A DNA stretch of 64,000 bases from Piromyces finnis finn (lineage: Eukaryota; Fungi; Neocallimastigomycota): the NCBI GenBank assembly GCA_002104945.1, contig MCFH01000038.1:1-64000 (forward strand), given 5' to 3'. The notes beneath the pieces are model-generated. The model searched no databases. It was given only the letters and a program-made list of their open reading frames with translations, and was not told the DNA's origin. Each line of letters begins with the position of its first letter. Position 1 is the first letter of the stretch. Shown here in pieces: positions 1 through 64,000 of this stretch. The position numbers and the translations under genes are program-made.

Positions 1-1416
1 TATAAATGCCTGAAAAGTAGCAGGAGCGTTACGTAAACCAAATGGCATCACTAAATATTCATAGTGACCAAACTTTGTGCGAAAAGCAGTTTTATATTCA
101 TCACCATTTCTTATTCTAACTAAATTATAAGCAGAGCGTAAGTCGAGCTTGGTGAAATACTTTGCACCTTTGACACGTTCTATAATGTCGGTAATAAGTG
201 GTATTGGGTAGGAGTTACGTATCGTTACAGAATTGAGTTTTTTATAATCAATACAAACTCTAAGAGTACCATCTTTCTTTTTCTGAAATACCACTGGATA
301 TCCTGCAGGTGATTCGGATGGTCTAATAAAACCTTTTTCTAAATTTTCCTTGATATACTCTTCTAAAACTTTTGATTCTTCTTCTGATAAGGGATAGATG
401 GGACCATAATGAAGAGTAGCATCTTTTTCTAGTACTATTTTACAATCTGTAATTCTATGTGGTGGTAGTTTATCAGCTTCTTGTTTGCTGAAAACTTTTG
501 CCAAATCTCGATAGGGTTTTGGAATATCTTCAATAGTATGTTCTTCTAAATTGCTTACTTCTTCTGGTTTTTCGGACAAAAAAGTATGAATTAAATAATT
601 ATAATTATATCTATCATAATTATTTTTATTTAATATAACTTTTCTAAAAAATTTGGAACGTTTAGGGTTAAATTTGTGGAATCGACCATTTTTCTTCTTA
701 CTAAAGGTTTTAGATCTGAAATAAAAATTATGAATTTTATTTTTTAAATTATAAAAATTGGTGGAATAATTTTTATTTTTATTTTTTGTGTTATTTACAC
801 CTGTAGAAGTGGTAGGTGTAACATTTATGTCATTTCTATTATAAGAAATGAATTGTTCTAATTTTAAAAATTTAGTAGCATGCTTCATATTGAATTTCTT
901 TCTGTTAAAATCATATTTTAAATTTGAATATAAATAATTTTTATTATAATTATAATGAATTTCATATTTGGACATGAATATATTTCCAAATAATAAATCT
1001 GTCGGAATATAATCCGCTAGTAAAAATTTTTCTTTGAAATTGATGAAATGGAATTTATTGTTGATAAATAGTTTTAACTGAAAGTTTAGGTTGATATATT
1101 CATCAAGTTCAATTGAAGTACCACTGATACCTTGTACAGTGATAACATTATTAATTTTATGAGGATGTAATTGTAATGTACGTAATAGTTTGTACGACAT
1201 AAAATTACAATAAGATCCACTATCTAATAGTGATGTACATGCAATTTTATTATGTACATTATTTGTACCTCCATTATTGGATAATACATATGTATTAAAA
1301 GTAAAAAATGTTGAAGGTAATGTATTATCTTTGTTGATAGTGGGAAAAGTGTAGTTTAATATTTTTGTATTCGAGTGGTGATGGGACTTCAATGGAAGTC
1401 CTTTATTTAGTTTTTT
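1..1416 (-). CDS. pol: pol (protease-RT, partial) of element A, -1 frame relative to gag
   Basis: Hand translation after the slippery site: [24 protein letters not shown]...[10 protein letters not shown]. The RT codons at 1-60 are in the same frame. Not in the ORF track because it runs off the window. Confidence 0.85.
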
Positions 1417-2429
1417 GAACTAATTTTTTGAGCTTTATAATTGTTGTTATTGTAATTATTATTATATTTTTGGAAGTTATTGTTGTTATTGTTGTTGTTG
1501 TTGTATGATCTGTGGTGGTTGAAATGTGAATTTCTTTTCTTGTTAGATTTAGAGTTGGAAGACTGGTTAATCTTATTCTTTGTAGAAAGAGAACTTTCGA
1601 TCAAAATACATCTAGTTATAATGGACTCCATGGTGGTTGGAAATACCTCCATCTTTTCAATTTCTTCCTGATATTTGGGATGTAAACCATTATAAAAGAT
1701 TAAAGATAATGCTTCTTCATTCCATTTAAATTGTTGTGAAAGAGAGCGGAATTCCTCGATATAATCATTTATTTTACCATATTGTTGTTTTAAACGCATT
1801 ATTTTGATTTTAGCTATCTTGTAACTAGCAACATTTGAGAAAGCAATTCTTAGTCCATCCAACAATTCTTGCATGGTAGATGGATAAATATTATCCTTGT
1901 ACTTGGCAAGATACCAATTTCTAGCAGCATCACGAAGACGGGATTGTACAAAATTAATTTTTGTTTCTTCTGGTAAAGTTCGATTTGGTAGAGTTTTGAA
2001 AGTATCTTCACATAATTGACAAAACAAATCGGTATCACTAGTCTTACCGGAGAACATACCTGGATCTGGCACTTGAGCGATTGGAGTAGCAAAACGGCCT
2101 CTCATGATAACATCATGACCCAAATCAAATCTTGTTGAAGTAGATTCATCATCTCTAAAGACAGTAGGTCTTGGAGTAGCTATCCTATCATAATTGGTAT
2201 GTAACAATGGTTGTTCATCTTCATTCTGAGCAGTTTGATTATTATTCATATTGGTTAATACACTCATGATTTCATTTAAACGATTATTCACATCATTGGA
2301 AAAATTTTGAAAATCTTCACGGAAAACCAAATTTTCATTGATACCCTCAATGATATCCTTGGCAGTCTGAGTAGCATCCTCTCTTAGTTGGTTTACCTCG
2401 TCTGGGAAATTAGGAACCGGAGTGAACAT
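1407..2429 (-). CDS. gag: Gag of element A, Asn-rich C-terminus, no CCHC knuckle
   Basis: 340-aa ORF homologous to Gag of B (54157) and C (61303): shared QVPDPG.F.G motif and L...G.INDYI.EFR motif. Confidence 0.9.
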
Positions 2430-2569
2430 TCTAAAGTAGCCACTAAACAGCGGGTAAAGATTATTGTTAAGTTTTTGGGTTTGGTTATGCGGCCAGGTCA
2501 GAATGTTATTAATTATATAGTAAAAATGTTTTTTAAGAAATTAAATTTAATTATAAAATAACACCTTAA

Positions 2570-5500
2570 TGTAAAAGTTTTAAAATTTAAAACAGATTAT
2601 AAAATTTTTTACAATAAAACAAAAACACAATAAAATAAAAAATTAAAAACAAAAACAAAATTTATTTATATTCTTTTTTCTTTTTTATTAGTTCTTATTT
2701 AGTTATTAACTAAATTATAGTCAATAACAATTACATCGTTTAACTATGAAATTTTACATGTATTTATATTTTTTACAAATTATATTTTAATATACTATTC
2801 TATTTAATTATACATATATTCAATATAAAATAAACAAAACTAATTTAATACTAATTTGATTAAATAATAAAATAATAAAACTAAACTAAAACTAATTAAA
2901 TACACTTTTGATTTAATTTGAGTAAACTACAAATTGAATACAGTCCATGTATTACCTATATATTAATTAAATATTAATAATACTATTTATTATATATTTA
3001 TAATTAAAAATGCTAATTTAAAACTACGCTAAAGTTATTAAACTAATTTTAATTAAATAAAAACTTTTTAAGATTTAATTTGAATATTTAAAATATTTAA
3101 ATTTAATTATCCATTAATTTAAATATTTATCCAAATTTCATTTCTAACTTTGATATTTTAAAATTAATATTTATTTAATTATTCCATAAAATTTATACAA
3201 TAAATTTTATAAACAATTTTTTCATTAAAATATCAAAATTATTATTCAATAATTATTAATTAATTATTAAATAATTTAAAGATATACTTTATATCTTTAC
3301 AATCTCGCCCTTTAAGTCGAGCTCCTGCGAGATTATTTCTTTGAAGGAATATCAATTACAAATGGTTGATATCTATGTCTGATCATACCATTGTTATTCC
3401 TTGTATAAACTTGATCTTGACTTTCTTTTCTAGACTTTTTATTTTTCCTATAAAATTCTTGGATCAATTGTACATCTGAAATTTGATCTTCCGGGATCCA
3501 AGTATTTTCGTCAAGATTTTTCCATGTCATCAAGAAAGATTTCTTTCCATGGTAATTTCTTTCTTGAATAATCTTATCAGGAATCCTATCAATAGTATCA
3601 GTAGTTAACTTAACATTTTTTCTTTTATTCATTACTGATCTATTTCCAAATTCATTTTCGTTATAAGGTTCTAATAACGAAACATGAAAAACAGGGTGGC
3701 AACGTAAATTGTTTGGTAATTTTAATTCAAATGCTAAAGGGCTTACCTTCTTGATTATTTCAAAAGGTCCAAGCATTTGATCAGCAAGTTTTCTTTTGAC
3801 ATTTTTATTTGAAGGATTAATACCTTTTAATAACCAAACTTTTTTACCAACTTCGAAATCTGGGGATTCCATTCTCTTTTGATCAGCATACTTTTTGTAG
3901 GTTTCTTTTGCTTGATCAAGATTTACTTTTAAAAATTTAATGTTTTCATTAATATCCAAAATTCTTTGTTCAGCTCTATTTGGTCTATTCGCTGAAGGGA
4001 TTTCAGGGTTAAATTTTGGATTGAACCCATAATTAGCGAAAAACGGAGATTGGTTGATTGATTGCTGTAAAGTATTGTTATAAGCAAATTCAGCAAAAGG
4101 TAACAAGTCAACCCAATTATTCTGTTTTTCGTTAATAAAACAACGGAGATATTGTTCCAATATCCCGTTTACCCTCTCCGTTTGACCATCAGTTTCAGGA
4201 TGGTTTGCAGTAGAAAAAGCAAGTTTAATATTTAACAAATTACATAAACGATTCCAAAAGTCTGAGGTAAATTGAGTACCTCGATCAGAAATGATGGAAT
4301 CAGGAAAACCATGTAATTTAAAGATATTGTTAACAAAAACATCAGCTGCTATAGAAGCAGTAGGCAAACATCTTAAAGGAATAAAATGAGCCATTTTTGT
4401 TAACCTATCAACTATAACCATAATGGTAGTCATGTCTTTGGATTTAGGAAGCTCGACAATAAAATCCATTGACAATTCCGACCAAGCTCTATTAGGTGTG
4501 GAAAGAGGAGAAAGCAAACCATATGGTTTATGTCTTGGAACTTTAGCTTTACAACAAGTTTCGCAAGACTTTATAAACTTTTTAACATCATAACTAAACT
4601 TTGGCCACCAAAAATTTCTACTAATTAATTCAATAGTTTTATTAACACCAAAGTGACCAGCAGAAATAGAATCATGATGTAATTCTAAGACCCTAGTTCT
4701 TAGTGAAGAAGGAACATAAATTAAATTATCATAAAGTAAAAATCCTTCTTTATCAATTTTAACTTTATTAATATTCCTAATCGGAGGGGACGAAGAATTT
4801 TTATCATTAAGAAATACACAAACTTTATTATATAAATCATCATTTTTTAAGGAACATAGAATAGAATTAATTAAAGAATCATCTTTATTAAAAGAATTAA
4901 TTACATTACATGAAATAAAATTACAACTAAAATTACTACATTCAATATTTTCATTAATCCTATCATTATTATAAATATTACAGATATGATCACTACGTCT
5001 GGATAACAAATCAGGTTTACCAGACTTTTTTCCAGCTCTATAAATTAACTTAAAATCAAATCTTGATAAAAATTCATACCATCTTATCTGTCGTTGTGAG
5101 AGCATCTCAGGCTTTCTTGGAAAGGTTAAATTCTTATGATCAGTATAAATGATGAACTGATGCTTTGCACCTTCCAGATAATGCCTCCATTCTTCAAGAG
5201 CCACTTTGATAGCGAGCAACTCTTTATCATAAATTTGATAGTTCCTTTGAGACTTGGTTAAGCTAGATGAAATAAAAGCAATAGGGTGCAATTGCCCTTC
5301 AAATTCTTGTGAAAGAATTGCACCGACAGCAAAGTTACTAGCGTCAGTCTCAACAATAAAAGGTTTGTTGCTATCAGGGTTCATTAAGATAGGAGCTGAA
5401 GTAAAAGCCTTTTTAAGTGTAACAAATGCATTTTGACACTCAGAAACCCAATTAAAAGGAACATTTTTCCTAGTAAGTTTGTGTAGAGGACTAGCAATTT

Positions 5501-8500
5501 TCGCAAAGTCTTTAATAAAAATTCTATAATAATTACATAATCCAATAAAGGATTGAACTTCTTTAACGTTTGTAGGAACAGGCCAGTCGAGGATAGCTTT
5601 AACTTTATCTCTATCCATTTTCAGACCATCTTTGGATAATACATAACCAAGGAAAGTGGTTTCTGAAACATCAAACTCACACTTCTCTAACTTAACATAT
5701 AAATTATTTTCTAATAATTTTTTCAATACTTTTTTAACATGTTCATGATGTTCTTCTAGGCTATTTGAATATATTAGAATATCATCAATATATGATATAG
5801 CAAAATCATCTAAATAATCACTAAGGACATCATTTATGAAATGTTGAAACGTAGCTGGTGCATTCTTTAAACCAAAAGGCATGACAAGATATTCAAAATG
5901 CCCATATCTTGTTCTAAAGGCAGTTTTGTATTCATCACCCTCTTTGATTCTAACTAAATTATAAGCAGACTTTAAGTCCAACTTAGTAAAGTATTTTGCA
6001 CCTTTCACTCTATCCAATAAGTCACCAATTAACGGAAGAGGATATGAATTTCTAATTGTCATGTCATTAAGTTTCCTATAATCAACGCAAAGTCTTAATG
6101 ACCCATCTTTCTTTTTGACAAATAAAACTGGTGCTCCGGCAGGAGATGAAGATTTCCTAATGAAACCTTTTTCTAAATTTTCATTGATATAATTTTTTAA
6201 TTCATCTCTCTCTGCCTCAGTTAAAGGATAAAGAGGACCATAAAACAAGTTAGCATTATCCTTTAATCGGATTTCACAATCGTATTCACGATGTGGAGGT
6301 AAAATATTACAATTCTTTTCATTAAAAACCTCTTTAAATAATAAATATTGTTTTGGAATTTCAATAGATTTTTTATCTTTATTCAAATTATCACTTTCAC
6401 TTTTACATTTATTAATAATATTACAAAATAAATCATAACAGTTACTAACTGAATTTAATACACGAGAATTATTATTATTATACACGTTTTTTGAAAATGA
6501 GTACTGTTTTGGTCCAGTGACCGAATTATTATCTTTATTTAAATTTTCATCAATACAATTAATGTTATTACATATACATTTAAAATTACAATTATTATCA
6601 TTATTTAAACTATTACTAAATTTAATTTTATTAAAACTATCTAGGTTACTAATGGTTTTGACGGAGGTTCTACGGCCTCTAATACTTAAAGTTTCTTCAT
6701 CATCACTAGAGTCGCTATAAGAGTATTCATAATGATTGTATGAACCAAGTTCACTATAAGAGGATTGATCATCTTCATCATCTTGAATAACTTCTTTTCC
6801 TTTTCTTGATGATATTTTTTCTTTCTTGGTTTCCTTTGTGCTACTCTTGTTCTTTCTTCTTCCCACATTACAATGTCTGGCACAGTATGTAGAGCTAAAT
6901 GCAATTTTGGAAGAATCGTGGTAGTAAACAGGGCAATGTTTTTCAATCCAAGGTACACCAAGAATTATATCAACTTCAGGAATTCTAAGTGCATATAATT
7001 GAATGACTTCGTAATGATTTCTCAAACGAAGGATGCACTTTTCGGATTCCTTTTTCACGGTAGATGTACCTTGCCCTAAACCAGAAACCTTGAAAGATTC
7101 AGCAATATTTGAAAGTTTAATATTATTGATTCGGGCGAACTCGGGGTGGATGAAATTAAGATCGGAACCAGAATCAATAAGTACCTTAGCTTTGACTTCA
7201 TCAATATCATTGGTTTTGATATAAAAATCAATAATATTTTTCTTTTCACCTTTATGAATTTCGAATATGTTTGAAGTTCCCTTGGAATTAAGATTATCCT
7301 TTTTAATTTTCTTGATTGAAGGGCTAGCTTCGTCTTCTGAATAGCATCTCTTGATAATTTTTACATTTTTTGGTTTCTTTTTGTTTGGACAATTGAATTG
7401 AAAGTGTCCAGACTTTCCACAAGTAAAGCAAACTCCATTCTTCTTAGCCTCAGTGCGATTTATTTTATTTTCGTCATAATTACTTCTATGAGGAGGGAAG
7501 TAATTAACCTTTCTTTGACCTAAACTGATCCTATATAAATCCACATCCATAGGATCATTTTGGTTATAATTTCTTCGGTCTTGATGCGTCATGTAATATT
7601 CACTGATATCATTTCTCTTAGTATGATTTTCAATACTAAGGACATCAGAATAAAGACGCTCTAATTGAGAGGGATTTGGATTCACTACAGCTAAATGTTC
7701 ACGCATTTTCGGATGTAATCCCTTTGTGAACATGTATATTTTAGCTGCTTCATTAAAATTCGAATTTTGGCTAACGCGTTGGAATTCGTTAATGTATTCG
7801 AACACCTTGCCAAATTTTCTTTGTTTAATGTTGCAAAGTCTTCCATTTGCAACAATCGTATCATTATTCGGATCCCCGAAATTGGTACGAAGAGCAGCAA
7901 TAAACTGATCATAGTTTCTTAGAACGGCGTCGTTATTTTGTCTTAAACGAGCGGCCCATTCTAAAGGTCTATTGACAAAGTAAGATATTAAGAATCGAAC
8001 TCTTGCCTCATCATTAACAAATCTATCAGGGTTGGCTTCAATGGCTAGTTCAACCCTGGTCAAGAACCCATCTAGTTCTTGTCTTCTTCCTGAAAAGGTT
8101 GGAGGATCATTAACTATCCTCAAAGACGCCCCTTGACGGTCCATATTTTCGTTTAAGTGGAGGTTAGATAAGAGTTGGTTGATTTCCTCCAATATGCTTA
8201 ATATTTTACTTATTTAATTTTTTACAATATTTTAATTAAGATGTCGTCGTAACTCTATCCTATCAAACGGTGTTTGACGAGCTCTTAAAAATATAGTAAC
8301 AAAATTAAATACAGTAACCAAATAGTGTTGGAAGCTTGAATGATACTAAAATAATAATCTAAACGCGGTAGATATTTCCTAAGACACGGTAGGTAAGAAA
8401 AAAATATTAAATATGTTTTATTAAAAAAAAAAAAATTTTATAACGTGTTTTATATAAAAAAAAAAAGGTAATTGTTATTGTAAAAGTTTTAAAATTTAAA

Positions 8501-9210
8501 ACAGATTATAAAATTTTTTACAATAAAACAAAAACACAATAAAATAAAAAATTAAAAACAAAAACAAAATTTATTTATATTCTTTTTTCTTTTTTATTAG
8601 TTCTTATTTAGTTATTAACTAAATTATAGTCAATAACAATTACATCGTTTAACTATGAAATTTTACATGTATTTATATTTTTTACAAATTATATTTTAAT
8701 ATACTATTCTATTTAATTATACATATATTCAATATAAAATAAACAAAACTAATTTAATACTAATTTGATTAAATAATAAAATAATAAAACTAAACTAAAA
8801 CTAATTAAATACACTTTTGATTTAATTTGAGTAAACTACAAATTGAATACAGTCCATGTATTACCTATATATTAATTAAATATTAATAATACTATTTATT
8901 ATATATTTATAATTAAAAATGCTAATTTAAAACTACGCTAAAGTTATTAAACTAATTTTAATTAAATAAAAACTTTTTAAGATTTAATTTGAATATTTAA
9001 AATATTTAAATTTAATTATCCATTAATTTAAATATTTATCCAAATTTCATTTCTAACTTTGATATTTTAAAATTAATATTTATTTAATTATTCCATAAAA
9101 TTTATACAATAAATTTTATAAACAATTTTTTCATTAAAATATCAAAATTATTATTCAATAATTATTAATTAATTATTAAATAATTTAAAGATATACTTTA
9201 TATCTTTACA
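2570..9210 (-). mobile_element. Full-length Ty3/Gypsy chromovirus-like element H1 nested in the LTR of A
   Basis: 732-bp LTRs 2570-3301 and 8479-9210 (TG...CA). TSD CTTAA (2565-2569 / 9211-9215). PPT AAAGGGCGAGAT (minus, 3302-3313). Single gag-pol ORF. Confidence 0.97.
3333..8192 (-). CDS. gag-pol: Gag-Pol polyprotein of H1 (Gag, CCHC, PR, RT, RNase H, IN, chromodomain-like C-terminus)
   Basis: CFTCGKSGHFQFNC knuckle, LIDSGS protease, YIDDILIY RT, ETDAS RNase H, HHDS...GH/CETC zinc motif, SDRGTQF IN core, GPF motif, SFLMTWK..NTWIPE tail. Confidence 0.97.
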   Translation of the reverse strand: MEEINQLLSNLHLNENMDRQGASLRIVNDPPTFSGRRQELDGFLTRVELAIEANPDRFVNDEARVRFLISYFVNRPLEWAARLRQNNDAVLRNYDQFIAALRTNFGDPNNDTIVANGRLCNIKQRKFGKVFEYINEFQRVSQNSNFNEAAKIYMFTKGLHPKMREHLAVVNPNPSQLERLYSDVLSIENHTKRNDISEYYMTHQDRRNYNQNDPMDVDLYRISLGQRKVNYFPPHRSNYDENKINRTEAKKNGVCFTCGKSGHFQFNCPNKKKPKNVKIIKRCYSEDEASPSIKKIKKDNLNSKGTSNIFEIHKGEKKNIIDFYIKTNDIDEVKAKVLIDSGSDLNFIHPEFARINNIKLSNIAESFKVSGLGQGTSTVKKESEKCILRLRNHYEVIQLYALRIPEVDIILGVPWIEKHCPVYYHDSSKIAFSSTYCARHCNVGRRKNKSSTKETKKEKISSRKGKEVIQDDEDDQSSYSELGSYNHYEYSYSDSSDDEETLSIRGRRTSVKTISNLDSFNKIKFSNSLNNDNNCNFKCICNNINCIDENLNKDNNSVTGPKQYSFSKNVYNNNNSRVLNSVSNCYDLFCNIINKCKSESDNLNKDKKSIEIPKQYLLFKEVFNEKNCNILPPHREYDCEIRLKDNANLFYGPLYPLTEAERDELKNYINENLEKGFIRKSSSPAGAPVLFVKKKDGSLRLCVDYRKLNDMTIRNSYPLPLIGDLLDRVKGAKYFTKLDLKSAYNLVRIKEGDEYKTAFRTRYGHFEYLVMPFGLKNAPATFQHFINDVLSDYLDDFAISYIDDILIYSNSLEEHHEHVKKVLKKLLENNLYVKLEKCEFDVSETTFLGYVLSKDGLKMDRDKVKAILDWPVPTNVKEVQSFIGLCNYYRIFIKDFAKIASPLHKLTRKNVPFNWVSECQNAFVTLKKAFTSAPILMNPDSNKPFIVETDASNFAVGAILSQEFEGQLHPIAFISSSLTKSQRNYQIYDKELLAIKVALEEWRHYLEGAKHQFIIYTDHKNLTFPRKPEMLSQRQIRWYEFLSRFDFKLIYRAGKKSGKPDLLSRRSDHICNIYNNDRINENIECSNFSCNFISCNVINSFNKDDSLINSILCSLKNDDLYNKVCVFLNDKNSSSPPIRNINKVKIDKEGFLLYDNLIYVPSSLRTRVLELHHDSISAGHFGVNKTIELISRNFWWPKFSYDVKKFIKSCETCCKAKVPRHKPYGLLSPLSTPNRAWSELSMDFIVELPKSKDMTTIMVIVDRLTKMAHFIPLRCLPTASIAADVFVNNIFKLHGFPDSIISDRGTQFTSDFWNRLCNLLNIKLAFSTANHPETDGQTERVNGILEQYLRCFINEKQNNWVDLLPFAEFAYNNTLQQSINQSPFFANYGFNPKFNPEIPSANRPNRAEQRILDINENIKFLKVNLDQAKETYKKYADQKRMESPDFEVGKKVWLLKGINPSNKNVKRKLADQMLGPFEIIKKVSPLAFELKLPNNLRCHPVFHVSLLEPYNENEFGNRSVMNKRKNVKLTTDTIDRIPDKIIQERNYHGKKSFLMTWKNLDENTWIPEDQISDVQLIQEFYRKNKKSRKESQDQVYTRNNNGMIRHRYQPFVIDIPSKK

Positions 9211-9215
9211 CTTAA

Positions 9216-9505
9216 ACTCCCAAATGAAAAATGAAAAATTTATATTTACTTTAAAATAACTTTTTATAAATTTTTTATTTATTTAATAATAATAATATAA
9301 ATGATATTATAAGTAACTATATAATTAAGATTATAACTATAATCTTTACAAAGAATTAAAATCGAATTCAATTCATTCTCTTTTATATTCTTTGTTCAGA
9401 TTATTAAATTGATATTAATAAGAATAAAGTATTACATGTAATATATTAGTAATATAATTAAATAAGTAATAAGATTGTTTGTTTGTTTGTTTGTTTGTCA
9501 TGACA
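9216..9505 (-). repeat. Remainder of the 5' LTR of element A (right boundary uncertain: 9505 or as far as ~11403)
   Basis: Continues A's LTR across the H1 TSD. Contains the complement of A's PBS (ATAATCTTTAC, 9339-9349) and a minus-strand TATAAAA at 9381-9387. TGACA ending at 9505 is a candidate terminus. Confidence 0.65.
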
Positions 9506-11403
9506 TAAAATAAAATAAACATATGATTAATCATTTAAACAGTTGATCCTAATTAGTAATTATAAAAACTATTCAATTAATAATTCATCATTATTAATTG
9601 ATATTACCATAACATATTTGTTATAATTAAATAATTATTATTTTCAAAATTATTTCTAATAAAACTTGCCGTTAACCTATTTTATAATGATTAAGATTAT
9701 TTAATTTATAGGTGTTAACTGTTACACCTAAATGGGTCTAGTTCTATTTTTAGTAACAATCGTTATCATTAATTAAATTAATATAACTAAAATTCCTATT
9801 GATATATTTTTAATTTCATCAAGTCATAAGAAATATTTATGATCCATACTTGATATCATATTGATTTTAATTTACCTAATAAAATCTTTAAATGATCATA
9901 ACTTCCTTAAGTGATCAGTTAGAAGGACCGCGATTGTACCAAATTGTAGCTTTCTTCCTAAGCTTTCCAATAAACCTAGTTTCATCACCGTAGCACTTAC
10001 AGCCGTAGCGATCGTTTTTGGCGAGTTACACCTTATTTCGTACTTGCTTATTTTTGGTTAAGGGTTATAGTGTATTGATATTAAATTTTTGAAATCATAA
10101 CCCTTTCACTGAATCAAAATTTAAAAGGTGACTTTTAAAAGTGTTTTAAAATAATTATTGAAATTATTTAATTATAATTATTATGTTTAATTAATTATAG
10201 ATATTATCTGAATTTGTTTTAAATCCAGTTAATATCTTCACATGGTTTTGTAAAAGTTTTACTAAACTTATAATTTAATATTAAAATATTAGATTAAATA
10301 AAAGGTTAAAAGATAACTAGGTTAGAAAAAAAAATGTTTTATTAAAATAATCTTAATTGATTTATAAATGAATAATTAAATTATATATTATGGTTAAAAT
10401 AATTTCTTTTATTTTATTTAATGATATATTGCTAAAATATATAATAATAAGATTATTTAGTAGTAATACTCATTAAGTATTAATTATTATTAATAGTTAA
10501 TAATTTATAGTTAATAATTTAATAATTTATGGTTAATAATTTTTGGTTAATAATCTTTACAAAGATTTTAATTTCATAAACTATTCTAAACTATTTATAC
10601 TATTTGTAATTTTACATTTAATAATAAAATAACTTTTCAATACATGATTATATTCATAATATATTTTATAATACTTAAACTAAACTTAAGACTTATTCCT
10701 AATTATTAAAAAATAACTATTGTTTATAATATTCATAATATTAATTATTTCTTAATTATAATATAATTCATTGAATATAATATTAATAATTATAATCCTC
10801 TAGTTCAAAGATTATAAATTATGTTATTGAAATAATTATTATAAAATAAAGTTAATTAGTTCCGGAAAATAATTTTAATTTAATTAAACAATAATTTTTA
10901 TACTTTGAGTGAATGATTTATGTTTGATATATCAGGGGTGATCATTCTCTGAATAAACAATTAATCATTGCTAACAAAATATCTTTAAATTGGAATATCT
11001 CGTGAACCAGCAGAGATATTGACCTGATTTTAAGATATGTTGTTTGTCTCGAGCGTGGCTTTCTAACGAACGTAATTATAACCAAAATATTTTTATTCAA
11101 AAATCGTCATTCGTTGAGGAGATACGCGTGTTTTTTCTTATTCCATTTTAACGATAAGGGTTAAAGTTATTTATTATAAAAATTATTAAGGGTTAAGGTC
11201 ATATTTTAACCTTTCCTAAATTTTTAAATATTTCTTAATAAAATTTTATAATTTATTTGAAAATAAAATATTTGTTGATTTTGAAATTTCATAAGTGATT
11301 TCACAATTTCAAGTGATCTTGAAATTGTATTTTCACTAGTATTCGTGACAGGTTTCAATTGAAATATTTGTGGGCAAACTTATGGCCACAAATATTTCTT
11401 AAA
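9506..11403 (-). repeat. LTR-like segment X (9506-10248 plus 11356-11403) split by a solo LTR; its right end matches the U3 terminus of family F
   Basis: 11351-11400 matches 32780-32829 of the F- LTR end, but the terminal CA reads AA. The left part has a GC-richer island and TAACCCT motifs like the C-family U3. Confidence 0.5.
10249..11350 (-). mobile_element. Solo LTR of family C
   Basis: Reverse complement closely matches the C LTR 60176-61208 (TGTCACGAATAC...CTTTTACA). Flanked by TSD GGTTT (10244-10248 / 11351-11355). Confidence 0.93.
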
Positions 11404-11404
11404 A

Positions 11405-12344
11405 TGTAAGAAATATTAATTATTCATAATTGAATAATTATTATTTCTTATTATTTAATACAAATTTATTTAAATTATTATTTTCTATACATTCAACTAT
11501 TACTAATAATTTATTAAATTATTTAATATTTCATTCATTTAGTTAATACTTATGATTTACTTAAAATATTAATTTTATATACACTTATATAAAATATAAA
11601 ATTTATTTACTTGCTATATTCTTATATATTTAATTAACTTTATAAATTTATTTAATTATTAATTTTTATGTACATTTAAATAATATAAATAATTTATTTA
11701 CTTATTATTATCTTATACATTTAATTTTGACTAACTATATTCATTACACTTATTGTTTTAAATTATGTATTAATTATATTTTATGTATTGTATTAAGCAC
11801 GGATAAAATAGGAATCGGAATTTTAAGGTTTTCCCGATTTCGCTTTAAAGAAGCATTCGGTTTTACTTAAAATTACACGAAGATCAATATGACTAGAATA
11901 TTGATCGAAAATCATGTTTAGGTTTTTCTTCTAGTCTTTTCCTAAACATTTTATTTGTTAAGATTAGAACCCGTTTATTTAACCTTATTTTTTAATAAAA
12001 TTATAAATAAAACACTCTTGAAATTCCTTAGAAATTCAAGAGTTATTATTATAAAGGAATACGTTATAATAAATAACATAAATACATTTTTCTTTTTAAT
12101 TAAATAAAATATCCTTCTAATAAATCAGTAATTTAAATAAAAAAACTTACGACCCATTTGACTCTTTGTGTTTGGTTGTTTATTATAAATCTTTATAATA
12201 AACTCGATAAGTTTTATTTTTACTTTCTATTTTCTATTCTAATTTGTTCAATACTTCTTATTTCCGCATAATAATACTACAATATTATTCGTTAATATTA
12301 TTGTAGATAGTAATTTCTGTAAACAATAATAAGAAATTACTACA
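11405..12344 (+). mobile_element. Solo LTR of a G-related family
   Basis: TGTAAGAAATA...ATTACTACA. Shares blocks with the G LTR (TGTTTAGG...CCTAAACA; CTCTTGAA...TTCAAGAGTTATTAT). TSD TAAAA is restored once D is removed. Confidence 0.88.
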
Positions 12345-13040
12345 TAATGGTACAGAATTTTATTATAAGTACCTTTTTCTTTATTGTTTGGGACACTACA
12401 ACAGTTATAAATAACAAATTTATATTCTAGATGAATATTTTTTGATTATATATTATTTTATTATTTTGTTTATTATTTTATTATTTTTATTACAAGCTTT
12501 ATTATTTATAAGTATTATTTATTATTATTTTATATTATTATTTGTTTTAAAAATAGGTATAATCTTAGAAAATAAACTAATATTATTATTAATTCCTTCA
12601 CTAAATCTAACAATAATATTATTTATTCTTCTATTATTATCACCTTATCTTTATTTTATTTATAATATAACTAATATAAACTAACTAAAACTAACTAAAA
12701 ACTAAAAACTCTTCTTTTTTTTTTTTATATATATATACGCGTCTTTCTCTTCCTTATATAATTATATTTTTATCATCCTTATATTAAATTATAAAAAGTT
12801 TATTTTACTTTAATAAATTATTTATAAGTTATTAATTTAATTTAATTTACCATTCTTATTATTACTATAGTTATATAAATTTATTAAATAAAAATATTTA
12901 AATCCATATATATTATAAGGGTTATTTCATTTACCAAATATATGGATTTATTGCATTTTTCTGAATGTGGTGTACCAAGACATCCCGTCTTAGTTTGGAC
13001 TTCGTCCCTTGAAGTCCAATTTTAAATATTTTTTTTTTTA

Positions 13041-16000
13041 TTACAATTCAGAAAAATATGGAATTATATTCTTTAAGTGAATATTCCGTTCTGCAATTTC
13101 CCCTGAAATAGGATCACAAACTGTAACTGTATTAAATTCTTTCTTTATGATTTTTAAGGGTCCAGTAAAATAAGGGTCCAGTTTCCTTCTATTGAATACT
13201 TTAACTAATACTAAATCTCCAGGTTTATATGCGGCTCTCATTCGTTTACTCTGTCGTCTCCGGTCACTCCATAATTTATTGGCTGTTTCAATATTATCGA
13301 TGGCTTCTTGTATCCACTTATGATGTCTCACGAACTTCTGTATCCAATATTCCTCTTCGTTCTCATACTTATTCCTGTCTTTCATCAAAGATAGTTCGAA
13401 GGGTTGTAGATCTTTGCGTCCATATAGTAGTTCAAAGCTGCTGAACTTTGTAATTTCGTTTTTACAAGTTCTAAGAGCCCATAATGCACTAGGCAGTATT
13501 TCATCCCATTCATCTTCTTCATTACCTAATAGTTTCAGATATTTGATTATCTCCTTATTCCGGTTTTCCACTTCTCCATTAGATGCAGGGTGGTATGTCG
13601 ATACGTATTGGACGTACACGTCATGTAAATCCAGGAATGCCTTCGTCTTATCAGATCTAAATTGAGGCCCATTGTCTGTTACTAGAACCTCTGGAATACC
13701 ATGGCGAGAAAATACCCTCTTCAAAAAGTCAATGACATCATCGGATTCTATATTCTCCAAAGCCTCAGCCTCCACCCATTTAGTTAAATAGTCCACTAGA
13801 ACAATGATGTATTTATTGCCTTTATTTGTTATTGGCAACGGACCTACCAGATCAAGACCTACTCTTGAAAATGGTAAGCCTGGCTTTGTAGGTATGCTTT
13901 CAACAAAAAGGTTAGATTTCTGTGGCTTGAATTGTTGGCATCTTGGACAACACTTAATATAAATTTTTATATCGTTATTCATGCCCTTCCAATAAAATTC
14001 CTTCTTTAGCCTATGATAGGTCTTGTATATACCTTCATGTCCGATAGAATGAGCGGCTTCAATTAGTCTGAATTTTTCTTCGTCATCATCTATAATTCTT
14101 CTTAGTTTCCCATTACTCTTGTAGTATTGTATTCCATCCATAGTTATAAGTTTCCTATTAATAAAATCATTTATATTTTTATATTGATTATTATTCTCAC
14201 TTATTTTATTATTAGTAGTAGTATTACTATTGTTCTCCACGATCACGTTGATTGTTTGTTTGTTATGACTTGGTCTTGGTGCTAACTGACTTTCTTCCTT
14301 ACTGGTCAATCTTGATAGAGCGTCAGCTATTACATTCTTCTTTCCTTCTTCGTACAACACTTTGATTTTTAATATACTAAACGTAGTGACCCATTTAAGA
14401 TGTCGATTATTGGTTGGTTCGCTATTATTAATCAATCCAACTAGCGGTTTATGGTCGGTGATTAATTCAGTTTCCAACGTATTTCCTACTATATAATGCT
14501 TGAATTTCCTAGAACAATAATATGCAGCTGTCCCTTCTAAATCTGTTACACTATAGTTTTCTTCTGATTTATTCAGTGTCCTACTTACAAAGTGTAGTGG
14601 TTTCTCCATTCCATCTTCATCTATTTGTAAAATCACTCCACCTATCCCATTACGTGATGCATCTGTTCTAATCTTGAATGGTTTATCAAAATCCGGTGGC
14701 ATTAATATCGGAGCTTCTATTAGTCTTAATTTTAAGATTTCAAATGAATTATTCGCCTCTGGACTCCATTTGAACTCTTCGTCTTTCTTTAATAACTTAA
14801 ATAATGGTTTAGCATATTGTGCAAATTTATCAATAAATTTTCGGTAGTAACTTACAGCCCCTAAAAACGAACGCAATTGAGAAACATTTTTCGGTGGTAG
14901 CCAGTTCATGATTACCTGCGTTTTCCCCGGAATTGGTTTAATTCCTTCTTTAGATAATACATGGCCTAGCAATTCTACTTCTTCTTGAAAGAAGTGACAC
15001 TTCTCAATGTTGATTCTTAAACCATTTTCCCTGAGTATTTTAAAAACCTTTGATAAATCTCTAATATGTTCTTCCATTGTATTGGAAAAGACTATCAAAT
15101 CATCAATATAAATAAAGACACACTTCCCAATAAGGTCGAAGAAAATCCTGTTCATTTCTCTCTGGAAGGTAGCTGGGGCATTACATAACCCGAAAGGCAT
15201 TACCTTGAAATTATAGTTTCCATATATAGTGGTAAAACATGTAAGATCTTCATCCTCAGGATACATCGGAACTTGGTGGTAACCCGAAAACAAATCCATA
15301 GTAGTCAAAACAGCTTTCTTACCTACGTAGCACAGTATGTCATCAATTAGTGGTAGAGCGTAGGAATCCTTTATTGTACATTCATTTAAGCGTCGATAAT
15401 CCACACACATTCGGTATTTTCCATTTTTCTTAGGCACTAAGACTACAGGCGACGACCACGATGAATGGGATGGTTCAATTAATTTATTCTTAATCAGCTT
15501 GGTTAACTCCTCTTTCAATGCATCTGCTTGCACTTTTGATAGCCTATATGCTCGTTGTTTAAAAGGAAACGAGTTTGGCTTCAACCTGATACGATGAGGT
15601 AGTAATTTTGTTCTACTCAGATCGTCAGTTTTAACAGCGATAACATGATTAAATTTATCAAATAGCTTTCTTACTACATCTCTAATATCTTTCGGAATTT
15701 TATTCACAATATTATTAATAATATTTTCTTTTGTTTCTAACGTTCCTTCTTTTCCTTCATTCTGGGTAGACATCGCTACTGTTATTAACATTGGTGTTTC
15801 TTCTATAGTTTCCTCCTCTGAATCCTCCCCTTTAGATTCCTGGAGATTTACATCATAATGGAGGTCTGCAATTTTCATGGGAGAATTGTTTTTATCAATG
15901 TAATATAAATTATCATCCACAAAATTTAAACTAAACCTATTCCTTTTAAGGGAATCGATTCCAATTAATATATCAAAGATATCATCTTTTTCGATAACCC

Positions 16001-17123
16001 TAAATATCTCTGTGAAAGTCTTCTCGCCAATTGTGATTTTTAGTTTATATATATCCGTATTCGATGAAGTATTGGAATATGCCTGAAATATTGTCTCTGT
16101 AATATTTCCTACTGGCTGCTTGTGAATCCTAAATTTGCGGAGTGCTGACTTTGTTATCATATTAACGCTGGCACATGAATCTAAGAATATTTCAGCCTCC
16201 ACATCTTCTACCTTCCCGCGGACTTTGACAACTTTATGTTCTCCAAGCAAGGTGACAGCATTTGTTACTGCATTTTTGAATTTTGGTGTTAATTTCAACT
16301 TCTGGGCAAATGCTGTGCGGAATTTTGGGAACAGGTCTAATAAATTCACAAGTTTTGTTACCACTTCTGTTGAAGCTACTTCTTTAACTAAATCATCTAC
16401 CTTGAACTCTTCAAAACCATCCATTAGACGTATGTGTTTTTCAATATTTAAAATTTGTTCTTGCGGTGAGTTAGGGTTTATTTTATCTATTTCCTTCCTT
16501 TCTTGTTTCTTCATTTCAGCATTTCTTTCTTCCCGATTTTTCTTCTTTACATTCTCTATTCTTTTATCATTTAGATAGGATACATCCAAGTGTTCTAACT
16601 TCTCTACTTTGTTTAATTTTCTATTTTCCTTAGGAGTTGTTGCTTTGCTCTTATCATTCTTGCCCAATTCTTCATTTATATCATCCAACTCCTCTTCCAT
16701 TTCTTCTTTTCCTATGGTTTCTATTAACTTATTTTCATCTTTGGTTGATTTTCCATCAGAATCTATTGTTATAATTTCAGAAGTGTCCAAGTTCATCTCC
16801 TTATCATTATTATTTATATAATTCCTTCTCTTATCTAATTGCTCATTATACTTCATAGCAGCAGTTTTAATAGGCATAGGATTTCGCTGTAGTTTATTCT
16901 CATGCATTCTCTTTATTTGGCTGGTTGTTTCCTTGTGCGCATTTTTAGCTTTGCTATTTGTGTCTTTTGATTTCTTCGTTGCAACCAAGGTTATAGACGA
17001 AGGCTCTCGGTAATTATTATTTGAGGTATTAGTATTAATTATGGTTTTATCTACCGTTGGTTGTACCACCGATAGATTGGTTTGTTTACTGGGAGTTGTC
17101 CTTCTCCCAGAGTTTAGTTTAAA
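13041..17123 (-). CDS. pol: Pol of D (PR, RT, RNase H, IN), -1 frame from gag
   Basis: FLDSCAS protease, YIDDLIVF RT, RTDAS RNase H, HEG/CPRC zinc motif, TDNGPQF IN. The frame is open back to the slippery site at 17117-17123. Confidence 0.95.
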   Translation of the reverse strand, partial: FKLNSGRRTTPSKQTNLSVVQPTVDKTIINTNTSNNNYREPSSITLVATKKSKDTNSKAKNAHKETTSQIKRMHENKLQRNPMPIKTAAMKYNEQLDKRRNYINNNDKEMNLDTSEIITIDSDGKSTKDENKLIETIGKEEMEEELDDINEELGKNDKSKATTPKENRKLNKVEKLEHLDVSYLNDKRIENVKKKNREERNAEMKKQERKEIDKINPNSPQEQILNIEKHIRLMDGFEEFKVDDLVKEVASTEVVTKLVNLLDLFPKFRTAFAQKLKLTPKFKNAVTNAVTLLGEHKVVKVRGKVEDVEAEIFLDSCASVNMITKSALRKFRIHKQPVGNITETIFQAYSNTSSNTDIYKLKITIGEKTFTEIFRVIEKDDIFDILIGIDSLKRNRFSLNFVDDNLYYIDKNNSPMKIADLHYDVNLQESKGEDSEEETIEETPMLITVAMSTQNEGKEGTLETKENIINNIVNKIPKDIRDVVRKLFDKFNHVIAVKTDDLSRTKLLPHRIRLKPNSFPFKQRAYRLSKVQADALKEELTKLIKNKLIEPSHSSWSSPVVLVPKKNGKYRMCVDYRRLNECTIKDSYALPLIDDILCYVGKKAVLTTMDLFSGYHQVPMYPEDEDLTCFTTIYGNYNFKVMPFGLCNAPATFQREMNRIFFDLIGKCVFIYIDDLIVFSNTMEEHIRDLSKVFKILRENGLRINIEKCHFFQEEVELLGHVLSKEGIKPIPGKTQVIMNWLPPKNVSQLRSFLGAVSYYRKFIDKFAQYAKPLFKLLKKDEEFKWSPEANNSFEILKLRLIEAPILMPPDFDKPFKIRTDASRNGIGGVILQIDEDGMEKPLHFVSRTLNKSEENYSVTDLEGTAAYYCSRKFKHYIVGNTLETELITDHKPLVGLINNSEPTNNRHLKWVTTFSILKIKVLYEEGKKNVIADALSRLTSKEESQLAPRPSHNKQTINVIVENNSNTTTNNKISENNNQYKNINDFINRKLITMDGIQYYKSNGKLRRIIDDDEEKFRLIEAAHSIGHEGIYKTYHRLKKEFYWKGMNNDIKIYIKCCPRCQQFKPQKSNLFVESIPTKPGLPFSRVGLDLVGPLPITNKGNKYIIVLVDYLTKWVEAEALENIESDDVIDFLKRVFSRHGIPEVLVTDNGPQFRSDKTKAFLDLHDVYVQYVSTYHPASNGEVENRNKEIIKYLKLLGNEEDEWDEILPSALWALRTCKNEITKFSSFELLYGRKDLQPFELSLMKDRNKYENEEEYWIQKFVRHHKWIQEAIDNIETANKLWSDRRRQSKRMRAAYKPGDLVLVKVFNRRKLDPYFTGPLKIIKKEFNTVTVCDPISGEIAERNIHLKNIIPYFSEL
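17089..17123 (-). other. -1 ribosomal frameshift signal of D
   Basis: U UUA AAC heptamer, 6-nt spacer, CTGGGAG/CTCCCAG 7-bp stem. Confidence 0.85.
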
Positions 17124-18148
17124 AGCCCCTTTTCTTCCATTTCGGCAAGTTGTTTAAAAGTATATGGACATTCTATACGTTTGTGTCCATTTTGTCCACA
17201 TCTGAAACATTTTATATCGGAATTTCTTTCATCAATCTCCCTTGGAATAGCATTGGTTGGTTCTATCAGGGATACCCTTTTTTCCGCATTTCTTGTTGTA
17301 GAATAAGATTTATTCATGCCTTGATAAGGGATTAAACCCATTCTACTATTATTATCATTCTGTTGATTTACATAACCATTGGTGTTGCTCCAATTAGACT
17401 GTCCTCCATAAACTCTGCGGTAGCTAGTCCTAGTTCTATTGAAATATGGATATCTAAAGTTCTGGTTAATATTCTTCCTGTCGTAATATGAATTATGCGA
17501 ATCCTCTTTATTATCATTCATAAGTCCAGTATAAATCGGATGATTTAATAGAACATTATCACTTTGGGCAGCTAAAGTAACATTCCTTGTTCCTCTCCTT
17601 TGGTTAACTTGTTCCTTGTTTTTCTCTTTAATTTCTCTCTCAGTATTTTCAGCTCGTTCAGCAATTTTGTAAGCTTCTTGTAGGTTCTCACAATCAGACA
17701 TTCCTACCTGGGAGCACGGATAGACACGAGCACTAATAGAGTCTCTATATTCCTTCACTGTTATTAATTTCTGATATTCCCTACTTAGATTATGATACAA
17801 GTTTCGATATCTATAATTAAACTTTTTTATAGTTTCTCCTTCCGCAATATTCATGTTTCTAAGTAGGGTCCATTTATCTCCCTCAGTAATCTTCATATCT
17901 TCTTCGATGGCTATTTGTATTTCTTTAAGTGATGGGTAATGGACTTCATTATTTCTTCTTATTTTTAACCTTCTTACAACTTCTTTGGTATCAGACTCTA
18001 CTGCGGCCATAGCCCAATTATACACTTGTCTAGGCTCAATTAAATCATAGAGATCCAAAAATTCGTTCATATCCACTACCCATTCCCATACATTCTTCCC
18101 ATAGTTATCAAGTTTGGGAACCTCTTTACGTATAGTAGTTAAATCCAT
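17114..18148 (-). CDS. gag: Gag of D with CCHC knuckle
   Basis: 344 aa, CFRCGQNGHKRIEC, lies between the PBS and pol. Confidence 0.92.
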   Translation of the reverse strand: MDLTTIRKEVPKLDNYGKNVWEWVVDMNEFLDLYDLIEPRQVYNWAMAAVESDTKEVVRRLKIRRNNEVHYPSLKEIQIAIEEDMKITEGDKWTLLRNMNIAEGETIKKFNYRYRNLYHNLSREYQKLITVKEYRDSISARVYPCSQVGMSDCENLQEAYKIAERAENTEREIKEKNKEQVNQRRGTRNVTLAAQSDNVLLNHPIYTGLMNDNKEDSHNSYYDRKNINQNFRYPYFNRTRTSYRRVYGGQSNWSNTNGYVNQQNDNNSRMGLIPYQGMNKSYSTTRNAEKRVSLIEPTNAIPREIDERNSDIKCFRCGQNGHKRIECPYTFKQLAEMEEKGLLN

Positions 18149-18536
18149 TTCTCAAAGATGAACTAATATTACTCTTATTATTGTTTGTCTGTTTATTATA
18201 TCGCGTGATTTCTAATTGTATATATTTTTATATTTTATTATTATTAACACGCGTATTAATTATAAATTTATGTTATTTTTTATATATAAATATAAACTAT
18301 TTTATTTTAATAAATTTAATTCTTAGAACTACTTATATTATCGACTTTGGTGTAGAAGGCCTTTAGCTAAGAAGTTTTTCATTCAACAGCCGCGATCTAC
18401 CCAAAGCGGTTGGTGGAAATATGTGTATTCTTCAAATTAAATAATTAAAATAATATAATTTAATAGTTATATATAATTTATTATTATTATTATTATATAT
18501 ATTAATTTATTATTATTATTATTATTATTATAAATA

Positions 18537-18570
<34 letters not shown>

Positions 18571-18628
18571 TTTTTTTTGTATAATCTCTATCTATTACTC
18601 ATCTATTTTCATAAATTTGCTTGTTGTA

Positions 18629-18646
18629 CGCCCGGATTCTCCACCA
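18629..18646 (-). other. Primer-binding site complementary to the 3' 18 nt of a tRNA-Ala
   Basis: Plus strand reads CGCCCGGATTCTCCACCA. This maps to tRNA positions 59-76 with U70 (Ala G3:U70 identity) and A73. Confidence 0.85.
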
Positions 18647-21399
18647 AAAACTTGGTACAGAATTTTATTATAAGTACCTTTTTCTTTATTGTTTGGGACA
18701 CTACAACAGTTATAAATAACAAATTTATATTCTAGATGAATATTTTTTGATTATATATTATTTTATTATTTTGTTTATTATTTTATTATTTTTATTACAA
18801 GCTTTATTATTTATAAGTATTATTTATCATTATTTTATATTATTATTTGTTTTAAAAATAGGTATAATCTTAGAAAATAAACTAATATTATTATTAATTC
18901 CTTCACTAAATCTAACAATAATATTATTTATTCTTCTATTATTATCACCTTATCTTTATTTTATTTATAATATAACTAATATAAACTAACTAAAACTAAC
19001 TAAAAACTAAAAACTCTTCTTTTTTTTTTTATATATATATACGCGTCTTTCTCTTCCTTATATAATTATATTTTTATCATCCTTATATTAAATTATAAAA
19101 AGTTTATTTTACTTTAATAAATTATTTATAAGTTATTAATTTAATTTAATTTACCATTCTTATTATTACTATAGTTATATAAATTTATTAAATAAAAATA
19201 TTTAAATCCATATATATTATAAGGGTTATTTCATTTACCAAATATATGGATTTATTGCATTTTTCTGAATGTGGTGTACCAATAAAATTTGTAAGAAATA
19301 TTTGTGGCCATAAGTTTGACCACAAATATTTCAATTGAAACCATATATTCTGGTCACCATTTATTGGCCAAATATATGCATAACCATATATTAATGGTTA
19401 TTAATTAAATAGGAAGTTTATTTGCTTTACCCAATCAAGTGGTAAAGAAAATAAACTCATATAGTTAAATAGTATAGTTAAAACTAACGTTAAATACTTT
19501 AGCGTTAGTATTAAAGTAAATTAATAACTATAATAATAATTAATGTAGATAATTATAATTAATAAATAAAAGATATAATTAAAATATAATTATTTAAGTA
19601 AAAGTTATTTCATAAAATATTTATATAAGTGTTTATATTTATTTTAGTGTTATAATATTTATTTTCCTTCTTTTATTATTTTTTATAAAACTTTATTTAG
19701 TTATTAACTCGTATAGAGAGGTAATAACTAACTTAATTAACTAATTTAATAACCTATTAACTAATATTATAATAAACCTTTTACAATACTAACGCTTTAT
19801 AGTTAGTTCTTACGTTAGCTTAGTTTTAATTAGGTTAGTGTTATTAAAAATTCTTAAAAAACATATTTTATTTTATTTAAATTATTGTTTAATAATAATT
19901 ATTTACAATATTTTATATAATATCCAAATATTATATTTAAAAGAAGTAAATTTATTATTAAAAATAATTATTTTTTAATAGTTTAGCATTAAAAATTCAT
20001 TATTTTTAAATTTTAAAATTCATTATAACCATATTTTATATAATAAATTCTTTAATTTATTAAAAGAATTTATTTTCGAATTAGAAATGAAAAACGCAGG
20101 TAAGTCGCCTAACCCTCGGGGTGTCCATAAATTGGACACAAAAACATCATTCGTAAGGGACGGGACCCGTCCTGACGCGGCGAGCGCGGATGGCATGGAT
20201 GGTGTAGAGGGAATGTCACGGGTTCGAACCCCGGTGCTTCTCGAAAGCACTGAGGTCGAATCTAATCAGAATTTACAGGTTCAACAGGGGGATTCTATGC
20301 CCGCCCCTGTTGATCCTTCTTTCTTTTTTACTAATAATAGTGAGGTAAACCCAATGCAACACATTGAGGTTCTTCTTAATAGATGGGTTTCAGAAATATC
20401 TAGCCAGTTTGCTAGTATGGGAAACCGTCTGGGTGCTATGGAAGAACAACTTCGTGGTATTGAGGTTTACAAGAGCGAGATAAACGATGCTCTTCAGCAA
20501 AAATTTGTTGAAGTGGATCAAAGGTTGGAAGCTAATGAGTCGGCTAGCCAAGTTAGCTTGGAAGAGCTGCATGCTTTGGAAAATGCCTTTACTGCAGAAC
20601 ATGAGGAAAGGTTACAAGACCACCAGCAAGTGCTAAACAACTGTAAAAGTTTTATAAATGTAAAACAGATTATAAAATTTTTTACAATAAAACAACAACA
20701 CAAAATAAAGAAAAAACAAGAAAATAAATTATATTTAAAAAAATATCTCTTTTATTAATTTTATTTAGTTATTAACTAAATAATAGTCAATAACAATTAC
20801 ATCGTTTTAATCAAGAAATTTTACATGCATTTATATTTTTCGTAAATTATATTTTAATATACTATTCTATTTAATTATACATATATTCAATATAAAATAA
20901 ACAAAACTAATTTAATACTAATTTAATTAAATAATAAAATAATAAAACTAAACTAAAACTAATTAAATACACTTTTGATTCAATTTGAGTAAACTGCAAA
21001 TTGAATACAGTCCATGTATTACCTATATATTAATTAAATATTAATAATACTATTTATTATATATTTATAATTAAAAATGCTAATTTAAAACTACGCTAAA
21101 GTTATTAAACTAATTTTAATTAAATAAAAACTTTTTAAGATTTAATTTGAATATTTAAAATATTTAAATTTAATTATCCATTAATTTAAATATTTATCCA
21201 AATTTCATTTCTAACTTTGATATTTTAAAATTAATATTTATTTAATTATTCCATAAAATTTATACAATAAATTTTATAAACAATTTTTTCATTAAAATAT
21301 CAAAATTATTATTCAATAATTATTAATTAATTATTAAATAATTTAAAGATATACTTTATATCTTTACAATCTCGCCCTTTAAGTCGAGCTCCTGCGAGA

Positions 21400-24300
21400 T
21401 TATTTCTTTGAAGGAATATCAATTACAAATGGTTGATATCTATGTTTGATCATACCATTGTTATTCCTTGTATAGACTTGATCTTGACTTTCTTTTCTAG
21501 ACTTTTTATTTTTTCTATAAAATTCTTGGATCAATTGTACATCTGTAATTTGATCTTCCGGGATCCAAGTATTTTCGTCAAGATTTTTCCATGTCATCAA
21601 GAAAGATTTCTTTCCATGATAATTTCTTTCTTGAATAATCTTATCAGGAATCCTATCAATAGTATCAGTAGTTAACTTAACATTTTTTCTTTTATTCATT
21701 ACTGATCTATTTACAAATTCATTTTCGTTATAAGGTTCCAATAACGAAACATGAAAAACAGGGTGGCAACGTAAATTGTTTGGTAGTTTTAATTCAAATG
21801 CTAAAGGGCTTACCTTCTTGATTATTTCAAAAGGTCCAAGCATTTGATCAGCAAGTTTTCTTTTGATATTTTTATTTGAAGGATTAATACCTTTTAATAA
21901 CCAAACTTTTTTACCAACTTCGAAATCTGGGGATTCCATTCTCTTTTGATCAGCATACTTTTTGTAGGTTTCTTTTGCTTGATCAAGATTTACTTTTAAA
22001 AATTTAATGTTTTCATTAATATCCAAAATTCTTTGTTCAGCTCTATTTGGTCTATTCGCTGAAGGGATTTCAGGGTTAAATTTTGGATTGAACCCATAAT
22101 TAGCGAAAAACGGAGATTGGTTGATTGATTGCTGTAAAGTATTGTTATAAGCAAATTCAGCAAAAGGTAACAAGTCAACCCAATTATTCTGTTTTTCGTT
22201 AATAAAACAACGGAGATATTGTTCCAATATCCCGTTTACCCTCTCCGTTTGACCATCAGTTTCAGGATGGTTTGCAGTAGAAAAAGCAAGTTTAATATTT
22301 AACAAATTACATAAACGATTCCAAAAGTCTGAGGTAAATTGAGTACCTCGATCAGAAATGATGGAATCAGGAAAACCATGTAATTTAAAGATATTGTTAA
22401 CAAAAACATCAGCTGCTATAGAAGCAGTAGGCAAACATCTTAAAGGAATAAAATGAGCCATTTTTGTTAACCTATCAACTATAACCATAATGGTAGTCAT
22501 GTCTTTGGATTTAGGAAGCTCGACAATAAAATCCATTGACAATTCCGACCAAGCTCTATTAGGTGTGGAAAGAGGAGAAAGCAAACCATATGGTTTATGT
22601 CTTGGAACTTTAGCTTTACAACAAGTTTCGCAAGACTTTATAAACTTTTTAACATCATAACTAAACTTTGGCCACCAAAAATTTCTACTAATTAATTCAA
22701 TAGTTTTATTAACACCAAAGTGACCAGCAGAAATAGAATCATGATGTAATTCTAAGACCCTAGTTCTTAGTGAAGAAGGAACATAAATTAAATTATCATA
22801 AAGTAAAAATCCTTCTTTATCAATTTTAACTTTATTAATATTCCTAATCGGAGGGGACGAAGAATTTTTATCATTAAGAAATACACAAACTTTATTATAT
22901 AAATCATCATTTTTTAAGGAACATAGAATAGAATTAATTAAAGAATCATCTTTATTAAAAGAATTAATTACATTACATGAAATAAAATTACAACTAAAAT
23001 TACTACATTCAATATTTTCATTAATCCTATCATTATTATAAATATTACAGATATGATCACTACGTCTGGATAACAAATCAGGTTTACCAGACTTTTTTCC
23101 AGCTCTATAAATTAACTTAAAATCAAATCTTGATAAAAATTCATACCATCTTATCTGTCGTTGTGAGAGCATCTCAGGCTTTCTTGGAAAGGTTAAATTC
23201 TTATGATCAGTATAAATGATGAACTGATGCTTTGCACCTTCCAGATAATGCCTCCATTCTTCAAGAGCCACTTTGATAGCGAGCAACTCTTTATCATAAA
23301 TTTGATAGTTCCTTTGAGACTTGGTTAAGCTAGATGAAATAAAAGCAATAGGGTGCAATTGCCCTTCAAATTCTTGTGAAAGAATTGCACCGACAGCAAA
23401 GTTACTAGCGTCAGTCTCAACAATAAAAGGTTTGTTGCTATCAGGGTTCATTAAGATAGGAGCTGAAGTAAAAGCCTTTTTAAGTGTAACAAATGCATTT
23501 TGACACTCAGAAACCCAATTAAAAGGAACATTTTTCCTAGTAAGTTTGTGTAGAGGACTAGCAATTTTCGCAAAGTCTTTAATAAAAATTCTATAATAAT
23601 TACATAATCCAATAAAGGATTGAACTTCTTTAACGTTTGTAGGAACAGGCCAGTCGAGGATAGCTTTAACTTTATCTCTATCCATTTTCAGACCATCTTT
23701 GGATAATACATAACCAAGGAAAGTGGTTTCTGAAACATCAAACTCACACTTCTCTAACTTAACATATAAATTATTTTCTAATAATTTTTTCAATACTTTT
23801 TTAACATGTTCATGATGTTCTTCTAGGCTATTTGAATATATTAGAATATCATCAATATATGATATAGCAAAATCATCTAAATAATCACTAAGGACATCAT
23901 TTATGAAATGTTGAAACGTAGCTGGTGCATTCTTTAAACCAAAAGGCATGACAAGATATTCAAAATGCCCATATCTTGTTCTAAAGGCAGTTTTGTATTC
24001 ATCACCCTCTTTGATTCTAACTAAATTATAAGCAGACTTTAAGTCCAACTTAGTAAAGTATTTTGCACCTTTCACTCTATCCAATAAGTCACCAATTAAC
24101 GGAAGAGGATATGAATTTCTAATTGTCATGTCATTAAGTTTCCTATAATCAACGCAAAGTCTTAATGACCCATCTTTCTTTTTGACAAATAAAACTGGTG
24201 CTCCGGCAGGAGATGAAGATTTCCTAATGAAACCTTTTTCTAAATTTTCATTGATATAATTTTTTAATTCATCTCTCTCTGCCTCAGTTAAAGGATAAAG

Positions 24301-26268
24301 AGGACCATAAAACAAGTTAGCATTATCCTTTAATCGGATTTCACAATCGTATTCACGATGTGGAGGTAAAATATTACAATTCTTTTCATTAAAAACCTCT
24401 TTAAATAATAAATATTGTTTTGGAATTTCAATAGATTTTTTATCTTTATTCAAATTATCACTTTCACTTTTACATTTATTAATAATATTACAAAATAAAT
24501 CATAACAGTTACTAACTGAATTTAATACACGAGAATTATTATTATTACACACGTTTTTTGAAAATGAGTACTGTTTTGGTCCAGTGACCGAATTATTATC
24601 TTTATTTAAATTTTCATCAATACAATTAATGCTATTACATATACATTTAAAATTACAATTATTATCATTATTTAAACTATTACTAAATTTAATTTTATTA
24701 AAACTATCTAGGTTACTAATGGTTTTGACGGAGGTTCTACGGCCTCTAATACTTAATGTTTCTTCATCATCACTGGAGTCGCAACAAAAGGATTTGTCAT
24801 AGTCGGAAAAACCACGGTCAATGCAAGAGGATTGTTCATTTTCGTTATCCAAGGCAGCTTCTTTCCCTTTTCTTGATGATGGCATCGATTTCTTATCCAT
24901 ATTGGTTGTACCCTTATTTCTCCTTTTGCCTACATTACAGTGTCGAGCACAGTATCCTGAGCTAAAGGCAATTTTTGAGGAATCATGATAATAAACTGGA
25001 CAATGTTTCTCAATCCAAGGTACTCCAAGAATAACATCGACTTCGGGAATCCTTAACGAGTACAGTTGAATTACTTCGTAATGGTTCCTTAAACGGAGAA
25101 TACATTTTTCGGATTCTTTTCTAACAGTGGAATTACCTTGACCAAGACCAGAAACCTTAAATGGATTCCTGATATTGTAAAGCTTAATGTTATTAATTCT
25201 CGCAAATTCAGGATGAATAAAATTTAAATCAGAGCCGGAATCAATAAGGACTTTGACTTTCACTTCTTCCATATCGTTTGTTTTTATATAAAAATCGATG
25301 ATGTTCTTCTTTTCACTTTTGTGTATTTTATATAAGTTTGAATCATTCTCAGTAACATCTTTGGTTGGTCTAATTCTTTTGACTGAAGGGGTTGAAGAAC
25401 TGGCTTCTTCTTCGGAGATAGTCCTTTTAATAATCTTAACACTCTTAGGCTTTTTCCTGTTTGGACAATTGAACTGCATGTGTCCAGACTTCCCACAAGA
25501 AAAACAAACCCCTTTTTTCTTTAAATCCGATCTAGTAGTAGAAGGTTCAACGTAATTACTTCTGTGAAATGGGAAGTAATTTACGTTTCGTTGACCCTTG
25601 CTAATCCTATATAGGTCAACATCCATTGGATCGTCACGATTATAATTTCTTCTATCTTGGTGTGTCATATAATATTCGCTGATGTCATTTCTCTTAGTAA
25701 GATTTTCTATGCTAAGGACATCAGAGTAGAGACGCTCTAGCTGAGTAGGATTTGGGTTGACTATTGCTAAATGTTCACGCATTTTTGGATGTAGGCCCTT
25801 TGTGAACATATATATCTTCGCTGCTTCATTGAAATTAGAGTTTTGGCTAACGCGTTGAAATTCATTAATATATTCAAACACTTTGCCAAACTTTCTTTGT
25901 TTTATGTTGCAAAGTCTTCCATTTGCAACAATTGTGTCATTATTGGGATCTCCGAAATTGGTACGAAGGGCAGCAATAAATTGATCATAGTTTCTTAGAA
26001 TGGCGTCGTTGTTCTGTCGTAAACGAGCGGCCCATTCTAAAGGTCTGTTAACAAAGTAAGATATTAAGAATCGAACTCTTGCCTCATCATTAACAAATCT
26101 ATCAGGGTTGGCTTCAATGGCTAGTTCAACCCTGGTCAAGAACCCATCTAGTTCTTGTCTTCTTCCTGAAAAGGTTGGAGGATCATTAACTATCCTCAAA
26201 GACGCCCCTTGACGGTCCATATTTTCGTTTAAGTGGAGGTTAGATAAGAGTTGGTTGATTTCCTCCAA
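21400..26268 (-). CDS. gag-pol: Gag-Pol polyprotein of H2
   Basis: 1622 aa, nearly identical to H1 except in the Gag-C/protease region. Confidence 0.97.
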   Translation of the reverse strand: MEEINQLLSNLHLNENMDRQGASLRIVNDPPTFSGRRQELDGFLTRVELAIEANPDRFVNDEARVRFLISYFVNRPLEWAARLRQNNDAILRNYDQFIAALRTNFGDPNNDTIVANGRLCNIKQRKFGKVFEYINEFQRVSQNSNFNEAAKIYMFTKGLHPKMREHLAIVNPNPTQLERLYSDVLSIENLTKRNDISEYYMTHQDRRNYNRDDPMDVDLYRISKGQRNVNYFPFHRSNYVEPSTTRSDLKKKGVCFSCGKSGHMQFNCPNRKKPKSVKIIKRTISEEEASSSTPSVKRIRPTKDVTENDSNLYKIHKSEKKNIIDFYIKTNDMEEVKVKVLIDSGSDLNFIHPEFARINNIKLYNIRNPFKVSGLGQGNSTVRKESEKCILRLRNHYEVIQLYSLRIPEVDVILGVPWIEKHCPVYYHDSSKIAFSSGYCARHCNVGKRRNKGTTNMDKKSMPSSRKGKEAALDNENEQSSCIDRGFSDYDKSFCCDSSDDEETLSIRGRRTSVKTISNLDSFNKIKFSNSLNNDNNCNFKCICNSINCIDENLNKDNNSVTGPKQYSFSKNVCNNNNSRVLNSVSNCYDLFCNIINKCKSESDNLNKDKKSIEIPKQYLLFKEVFNEKNCNILPPHREYDCEIRLKDNANLFYGPLYPLTEAERDELKNYINENLEKGFIRKSSSPAGAPVLFVKKKDGSLRLCVDYRKLNDMTIRNSYPLPLIGDLLDRVKGAKYFTKLDLKSAYNLVRIKEGDEYKTAFRTRYGHFEYLVMPFGLKNAPATFQHFINDVLSDYLDDFAISYIDDILIYSNSLEEHHEHVKKVLKKLLENNLYVKLEKCEFDVSETTFLGYVLSKDGLKMDRDKVKAILDWPVPTNVKEVQSFIGLCNYYRIFIKDFAKIASPLHKLTRKNVPFNWVSECQNAFVTLKKAFTSAPILMNPDSNKPFIVETDASNFAVGAILSQEFEGQLHPIAFISSSLTKSQRNYQIYDKELLAIKVALEEWRHYLEGAKHQFIIYTDHKNLTFPRKPEMLSQRQIRWYEFLSRFDFKLIYRAGKKSGKPDLLSRRSDHICNIYNNDRINENIECSNFSCNFISCNVINSFNKDDSLINSILCSLKNDDLYNKVCVFLNDKNSSSPPIRNINKVKIDKEGFLLYDNLIYVPSSLRTRVLELHHDSISAGHFGVNKTIELISRNFWWPKFSYDVKKFIKSCETCCKAKVPRHKPYGLLSPLSTPNRAWSELSMDFIVELPKSKDMTTIMVIVDRLTKMAHFIPLRCLPTASIAADVFVNNIFKLHGFPDSIISDRGTQFTSDFWNRLCNLLNIKLAFSTANHPETDGQTERVNGILEQYLRCFINEKQNNWVDLLPFAEFAYNNTLQQSINQSPFFANYGFNPKFNPEIPSANRPNRAEQRILDINENIKFLKVNLDQAKETYKKYADQKRMESPDFEVGKKVWLLKGINPSNKNIKRKLADQMLGPFEIIKKVSPLAFELKLPNNLRCHPVFHVSLLEPYNENEFVNRSVMNKRKNVKLTTDTIDRIPDKIIQERNYHGKKSFLMTWKNLDENTWIPEDQITDVQLIQEFYRKNKKSRKESQDQVYTRNNNGMIKHRYQPFVIDIPSKK

Positions 26269-26440
26269 TATGCTTAATATTTTACTTATTTAATTTTTTA
26301 CAATATTTTAATTAAGATGTCGTCGTAACTCTATCCTATCAAACGGTGTTAGACGAGCTCTTAAAAATATAGTAACAAAATTAAATACAGTAACCAAATA
26401 GTGTTGGAAGCTTGAATGATACTAAAATAATAATCTAAAC

Positions 26441-26719
26441 GCGGTAGATATTTCCTAAGACACGGTAGATCGCCTTTAAAACACAGTAGATATTCCTTTA
26501 GACGCGGTAGATATTTCCTAAGACACGGTAGATCGCCTTTAAAACACAGTAGATATTCCTTTAGACGCGGTAGATATTTCCTAAGACACGGTAGATCGCC
26601 TTTAAAACACAGTAGATATTCCTTTAGACGCGGTAGATATTTCCTAAGACACGGTAGATCGCCTTTAAAACACAGTAGATATTCTTTTAGACGAGGTAGA
26701 TATTTCCTAAGACACGGTA
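26441..26719. repeat. 63-bp tandem repeat (3 x 21-bp subunits, about 4.4 copies) in the H2 leader
   Basis: Unit GCGGTAGATATTTCCTAAGAC-ACGGTAGATCGCCTTTAAAAC-ACAGTAGATATTCCTTTAGAC. H1 has only one subunit plus the start of the next at ~8366-8392. Confidence 0.95.
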
Positions 26720-28252
26720 AGTAAGAAAAAAAATATTAAATATGTTTTATTAAAAAAAAAAAAAATTTTATAACGTGTTTTATAAAAAAAAAAAAGGTAA
26801 TTGTTATTGTAAAAGTTTTATAAATGTAAAACAGATTATAAAATTTTTTACAATAAAACAACAACACAAAATAAAGAAAAAACAAGAAAATAAATTATAT
26901 TTAAAAAAATATCTCTTTTATTAATTTTATTTAGTTATTAACTAAATAATAGTCAATAACAATTACATCGTTTTAATCAAGAAATTTTACATGCATTTAT
27001 ATTTTTCGTAAATTATATTTTAATATACTATTCTATTTAATTATACATATATTCAATATAAAATAAACAAAACTAATTTAATACTAATTTAATTAAATAA
27101 TAAAATAATAAAACTAAACTAAAACTAATTAAATACACTTTTGATTCAATTTGAGTAAACTGCAAATTGAATACAGTCCATGTATTACCTATATATTAAT
27201 TAAATATTAATAATACTATTTATTATATATTTATAATTAAAAATGCTAATTTAAAACTACGCTAAAGTTATTAAACTAATTTTAATTAAATAAAAACTTT
27301 TTAAGATTTAATTTGAATATTTAAAATATTTAAATTTAATTATCCATTAATTTAAATATTTATCCAAATTTCATTTCTAACTTTGATATTTTAAAATTAA
27401 TATTTATTTAATTATTCCATAAAATTTATACAATAAATTTTATAAACAATTTTTTCATTAAAATATCAAAATTATTATTCAATAATTATTAATTAATTAT
27501 TAAATAATTTAAAGATATACTTTATATCTTTACAACAACCAAGAAACGTTGTACCGTCAATCTAGTGCCTTTGTCTCTTATAAAAAAGAGCTTGAAGAAG
27601 AGATGGCCAGATTGAGGGAGCAACGAAACGCTCTAGAAGAAAGAGAAAAATTGTTCGAGGCTAAAGTCGAAGCCATGAACAGAAGAGCTGAAGCCAGAGC
27701 TCATGAAAGAACATCCTATCAAACCGGTGGTACGGGTAATCCTTATGGTGCTGGAACTAGTAGCAGCACCAACCCTACGGAATACTCCGAGGATGGGGAC
27801 GTGAAGATGTTCGACTGGCGAGTACATAGGTATGAAGAAAAAGTGCCTATGTTTGATAATAATGGGATAGACTTAGAGGGTTTTCAAGAGAAGTGCTTAC
27901 GTCATTTCAAACGTTATCCATATGACTATGGTAACGACGAAAAGGCAAAGGTTAGCTTCATTGAAGATCATCTAGGTGGGAAAGTATTGAGATGGTATAG
28001 ACTTAGAGAGAGGACGCTGCAGCGTAGGAATCCTGATGCTGAAAGACTATTCCTCCACCTTCAAGATAAGTTTCCACCAGAGTCTCCCCATGAACTCTGC
28101 AAGTCAAAGTTGCTTAAACTCACACATGAGTGGGGAAAAGCATACGACTACTTGGAAGAGTTCAATGAATTGACGGAAACACTTGGGCTTCCTGAAAATG
28201 TTAGGAGACAGGTGTTAATACAACAGGTCAGGCCTTCTGTCAGGGAAGCGTT

Positions 28253-31200
28253 CTATGATATCCCTGAACAGGACCTAATAGCCAACAACTCCTTTTCCGT
28301 GATGGAGTAGTTGATTTCTGCTTTCGTAAGCTTCTTGGAATAGTAATACACAGGGTGTAGTTCATTGTCATCGCCTAGTTGTGATAGTACACCGCCCACC
28401 GCGTAGTTACTAGCGTCGCACTCCACTATGAACTGACGGTCATGGTCAGGATATGCTAATACTGGTGGAGACAACAGCATTTCTTTTAACTTCTCGAACG
28501 CCTGGATGCGTTCTTCATTCCACAGGAACTGTACCTTTTTGGACGTCATAGCATATAACGGCCTTGCTATCTTAGAGAAGTCCTTTATAAACTTCCTATA
28601 ATAGTTGCAGAATCCAAGGAATGACTGTAGTTCTTTAATGTTGGTTGGTTGTGGCCAACTTGCTACAGCTTTTAACTTTTCTGGGTCGGTTTTAATACCA
28701 TATTTTCCAACTACATGACCCAGGAATGCAAGTTCTTCCTTGTGGAACTCACACTTCGCCAACTTAGCTACTAGACGATTATCTATTAGCTTTTGTAGGA
28801 CTCTTTTTACATGCCCTACATGCTCTTCAAGTGACTTGGAGTAGATGATGATATCATCCAAGTACACTTGACAGCAATCATTGATTTCCTCTGCCAGCAC
28901 CGTATTAATGAACCCTTGGAACGTGGCAGGAGCATTAGTCAACCCAAATGGCATCACTAGATATTCATAATGCCCAAACTTGGTTGAGAATGCCGTCTTG
29001 TATTCGTCACCTTCACGAATACGCACGAGGTTGTAGGCAGACTTCAAATCCAACTTGGAGAAGATAGTCGCGCCTTTCATAGCCTCAAACACTTGACTGA
29101 TGAGTGGTAAGGGAAAGGAGTTACGCACTGTTACCTTATTAAGACGCCTATAATCAGTACATAATCGTCTTTCACCACTCTTTTTGGGCACGAATAACAC
29201 AGGATAACCTGCAGGACTTTCTGACTTCCTGATGAAGCCCTTTAACAGGTTTTCCTCTATATATTCCTTCAGTGCTTTTTCCTCTTCTGGATTGAAGGGA
29301 TATATAGGCCCTTTATGAAGACTAGCATCCGGCTCCAGGTCGATCTTACAGTCGTAAGGACGGTGTTCTGGTAGCTGGTTAGCTATTTCTTCATTAAATG
29401 CTTCTTTGAAATTGTGGTAGTACTTCTCCACGATTTCTTCAGGTGTGGGTTGATTTTCGTTTAAGTTTTCTCCCTGTACCAACCCTACGTAAATGTGATT
29501 TTTCTCTAAGTTCGACTCTTGTACCAACCCTACTGAAACACAAGTTTTTTCTAAGTTGGATTCAAATGTCAACCCTCCGGAATCACATTTTTTCTCTAAG
29601 TCAACACTCTGTACCAGCCCTACTGAAACGGGATTTTTCTCTAAGTCAGAACTTCGTGTCAACCCTCCGGAAACACAAGTTTTCTCTAAGTTAGCACTCT
29701 GTACCAACCCTACTGAAACACAAGTTTTCTCTAAGTTGGAACTCGATGCCAACCCTCCGGAACTTCCGTTTCTGGTTTCTTTTGTAGCCTTGTGGCTACC
29801 ATTGCCCACGATTTCGGCTTCAATGTTTTCTGCGGTTACAGTTACCAGAGGCCTTCTTGCTTTTGCATTAGTAACTGTATTTATGGGACTTAATTGAGTA
29901 CAGTAGTAGATGTCACCACCATTCACACCATAACTGTTGGTATGTCCTTTATCCTTATCATTATCTACTACGAAGTACCTCACTTGTGCATCTTTATCGT
30001 AACCTCTGTAGATAAAGTGCTCATCCATGAAGCCCAGTCCCACAATGATCATCTCCGGCATGTTGTCGGATAGGTGACAACTTGTGTTGAAGCAGTATGG
30101 TTTAGCTTCTTGTTCGCCAGATGGAGTTAACCATAACTTCAACTGCAAGTCATCTGAGAACTGCTTTAATTCGATATCACCATTCACAGTTCTGAATATG
30201 GCTGGTTTGTCCACTACCTTTAACCCGAGCTTCTTTGCCAAATTTGGGTGAATGAGGTTTGTAGTGGAACCAGTATCATACAAGACTTCTACCCTTTTTA
30301 TATCTCGAGGGTTGCTTCTTGCATTTATTTCAGCTACTAATTGGTTCTGACTGTAGTAGCTGTTATTAACCGTCGTTTGACTTGCCATAGCCTTAGGTAA
30401 TGGGTTATTTCCCATACTAGAAGGTCCTTGCCTTGGTTGGAAGCTAGAACTTCTTCTAAAGCTTGACTTGTTTAATGATTCACGACGTTCTTTAATACCG
30501 TTATTGTTTTTTGCGTAAGCCTGAGTGTTGGTCTGCTCAACTTTAGGCTTATTATTTGGCTTGTTGTTCTTCTGCTTTAACTCAGCCCATCTAGATGGTC
30601 TACATGGGTCTGTGATGTCCAACAAGGCCATAATAGTGGTCTGGCGGTCTCTTTTGTCGTATTTTTCTATGGTTTCATTACGGAAGACTGCTTGGTGATC
30701 ATCGCACTTTAACAAGACTTCACTTAATGTTTCCAGCGTACGTTCCTGTTCAGGGATATCATAGAACGCTTCCCTGACAGAAGGCCTGACCTGTTGTATT
30801 AACACCTGTCTCCTAACATTTTCAGGAAGCCCAAGTGTTTCCGTCAATTCATTGAACTCTTCCAAGTAGTCGTATGCTTTTCCCCACTCATGTGTGAGTT
30901 TAAGCAACTTTGACTTGCAGAGTTCATGGGGAGACTCTGGTGGAAACTTATCTTGAAGGTGGAGGAATAGTCTTTCAGCATCAGGATTCCTACGCTGCAG
31001 CGTCCTCTCTCTAAGTCTATACCATCTCAATACTTTCCCACCTAGATGATCTTCAATGAAGCTAACCTTTGCCTTTTCGTCGTTACCATAGTCATATGGA
31101 TAACGTTTGAAATGACGTAAGCACTTCTCTTGAAAACCCTCTAAGTCTATCCCATTATTATCAAACATAGGCACTTTTTCTTCATACCTATGTACTCGCC

Positions 31201-32032
31201 AGTCGAACATCTTCACGTCCCCATCCTCGGAGTATTCCGTAGGGTTGGTGCTGCTACTAGTTCCAGCACCATGAGGATTACCCGTACCACCGGTTTGATA
31301 GGATGTTCTTTCATGAGCTCTGGCTTCAGCTCTTCTGTTCATGGCTTCGACTTTAGCCTCGAACAATTTTTCTCTTTCTTCTAGAGCGTTTCGTTGCTCC
31401 CTCAATCTGGCCATCTCTTCTTCAAGCTCTTTTTTATAAGAGACAAAGGCACTAGATTGACGGTACAACGTTTCTTGGTTGTTTAGCACTTGCTGGTGGT
31501 CTTGTAACCTTTCCTCATGTTCTGCAGTAAAGGCATTTTCCACAGCATGCAGCTCTTCCAAGCTAACTTGGCTAGCCGACTCATTAGCTTCCAACCTTTG
31601 ATCCACTTCAACAAATTTTTGCTGAAGAGCATCGTTTATCTCGCTCTTGTAAACCTCAATACCACGAAGTTGTTCTTCCATAGCACCCAGACGGTTTCCC
31701 ATACTAGCAAACTGGCTAGATATTTCTGAAACCCATCTATTAAGAAGAACCTCAATGTGTTGCATTGGGTTTACCTCACTATTATTAGTAAAAAAGAAAG
31801 AAGGATCAACAGGGGCGGGCATAGAATCCCCCTGTTGAACCTGTAAATTCTGATTAGATTCGACCTCAGTGCTTTCGAGAAGCACCGGGGTTCGAACCCG
31901 TGACATTCCCTCTACACCATCCATGCCATCCGCGCTCGCCGCGTCAGGACGGGTCCCGTCCCTTACGAATGATGTTTTTGTGTCCAATTTATGGACACCC
32001 CGAGGGTTAGGCGACTTACCTGCGTTTTTCAT
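28253..32032 (-). pseudogene. gag-pol: Truncated Gag-Pol of F-
   Basis: LYDTGS protease, YLDDIIIY RT, ECDAS RNase H. The last six residues derive from F+. Confidence 0.9.
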
Positions 32033-32831
32033 TTCTAATTCGAAAATAAATTCTTTTAATAAATTAAAGAATTTATTATATAAAATATGGTTATAATGAA
32101 TTTTAAAATTTAAAAATAATGAATTTTTAATGCTAAACTATTAAAAAATAATTATTTTTAATAATAAATTTACTTCTTTTAAATATAATATTTGAATATT
32201 ATATAAAATATTGTAAATAATTATTATTAAACAATAATTTAAAATAAAATAAAATATGTTTTTTAAGAATTTTTTAATAACACTAACCTAATTAAAACTA
32301 AGCTAACGTAAGAACTAACTATAAAGCGTTAGTATTGTAAAAGGTTTATTATAATATTAGTTAATAGGTTATTAAATTAGTTAATTAAGTTAGTTATTAC
32401 CTCTCTATACGAGTTAATAACTAAATAAAGTTTTATAAAAAATAATAAAAGAAGGAAAATAAATATTATAACACTAAAATAAATATAAACACTTATATAA
32501 ATATTTTATGAAATAACTTTTACTTAAATAATTATATTTTAATTATATCTTTTATTTATTAATTATAATTATCTACATTAATTATTATTATAGTTATTAA
32601 TTTACTTTAATACTAACGCTAAAGTATTTAACGTTAGTTTTGACTATACTATTTAACTATATGAGTTTATTTTCTTTACCACTTGATTGGGTAAAGCAAA
32701 TAAACTTCCTATTTAATTAATAACCATTAATATATGGTTATGCATATATTTGGCCAATAAATGGTGACCAGAATATATGGTTTCAATTGAAATATTTGTG
32801 GGCAAACTTATGGCCACAAATATTTCTTACA
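28274..32831 (-). mobile_element. Truncated element F- (5' LTR 32336-32831; gag-PR-RT-partial RNase H; no IN, no 3' LTR)
   Basis: ORF 28253-32032 breaks off in RNase H after ELLAIR and reads into the inverted gag of F+. Confidence 0.93.
29455..29765 (-). repeat. 45-bp coding tandem repeat (about 7 x 15 aa) between PR and RT of F
   Basis: SNLEKTCVS(V/G)GL units. CTAAGT-like cores are spaced 45 bp apart. Confidence 0.9.
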
Positions 32832-33492
32832 ATGTTACAATGTTATATATTTCTTATATAATAACTTATTATTATCTTAATTTAATAACTTGAAGTTATT
32901 AAAAGTGATAATAATTTGTAACAAAAAAAAAAAATAAATAATTTGTTTTATTAAAACACAAAATCTATAAAAAAAATATAATGTTTTATTAATAACTATT
33001 TTATTAGTTAAATTTTATTAAAAAATAATGTGTTTATGATTATTAACTATACTAATAATAATGTTTAAATAAAGGAATTAAAAGATTATTTATATTTTTC
33101 TATTAATATAAACTTTAATTTATCTTCTTTAATTATGTTTTGTTATAAACAAATATTTAATTATAAATATCTAATTATTAATTACATTATAGTTTATTTA
33201 CATGTTAATAATATCGGAATTTTAAAAATAATTATTTGTTTATTTATTTATTTTTTACTTAAATACTAATTAATTATAACTAAATTTAACTTTGTTTTGA
33301 ATTATTATTTTAACATTTATTAATTTATTTCTACATTTAATTTTATCTTATTTATTTATTTATTATAAATTTGTTTTTAAGTTTAATATTAAATTGTTAA
33401 TTAGAACTTACTTATATAATTTTATTTCTTCATTAATAATTATTGTTGTTTTTATAATCATTTAAGTTTGCCTTATATCAATACCTTGGCGG

Positions 33493-36400
33493 CTAAGATT
33501 TGACTTCGTCCCTTGAAGTCAGATTTTCTTCTTGTATTACATATGGATAAATGTTCTTTATATGTACATTACGATTTAATAGCTCGCCTGTTTGAGGATC
33601 TTCTAGTACAACAGTATTAAATTTTGGTTTCTGTACTACCTTAAAGGGGCCGTAGAAATACGGATCTAATTTGCTTCTTCCAATAAGTCTTATCATTACT
33701 AGATCGCCAGGTTGATATTTCTTCTTGAGTGCTTTCGAAAAACCCATTCGATGTTCCCAATATTTATTTGCTTTATCTGAGTATTCAGTCGCTTCTTTAA
33801 CCCATCTCTGATGTCTTAAGAATCTTCTGAATATATATTCTTCTTCGGATTCTTCAGCGTCTTTAGGGAAATCTGGAAACATTATCTCCATTGGCCAAGT
33901 ATCTTTTCTACCGTATAGCAATTCAAAACTGCTAAATTTTGTTTTAGAATTTCTGGTAGTACGTAAGGCCCAAAGTGCGGAAGGAAGACATACGTCCCAT
34001 TCTATTTCATTTTCAATTAAGAGTCTTAATGTTTTTCCGATTTCGCGATTCCGGTTTTCTATCATTCCATTAGATTCTGGATGGTGAGGTGATACATAAT
34101 GAACCCATGAACCATAAAGATCTATCATCATTTTGGTTATTTCAGATATAAAAGAACTTCCATTATCTGTTATTATGATTTCTGGGGGTCCGTGTCTAGC
34201 TATTACTTCAGTTAGAAATTTAATTACTTCTTCTGATTTGGTGTTAGGGATGGCTTTAGCCTCGACCCACTTGGTGAAATAATCTACTAGGGTAATAATG
34301 TAAGCATTACCTGATTTAGTTATGGGTAGCGGTCCTATTATATCCAAACCTACCCGTACGAACGGTCTTTCAATAGGTGTAATATTGGTAGCGGTGTTTT
34401 TTGGTAATGGCTTAGGTCGGAATAGTTGGCATTTGTGGCAAGATTTTACCCACATTTTTACATCGTTCCATATTCCTGGCCAATAGTAGGATTGCATGAT
34501 TCTATTTACTGTCTTCTCTGCACCTTCATGGCCTACTTGGTGTGCTCTATTTATAATGTCTTTTTTATCTTCATCTTTGATTATTACTTTTAGGTAGAGT
34601 TCATTCTTTTTATAGTATAGTGTATTATCAACGACTTGATAATTTTTCTTGAAGTACTTTATTATTCCTTCTGGAAGGTCTAAGTCTTTGGGATTAAATT
34701 CACTGAGGATAGCATTTATACATAAGGTAACTTCATTGTTTTTAGATGGTAGCCTTGATAGAGCGTCAGCAAATACATTTTGTTTTCCTTTTTCATATTT
34801 AAGATCGACTTTATACTTATAGAATTCTTCTATCCATCGTGCATGTCTGCCCTTGGTTGGGATACCTTTCTTGAAGTAACCTAATAATGGTTTATGATCA
34901 GTTATTATGATTATTTTTTCTTTACCACTTACTATATAAGGTCTGAAATTCCTTAGACTATATATTACTCCTAGTCCTTCTAGATCGGTTACAGAGTAAT
35001 TCTTTTCAGAAGACGAAAGTGTTCTACTAATACAGCATATTGGATGTTCTACTCCATCTTCTTCCCTTTGAAGTAGAACACCTCCGACTCCTTTAGTAGA
35101 GGCATCTGTTCTTATTATAAAATCTTTGTTAAAGTCCGGATATGCAAGTATAGGATCTGAAAGTAAGCATTGCTTTATTTCTTCGAAAGCATCGTTACAT
35201 TCATTGTCCCATATAAATTTTTTATCCTTTTTCAGTAAGTTAAAAAGTGGTTTTGCCTTTTTTGCAAAGTTTTGGATGAACTTCCTGTAGTAGCTTGCAA
35301 GTCCTAAAAATGATCTAAGTTCTTTAATATCCTTTGGAATGTCCCAAAGTGCTAGGTTTTGTACTTTGTTAGGAACGGTTTTTAATCCTTCTGGAGTAAG
35401 CACGTGTCCTAAGACTTCTACTGAGGTTTGGAAAAATTTACATTTTTGTAAGTTTACAGATAAGTTGTTTTTTGCAAATATTTTGAAGACTTTTCTTAAG
35501 TGTTGTAAGTGTTCCTGTAGATTTTTCGAATAGACTACGATATCGTCGATGTAAACGAATAGACAGTCTCCTATAAGAGGTAGTAAAATTCTGTTCATTT
35601 CGCGTTGGAAGGATGCTGGTGCATTTGTTAGTCCAAATGGCATGACGCGAAAGTTGTAGTTTCCGAATTTAGTTGTAAAGGATGTTTTTTCTATGTCTTG
35701 TGGATTCATTGGTATCTGATGATATCCCGAGAACAGATCTAATGCGGAAAATATCTTTGCATCTTTTACTGAAGATACAAGTTCATCTATGAAGGGTAAT
35801 GCATACGAGTCTTTTATGGTTATTTCATTCAGCTTTCGGTAGTCGATACACATTCTCCATTTTCCGTTTTTCTTTTGAACGAGAAGAACAGGAAATGAGT
35901 AAGGAGAATGTGAGGGTTCGATCAGTCCTTTTTCGAGAAGTGAAATGATTTCTTTCTTTAGAATATCCGAGTGTTCTTTGGAAAGTTTATACGGTTTGAG
36001 TTTAATTGGTTTGTTGGTTGTTGTCATAATAGAATGAGGCTCTAAATTTGCTGTAGTAAGTTGGGATAGCGAAGTGGCCATCCATTCTTTGTATTCTAGT
36101 ATTAGTTGTTCAAAATTTCTTTTTATTTCGTCTGGAGAATTTTCGATAATTTTGTTTAGTACTTCATCAAATTCCCTTTGTTCTTCGTTAGATATTGTTA
36201 TTGCATTAATTAGTGGAATGTTTTGATTTTCTTTTTCAGTCATGGTAATCTTTGTTAACCCTTCATTTGATTTTTGATATATCGTATCATTATCTGGGTC
36301 TATTAGAAGTCTATACTTCTTCTGGACGCCTCTTCCTAGTATTATATCGTAATTGTTATTTATTTGGTTTAATATGTAGAAATCCTCTTTTATAGTTAAA

Positions 36401-37363
36401 TGGTTGCCTAGTTTTATTTCTAGTGTTATTTTTTTATTAGTGAGAATTTTTGTATTGTCAGCAGTCGTAATTTCCATTTCTTCGGCTTTATGAATTTCTG
36501 GATTTTTTAATTTATTTAAACCTCCTTTAGTTATTATATTGACGTTGGCACCTGTATCGAAAAGTATCTTTTGTTGATTTCCATTTACTTCACCAACGAC
36601 TATTGGAATTTCATAATTATGTATGGAGCTGATGATTCTTCTTGATTTTCCTTTAGTACCAAGTTCTAATTCTTTTCTTAAGGTGGGACTTATATTGAGT
36701 AGCTGTGAAAGTGTTATTTTTGGGTAATAAGTGCTTATTTCTTTAATAATATCAAATTTCTCAATTCCTTGATTTGGAATTAATTTTTTGGTAATTTCCG
36801 TAGACTTTTTCTTTTCATTATTCTTTTGTGCTTTATTTGTATTTTCTTCTTTCTTGGGAGTATTTTTATTCGTTTCCACAATATTTCTAGGACTATTATT
36901 CTTTTTAATTGACTGATTATTTTTGTTTTCTTGAATTGGATTGGTTTGACTTTCTTTAGTTTGTTCCGTGTTGACTATCACATTTTCGGACTCTTTTTCT
37001 TCGTTTTTATTGTGGTTGTCTTTATTGATTAGTGGTTCATCTTCATCTACAATAATTACTTCATCTTGCGTAGAGTCTGGATCTTCTATCATAGGTGTTC
37101 TCCTTCGAAGATCTCTAATCTTCTTTTTTTTGTTGTTTTATTAATCTTGTATTCGGCTGATTTAATATAGCTGGTTTAATTATTGGTTTATCGAAATTCT
37201 TTTTGTTTGAGTCGCTGATTTGTTTATTTTTCTTTATAGCATTAATACTAAATTTATTGTATTTCTGTTCATTCTTATATTGGAATTCTAAGTTTTCTGT
37301 TTCTGTATTATTTGCAATTTTGTTATAGTCGGAAGATTGCTTACTCCCCATAACTAATTTAAA
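33493..37363 (-). CDS. pol: Pol of E; broken by a 1-nt shift in an A8 run at 37124-37131 (ORFs 37115-37351 and 33493-37092)
   Basis: LFDTGA protease, YIDDIVVY RT, RTDAS, HEG/CHKC, TDNGSSF. Slippery U UUA AAU at 37357-37363. Confidence 0.9.
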
Positions 37364-38196
37364 TGTTGGATGTTTTCAGGACAATCATCAATGACATGAC
37401 CTATACGTTTACAATTTAGGCAAACATTTATCTTGAGTTCTGCTAATTTTTGGGTTATTTCTTTCATGTCGTTATTTTCTTCTTGATATTGTCTATAGTT
37501 TTTGTGCTTGTAATTATTATTCCATTGATTTTGATAAGTTTTATTTTCCTGTGGATGTATCGAGTTAGAGTTCGGATTATATAGTTTTGTTGTTTTATTT
37601 GTACTGTTATAAACATTCTTTTGTGATTGTGATGGCCTTTGATCATTTTTATTTTTATTCCGGTTGTCCTCTATTATATTATATAATCTTTCCTTTTTCG
37701 AAGTTATCTTCATTGCTTCTTCTAGAGTATTTGGCTCTTCTTCTAATAGTTTTTCATATATTCTAGTCCAATTTCTAAAGGCATTAACGTAATATGAAGC
37801 TATTATCTCTTCTGGAATTGACGTAGATTTTGTGGCTTCGTTCAAAATATTCATAAATCTCAAATCAAAGTCGCATATCTTTTCTCCTTTTCTTATACTT
37901 AGAGAAGATAAATCCAATATCTTAGAGTTCTTTGCTGAACTTCTTTTAAAATAGTTATTTAAATTATTTATTATTGTATTATACGAGTCAGGTGTACTCT
38001 TGTTTAATCCGTTTAACACGATAGTCCTAGCCTTTTGTTCTGTTAACGGTAGTAAAAATTTTATTTTATCCTTTTCTTCTATGTCATTAGAAGTACACCA
38101 GTACTCAAATTCAAACTTCCAATCTACAAATTTGGTTTTTCCATTTCCCAAAATTGGAAGTCTTGAAAAGGTTAACGTTTTTGTAGAAGTATCCAT
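37354..38196 (-). CDS. gag: Gag of E with CCHC knuckle
   Basis: 280 aa, CLNCKRIGHVIDDC. Confidence 0.9.
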   Translation of the reverse strand: MDTSTKTLTFSRLPILGNGKTKFVDWKFEFEYWCTSNDIEEKDKIKFLLPLTEQKARTIVLNGLNKSTPDSYNTIINNLNNYFKRSSAKNSKILDLSSLSIRKGEKICDFDLRFMNILNEATKSTSIPEEIIASYYVNAFRNWTRIYEKLLEEEPNTLEEAMKITSKKERLYNIIEDNRNKNKNDQRPSQSQKNVYNSTNKTTKLYNPNSNSIHPQENKTYQNQWNNNYKHKNYRQYQEENNDMKEITQKLAELKINVCLNCKRIGHVIDDCPENIQHLN

Positions 38197-38317
38197 TATT
38201 TTTGTATATCTTATCGAATTATTTATATAATAATAACTTATATTTTCTTAATATTAATATTTTATGATACTTCTTACTGTATGTTAATAGTAATAATATT
38301 GTTATTCTTTTTACTAT

Positions 38318-38359
<42 letters not shown>

Positions 38360-39512
38360 TTATTTAAATTAATTGTATGAATGATAATTTGTTAAACTTA
38401 TCCTAATTGAATATAGTAATTAATAATTGATACTGAAATCTTTATATATAATATTTGAGTGATATTTGAATATAATATTTTATAATATTTGAATGATGTT
38501 TGCATATAATTTTTCTAATATTTGAATATTATTTTGAATTATTTGAATATAATTTTTTTTATAATATTTGCATATTATTTTGAATTTTACTTTGAATATG
38601 ATATATTAATAATATTTAAATGATATTTGAATAAGCTTTTTAAAACATAGGTTCTTAATCTTGTCTTTTGAGTATGTAATACCTATATATATAAATATAA
38701 ATGTATAAATTTGTTAGTAAAAGAAAATTTTATATTACTCTTACCGGGTTAAAATGGATTCTCCACCATTGTTACAATGTTATATATTTCTTATATAATA
38801 ACTTATTATTATCTTAATTTAATAACTTGAAGTTATTAAAAGTGATAATAATTTGTAACAAAAAAAAAAAATAAATAATTTGTTTTATTAAAACACAAAA
38901 TCTATAAAAAAAATATAATGTTTTATTAATAACTATTTTATTAGTTAAATTTTATTAAAAAATAATGTGTTTATGATTATTAACTATACTAATAATAATG
39001 TTTAAATAAAGGAATTAAAAGATTATTTATATTTTTCTATTAATATAAACTTTAATTTATCTTCTTTAATTATGTTTTGTTATAAACAAATATTTAATTA
39101 TAAATATCTAATTATTAATTACATTATAGTTTATTTACATGTTAATAATATCGGAATTTTAAAAATAATTATTTGTTTATTTATTTATTTTTTACTTAAA
39201 TACTAATTAATTATAACTAAATTTAACTTTGTTTTGAATTATTATTTTAATATTTATTAATTTATTTCTACATTTAATTTTATCTTATTTATTTATTTAT
39301 TATAAATTTGTTTTTAAGTTTAATATTAAATTGTTAATTAGAACTTACTTATATAATTTTATTTCTTCATTAATAATTATTGTTGTTTTTATAATCATTT
39401 AAGTTTGCCTTATATCAACATGTAAGAAATAATAATTATTTCAATCTAAATAATTAATATTTCTTATTAGTTTAATAATTTATTTATTTATTTAGTTACA
39501 TAATATTCTATA

Positions 39513-39788
39513 CACTTAATTTATTTATTTAATTTATTTAGTTAAATAATATTTTATGCACTTAATTTATTTATTTAATTTATTTAGTTAAATAATATTT
39601 TATGCACTTAATTTATTTATTTAATTTATTTAGTTAAATAATATTTTATGCACTTAATTTATTTATTTAATTTATTTAGTTAAATAATATTTTATGCACT
39701 TAATTTATTTATTTAATTTATTTAGTTAAATAATATTTTATACACTTAATTTATTTATTTAATTTATTTAGTTAAATAATATTTTATA
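39513..39788. repeat. 46-bp tandem repeat x6 in U3 of the G LTR (also 44898-45173)
   Basis: Unit CACTTAATTTATTTATTTAATTTATTTAGTTAAATAATATTTTATG, six copies in each LTR. Confidence 0.93.
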
Positions 39789-40464
39789 CATTTGATTTTT
39801 AAATAATATTTATATATAAGAATCCTGTAATTTAATTGTGTATTACTAATTAATTTACATATTATATCTAAACACGGATTTACTTTAGGAAATCGGTATT
39901 TTAAGGTTTTCCCGATTATTATAATTGGTTTTACTTAAAATTTACACGATGACTAATATGATTAGAATATTGGTCGAAAACTTGTTTAGGTTTTTCTTCT
40001 AGTCTTTTCCTAAACATTTAATTTGTTAAGATTAGAACCCATTTATTTAACCTTAATTTCTAATAAAAATATAAATAAGACACTCTTGAAATTCTTTAGA
40101 AATTCAAGAGTTATTATTATAAGAAAAATTAATTATAATAAATAACAAATAATTCTATTTTAATAAAAAACATATTATTAAAACATAATTTTAATACATC
40201 TCACTCTTATCCTCCTTCCCATTTGTGTTTTTGTTGTTTATTATAAATCCTTATAATAAACTCGCTAAGTTCTAATCTTAATTCTATATTTAATTTTTTA
40301 TTATTTTTTTCTTTCTATATACATATAATTTAATATTAAATTTTAATATTGAGTTATCAATAAGTAATTATATTGTACTATTTATTATATACATTACAAT
40401 ATAATTACTACAATAATAACTCTTCTCCAACAAACATTGAAAAAAAAAAAAAAAATACACCAAT

Positions 40465-40503
<39 letters not shown>

Positions 40504-40592
40504 GAATAAAATAAAATATTAAACCAATCAATTAAAAAAAAAAAAGAATAATAATAATAATAATTAGAATTAGAATAATAATAATTAGAATA

Positions 40593-40626
<34 letters not shown>

Positions 40627-40724
40627 AAATAAAATAAAATAATTATATATTTATATATATTTCCATCACTAATACTATTTTTTTTTATATAATATATTAT
40701 TTCAATAATATTGGAAAAAATAAT

Positions 40725-43700
40725 ATGGACTACCCCGAACGTAATGAAATAAATATTGCTCAAAATATTAATGAAAAAAATAATGGAGTACAAGATCCCC
40801 AAACTTCCAAGCTTATCACAGCTATTACTGATTTCATTCCTGCTTTTTTTTCCCCTAATGGCATCCTTTCTAAAGAGAATGAAACAAAAAATCCAGCAAA
40901 TATACTTGAAACTTTAATTCAAAGTGAAGAATTTTTTAAGGAACATCCAGAATCCTTTAGAAATGAAGAATCAAGAACCTCTTTTGTAATCAATAAATTG
41001 TCTGGAAATGCAAGAAAATGGGGACTCTCCCTCTTAATAGATGGAACTATTAAGAAAATAAGCTATGATCAATTTAAGAATCTTCTACTGGATAATTTCG
41101 ATGTTGGAAGTGAAAGGAAGCAGAAATATGTGATAATGGAAAAGCTGTGGAAACTTAAGCAACTCCAGTTAGGTAGTGTTGTTGAATACACTATCGAATT
41201 TCGAAGGTTGGCTGGACGTCTAGGATGGCCTGATGAAGTACTAATTGATATAATTGGAAAAGGTCTTGATAATCGTGTTCGTGACGAATTTGATAAGTTA
41301 GAAAAACCCAATTCATTATTTGATGCAACTAACATAATTATAGGATTAGATAAGAAATGTTATTTAGAAAATTGTCTAAGGGAAAAGAACAGAAATTCTA
41401 GAGATAGCAAATCCTATTTTAAAAGGAGAAAAGAACTAAACAAAATAGAAAAACACTCAAAGCACTTTCATCAAAGGAAAAATAAATTCAAAAATGACAT
41501 ACTCTCTGCAAATTATACTCCGAATGGGAAGACATCCATTACTACATCATTTTACCTATTTGTAAATGGAAAAAACGTAAAGGTAAATTTACTAATAGAT
41601 TCAGGTTCTGCAAGAAGTTTTATATGTAAGAACTTTGCTAACAATACCAAAATTCAAACTTCTGGACTCTCCTCTCCCATAAACATTCAACTTCCAAACG
41701 GAAAGAGTATGACAATAAAGCAAACTACCAAACCTCTGAAGTTGAAGATAATGGACCATTCAGAGACTTTTGAGTTTTGCATTGCTGACCTCTCTCTTCA
41801 AGGTATTAATGGAATTCTCGGAAGGGATTGGTTATCCTTACACAATCCCTTCATCAATTATAAAACCAATAAAATTTACTTCATCGGTAGTTTCTGTGGG
41901 TCTCACTGTCCCTCCTCAAAAAAGAACAAAATTTTTAGACAATACGATAATATTACTGCTTCCATGGTAGAAGATAAGGAAGCAAATAAGAAAAATAATC
42001 TCGATTCTATTATTCCTGATATGATCTCTGAGGATGGTCTTCTTGATACAGACTTTTGCGCAGCTATGCCTATTGGTGAAGAAACAAATAACAATGATCA
42101 GACTAAGTATGTGATAATTAGCCAGTATTACTCTGACCTTAAATCAGTTTTTGAAAAGAAAGAAGCCGAGAAACTACCACCTCACCGGGAATATGATATT
42201 TCTATAGACCTTATCCCTGGTGGTCAATTATATTTTGGACCAATATACTCCCTCACTGTACCCGAAATGAACACGTTAAAGGAGTATATTAAAGATAATT
42301 TAAAAAAGAACTTCATTAGAAAATCCAAATCGCCTGCTGGAGCCCCAGTTCTCTTTGTTAAGAAACACGATGGAACCCTTAGATTGTGTGTTGATTACAG
42401 ACGTCTGAATGCCATCACCATTCGTAATAGCTACCCGATCCCAAGAATCAATGATCTAATTGAATCTTTTAAAGGCGCTAATATTTATACCCGCTTAGAC
42501 CTCAGATCTGCATACAATTTGGTAAGGGTTAAAGAAGGTCACGAATATCTCACTGCTTTCAGGACACCGTTAGGGCATTTCGAATATCTGGTGATGCCTT
42601 TTGGATTAAGAAATGCTCCATCTGTATTTCAACGTTTTGTCCAAGATACCCTTAACAACACCATAGGATCCTTTGTGCAAGTATATCTTGATGATATCAT
42701 CATCTACTCTTGTTCCCTCCAAGAGCATATAAATCACGTTCGGATAGTTCTTAAATTACTCCTGGATAATGGATTATACGTTAAGTTGGAGAAATGTGAC
42801 TTTCATGTTTCTGAAACTACATTCTTAGGTTTTACTGTTTCTACTAAGGGTTTGTCTATGGATAAGAATAAGGTTAAGTCAGTATTAGACTGGCCGATAC
42901 CAAAAAATATTAAGGAATTACAAAGCTTTCTTGGTCTTTGTAATTTCTACAGAAAATTCATCAAAGATTTCGCTTCTTACATGGAACCTTTGCGTAAATT
43001 GCTAAAAAAGGGTAATGAATTTATTTGGGATGACTGTGCTGAAAACTCTTTTAATAAATTAAAGGACGCATTTAGAGTCGGAGAAATATTAATCTTTCCT
43101 GATCCGGAAAAAGAGTATATTGTCGAAACCGACGCAAGCGATTTTGCTGTTGGTTGTGTTCTCTCCCAAATCAGCGATCTTGATAATTTATTACATCCAG
43201 TTGCCTTCCACTCCAGATCACTTAACAATGCCGAAACTAATTATACTATATACGATAAAGAACTTTTGGCAATTATAACTGCTTTCGATACCTGGAGACA
43301 CCATCTGGAAGGTGCTAAGTACCCCGTTCAGATAATTACAGATCACAAAAATCTGTTATATCTTAAGAAGCCTCAGCATCTAAACCAAAGGCAGATACGC
43401 TGGAGCCTTTTTCTTTCTAAATTTGATTTTAGAATTGCATTCAGGCCAGGTTCAAAAAGTGGGAAACCCGACGCGTTATCAAGACGACCAGACTATAAAA
43501 AAAACACTAATATGAAACCTGTAACGATATTTAATAATAATGATGTATTTTGTTGCTCAATGAATGATAATATTGACAACCTTATCAGTGCTCAAAAAGG
43601 CGACAAATTTTGTCGAAATACTTTAAATAAAATTAAATCGAGCTCCGGAAACATTAATAGTTCATTATTTAGTCTTATTGATGGTGTTTTACATTTCCAA

Positions 43701-44810
43701 AAACGCATCATCGTTCCATCTTCGCTCAAGGTAAGATTACTTAAATCCTTCCATGATGCTCCAACTAGTGGCCATCAGGGGGTAGATAGGACTTTTGAAA
43801 AACTCAAAAGATCCTACTGGTGGCCTAATATGAAGAAAGATATCTCAAATTATGTTCTTTCGTGTGATGTCTGCAGTAGAGGTAAGATTCGTAGACATAA
43901 GCCTTATGGTAAATTATTACCTCTTCCTATTCCTACAAAACCCTGGGAAGTTATTGGCGTTGATTTTATTGTCTTTTTGCCTCCATCTAAAGATTGTACA
44001 TGCATCATGGTTGCTGCTGATCATCTAACAAAGATGGTTCATCTAGTGCCTTGTGCAGACGTCCCCTCTGCTGACCTCACTGCTAAACTCCTATTGTCCC
44101 AAGTGTTCAGATATCATGGATTTCCTAAAGTAATAGTTTCTGACCATGGCTCTCAATTTTCATCTCAATTTTGGACTTCTTTATGCTCCGCTATTCATGC
44201 TAAACCAAGTCTTGCTACCGCTTTCCATCAACAATCCAATGGACAAATTGAGAGAGCGAATGCTGTCATCGAACAGTATCTTAGATGTTATTGTTCTTCA
44301 TCCCAAAATGAATGGTGCTACTATCTCCCTCTCTGTGAAATGGCATATAACAACTCTATTAATAGATCAATTAATCAAACACCATTTCACGCTAATTATG
44401 GATTCCATCCCAATTGCACTATTGATTCCCCTCCGATTCTCCTAAAGGATAATGCTTCTGTACTAACAAGAAATTGGGCCTCTCATTTTGACGCACTTCG
44501 ACAACACCTTATAAAAGCTAAAGAGGATTTCAAAAAATTTGGTGATAGAAAAAAATCCGTTGGACCCTCTTTACAAATTAATGATTTAGTAATGTTGAGA
44601 AGACATTATTTTTCTAACGAACCTTCTAAGAAACTTTCCACTCAATATCTTGGACCATTTCGTATTTTGGAGAAGAGGGAAAGAATGAACTACCGCTTGG
44701 AATTACCAGAAAACTTACACCTACATCCGGTATTTCATATATCCCAATTAGAGCCATATATAAATAGAAACGACGATTTGAAGGAACCAGATATAAAAGG
44801 GGCAATGTAA
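40725..44810 (+). CDS. gag-pol: Gag-Pol polyprotein of G
   Basis: LIDSGS, YLDDIIIY, ETDAS, HDAP..GH/CDVC, SDHGSQF, GPF motif. The stop codon lies inside the first 5 nt of the 3' LTR. Confidence 0.97.
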   Translation: MDYPERNEINIAQNINEKNNGVQDPQTSKLITAITDFIPAFFSPNGILSKENETKNPANILETLIQSEEFFKEHPESFRNEESRTSFVINKLSGNARKWGLSLLIDGTIKKISYDQFKNLLLDNFDVGSERKQKYVIMEKLWKLKQLQLGSVVEYTIEFRRLAGRLGWPDEVLIDIIGKGLDNRVRDEFDKLEKPNSLFDATNIIIGLDKKCYLENCLREKNRNSRDSKSYFKRRKELNKIEKHSKHFHQRKNKFKNDILSANYTPNGKTSITTSFYLFVNGKNVKVNLLIDSGSARSFICKNFANNTKIQTSGLSSPINIQLPNGKSMTIKQTTKPLKLKIMDHSETFEFCIADLSLQGINGILGRDWLSLHNPFINYKTNKIYFIGSFCGSHCPSSKKNKIFRQYDNITASMVEDKEANKKNNLDSIIPDMISEDGLLDTDFCAAMPIGEETNNNDQTKYVIISQYYSDLKSVFEKKEAEKLPPHREYDISIDLIPGGQLYFGPIYSLTVPEMNTLKEYIKDNLKKNFIRKSKSPAGAPVLFVKKHDGTLRLCVDYRRLNAITIRNSYPIPRINDLIESFKGANIYTRLDLRSAYNLVRVKEGHEYLTAFRTPLGHFEYLVMPFGLRNAPSVFQRFVQDTLNNTIGSFVQVYLDDIIIYSCSLQEHINHVRIVLKLLLDNGLYVKLEKCDFHVSETTFLGFTVSTKGLSMDKNKVKSVLDWPIPKNIKELQSFLGLCNFYRKFIKDFASYMEPLRKLLKKGNEFIWDDCAENSFNKLKDAFRVGEILIFPDPEKEYIVETDASDFAVGCVLSQISDLDNLLHPVAFHSRSLNNAETNYTIYDKELLAIITAFDTWRHHLEGAKYPVQIITDHKNLLYLKKPQHLNQRQIRWSLFLSKFDFRIAFRPGSKSGKPDALSRRPDYKKNTNMKPVTIFNNNDVFCCSMNDNIDNLISAQKGDKFCRNTLNKIKSSSGNINSSLFSLIDGVLHFQKRIIVPSSLKVRLLKSFHDAPTSGHQGVDRTFEKLKRSYWWPNMKKDISNYVLSCDVCSRGKIRRHKPYGKLLPLPIPTKPWEVIGVDFIVFLPPSKDCTCIMVAADHLTKMVHLVPCADVPSADLTAKLLLSQVFRYHGFPKVIVSDHGSQFSSQFWTSLCSAIHAKPSLATAFHQQSNGQIERANAVIEQYLRCYCSSSQNEWCYYLPLCEMAYNNSINRSINQTPFHANYGFHPNCTIDSPPILLKDNASVLTRNWASHFDALRQHLIKAKEDFKKFGDRKKSVGPSLQINDLVMLRRHYFSNEPSKKLSTQYLGPFRILEKRERMNYRLELPENLHLHPVFHISQLEPYINRNDDLKEPDIKGAM

Positions 44811-45813
44811 GAAATAATAATTATTTCAATCTAAATAATTAATATTTCTTATTAGTTTAATAATTTATTTATTTATTTAGTTACATAATATTCTATACAC
44901 TTAATTTATTTATTTAATTTATTTAGTTAAATAATATTTTATGCACTTAATTTATTTATTTAATTTATTTAGTTAAATAATATTTTATGCACTTAATTTA
45001 TTTATTTAATTTATTTAGTTAAATAATATTTTATGCACTTAATTTATTTATTTAATTTATTTAGTTAAATAATATTTTATGCACTTAATTTATTTATTTA
45101 ATTTATTTAGTTAAATAATATTTTATACACTTAATTTATTTATTTAATTTATTTAGTTAAATAATATTTTATACATTTGATTTTTAAATAATATTTATAT
45201 ATAAGAATCCTGTAATTTAATTGTGTATTACTAATTAATTTACATATTATATCTAAACACGGATTTACTTTAGGAAATCGGTATTTTAAGGTTTTCCCGA
45301 TTATTATAATTGGTTTTACTTAAAATTTACACGATGACTAATATGATTAGAATATTGGTCGAAAACTTGTTTAGGTTTTTCTTCTAGTCTTTTCCTAAAC
45401 ATTTAATTTGTTAAGATTAGAACCCATTTATTTAACCTTAATTTCTAATAAAAATATAAATAAGACACTCTTGAAATTCTTTAGAAATTCAAGAGTTATT
45501 ATTATAAGAAAAATTAATTATAATAAATAACAAATAATTCTATTTTAATAAAAAACATATTATTAAAACATAATTTTAATACATCTCACTCTTATCCTCC
45601 TTCCCATTTGTGTTTTTGTTGTTTATTATAAATCCTTATAATAAACTCGCTAAGTTCTAATCTTAATTCTATATTTAATTTTTTATTATTTTTTTCTTTC
45701 TATATACATATAATTTAATATTAAATTTTAATATTGAGTTATCAATAAGTAATTATATTGTACTATTTATTATATACATTACAATATAATTACTACACAA
45801 CAATTATTATAAA

Positions 45814-45885
45814 AGCAGCGTAGCGCAGTGGAAGCGTGGTGGGCTCATAACCCACAGGTCGTATGATCGAAACATACCGCTGCTA
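45814..45885 (+). tRNA. tRNA-iMet (CAT), cytosolic initiator
   Basis: Cloverleaf with A1:T72, three G-C pairs at the base of the anticodon stem, CAT anticodon, ATCGAAA T-loop (A54/A60), and a T-run downstream. Confidence 0.97.
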
Positions 45886-46771
45886 TGTCAAATTTTAATT
45901 TTTTTTAATAAATTTAAAATAAATGCGTTATTATAAATAGTATTATAAGTAATGTAACATTATTTAAAAAAAAAAATATCCAGTAAACAATAATCATAGT
46001 TAAAGAAAGGATAAAGATAATATTAAGGAAGAAACTATAAAATGATTAATAATAATTCATTATTATTGTTGCAATAATTATATTTTCTTTTCAATGCATT
46101 AAATAGTAAAAGTGGGTTTTATAATTTAATTTATAATTAAAATTATAATCTTAATTGAAAAGAATATATTTAAAAATTATAAGAATTTATATATATATAT
46201 TACAATATAGATTTGATAATATTTATTCAGTATCATAATGTATATACTATGCTTATTACGTTTTACGTTTTAATAGTATATTAAAATTAACTCATTTCTA
46301 AGCATGGATGATTAATAATCGGTATAAATTTATTTTTTCATTATTATTATTATTATTTTTTTTTTTTGGAAAGAAATTATTATAATATAATAACAGAAAT
46401 TAATATATAAATACTTATTTATATTATTGAATAACCAAATAAAAAAAATATTCATAGTGGTATATTTATTTTTTTTTACTATCATAATTAGTCATTATTT
46501 TAATAATAAAATATCATAAAAGAGCGGATAAATTTCCATCTAAAAATTAATAATCTTATTATGATAATTAATAATTAAATAAATTAAAATTAAATTTATA
46601 TTTCTTATAAATATATTATGTAATATATTAAAATTATACTTGTTTGTATATATATTTTTCATATTAAATCTTATTTTTTTTAATTAAATAAAAGTAATAT
46701 AAAAGAATTATTTTAGCTTTTTATTTTTTTTTTATTTTTTTAGTAATTTTACTTTTATATAATATTAAAAA

Positions 46772-47647
46772 ATGATATTAGATGAAAATATAAAATTAAA
46801 TAACGGTGTTGAAATTCCAACTCTCGGTCTTGGAACATGGTTACTTGAAAATGATAAAGCTTGTGAAGTTGTTTCCACAGCTTTAAAACTTGGATATCGT
46901 CATATTGATACAGCTGAAGCTTATGATAATGAAAAGGGTGTTGGTGAAGGTATTCGAGCTTCTGGTATTCCAAGAGAAAAAATTTTCCTTACTACTAAGC
47001 TTGCAGCAGAAATAAAAGATTATGAAAAAGCTAAAAAAGCTATTCAAAAATCTTTAGACGATTTACAAGTTGATTATATTGATTTAATGATTATTCATTC
47101 ACCACAACCATGGGATATTTTCAGAGATGGTAATCATTATGAAGAAGGTAATTTAGCTGCTTGGAAAGCTTTAGAAGATTTTTACAAATTAGGTAAAATC
47201 AGAGCCATTGGTGTTTCTAACTTTGAAAAAGTTGATATTGAAAATATTTTAGCCCATGGTACTGTTAAACCAGCAGTTAATCAAATTTTAGTACATGTCT
47301 CAAATACACCATTTGAACTTATTAAGTACTGTGAAAGCCAAGGAATTGCTGTTGAAGCATACTCTCCAATTGGTCACGGTGAAATTCTTAAAAATCCTGT
47401 TTTAGTTGATATGGCTAAGAAATATAATGTTTCTGTTCCTCAATTATGTATTCGTTACACACTCCAACTTGGTTTTATTTCTCTTCCAAAAACTACAAAC
47501 CCAAGTCACATGAAGAATAATGCTGATGTTGATTTTACTATTTCTGATGAAGATATGGAAATTTTAAAGAATGTTGAACGCATTAAGGATTATGGTGACA
47601 CAATGAAATATTCTGGATTCCGTAGATTAGTTGAAAATCATAAATAA
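46772..47647 (+). CDS. Aldo/keto reductase (2,5-diketo-D-gluconate reductase-like), intronless
   Basis: GLGTW, GYRHIDTAEAY, TTKL, DYIDLMIIHSP, IRAIGVSNF, NQI, EAYSP, LPKT motifs. Confidence 0.95.
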   Translation: MILDENIKLNNGVEIPTLGLGTWLLENDKACEVVSTALKLGYRHIDTAEAYDNEKGVGEGIRASGIPREKIFLTTKLAAEIKDYEKAKKAIQKSLDDLQVDYIDLMIIHSPQPWDIFRDGNHYEEGNLAAWKALEDFYKLGKIRAIGVSNFEKVDIENILAHGTVKPAVNQILVHVSNTPFELIKYCESQGIAVEAYSPIGHGEILKNPVLVDMAKKYNVSVPQLCIRYTLQLGFISLPKTTNPSHMKNNADVDFTISDEDMEILKNVERIKDYGDTMKYSGFRRLVENHK

Positions 47648-47997
47648 GATATTTAATAATAAAATGCACATTTTATATTTAATTTAAAAAAAAAAAAAAA
47701 TTAAAAATGTTGGTATGAAATACAACAAGAAATAATGGAATAAATAAATTATAGAGTATAAATATTTTAATGGGAATTATTTTCCTTCAAATTAAATTTT
47801 TTTATAAATATATTTGATTTGTATCGTATATGTTATAATTATTAAAAAGCTATCAAATAAATAAATGAAAAAATTAAGTAATAAAAATAAATATAACTTC
47901 TTTCATTATAAAATATATAATTTTGTTTTTTATTTATTTATTTATTTATTTATTTTTTCATTCTATTATAATTTAATTAATTTTAATTATAGTAAAG

Positions 47998-48094
47998 TTT
48001 GTCATGAAATAATAGTTTATTTTTTACAACATAATAGTATTAATACTTAGAGAAATAATAAAATAAAGTATTAATACTATTATTTCATGACAAA
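47998..48094. repeat. 97-bp element with perfect 19-bp inverted repeats
   Basis: TTTGTCATGAAATAATAGT (47998-48016) / ACTATTATTTCATGACAAA (48076-48094). Confidence 0.8.
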
Positions 48095-48646
48095 GGCAAA
48101 GTATTAAATGACTAATATATCGTGTGGTTAATGACAATTTCGAAAATAATTTTAATAATGGAGAATCTTAAATTTTAATATACTTTTTTAACAATAATAA
48201 TAATGTTATTTTTTATTTTATAAGATATTTATAATTAATAACCTTTATTAATTATATATATATATATATATTTTAGGAAGGATTATGAATAAAAAAAGTC
48301 TAAATATTAATTTATATATATATATATATTTATTAAACTTCATATATAATTTTATTTATTAATTTTTTTATTATAGATAAAATAATTCATATGAAAATCT
48401 TTTAACTGAAAAAAAAAGTTTAGGAAAATTAGCTAAATAAAATATAAATAAATAGTATTTATTGTATTAATTAATTGAAAATGCTATTTAAAAAATTAAT
48501 ACGTTATTTATATATATATGAATGTATAATTAAAAAAAAGATTGATTATATGAAAAAAATAATAATACTTTTCTGTTATAAAAATTTTGAATATAAATTA
48601 GAAGTATATAATAAATATATAATTAATATTAAAAGGATTAAAAAAA

Positions 48647-49522
48647 ATGAATAAGAATTCACCAGATTCTGGGACATGCAATAATAAATATTATTCCAAC
48701 TTTTTTGAAGGGATAAATTATCAAACAAAGGATACATTTTTCTTTGCTTTTATCATTCAATTTATATTGGTTTCATTAATGTATTTTTTTGTGGGTGCTG
48801 GAAAGTATTGGAAAGTATTGTATTATACATCGATTGCTGGATTGATTGGTTCAATAATTGAGAATTTTACTTTAGCATATATATGTCAGGAAAGTCAATT
48901 GGATAATAATAGTGAGGTATATACTTTTTTCATTTCAGAAATATTTTGGATAATAAACGAATTTGCAGTACCAATTTTAAATATAATAAAAATAGAAACG
49001 TTATCAAATGGAAAAGTAGCAATAATAATAAGGTATATTATTTTGATTCTTTCAATTCCATTTTCTGTGACAAGATTTTATATTGGCTATGATCGAATGA
49101 TAAAAGGTTATTTAAATACTAATGTATCTAGAATTGGGCACGGGATAGCATTCGGAATCTTAGGAGTATCTGATTCTATTTGTTCCATTTTTATAATATT
49201 CTTCTCTAGGTATAAACATAAAACAAGTATAATTCGTAATAGCAAAATTTCAAATTTAATGAAAATTTCAGGATTTACAATATTATTAATTGTAGATTTT
49301 GTTAGTATCGTACTTTCAATCTTATATATTATTAGTACAATTTTCCCCAATAATAAAAATTTAGAAAGTTCAACTACCCTATTTCATTGCTTAAAATCAG
49401 TTTTTATATTAATTTTGGCAACAGATGCACTTATGTTTAAATACAGTGCAGTTGGTACATACTCATTTGAAATTGGTAATAGCACTTCCATAAGTATAAG
49501 TACTACAAGTAGACAATATTAA
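48647..49522 (+). CDS. Predicted seven-transmembrane protein, function unknown
   Basis: 291-aa intronless ORF with about seven hydrophobic segments by eye, a short N-terminus and a Ser/Thr-rich tail. Confidence 0.75.
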   Translation: MNKNSPDSGTCNNKYYSNFFEGINYQTKDTFFFAFIIQFILVSLMYFFVGAGKYWKVLYYTSIAGLIGSIIENFTLAYICQESQLDNNSEVYTFFISEIFWIINEFAVPILNIIKIETLSNGKVAIIIRYIILILSIPFSVTRFYIGYDRMIKGYLNTNVSRIGHGIAFGILGVSDSICSIFIIFFSRYKHKTSIIRNSKISNLMKISGFTILLIVDFVSIVLSILYIISTIFPNNKNLESSTTLFHCLKSVFILILATDALMFKYSAVGTYSFEIGNSTSISISTTSRQY

Positions 49523-50887
49523 ATTTATATTTATAGCATGTTTAAATTATCATAAAAATAAAATAATAAATAACAACAGAGTAATTATTTCATTAATATT
49601 ATAAAAATATAGAAAAAAAATAATAATATTTATAAAAATAATAAAAATTTTTAATATCTAAATGCATAATTCGAATTTTATAAAATGAGTAAAATTGGAA
49701 GAATAAGGATTAATTAGAATACCATAATAATAGATAATAGATAAAAATTTCAAGAATTATATACAAAATACAATAAATTCTTTTTATTGTTATGATAAAT
49801 ATTTTATCTAACTTATTATTATATTTAATTAAAATGAAAATATATATTAAAAAAAAGATAATATAAAAAAATGAATATATATCATTTTATATATTTAATA
49901 TATTAAATTATTAAAATGATATAATTAAAGATATGAAATATCTCTCATATAATAAGAAAAAAAAATATGAAACTCATTTTAAAACATTAGCATTAGTAAA
50001 TAATTAATACCATTTAAAAGAAATATTAATATATAATATTCATTCATAAACTAATATATATATATATATATTATATTACATGCTTTATAGAAAAATTATT
50101 TAAAAGTTATAAAATTAATTCAACAATATTATGGTTAACAAATTTTCACAATCAATAATTATTTTTATATATAAATATATATCATAAAAAAAAAACTTTA
50201 ACAAATAAAGTAGCATTATAAAATCTAATTTATGAAAATATTTAAATATTTTTTTTATATTTTAGTATGTTTATCATGAATTAAAAATTGTAAAATATTT
50301 GTAAATATTAACTTAATTTATATGCGTGTATTTTGTTATTAATGCATTTATTTATGAGGCATATATATAAGAAATAATAAATATTTATTTATTAGTAATT
50401 TCTAAAATTATTAAATAAATAGTTTTGTAAAGATTTTCTAACATAAAATAATGATTATAATAATATTGTTAAATTTCGAAAATAAAGTATATCCTTTCTA
50501 CTTTATGCAATATATTATATAATAAATATATGAAAAAACATTTAATTACAATTTTTATGATTACTAATAAAACATTTTTTATAAATCATGATAATCTTAC
50601 TATTTTTATAAAAATAATAATTATTATTATGAATTTAATATAATGTTATTTCTTTTTATATCTTTATTAATCTATAGTAATTTATATTAGCTATTTAAAA
50701 TTATATATCATTACTGATTTTTTTTATTTATTAATTATTATTAAAAAGTTATATATATGTGTATATTTATAATAAATACTAAAATTTATATTTTATTTTT
50801 AAATGAATATATTTAATTGGAATTGTTATGAAATAATATAGATAAATAAATAGAATAGAACTTTAAAAAATTTTCTAATAAGAATAT

Positions 50888-52064
50888 TTATTTTTTATTA
50901 AATAATTGATATATATACATAGGTGAATTAAAGGGCGACGTGCTGTTTTTATTATTAATATCTGTATTAGATGTAATGTTATTTATAATATGATATGAAG
51001 ATGATGGAGGAAGATTACTTAATAAATTTGATGAACTTAAAGGGTGAGTGTTAATTAATGTATTACTTGAATTAATATTATCTTGAGGATCAATTATTGA
51101 ACTAGATAAAATCATTTTATTTAAATTGTTTGTGTATTCAAATGAATTGCATAAAATAAGATTATTTGAATTTAATTCATTATTATGACTCGTAGTATTA
51201 ATTATTAATGGAAAAGTAGTAGTATTTATTAAGGTAGGATTAGAAGTGTTAGTTATGATTGTGTTAGTAGCATTTAAAGCAGGCATATTACAATTAATAT
51301 TATTAATGGTATTTATAGGTATATATTTTTGATTTGAAATATTAAATTCATTATTTCCTGAAAAGGAAGTATCACATCTGTTATTAGTAATGGAATTACA
51401 AAAATAATTATTCTGAGTTGGAATATTTTCATTTTTATTATTTTGAATTATTTCAAAATTTTGGCTATTATTATTATTATTATTATTAATTAAATATGAA
51501 GCATTATCATTTTTTAACTGTTTTATTTTCTTTTTTTTTGAATAATACTTTAATGATTTTTCTACTTTATTAATGATATCATCTTCATAATGACAAATAT
51601 GTGAGTATCTTTTATCTAAACAAAGTTCTTTCCATATTTTAGTTATATGTGAACTATTAATATTATCTGGTTGATTATTTGATTTCTTAAGAACAGCTTC
51701 CCAAAGTAATTTCATTTGTTGTGGTGTTTTAGCATAAGTATATAATGTTCTACATATACGTTCATAACCTATAGATAATATATTATTAATAATTTAATTT
51801 AATTAATATATTAATAATATTAATAAACTCTTTATTTTTTATTCTTAATACTATACTTGGTTGAATTTTAAAGTCCGTAAGTTGGTCAATGACTTTAGCA
51901 GCTACTAACAATCGATATGATTCTGTTTTATTATTTTAATTTTTTAATATTATTTATAAATGCCTTTTTTATGTATATATTTATATCATATAGTATATTC
52001 ATTCAATACATACGTGCTCTAATATTTAAAATTAACAGTTAAATATTAAATATTTGTTAGACTA

Positions 52065-52158
<94 letters not shown>

Positions 52159-52354
52159 TATTATTTATTATTTATTATTTATTATTATCAATTTACTTTG
52201 AAATATTCCATTTTTTCTTTATATATTCATCATAAGAACAGCCTTCTTTTAAATATTCTTTGTTATCAATAGATTTTTGAATTTCTTTTACCATTATTCT
52301 AAACCTATTTTGTTTTTCAATGTAAGCATATAAATTTGTATTACTTCCTGCCAT
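50888..52354 (-). CDS. Spliced hypothetical protein, about 369 aa (exons 52354-52197, 52018-52014, 51922-51857, 51768-50888); N-terminal conserved-looking domain plus Asn/Ser-rich tail
   Basis: GT-AG introns whose phases give one continuous frame: ...YDEYIKKKWNISKAQSYRLLVAAKVIDQLTDFKIQPSYERICRTLY... A further upstream exon is possible (TAG at 52362-52360). Confidence 0.75.
52066..52160. repeat. (ATT)n microsatellite inside an intron
   Basis: About 30 ATT copies. Confidence 0.95.
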
Positions 52355-53335
52355 TTTTTCTATAGTTTAGTATCATTTATTACTAAGTGAGAATAATTTT
52401 TAGTTTTATGAATAGTTTTGATTAAGTGAAATATAAGGAAATTTGAAAAAATAAAAAAAGGATAATTCATTCACTTTTATATTTAATATTAATAATATAA
52501 ATAAGATTTAATAATAGAGGAATTAATACAATGGAGATTTATTATCCAATTAGTTATAATTTGAAATAATTATTTCTTCAAACCCAAACTTAATTAAATA
52601 TATATTTTCAATAACAAATACAAAAATATATTAAAATTGTATTAAATATTTATATAATATTTATTTATTTTTAATATATAGACTTTTTAATCTCCGTTAA
52701 AAGTTTTTTTTTTTTTTATAATAAACAATTAACTAATATGAATAATTATATATATTTAATGGTAAATTAAATTTATTGTGAAACATTAAAATTTGTAAAT
52801 TTTAATAAAATTAATTACAAATTAACAAATCATGGAAAAAAAAGTTATTTATTAAATAAAAATATAATTAAAACTAGGAAAATAAAATTTTTTAAACATT
52901 TTTTAATCACTAATAATAAAGTTTTATTATTCATAAATATTAAAAATATAATAAAATAAATTTATTTTATTTACTATTAATTATTTATTTTTACATTATT
53001 TAATTTTTACTTATTAATTAATTGTATAGAAAGTATAATTTTATTTAATCTTATATAAATATTTATTTCTATTATAATTAAAATGTAGCTCTTTTCAATG
53101 TATAAGACGCTATTATATACTTGTATTATGATAATACTAAATATCAATAAGTATTAATAATAAATAAATACAAAATAATAAATAAATTTATTATACAAAT
53201 ATTTATTATATAGTATTAGTGTTATATAATGATATAATTATTAATATAAATATAATAAATATTTTATATTTTTTTAATAAAATAATGTTAAACTAACATT
53301 ACTAATTCTTTAAATTTTCACTTTTAAAATAAGAC

Positions 53336-53407
53336 AGGGGCGTTCCGGATTTGAACCGAAGACCTATTGATCTGCAGTCAATTGCTCTACCGCTGAGCTA
53401 ACACCCC
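53336..53407 (-). tRNA. tRNA-Cys (GCA)
   Basis: GGGGTGTTAGCTCAGCGGTAGAGCAATTGACTGCAGATCAATAGGTCTTCGGTTCAAATCCGGAACGCCCCT folds to a cloverleaf with GCA anticodon and U73. Confidence 0.97.
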
Positions 53408-54156
53408 AATTGTCAATTTTTCTGATAAATAATTAAATTTATAAATTATGAATTTATAATAATAATAATAATTGTCAAAATCACAATTCATGAAATTTGA
53501 CATTTCATGAAATTTCATAATTTTGAATTATTAGTTAAATTAATTAAAATATTAATTTAATAATATTTTATTAATAATAGTTTATTTAATATAAATATTA
53601 ATTGGAAAGCTATTTATTATCCGGAGATAAATAGTGTAACAATTAATTAATATTAAACAAACCAATTAGTAAAATAAGATTCATTTAAATAATTATTAAT
53701 ATTATTTTTAACAACTTATTAATATCGATATTTAAAGAAAATTATATTATTATTACTATTATATTTTATTAATATTTATATTTATATTATTATACATGTA
53801 TAACTTAAATTATATTATTATTATACTTTATTAATATCAACATTATATTAAAAATGAAGTATAAATAAGTTGAATAAAGAACAACTTTAAGAAGTTCTTT
53901 GTGAGATTATTATACTCATTTTTATATAGTAAATTCAATAATTAAAATTGATAATTATCATTTATTTATATTATAAAAATTAAATAAAATAATTAAAAAA
54001 AAAAAAAAAAAACTATATCTATTATTCTTTTATTTATAAAATTTTATTATTTACTATATAATTAAGCCTATCCTAACCTAGTAGACTTAATTATAATTCT
54101 AAATCCACTCTAACTCTTGACAATAATCTCACCTTAACTTTGGTTACTACCTTAGG

Positions 54157-55260
54157 ATGGCAGAACAAAACTTTGCTAGCTCTTGGCAAACTATGGATGA
54201 AGTTAATCAACTCCGCGAAGATGCTAAAACTACTGCTGTAGACATTATGAACAGCGTTCAAGAAAACTTTGCTACTATTAGCCAAGTTAAAGATTTTGAA
54301 AAACATATTGAATCTCAGTTCCAAGAAATTAAAAGAAATACTGCTAATTTCGCACAAGTTTTGGAATCGGTCTCTAACAATATCAACACCATTCAAGAGT
54401 ATTTAAATAAGAATGGAAAACCAAGTGGTGGTCAGCCAGACCTAACCCCTTCAGTTGCCCCATCTACATCTACAAAATATGATTTGGATTTTGATGTAAT
54501 AATGAGGTCAAAATATTCCACTCCAATAAATCAAGTTCCAGATCCAGGTCTTTTTTCTGGTGATCCTCATGAAACAGAACTATTCTGTCAAATTTGTGAA
54601 GATACTTTTAGCACTTATCCTAATAAACATATGATGGAAGAAGCTAAAATTAATTTTGTTAAAACAAGATTAAGAGGAATTGCTAGAACTTGGTATTTAA
54701 CAAGATACAATGGAAACACTCATCCTTCTACTATGTTTGAATTATTAGTAGAATTAAAAAATGCTTTTCCAAATGTTTCAAGCCGCAAATTAGCCAAGAT
54801 TAAGCTAAGTAAATTGAAACAAACATATGGAAAAATTAATGAATATATGGAAGAATTTAGATCATATATTCAATATTTTAACTGGGATCAAGAAGCTGTT
54901 ACTCTTATGTTTTATACTGGCCTTCATCCTAAATATCAAGAAGATATTGAAAAATTAGACGACTTTCCTACTACTCTTGAAGCTATTTTTACAAGATGTA
55001 TTTTATTTGAACAAAATAATGTTTCAAATAAAAAGTTAAACCAAATTAATAATAAAAGTCATGGAAGAAAAAATTCCTTTTATAATAATAATAACAATAA
55101 TTATAATAATAATAGAAACAATTATCAAAAATATCACAATAATAATAATAACAATAATAATTTAAAATCTAATTATTCAACTAATAATAATAGTGGTAAT
55201 AATAATAATAATAATTATTCCACTACAAAAACCCAAAAAATTTCTTCAAAAAATTTTTAA
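54157..55260 (+). CDS. gag: Gag of B
   Basis: 367 aa, homologous to the A and C Gags, with an Asn-rich tail. Confidence 0.92.
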   Translation: MAEQNFASSWQTMDEVNQLREDAKTTAVDIMNSVQENFATISQVKDFEKHIESQFQEIKRNTANFAQVLESVSNNINTIQEYLNKNGKPSGGQPDLTPSVAPSTSTKYDLDFDVIMRSKYSTPINQVPDPGLFSGDPHETELFCQICEDTFSTYPNKHMMEEAKINFVKTRLRGIARTWYLTRYNGNTHPSTMFELLVELKNAFPNVSSRKLAKIKLSKLKQTYGKINEYMEEFRSYIQYFNWDQEAVTLMFYTGLHPKYQEDIEKLDDFPTTLEAIFTRCILFEQNNVSNKKLNQINNKSHGRKNSFYNNNNNNYNNNRNNYQKYHNNNNNNNNLKSNYSTNNNSGNNNNNNYSTTKTQKISSKNF

Positions 55261-58200
55261 ACAATGAACACCATGAGACGTCAATGGATGTTCATAATAC
55301 ACCAAAAATAATTTATTATAATTTCCCATCTCTAGAGAACAAAGAAAATCCCAATCTAAATTCATTTTTAACCTTTAATTCATATATTCCTAAAGAATTT
55401 TTAAATAATAACTCTAATTTTATTACTAATTCCCCAATAACCTGTATTTCAATGCTTGATTCAGGTTCTTCATGTAACTTTATTTCTACTATATTTGTAG
55501 AAAAATATAATTTAATTAAAAGAAAATTAAAAAACAAATTGATTATAAAAGGTATTAGTGGGTTTACTACTGATATCAATGAATATGTTTATTTAAAATT
55601 TCAATTAAAGGTTTTTATCAAAAACAAATTTTATTTTATATCTTTTAAAGAAAAATTTTTAATTTCAGAACATATTCCTATGGATTTATTATTTGGAAGT
55701 AAATTCATGAAAAAATTTGATATTCATTTTAACTATAAAAATAATCACTTATATTGTAATAATTCTAAACACTTCAATAATAAGAATTTAAAAAATTTTT
55801 CAAAAAATTTAAAAATTTCTCATTCTAAAAATGATTTTAATAATTCATCTTCCGATAGTTCTAATAATAATTCTACTAAATTCTCTCATAAATCTAATTC
55901 TCAAATTAAAGATTATAATTCTACGTCTTTTAATAAGAGTGATATCAATTATTTTATCCATTCTTTTTTATCTGAAAATGTCGAAAATTTTGAAGATGAT
56001 GAAGAAAATGACCTAACCCTTATCATGGATGAAATCCCTAATGAATATAAAGACCTTGCTGTTGTTTTCAGTAAATCAAAAGCTGATAAGTTACCACCAC
56101 ACCGTTTAACTGATTGTAAAATAGTCCTAGAAAATGACGCCACTTTACATTATGGACCTATCTATCCTTTATCAAGACAAGAGGAAGAAGCCTTACAAGA
56201 ATATATTAATGAAAATCTTAAAAAAGGTTTTATTAGGCCCTCTGAATCTCCTGCAGGTTATCCTGTTGTTTTCCAGAAGAAAAAAGATGGCTCATTAAGG
56301 GTTTGTATTGATTACAAAAAGTTAAACGCTGTAACAGTAAGGAATTCGTACCCTTTACCTTTAATTTCAGATATCATTGAAAGGGTTAGGGGTTCAAAAA
56401 TTTTCACTAAATTGGACTTGAGATCAGCTTATAATTTGATAAGAATAAAAGAAGGTGACGAATATAAGACCGCTTTTAGAACAAAGTTTGGTCATTACGA
56501 ATATTTAGTAATGCCATATGGATTAAAAAATGCTCCAGCAACATTTCAATCATTCATAAATTCAATATTACGTGAATATTTGGATAAATTTGTTATTTTA
56601 TACATGGATGATATTTTAATTTTCTCGGAAAATCTCAACGATCATATCAACCATGTAAGATCTGTTTTAGATAAATTAATACAAAACAACTTATATGCAA
56701 AATTTGAAAAATGCGAATTTCATAAAAATGAAGTTGAATTCTTAGGTTTCACTATCTCAGGTAATGGTATCTCTACTGATCCAAAGAAGATCGAAGCTAT
56801 TAAAGAATGGCCTAGACCAAAATGTGTTAAAGATGTTCAACGCTTTCTTGGTCTTTGTAATTATTATAGAAGGTTTGTTAATAATTTTGCCAAAATCGCC
56901 AAACCTTTACATAATTTAACTAGGAAAAATGTTAAGTTTCATTGGAATAAGATATGTAATGATGCTTTCGTAAATTTACAAAATAAATTAATTACCTCTC
57001 CCGTTTTAGTTTTTCCTGACACTAATAGGCCGTTTATAGTAGAATGTGATGCCAGCAATTTCGCAATAGGTTCCGTTTTATCTCAATATGATGATGATAA
57101 AAAACTACATCCTGTTGCTTATTTTTCCAGAAGTTTAAATGATACAGAAAGGAACTATTCTATTACAGATAAAGAACTTCTTTCTATTAAATCTGCTTTT
57201 TCGGCTTGGCGACATCTACTTTTAGGTGCTAAATTTAAAGTAAAAGTTTATACAGACCACCGCAATTTACTTTATACTTTAGGTGGAAAAATTCAAAATC
57301 AACGTCAACATCGTTGGCATCTCTTCTTTCAAGAATATGATTTTGAATTAATTTATCGCCAAGGAAGAAAAAATGGTAAGCCAGATAGTCTCTCTAGAAG
57401 ACCTGATTATAATTCTGGTAATGAACAAATAAAACCTGAGCATATTTTAGATATAAAAAATGTTAAAAACATTCCATGTTTTGTGGGAATTCTTAGTGAC
57501 TTTATTGATAAAGTTATCGAATATACTAAAACAGATAATACTGCAAACGATATTAGATTATATTTTGCACCAAATAATGCTAATCAAGGTTATTTTTATA
57601 GACCTTTTAGAAAAATGAATAAATTCAAGATTCAAAATAATATGATTCTTTATAATAATTTAATATATATTCCTGAAGCTTTAAGATTAGAAGTACTTAT
57701 GCGATACCATGAAAATCCTGCTGCTGGTCATTTGGGTATTAAAAGAACTGAAGAATTAATTACTAGAAACTATTGGTGGCCAAAAATTCATAAAGATGTA
57801 ACTGAATTTGTTAATTCTTGTGAAACTTGTACTAGAAACAAATTCAATAAACACAAAAAATATGGTCCTTTACAACCTTTAGAAACTCCTGATAGACCAT
57901 GGCGTTCTGTTGAAATTGACTTTTTATGTGGTTTACCTGATTCTAAAGGATATACTGTTCTAATGGTTACTGTAGATAGATTTTCAAAAATGATTCATTT
58001 AGTTCCTTTTAAGAAAATACCCGATGCTAAACAAACAGCTACAGCTTTTATTAAAAATATATTCAAACTTCATGGATTGCCTTCTGATATTTATACTGAT
58101 CGTGGTTCTCAATTTACTAGTGATCTTTGGAATAGTTTAATGGAAGAACTTAAAGTTAAAACTAAAATTGCTACCACTGATCATCATGAAACGGTCGGGC

Positions 58201-58964
58201 AAGTTGAAAGATGTAACTCTTTTATTGAACAATATCTCCGCTGTTATTCAAAGTCCTATTATCATGATGACTGGGTTGAATGGATTCACTTAGCCGAATT
58301 TGTTTATAACAATTCTATTAATGAGTCTACCAAACAAAGTCCTTTCTTTATTAACTATGGATTCCACCCTCCTGTTGATGATGTTTTCCTTTATGACAAA
58401 TCCTATACTAATAATAATTTTATTAGAAATGTTTGTGATAATTTTAATTATGTTAAAGAAGTTTTATTTAGAGCCAAGGATTTATATAAAAAACATGCCG
58501 ATAAGAAAAGAATGTCACCCCCTATATTTAAAGTTGGTGATAAAGTTTGGATTCAAGCTCCACCATCCTTTTCTACGGAAGAAACTCCAAAACTCTCTCC
58601 TTGTAAATATGGACCCTATAAAGTTCTAGATGTTTTGGAAAATAACAATTATAAAATAGATATACACAACTCTCCTTTCCCAAAACATCATCCAATCTTC
58701 CATATTTCGGAACTTGAACCTTTTATTCCTACCCCTTCAAGATTTTTATCAAGATCAAAGGATTCCGAATCAATTAAAGACATCATTGAAATTGCGGGAT
58801 TTCGTACTAATTATAAACTTAAACGGTATGAATACAAAATTAGATATAAATACCGTTCTCAATATAATTGGGTTCCTTCTAGTGAAGTCGAAGATAACCC
58901 AAGGAATCAAAATATATTTTTATTATATTTAAAGAATAACAGGAAGCCTATTGATATCGCTTAT

Positions 58965-58970
<6 letters not shown>
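55251..58970 (+). CDS. pol: Pol of B (-1 frame) with chromodomain-like C-terminus
   Basis: MLDSGS, YMDDILIF, ECDAS, HENP..GH/CETC, TDRGSQF, GPY motif, YEYKIRYK...NWVP tail. Slippery A AAU UUU at 55251-55257. Confidence 0.95.
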
Positions 58971-59002
<32 letters not shown>

Positions 59003-61260
59003 AGAGAAAGAGAGAGAGAATGAAAAAAAAAATGAGAAAACTATTATAATACAAAATTACTTCAATTTAACCCATCACAGATTTAAAAATTGAAATTTCA
59101 AAAATTTTTATATTCACTATTTTTTAATTATAAAATTTATTTTTCAGCTTATTATTATTAATATTTTTAATATCAAATTTTAAAAATTTCAAAAAACATA
59201 AAAAACCCTTTAAAATCAAAATTTAAAATTTCAAAAAATTCAAAATTTCAATTATGACAGTTGTACAACATAAAAAATTTCAAAAACACATTTTTTATAC
59301 AATACATATATGTATTTCATAACAAAATTTCATTTTTACCAATTTTTGACAACTTTTGAAATTTCGCGAAATGGCCATTTAAAATTCATTCCTCCATCCT
59401 CATGTGACCATTTCGAAATTTCAAAAATTTTGAAAATATTAAAATTTCAATATTTTAAATTCAATATAAGATATTCCACTATCAAAAAATTGTCTAGTAT
59501 CCAATTTTAGTGGAAGGGCGTTGTCAAAATCACAATTCATGAAATTTGACATTTCATGAAATTTCATAATTTTGAATTATTAGTTAAATTAATTAAAATA
59601 TTAATTTAATAATATTTTATTAATAATAGTTTATTTAATATAAATATTAATTGGAAAGCTATTTATTATCCGGAGATAAATAGTGTAACAATTAATTAAT
59701 ATTAAACAAACCAATTAGTAAAATAAGATTCATTTAAATAATTATTAATATTATTTTTAACAACTTATTAATATCGATATTTAAAGAAAATTATATTATT
59801 ATTACTATTATATTTTATTAATATTTATATTTATATTATTATACATGTATAACTTAAATTATATTATTATTATACTTTATTAATATCAACATTATATTAA
59901 AAATGAAGTATAAATAAGTTGAATAAAGAACAACTTTAAGAAGTTCTTTGTGAGATTATTATACTCATTTTTATATAGTAAATTCAATAATTAAAATTGA
60001 TAATTATCATTTATTTATATTATAAAAATTAAATAAAATAATTAAAAAAAAAAAAAAAAACTATATCTATTATTCTTTTATTTATAAAATTTTATTATTT
60101 ACTATATAATTAAGCCTATCCTAACCTAGTAGACTTAATTATAATTCTAAATCCACTCTAACTCTTGACAATAATTGTCACGAATACTAGTGAAATTACA
60201 ATTTCAAGATCACTTGGAATTGTGAAATCACTTATGAAAATTCAAAATCAACAAATATTTTATTTTCAAATAAATTATAAAATTTTATTAAGAAATATTT
60301 AAAAATTTAGAAAAGGTTAAAATATGACCTTAACCCTTAATAATTTTTATAATAAATAACTTTAACCCTTATCGTTAAAATGGAATAAGAAAAAACACGC
60401 GTATCTCCTCAACGAATGACGATTTTTGAATAAAAATATTTTGGTTATAATTAAGTTCGTTAGAAAGCCACGCTCGAGACAAACAACATATCTAAAAATC
60501 AGGTCAATATCTCTGCTGGTTCACGAGATATTCCAATTTAAAGATATTTTGTTAGCAATGATTAATTGTTTATTCAGAGAATGATCACCCCTGATATATC
60601 AAACATAAATCATTCACTCAAAGTATAAAAAATTATTGTTTAATTAAATTAAAATTATTTTCCGGAACTAATTAACTTTATTTTATAATAATTATTTCAA
60701 TAACATAATTTATAATCTTTGAACTAGAGGATTATAATTATTAATATTATATTCAATGAATTATATTATAATTAAGAAATAATTAATATTATGAATATTA
60801 TAAACAATAGTTATTTTTTAATAATTAGGAATAAGTCTTAAGTTTAGTTTAAGTATTATAAAATATATTATGAATATAATCATGTATTGAAAAGTTATTT
60901 TATTATTAAATGTAAAATTACAAATAGTATAAATAGTTTAGAATAGTTTTATGAATTAAATCTTTGTAAAGATTATTATCTTATTAATACTTAATAAGTA
61001 TTACTATTAAATAATCTTATTATTATATATATTCTTTAAATAAAATAAAAAGGAATTATTTTAACTATAATACATAATTTAATTATTCATTTATAAATCA
61101 ATTAAGATTATTTTAATAAAACATTTTTTTTCTAACCTAGTTATCTTTTAACCTTTTATTTAATTTAATATTTTAATATTAAATTATAAGTTTAGTAAAA
61201 CTTTTACAATAATCTTTACCGCGTTTTTTACCATAACTACCTTAGGAAAAAACTTAATTT

Positions 61261-61302
<42 letters not shown>

Positions 61303-61305
<3 letters not shown>

Positions 61306-62217
61306 ACTCAACCAACACCTAAACCAGTTCAACAATTCCTAAAGCCTCAAGATTTAGAAGAATTTAAGAAAAATCTTTGTGGTGAATTAGACAAGTATAT
61401 CACTCAACAATTGGATAAAAATACCACCTCCTTGTTAGAACGTATGGATGCTATGTTAAAGGAACTTAAGAGTCGTGCTAATTATACTGAAACCGAGGAA
61501 TCTTCTACCGATTATGATGAAGATCATGATGTTATAATGCGTAATAGAACCTATCCTATCAAACAAGTACCAGATCCAGGATTCTTTACTGGTGATACTA
61601 CTCAGACTGAGTTATTCTGCGAACTCTGCCAAGCTACCTTTAAAACTCCACCTAACAATCAACTATCTGAAGAAGTAAAAATTAACTTTGTTGTTGTTAG
61701 ATTACGTGATTCTGCCAGAACTTGGTATCATATTAAATATAAAGATGGTATTACTCCTATGACTATGAACGAACTATTAAGTGAATTAAACAAAGCTTTT
61801 TCAAATGTTACCAGTACCAAATTAGCCATGATTCAATTAATAGAATTAAGACAAGCTTATGGAAAAGTGAACGATTATATTAACAAATTTAGAGATTTAA
61901 GTCGTTGTTTAGAGATAGATGACATTAGTCTTTCACTAATATTTTTAAATGGTTTACATCCAAAATATAAGAATGAAATTAAGAAAGCTGATATTTTACC
62001 TAACACTTTAAGTGAAATGGTTACAAAGTGTATAATTTTTGAAAATTCTCTTGTTACTAATAATAAATTAAATATCAATAATAATAATAATAATAAAAAT
62101 CAACATTACAATAAGAGAAACAATAGGAAATTCAATAAGAATAAAACCCATTATCAAAATTCAAACAATAATAATAATTATGTCAATAAAGTTCAAAAAA
62201 TGAACTCAAAAAACTAA
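61303..62217 (+). CDS. gag: Gag of C
   Basis: 304 aa, QVPDPGFFTG motif, Asn-rich tail. Confidence 0.92.
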
Positions 62218-64000
62218 GAAATGAACTCTCAAGAGAGCCTAAGAGAGTTCATAATACAAAAATAATACATTACAACTTTCCTACATATGACTCTAAAATA
62301 AATAAAAAATTGCCTACAACATTTTTCAACTTAAAATTTTTTATCCCAATTAAATTAAACAAACTTTATGATTTAAAAAATTCAATTAATAAAAATCAAT
62401 ACAATTTAATTTTAGATAGTGGCTCATATTGCAACTTTATTTCAATCAACTTGGTCAATAAATTAAAACTAAAACCACACAAATTATTACACTCAATTGA
62501 AATAAATGGAATTAGTGGTTCAATATTTATTGATACATACACCTTCTTATATTTTAAGACTACTATCTATATTAATCATTCAAAATTTTTAATTACTTTT
62601 AAAGAAAAATTTCTAATTATTAAAAATCTTCCAACAGATTTGTTATTAGGCAATAAATTTTTACACAAATATCAACTACATTTTAATTATAATAAAAATT
62701 TTGTATATTCAAGTTTAAATTTTAACAATTTTAAAAAATTAAATTCTAATAAAATTATATATAAAATTAATAAAAACCGATTGAATAAATCCAAAAATTT
62801 AAAAATTAAAACCATTAATCATAATAAATTAACTTCCAATACATCTTTTAATAATTTGAAAAATTACTCTAAACCAAAATATCAAAATTTCAGCTATAAT
62901 TACTTTATTCACTCATTTTTAGCTAATAGTGAAAAAGATTATAATACTGATGATGAAGATGATAATGAAGAAGACTTCAAATTAGAAGAAGTACCAGAAC
63001 CATATCGTGATTTAGCGGAAGTTTTCAGCAAGGTTAAGGCTGATAAACTACCACCACATAGGCTAACGGATTGTAAAATCGTTTTACAAAAAGATGCTTC
63101 TTTACATTATGGTCCTATATATCCTCTATCTGAAGATGAATCCCAAGTTCTTAAAGAATACATAGATGAAAATCTCAAGAAAGGATTCATTAGACCATCT
63201 GAATCTCCAGCTGGTTATCCTGTTTTATTTCAGAAAAAGAAGGATGGATCGTTACGTCTTTGTATTGATTACAAAAAATTAAATGCAGTTACAATTCGCA
63301 ATTCTTACCCACTTCCTCTAATTACTGATATTATCGAAAGAGTGAAAGGTGCTAAATTTTTTTCAAAATTAGATCTTCGTTCTGCTTACAATTTAGTGCG
63401 TATTCGTGAAGGAGACGAATATAAGACAGCTTTTAGAACTAAATATGGTCACTATGAATATTTAGTAATGCCTTTTGGTCTAAGAAATGCCCCTGCTACA
63501 TTTCAATCATTTATTAATTCAGTATTACGCCCTTATTTAGAAAAATTTGTTATTTTATATTTAGATGATATTCTGATTTACTCGGAAACATTAGATGAAC
63601 ATATACAACATGTTCGTACTGTTCTCCAAACACTGCTCAAAAATAATTTATTTGCTAAATTAAAGAAATGTGAATTTCACAAGCCAGAAGTTGAATTTTT
63701 AGGACACGTTATATCAGGCAATGGTATATCTACTGATCCAAAGAAAATTAAATCTGTCCAAGAATGGCCTACACCTAATTGTGTAAAAGATGTTCAACGC
63801 TTTGTTGGATTATGCAACTATTATAGAAGATTTATAAAAGATTTTGCTACTATTGCTAAACCGCTTCACAATTTAACAAAGAAAAATACTAGTTTTAATT
63901 GGAATGATAAATGTAATAACTCATTTTTAGAATTAAAAAAGAGACTAATCTCTTCACCTATTTTATTACATCCAGATCCAACCAAACCATTTATTGTCGA
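62208..64000 (+). CDS. pol: Pol of C (partial, -1 frame)
   Basis: Hand translation gives ILDSGS protease, and the RT motifs [14 protein letters not shown] and YLDDILIY are in the -1 frame. Open to the window end. Confidence 0.9.

What the first reader, a model, noticed from the sequence alone, without database searches (positions are those of the whole stretch)
11400..45885. A ~34-kb stack of LTR retrotransposons built by serial insertion 11-16 nt upstream of one tRNA-iMet gene
Seen: G ends 16 nt before tRNA-iMet (TSD CAACA). That TSD includes the last 2 nt of E's LTR, so removing G restores E's TSD ACAA, with E 14 nt from the tRNA. ACAA includes the last 3 nt of F-'s LTR, so removing E leaves F- 11 nt from the tRNA (flank ATTATTATAAA). 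On the left, removing D (TSD ATAA) restores the solo-LTR TSD TAAAA, followed by TT and then F+. The left remnant TAAAATT and the right remnant ATTATTATAAA overlap into one ancestral flank, TAAAATTATTATAAA-tRNA. Inferred order and distance: X (11 nt), G-like solo LTR (15), D (16), F+ (13), F- (11), E (14), G (16). Each newcomer pushes the older ones away, and both orientations occur. Established: yeast Ty3 and Dictyostelium DGLT-A insert near the Pol III start upstream of tRNA genes. I know of no report of this in anaerobic gut fungi, but I cannot check the literature. The G/E/F- part is directly supported; the link to the left half crosses the deleted F+/F- junction and is inference.
Basis: partly seen in the sequence, partly recalled or inferred. 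Interest (0 to 1): 0.92.

Follow-up and report, generated by a model that had tools for sequence, protein, structure and literature searches.

The report
Retrotransposon stack upstream of tRNA-iMet
In this anaerobic gut fungus, Ty3-like retrotransposons inserted one after another at almost the same base just upstream of an initiator tRNA gene; this is the yeast Ty3 habit, apparently unreported in this phylum, and other families use a second exact spot about 65 bases upstream.

Summary
G (39421-45797), E (32833-39417) and F- (28274-32831) lie 16, 14 and 11 nt from tRNA-iMet (45814-45885). Each target-site duplication (TSD) contains the last bases of the older neighbour's LTR, which fixes the order F-, then E, then G.

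All elements are Ty3/gypsy. Only the two that ignore the tRNA distance (A, C) carry a chromodomain.

Genome-wide, 37 of 57 independent tRNA upstream regions have a CA-ended repeat end 10-18 nt upstream. Decoy positions gave 12 of 449 and downstream flanks 0 of 57. Families keep their own offsets elsewhere: F 11-13, E 14, D 15-16, G-like 16.

New here: a second tier. Families Y, Z and H end 64-67 nt upstream of tRNAs whatever sequence lies between (16 of 57 regions against 0 of 449 decoys). In the window Z and Y sit 54 and 53 nt inside remnant X, which is 65 and 64 nt from the tRNA if X was 11 nt away.

The stack really runs from the contig start to 45797. tRNA-Cys (53336-53407) carries a smaller two-tier stack.

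Verdict: Ty3-like Pol III-directed integration in a new phylum. Other windows of this genome gave this scan the same picture.

The parts
1..10242 (-). Element Z, second-tier family. Its tRNA-side LTR is about 2462-2569 plus 9216-10242. Internal part and ORF 1407-2429 lie to the left, cut by the contig start.
   Evidence: The LTR (about 1135 nt) recurs in many loci, ending 64-66 nt from tRNAs. L020 matches 2.9 kb of it.
2570..9210 (-). Element A, a chromodomain-bearing Ty3/gypsy element nested in Z's LTR. TSD CTTAA.
   Evidence: 94% identical to C. Its insertion is not tied to a tRNA distance.
10249..11350 (-). Solo LTR Y, second-tier family. TSD GGTTT.
   Evidence: It sits 53 nt inside X. Other Y ends lie 64-67 nt from tRNAs.
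11351..11403 (-). X: the last 53 nt of an F-like LTR, the oldest proximal resident.
   Evidence: Identical to the F LTR end except CTTAAA for CTTACA.
11405..12344 (+). G-like solo LTR. TSD TAAAA. Inferred 15 nt from the tRNA.
   Evidence: 76.6% identical to the G LTR, with the same termini.
12348..19281 (-). Element D, Ty3/gypsy. LTRs 630 nt, 99.7% alike. TSD ATAA. Inferred 16 nt from the tRNA.
   Evidence: D-type ends lie 15-16 nt from other tRNAs.
19290..28273 (+). F+: the first about 2090 nt of an F element (19290-20641 and 27540-28273), split by C.
   Evidence: It starts exactly at the TG of the LTR with flank AAATT.
20642..27534 (-). Element C, a chromovirus nested in F+. Identical LTRs. 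TSD ACAAC.
   Evidence: F- is the matching empty site.
28274..32831 (-). F-: the first 4558 nt of an F element (gag to RNase H), 11 nt from the tRNA once E and G are removed.
32833..39417 (-). Element E, Ty3/gypsy. LTRs 648 nt, 99.7% alike. TSD ACAA. 14 nt from the tRNA once G is removed.
39421..45797 (+). Element G, Ty3/gypsy. Identical 992-nt LTRs, one 1361-aa gag-pol ORF, TSD CAACA. The youngest element.
45798..45813 (.). 16-nt flank: G's TSD copy CAACA plus the 11 nt ATTATTATAAA.
45814..45885 (+). Initiator tRNA-Met gene, the target.
53336..53407 (-). tRNA-Cys gene, the second target in the window.
53423..53472 (.). 50-nt end of another LTR element (it ends ATTATTTATCA when read towards the tRNA), 15 nt from tRNA-Cys. 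It resumes at 61214.
53473..60171 (+). Element H, Ty3/gypsy, 65 nt upstream of tRNA-Cys. TSD ATAAT.
60177..61208 (+). Solo LTR Y', flanked by the same ATAAT: the same target site used before H.

Best explanation
This is a two-tier pile of Ty3/gypsy LTR retrotransposons built by repeated, position-directed integration upstream of one Pol III gene.

Proximal-tier families (F, E, D, G and at least five others in the genome) integrate 11-18 nt before the mature 5' end of a tRNA gene, about where the Pol III start site should lie. Each family has its own offset of one to three bases. Every newcomer lands between the tRNA and the previous resident and pushes it outward. The array therefore reads oldest to youngest towards the tRNA: X, G-like solo LTR, D, F+, F-, E, G.

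Distal-tier families (Z, Y, H) integrate 64-67 nt upstream. Z and Y therefore cut into X while X was still the resident next to the tRNA. Chromodomain-bearing A and C later landed inside the pile with no relation to the tRNA.

Shown: the anatomy, the TSDs, the order F-, E, G, and the genome-wide distances. Inferred: the integrases are tethered to TFIIIB on the tRNA gene, as Ty3 integrase is to TBP and Brf1. The distal families may dock on its upstream edge. A deletion removed the 3' parts of F+ and F-.
For: - Junctions and nested TSDs.
- Ty3/gypsy domain order in all elements, with a chromodomain only in A and C.
- G pol matches Ty3 Gag-Pol from the intasome-TFIIIB structure 7q5b at E 1e-140, through the integrase.
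- 37 of 57 tRNA upstream contexts have a CA-ended repeat end at 10-18 nt, against 12 of 449 decoys and 0 of 57 downstream flanks; Fisher p 3e-31.
- 21 F ends lie 11-13 nt from ten or so kinds of tRNA, with 0 in the control.
- E lies at 14 nt, D at 15-16, G-like at 16.
- A filled and empty paralogue pair for F exists at tRNA-Glu (L024 against L005), and F has 5-nt TSDs.
- Distal tier: 16 of 57 contexts against 0 of 449 decoys, p 8e-17. 41 Y ends lie upstream of an A-box motif (total match lengths put most at 64-67 nt) across unrelated intervening LTR ends. H ends do the same.
- The same Y-inside-F-end arrangement occurs at three other places (C15, C78, C176).
- LTR pair identity fits the order: G 100%, E and D 99.7%.
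Against: - No Pol III start site is mapped, so distances are to the mature tRNA end only.
- No binding data exist.
- The link between left and right halves rests on a 3-nt overlap (ATT) plus distance logic.
- The F+/F- junction is seen only in this assembly. Contigs of the same sample's runs come from other F copies and do not bridge it.
- F+ has the minority orientation for its family (2 against 21).
- Only about 10-15% of all F or Y LTR ends are next to a recognisable tRNA. Inner LTR ends and displaced older copies are expected to make up much of the rest.
- The tRNA sample is 60 loci dominated by four isoacceptor kinds.
Confidence: 0.85

Rival explanations
1. Two stacks were fused. The left half (Z to F+) was built upstream of a different tRNA gene. 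A deletion from F+ to F- removed that gene and joined the two piles.
For: The region between F+ and F- is missing. tRNA genes here are often clustered. The left and right flanks overlap by only ATT.
Against: No tRNA remnant is present. The scenario needs a deletion with both ends inside the same family in opposite orientations. All inferred distances already fit the single 11-nt flank.
Confidence: 0.12
2. The F+/F- inverted junction is an assembly chimera, so the left and right halves are not contiguous in the genome.
For: Inverted repeat joins are a known long-read artefact. No contig in the available runs bridges 28273/28274.
Against: The arms differ at 7 positions. Only one arm carries C with a clean TSD, and the arms are unequal in length (2090 against 4558 nt), unlike a simple fold-back read.
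Confidence: 0.08
3. There is no targeting. Insertions are random and only those in harmless spots near tRNA genes survive, or the elements home into each other's LTR ends by sequence.
For: Selection does shape transposon landscapes. Many insertions lie inside older LTRs.
Against: Insertion positions are precise to the base, with family-specific offsets. There are 0 of 57 ends in the mirrored downstream window. The distance to the tRNA stays constant across unrelated intervening sequences. Flanks and tRNA kinds differ.
Confidence: 0.03

Closest known systems
Saccharomyces cerevisiae Ty3 (also Ty3p, S. japonicus Tj1, Yarrowia Tyl3/Ylt1/Tyl6, Candida Tca8/beta)
   Same: A Ty3/gypsy element without a working chromodomain, with a 5-bp TSD, inserted in either orientation within a few bases of the Pol III start upstream of tRNA genes (PMC5911963, PMC8632968). 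G pol is the best match to Ty3 Gag-Pol among solved structures.
   Different: The host is an early-diverging fungus, not an ascomycete. Many families coexist, and their pol proteins are as little as 28-32% identical. Each family has its own offset. The E/D lineage makes 4-bp TSDs. Occupancy of tRNA genes is very high and deep stacks form. The TFIIIB dependence is untested.
Dictyostelium DGLT-A
   Same: An LTR element without a chromodomain found 13-33 bp upstream of the mature tRNA coding start, often as solo LTRs (PMC5006619, PMC6101501).
   Different: DGLT-A is in Amoebozoa, with few and mostly dead copies. The families here are numerous and include copies with identical LTRs. Kinship was not tested here.
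Dictyostelid TRE5 and NLTR-B (non-LTR elements about 40-64 bp upstream of tRNA genes)
   Same: A second, discrete upstream position, comparable to the 64-67 nt tier used by Y, Z and H (PMC5911963 Table 1).
   Different: Those are L1-type non-LTR elements that use target-primed reverse transcription. Y, Z and H are integrase-bearing LTR elements with 5-bp TSDs.
Ty1/Ty2/Ty4 (copia) upstream of Pol III genes
   Same: They prefer the upstream side of tRNA genes.
   Different: They use a broad window of about 1 kb with nucleosomal periodicity, through Pol III subunit AC40. That is not base-precise, and the domain order is different.

Membership tests
Ty3/gypsy (Metaviridae) LTR retrotransposons | Order gag, protease, RT, RNase H, integrase, between LTRs that start TG and end CA | tested here: met
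   (Pfam domains in G, E, D, F-, C, H). (termini).
Ty3/gypsy (Metaviridae) LTR retrotransposons | Short target-site duplication flanking each insertion | tested here: met
   5 nt for G, F, C, A, H, Y. 4 nt for E and D.
Ty3-like Pol III start-site targeting elements | Insertions confined to a window of a few bases just upstream of tRNA genes, genome-wide | tested here: met
Ty3-like Pol III start-site targeting elements | The window coincides with the Pol III transcription start site | not testable with these tools
   No start-site data. 11-18 nt from the mature end is compatible with a short leader.
Ty3-like Pol III start-site targeting elements | Integrase binds TFIIIB (TBP/Brf1) and needs it for targeting | not tested
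   No binding prediction or assay was run. This is inference from Ty3 (PMC8632968).
Ty3-like Pol III start-site targeting elements | No functional chromodomain of the heterochromatin-reading kind | tested here: met
   No Pfam Chromo hit in G, E, D, H. There is a hit in C, which ignores the tRNA distance; A, its 94% relative, was not itself scanned. A vestigial fold was not examined.
Ty3-like Pol III start-site targeting elements | Both orientations occur | tested here: met
   (F in both orientations), with a 21:2 bias.
TRE5-like distal upstream targeting | Non-LTR (L1-type) element | tested here: not met
   H is a full Ty3/gypsy element. Y and Z are LTRs with TSDs. The resemblance is in geometry only.

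The most novel reading that the evidence does not exclude
TFIIIB on a tRNA gene offers two docking faces, and this fungus has LTR retrotransposons specialised for each. Many families use the start-site face (11-18 nt). A separate set (Y, Z, H) uses the upstream face (64-67 nt). That distal geometry is so far known only for non-LTR elements of social amoebae. Because most tRNA genes carry an LTR end at the TFIIIB site, LTR termini may now supply the upstream promoter context of the host's tRNA genes.
Probability: 0.4. Interest if true: 0.75.

Novelty: new member of a known kind. Interest (0 to 1): 0.6.

Why it matters
Base-precise targeting of tRNA genes by Ty3/gypsy elements is a model for how integrases read host chromatin and find safe sites. 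The known cases are ascomycete yeasts and social amoebae.

An early-diverging fungal phylum is a natural comparison set. It has many deeply diverged families (pol proteins as little as 28-32% identical) that share the target but differ in offset, TSD length and orientation bias. It also has LTR families at a second exact position. This allows mapping of which integrase parts set the distance to TFIIIB.

The stacks are also dated insertion records. They may help explain how the tRNA genes of these AT-rich genomes keep working with foreign DNA at their promoters. Anaerobic gut fungi lack genetic tools, so an integrase with a predictable safe landing site is of practical interest.

Tried and rejected
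I used composite patterns (LTR end, gap, A-box motif) for counts instead and did not try to get letters another way.
- Sequencing runs: all four are from one sample, probably the assembly's own. The contigs come from other F copies and break at 28274, so they neither confirm nor refute the F+/F- junction.
- Exact 17-mer of the G LTR end plus A-box: this found only the window itself. A 10-mer found two more iMet loci at 16 nt, but its reversed control also gave three hits, so the count alone is weak.
- Relatives of G in metagenomes: the contigs are short and carry no tRNA, so they are uninformative on conservation.
- One metagenome contig with an identical iMet 5' part (L065) shows a sequence ending GTATCA 14 nt upstream and an E-lineage element nearby. 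This is a single suggestive case and may be a chimeric assembly.
- One class of Y and H matches with shorter gaps looked like a tRNA mimic inside an LTR. I read it instead as Y or H abutting the outer end of a Z LTR in second-tier stacks, with a chance A-box-like word inside Z.
- A fold-back duplication as the origin of F+ was rejected, because F+ begins exactly at the LTR terminus and differs from F- at 7 positions.
- No complex prediction was run.

Full report
**Anatomy.** The window is the first 64 kb of contig C165 of a 56.5-Mb, 232-contig genome with 26% G+C.
- A host aldo/keto reductase gene at 46772-47647 is 92% identical to a Piromyces sp. E2 protein. The next named hits are Neocallimastix and Anaeromyces. 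The organism is therefore an anaerobic gut fungus, probably a Piromyces.
- ARAGORN and Rfam find only two RNA genes: tRNA-Met(CAT) at 45814-45885 (+) and tRNA-Cys at 53336-53407 (-).
- The Met tRNA has initiator hallmarks.
- Self-BLAST and junction reading define the elements listed under parts.

**The directly shown part.** G has identical 992-nt LTRs and TSD CAACA, and ends 16 nt from the tRNA.
- G's left TSD copy contains the terminal CA of E's LTR.
- With G removed, E has TSD ACAA and lies 14 nt away. Its left TSD copy contains the terminal ACA of F-.
- With E removed, F- lies 11 nt away.
- A TSD can only contain a neighbour's last bases if that neighbour was already there, so the order is F-, E, G. 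The opposite order would leave E with unequal flanks.
- LTR pair identities agree with this order: G 100%, E 99.7%.

**What the elements are.** All coding elements have the Ty3/gypsy domain order.
- C carries a chromodomain, and A is its 94% relative. These are the two elements whose positions have no relation to the tRNA: A sits inside Z's LTR and C inside F+.
- G, E, D and H have no Pfam chromodomain. F- is truncated before the integrase.
- G's pol is most similar, among solved structures, to Ty3 Gag-Pol in the intasome-TFIIIB complex (7q5b, E 1e-140).
- Pol identities show two deep lineages: E/D (43% to each other, 28-35% to G, H and A/C and about 40% to F) and G/F/H/A/C (46-59%).
- E and D share a primer-binding-site-like word and make 4-nt TSDs. 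The other elements make 5-nt TSDs.

**Genome-wide test, centred on tRNAs.** I fetched 60 high-scoring tRNA loci, found 96 tRNAs in them and reduced them to 57 independent upstream contexts.
- A CA-terminated repeat end shared with other loci lies 10-18 nt upstream in 37 of 57 contexts. Decoy anchors in the same loci gave 12 of 449, and mirrored downstream flanks gave 0 of 57. Fisher p is 3e-31.
- Several of the negatives are visibly decayed LTR ends, so 65% is a lower bound.

**Genome-wide test, centred on LTRs.**
- The F end followed by an A-box word gives 21 hits, all 11-13 nt from about ten different tRNA kinds, with none in the reversed control. About 220 F ends exist in all.
- E-type ends lie at 14 nt.
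- D-type ends lie at 15-16 nt.
- G-like ends lie at 16 nt before two other iMet loci.
- The F LTR is 497 nt and occurs in both orientations at the same site, with a 21:2 bias for its U3 end facing the tRNA.
- L024 against L005 is a filled and empty pair for an F solo LTR 11 nt before tRNA-Glu.

**Second tier.** Y-type LTR ends are followed by a tRNA at 64-67 nt whatever LTR fragment lies between them (41 composite hits out of 221 ends). H-type ends behave the same way.
- In the 57 contexts, 16 have such an end at 60-70 nt, against 0 of 449 decoys (p 8e-17). Almost no repeat ends fall elsewhere between 25 and 120 nt.
- At tRNA-Cys in the window, a 50-nt LTR remnant lies at 15 nt. Y' and then H used the same ATAAT target at 65 nt.

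**The left half.** After Z, Y, the solo LTR and D are removed with their TSDs, X is followed by ATT and then F+.
- The 3-nt overlap alone is weak evidence.
- The new support is that Z and Y cut X 54 and 53 nt from its end. That is 65 and 64 nt from the tRNA if X was adjacent to it. The same arrangement of Y inside an F end occurs next to real tRNAs elsewhere.
- This shows that the left half was built on a tRNA target. That the target was this iMet gene is the parsimonious reading.
- F+ is an independent insertion, because it has an exact LTR terminus and differs from F- at 7 positions. The missing 3' parts imply a deletion of about 6 kb between two inverted copies.
- The available runs could not verify the junction.

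**Mechanism and comparison.** Ty3 integrase contacts TBP and Brf1 and cuts at -6 and -2 from the start site, giving a 5-bp TSD (PMC8632968).
- Known relatives with this habit are ascomycete elements and DGLT-A (PMC5911963, PMC5006619).
- I infer the same tethering here. The distal families may dock at the upstream edge of TFIIIB, a geometry known for the non-LTR elements TRE5 and NLTR-B.
- Searches of the paper library found no account of this in Neocallimastigomycota or other early-diverging fungi.
- Earlier notes of this scan describe similar stacks, and the second site, at other tRNAs of this genome. I tested both claims independently here.

Noticed in passing
window 46772-47647 and 48647-49522: Two tandem 291-aa aldo/keto reductase genes. 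Outside anaerobic fungi, the best matches are bacterial at 64-68% identity, which suggests an old horizontal transfer followed by duplication.
   Followed up: partly
window 39282-39903 and 44713-45288: About eight tandem 46-nt units inside each G LTR. There are also 21/63-nt repeats in C (26364-26741), 45-nt repeats in F- (29435-29762) and long A runs after G's 5' LTR (40429-40640).
   Followed up: no
G000 C135:110927-115091; C13:1063166-1065390; C47, C74, C79: Y-type LTR ends recur at fixed spacings. The 1037-nt spacing equals LTR plus TSD. Spacings of 1104 nt and about 2785 nt also occur. These could be runs of solo LTRs stacked at one site, or tandem amplification.
   Followed up: no
L022 about 2960-3000 (G000 C184, upstream of 47448): An LTR end sits inside the T-arm of the tRNA-Glu gene of a Glu-Arg pair, 28 nt before tRNA-Arg. 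This insertion destroyed a tRNA gene.
   Followed up: no
loci L003-L056: Closely spaced same-strand tRNA pairs (Glu-Arg, Gly-Thr; spacers 2-10 nt) are common. LTR ends then sit upstream of the first gene of the pair.
   Followed up: partly
L065 5700-5900 (metagenome contig JAEEGK010061198.1): In another organism's contig, an iMet gene with an identical 42-nt 5' part has a sequence ending GTATCA 14 nt upstream. An E-lineage gypsy element lies beside it and a second tRNA starts 2 nt downstream.
   Followed up: partly
window 33480-33500, 18650-18660, 40413-40450: D and E share the word TGGTGGAGAATCC just inside the 5' LTR, which is likely a tRNA primer site. G, H, A and C show no TGG-type primer site there.
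   Followed up: no
shorter-gap class (e.g. G000 C35:59050, C181:306011, C214:176245, C228:110922): Y or H ends abut the outer end of Z-type LTRs with varying 5-nt flanks. I read this as second-tier stacking.
   Followed up: partly
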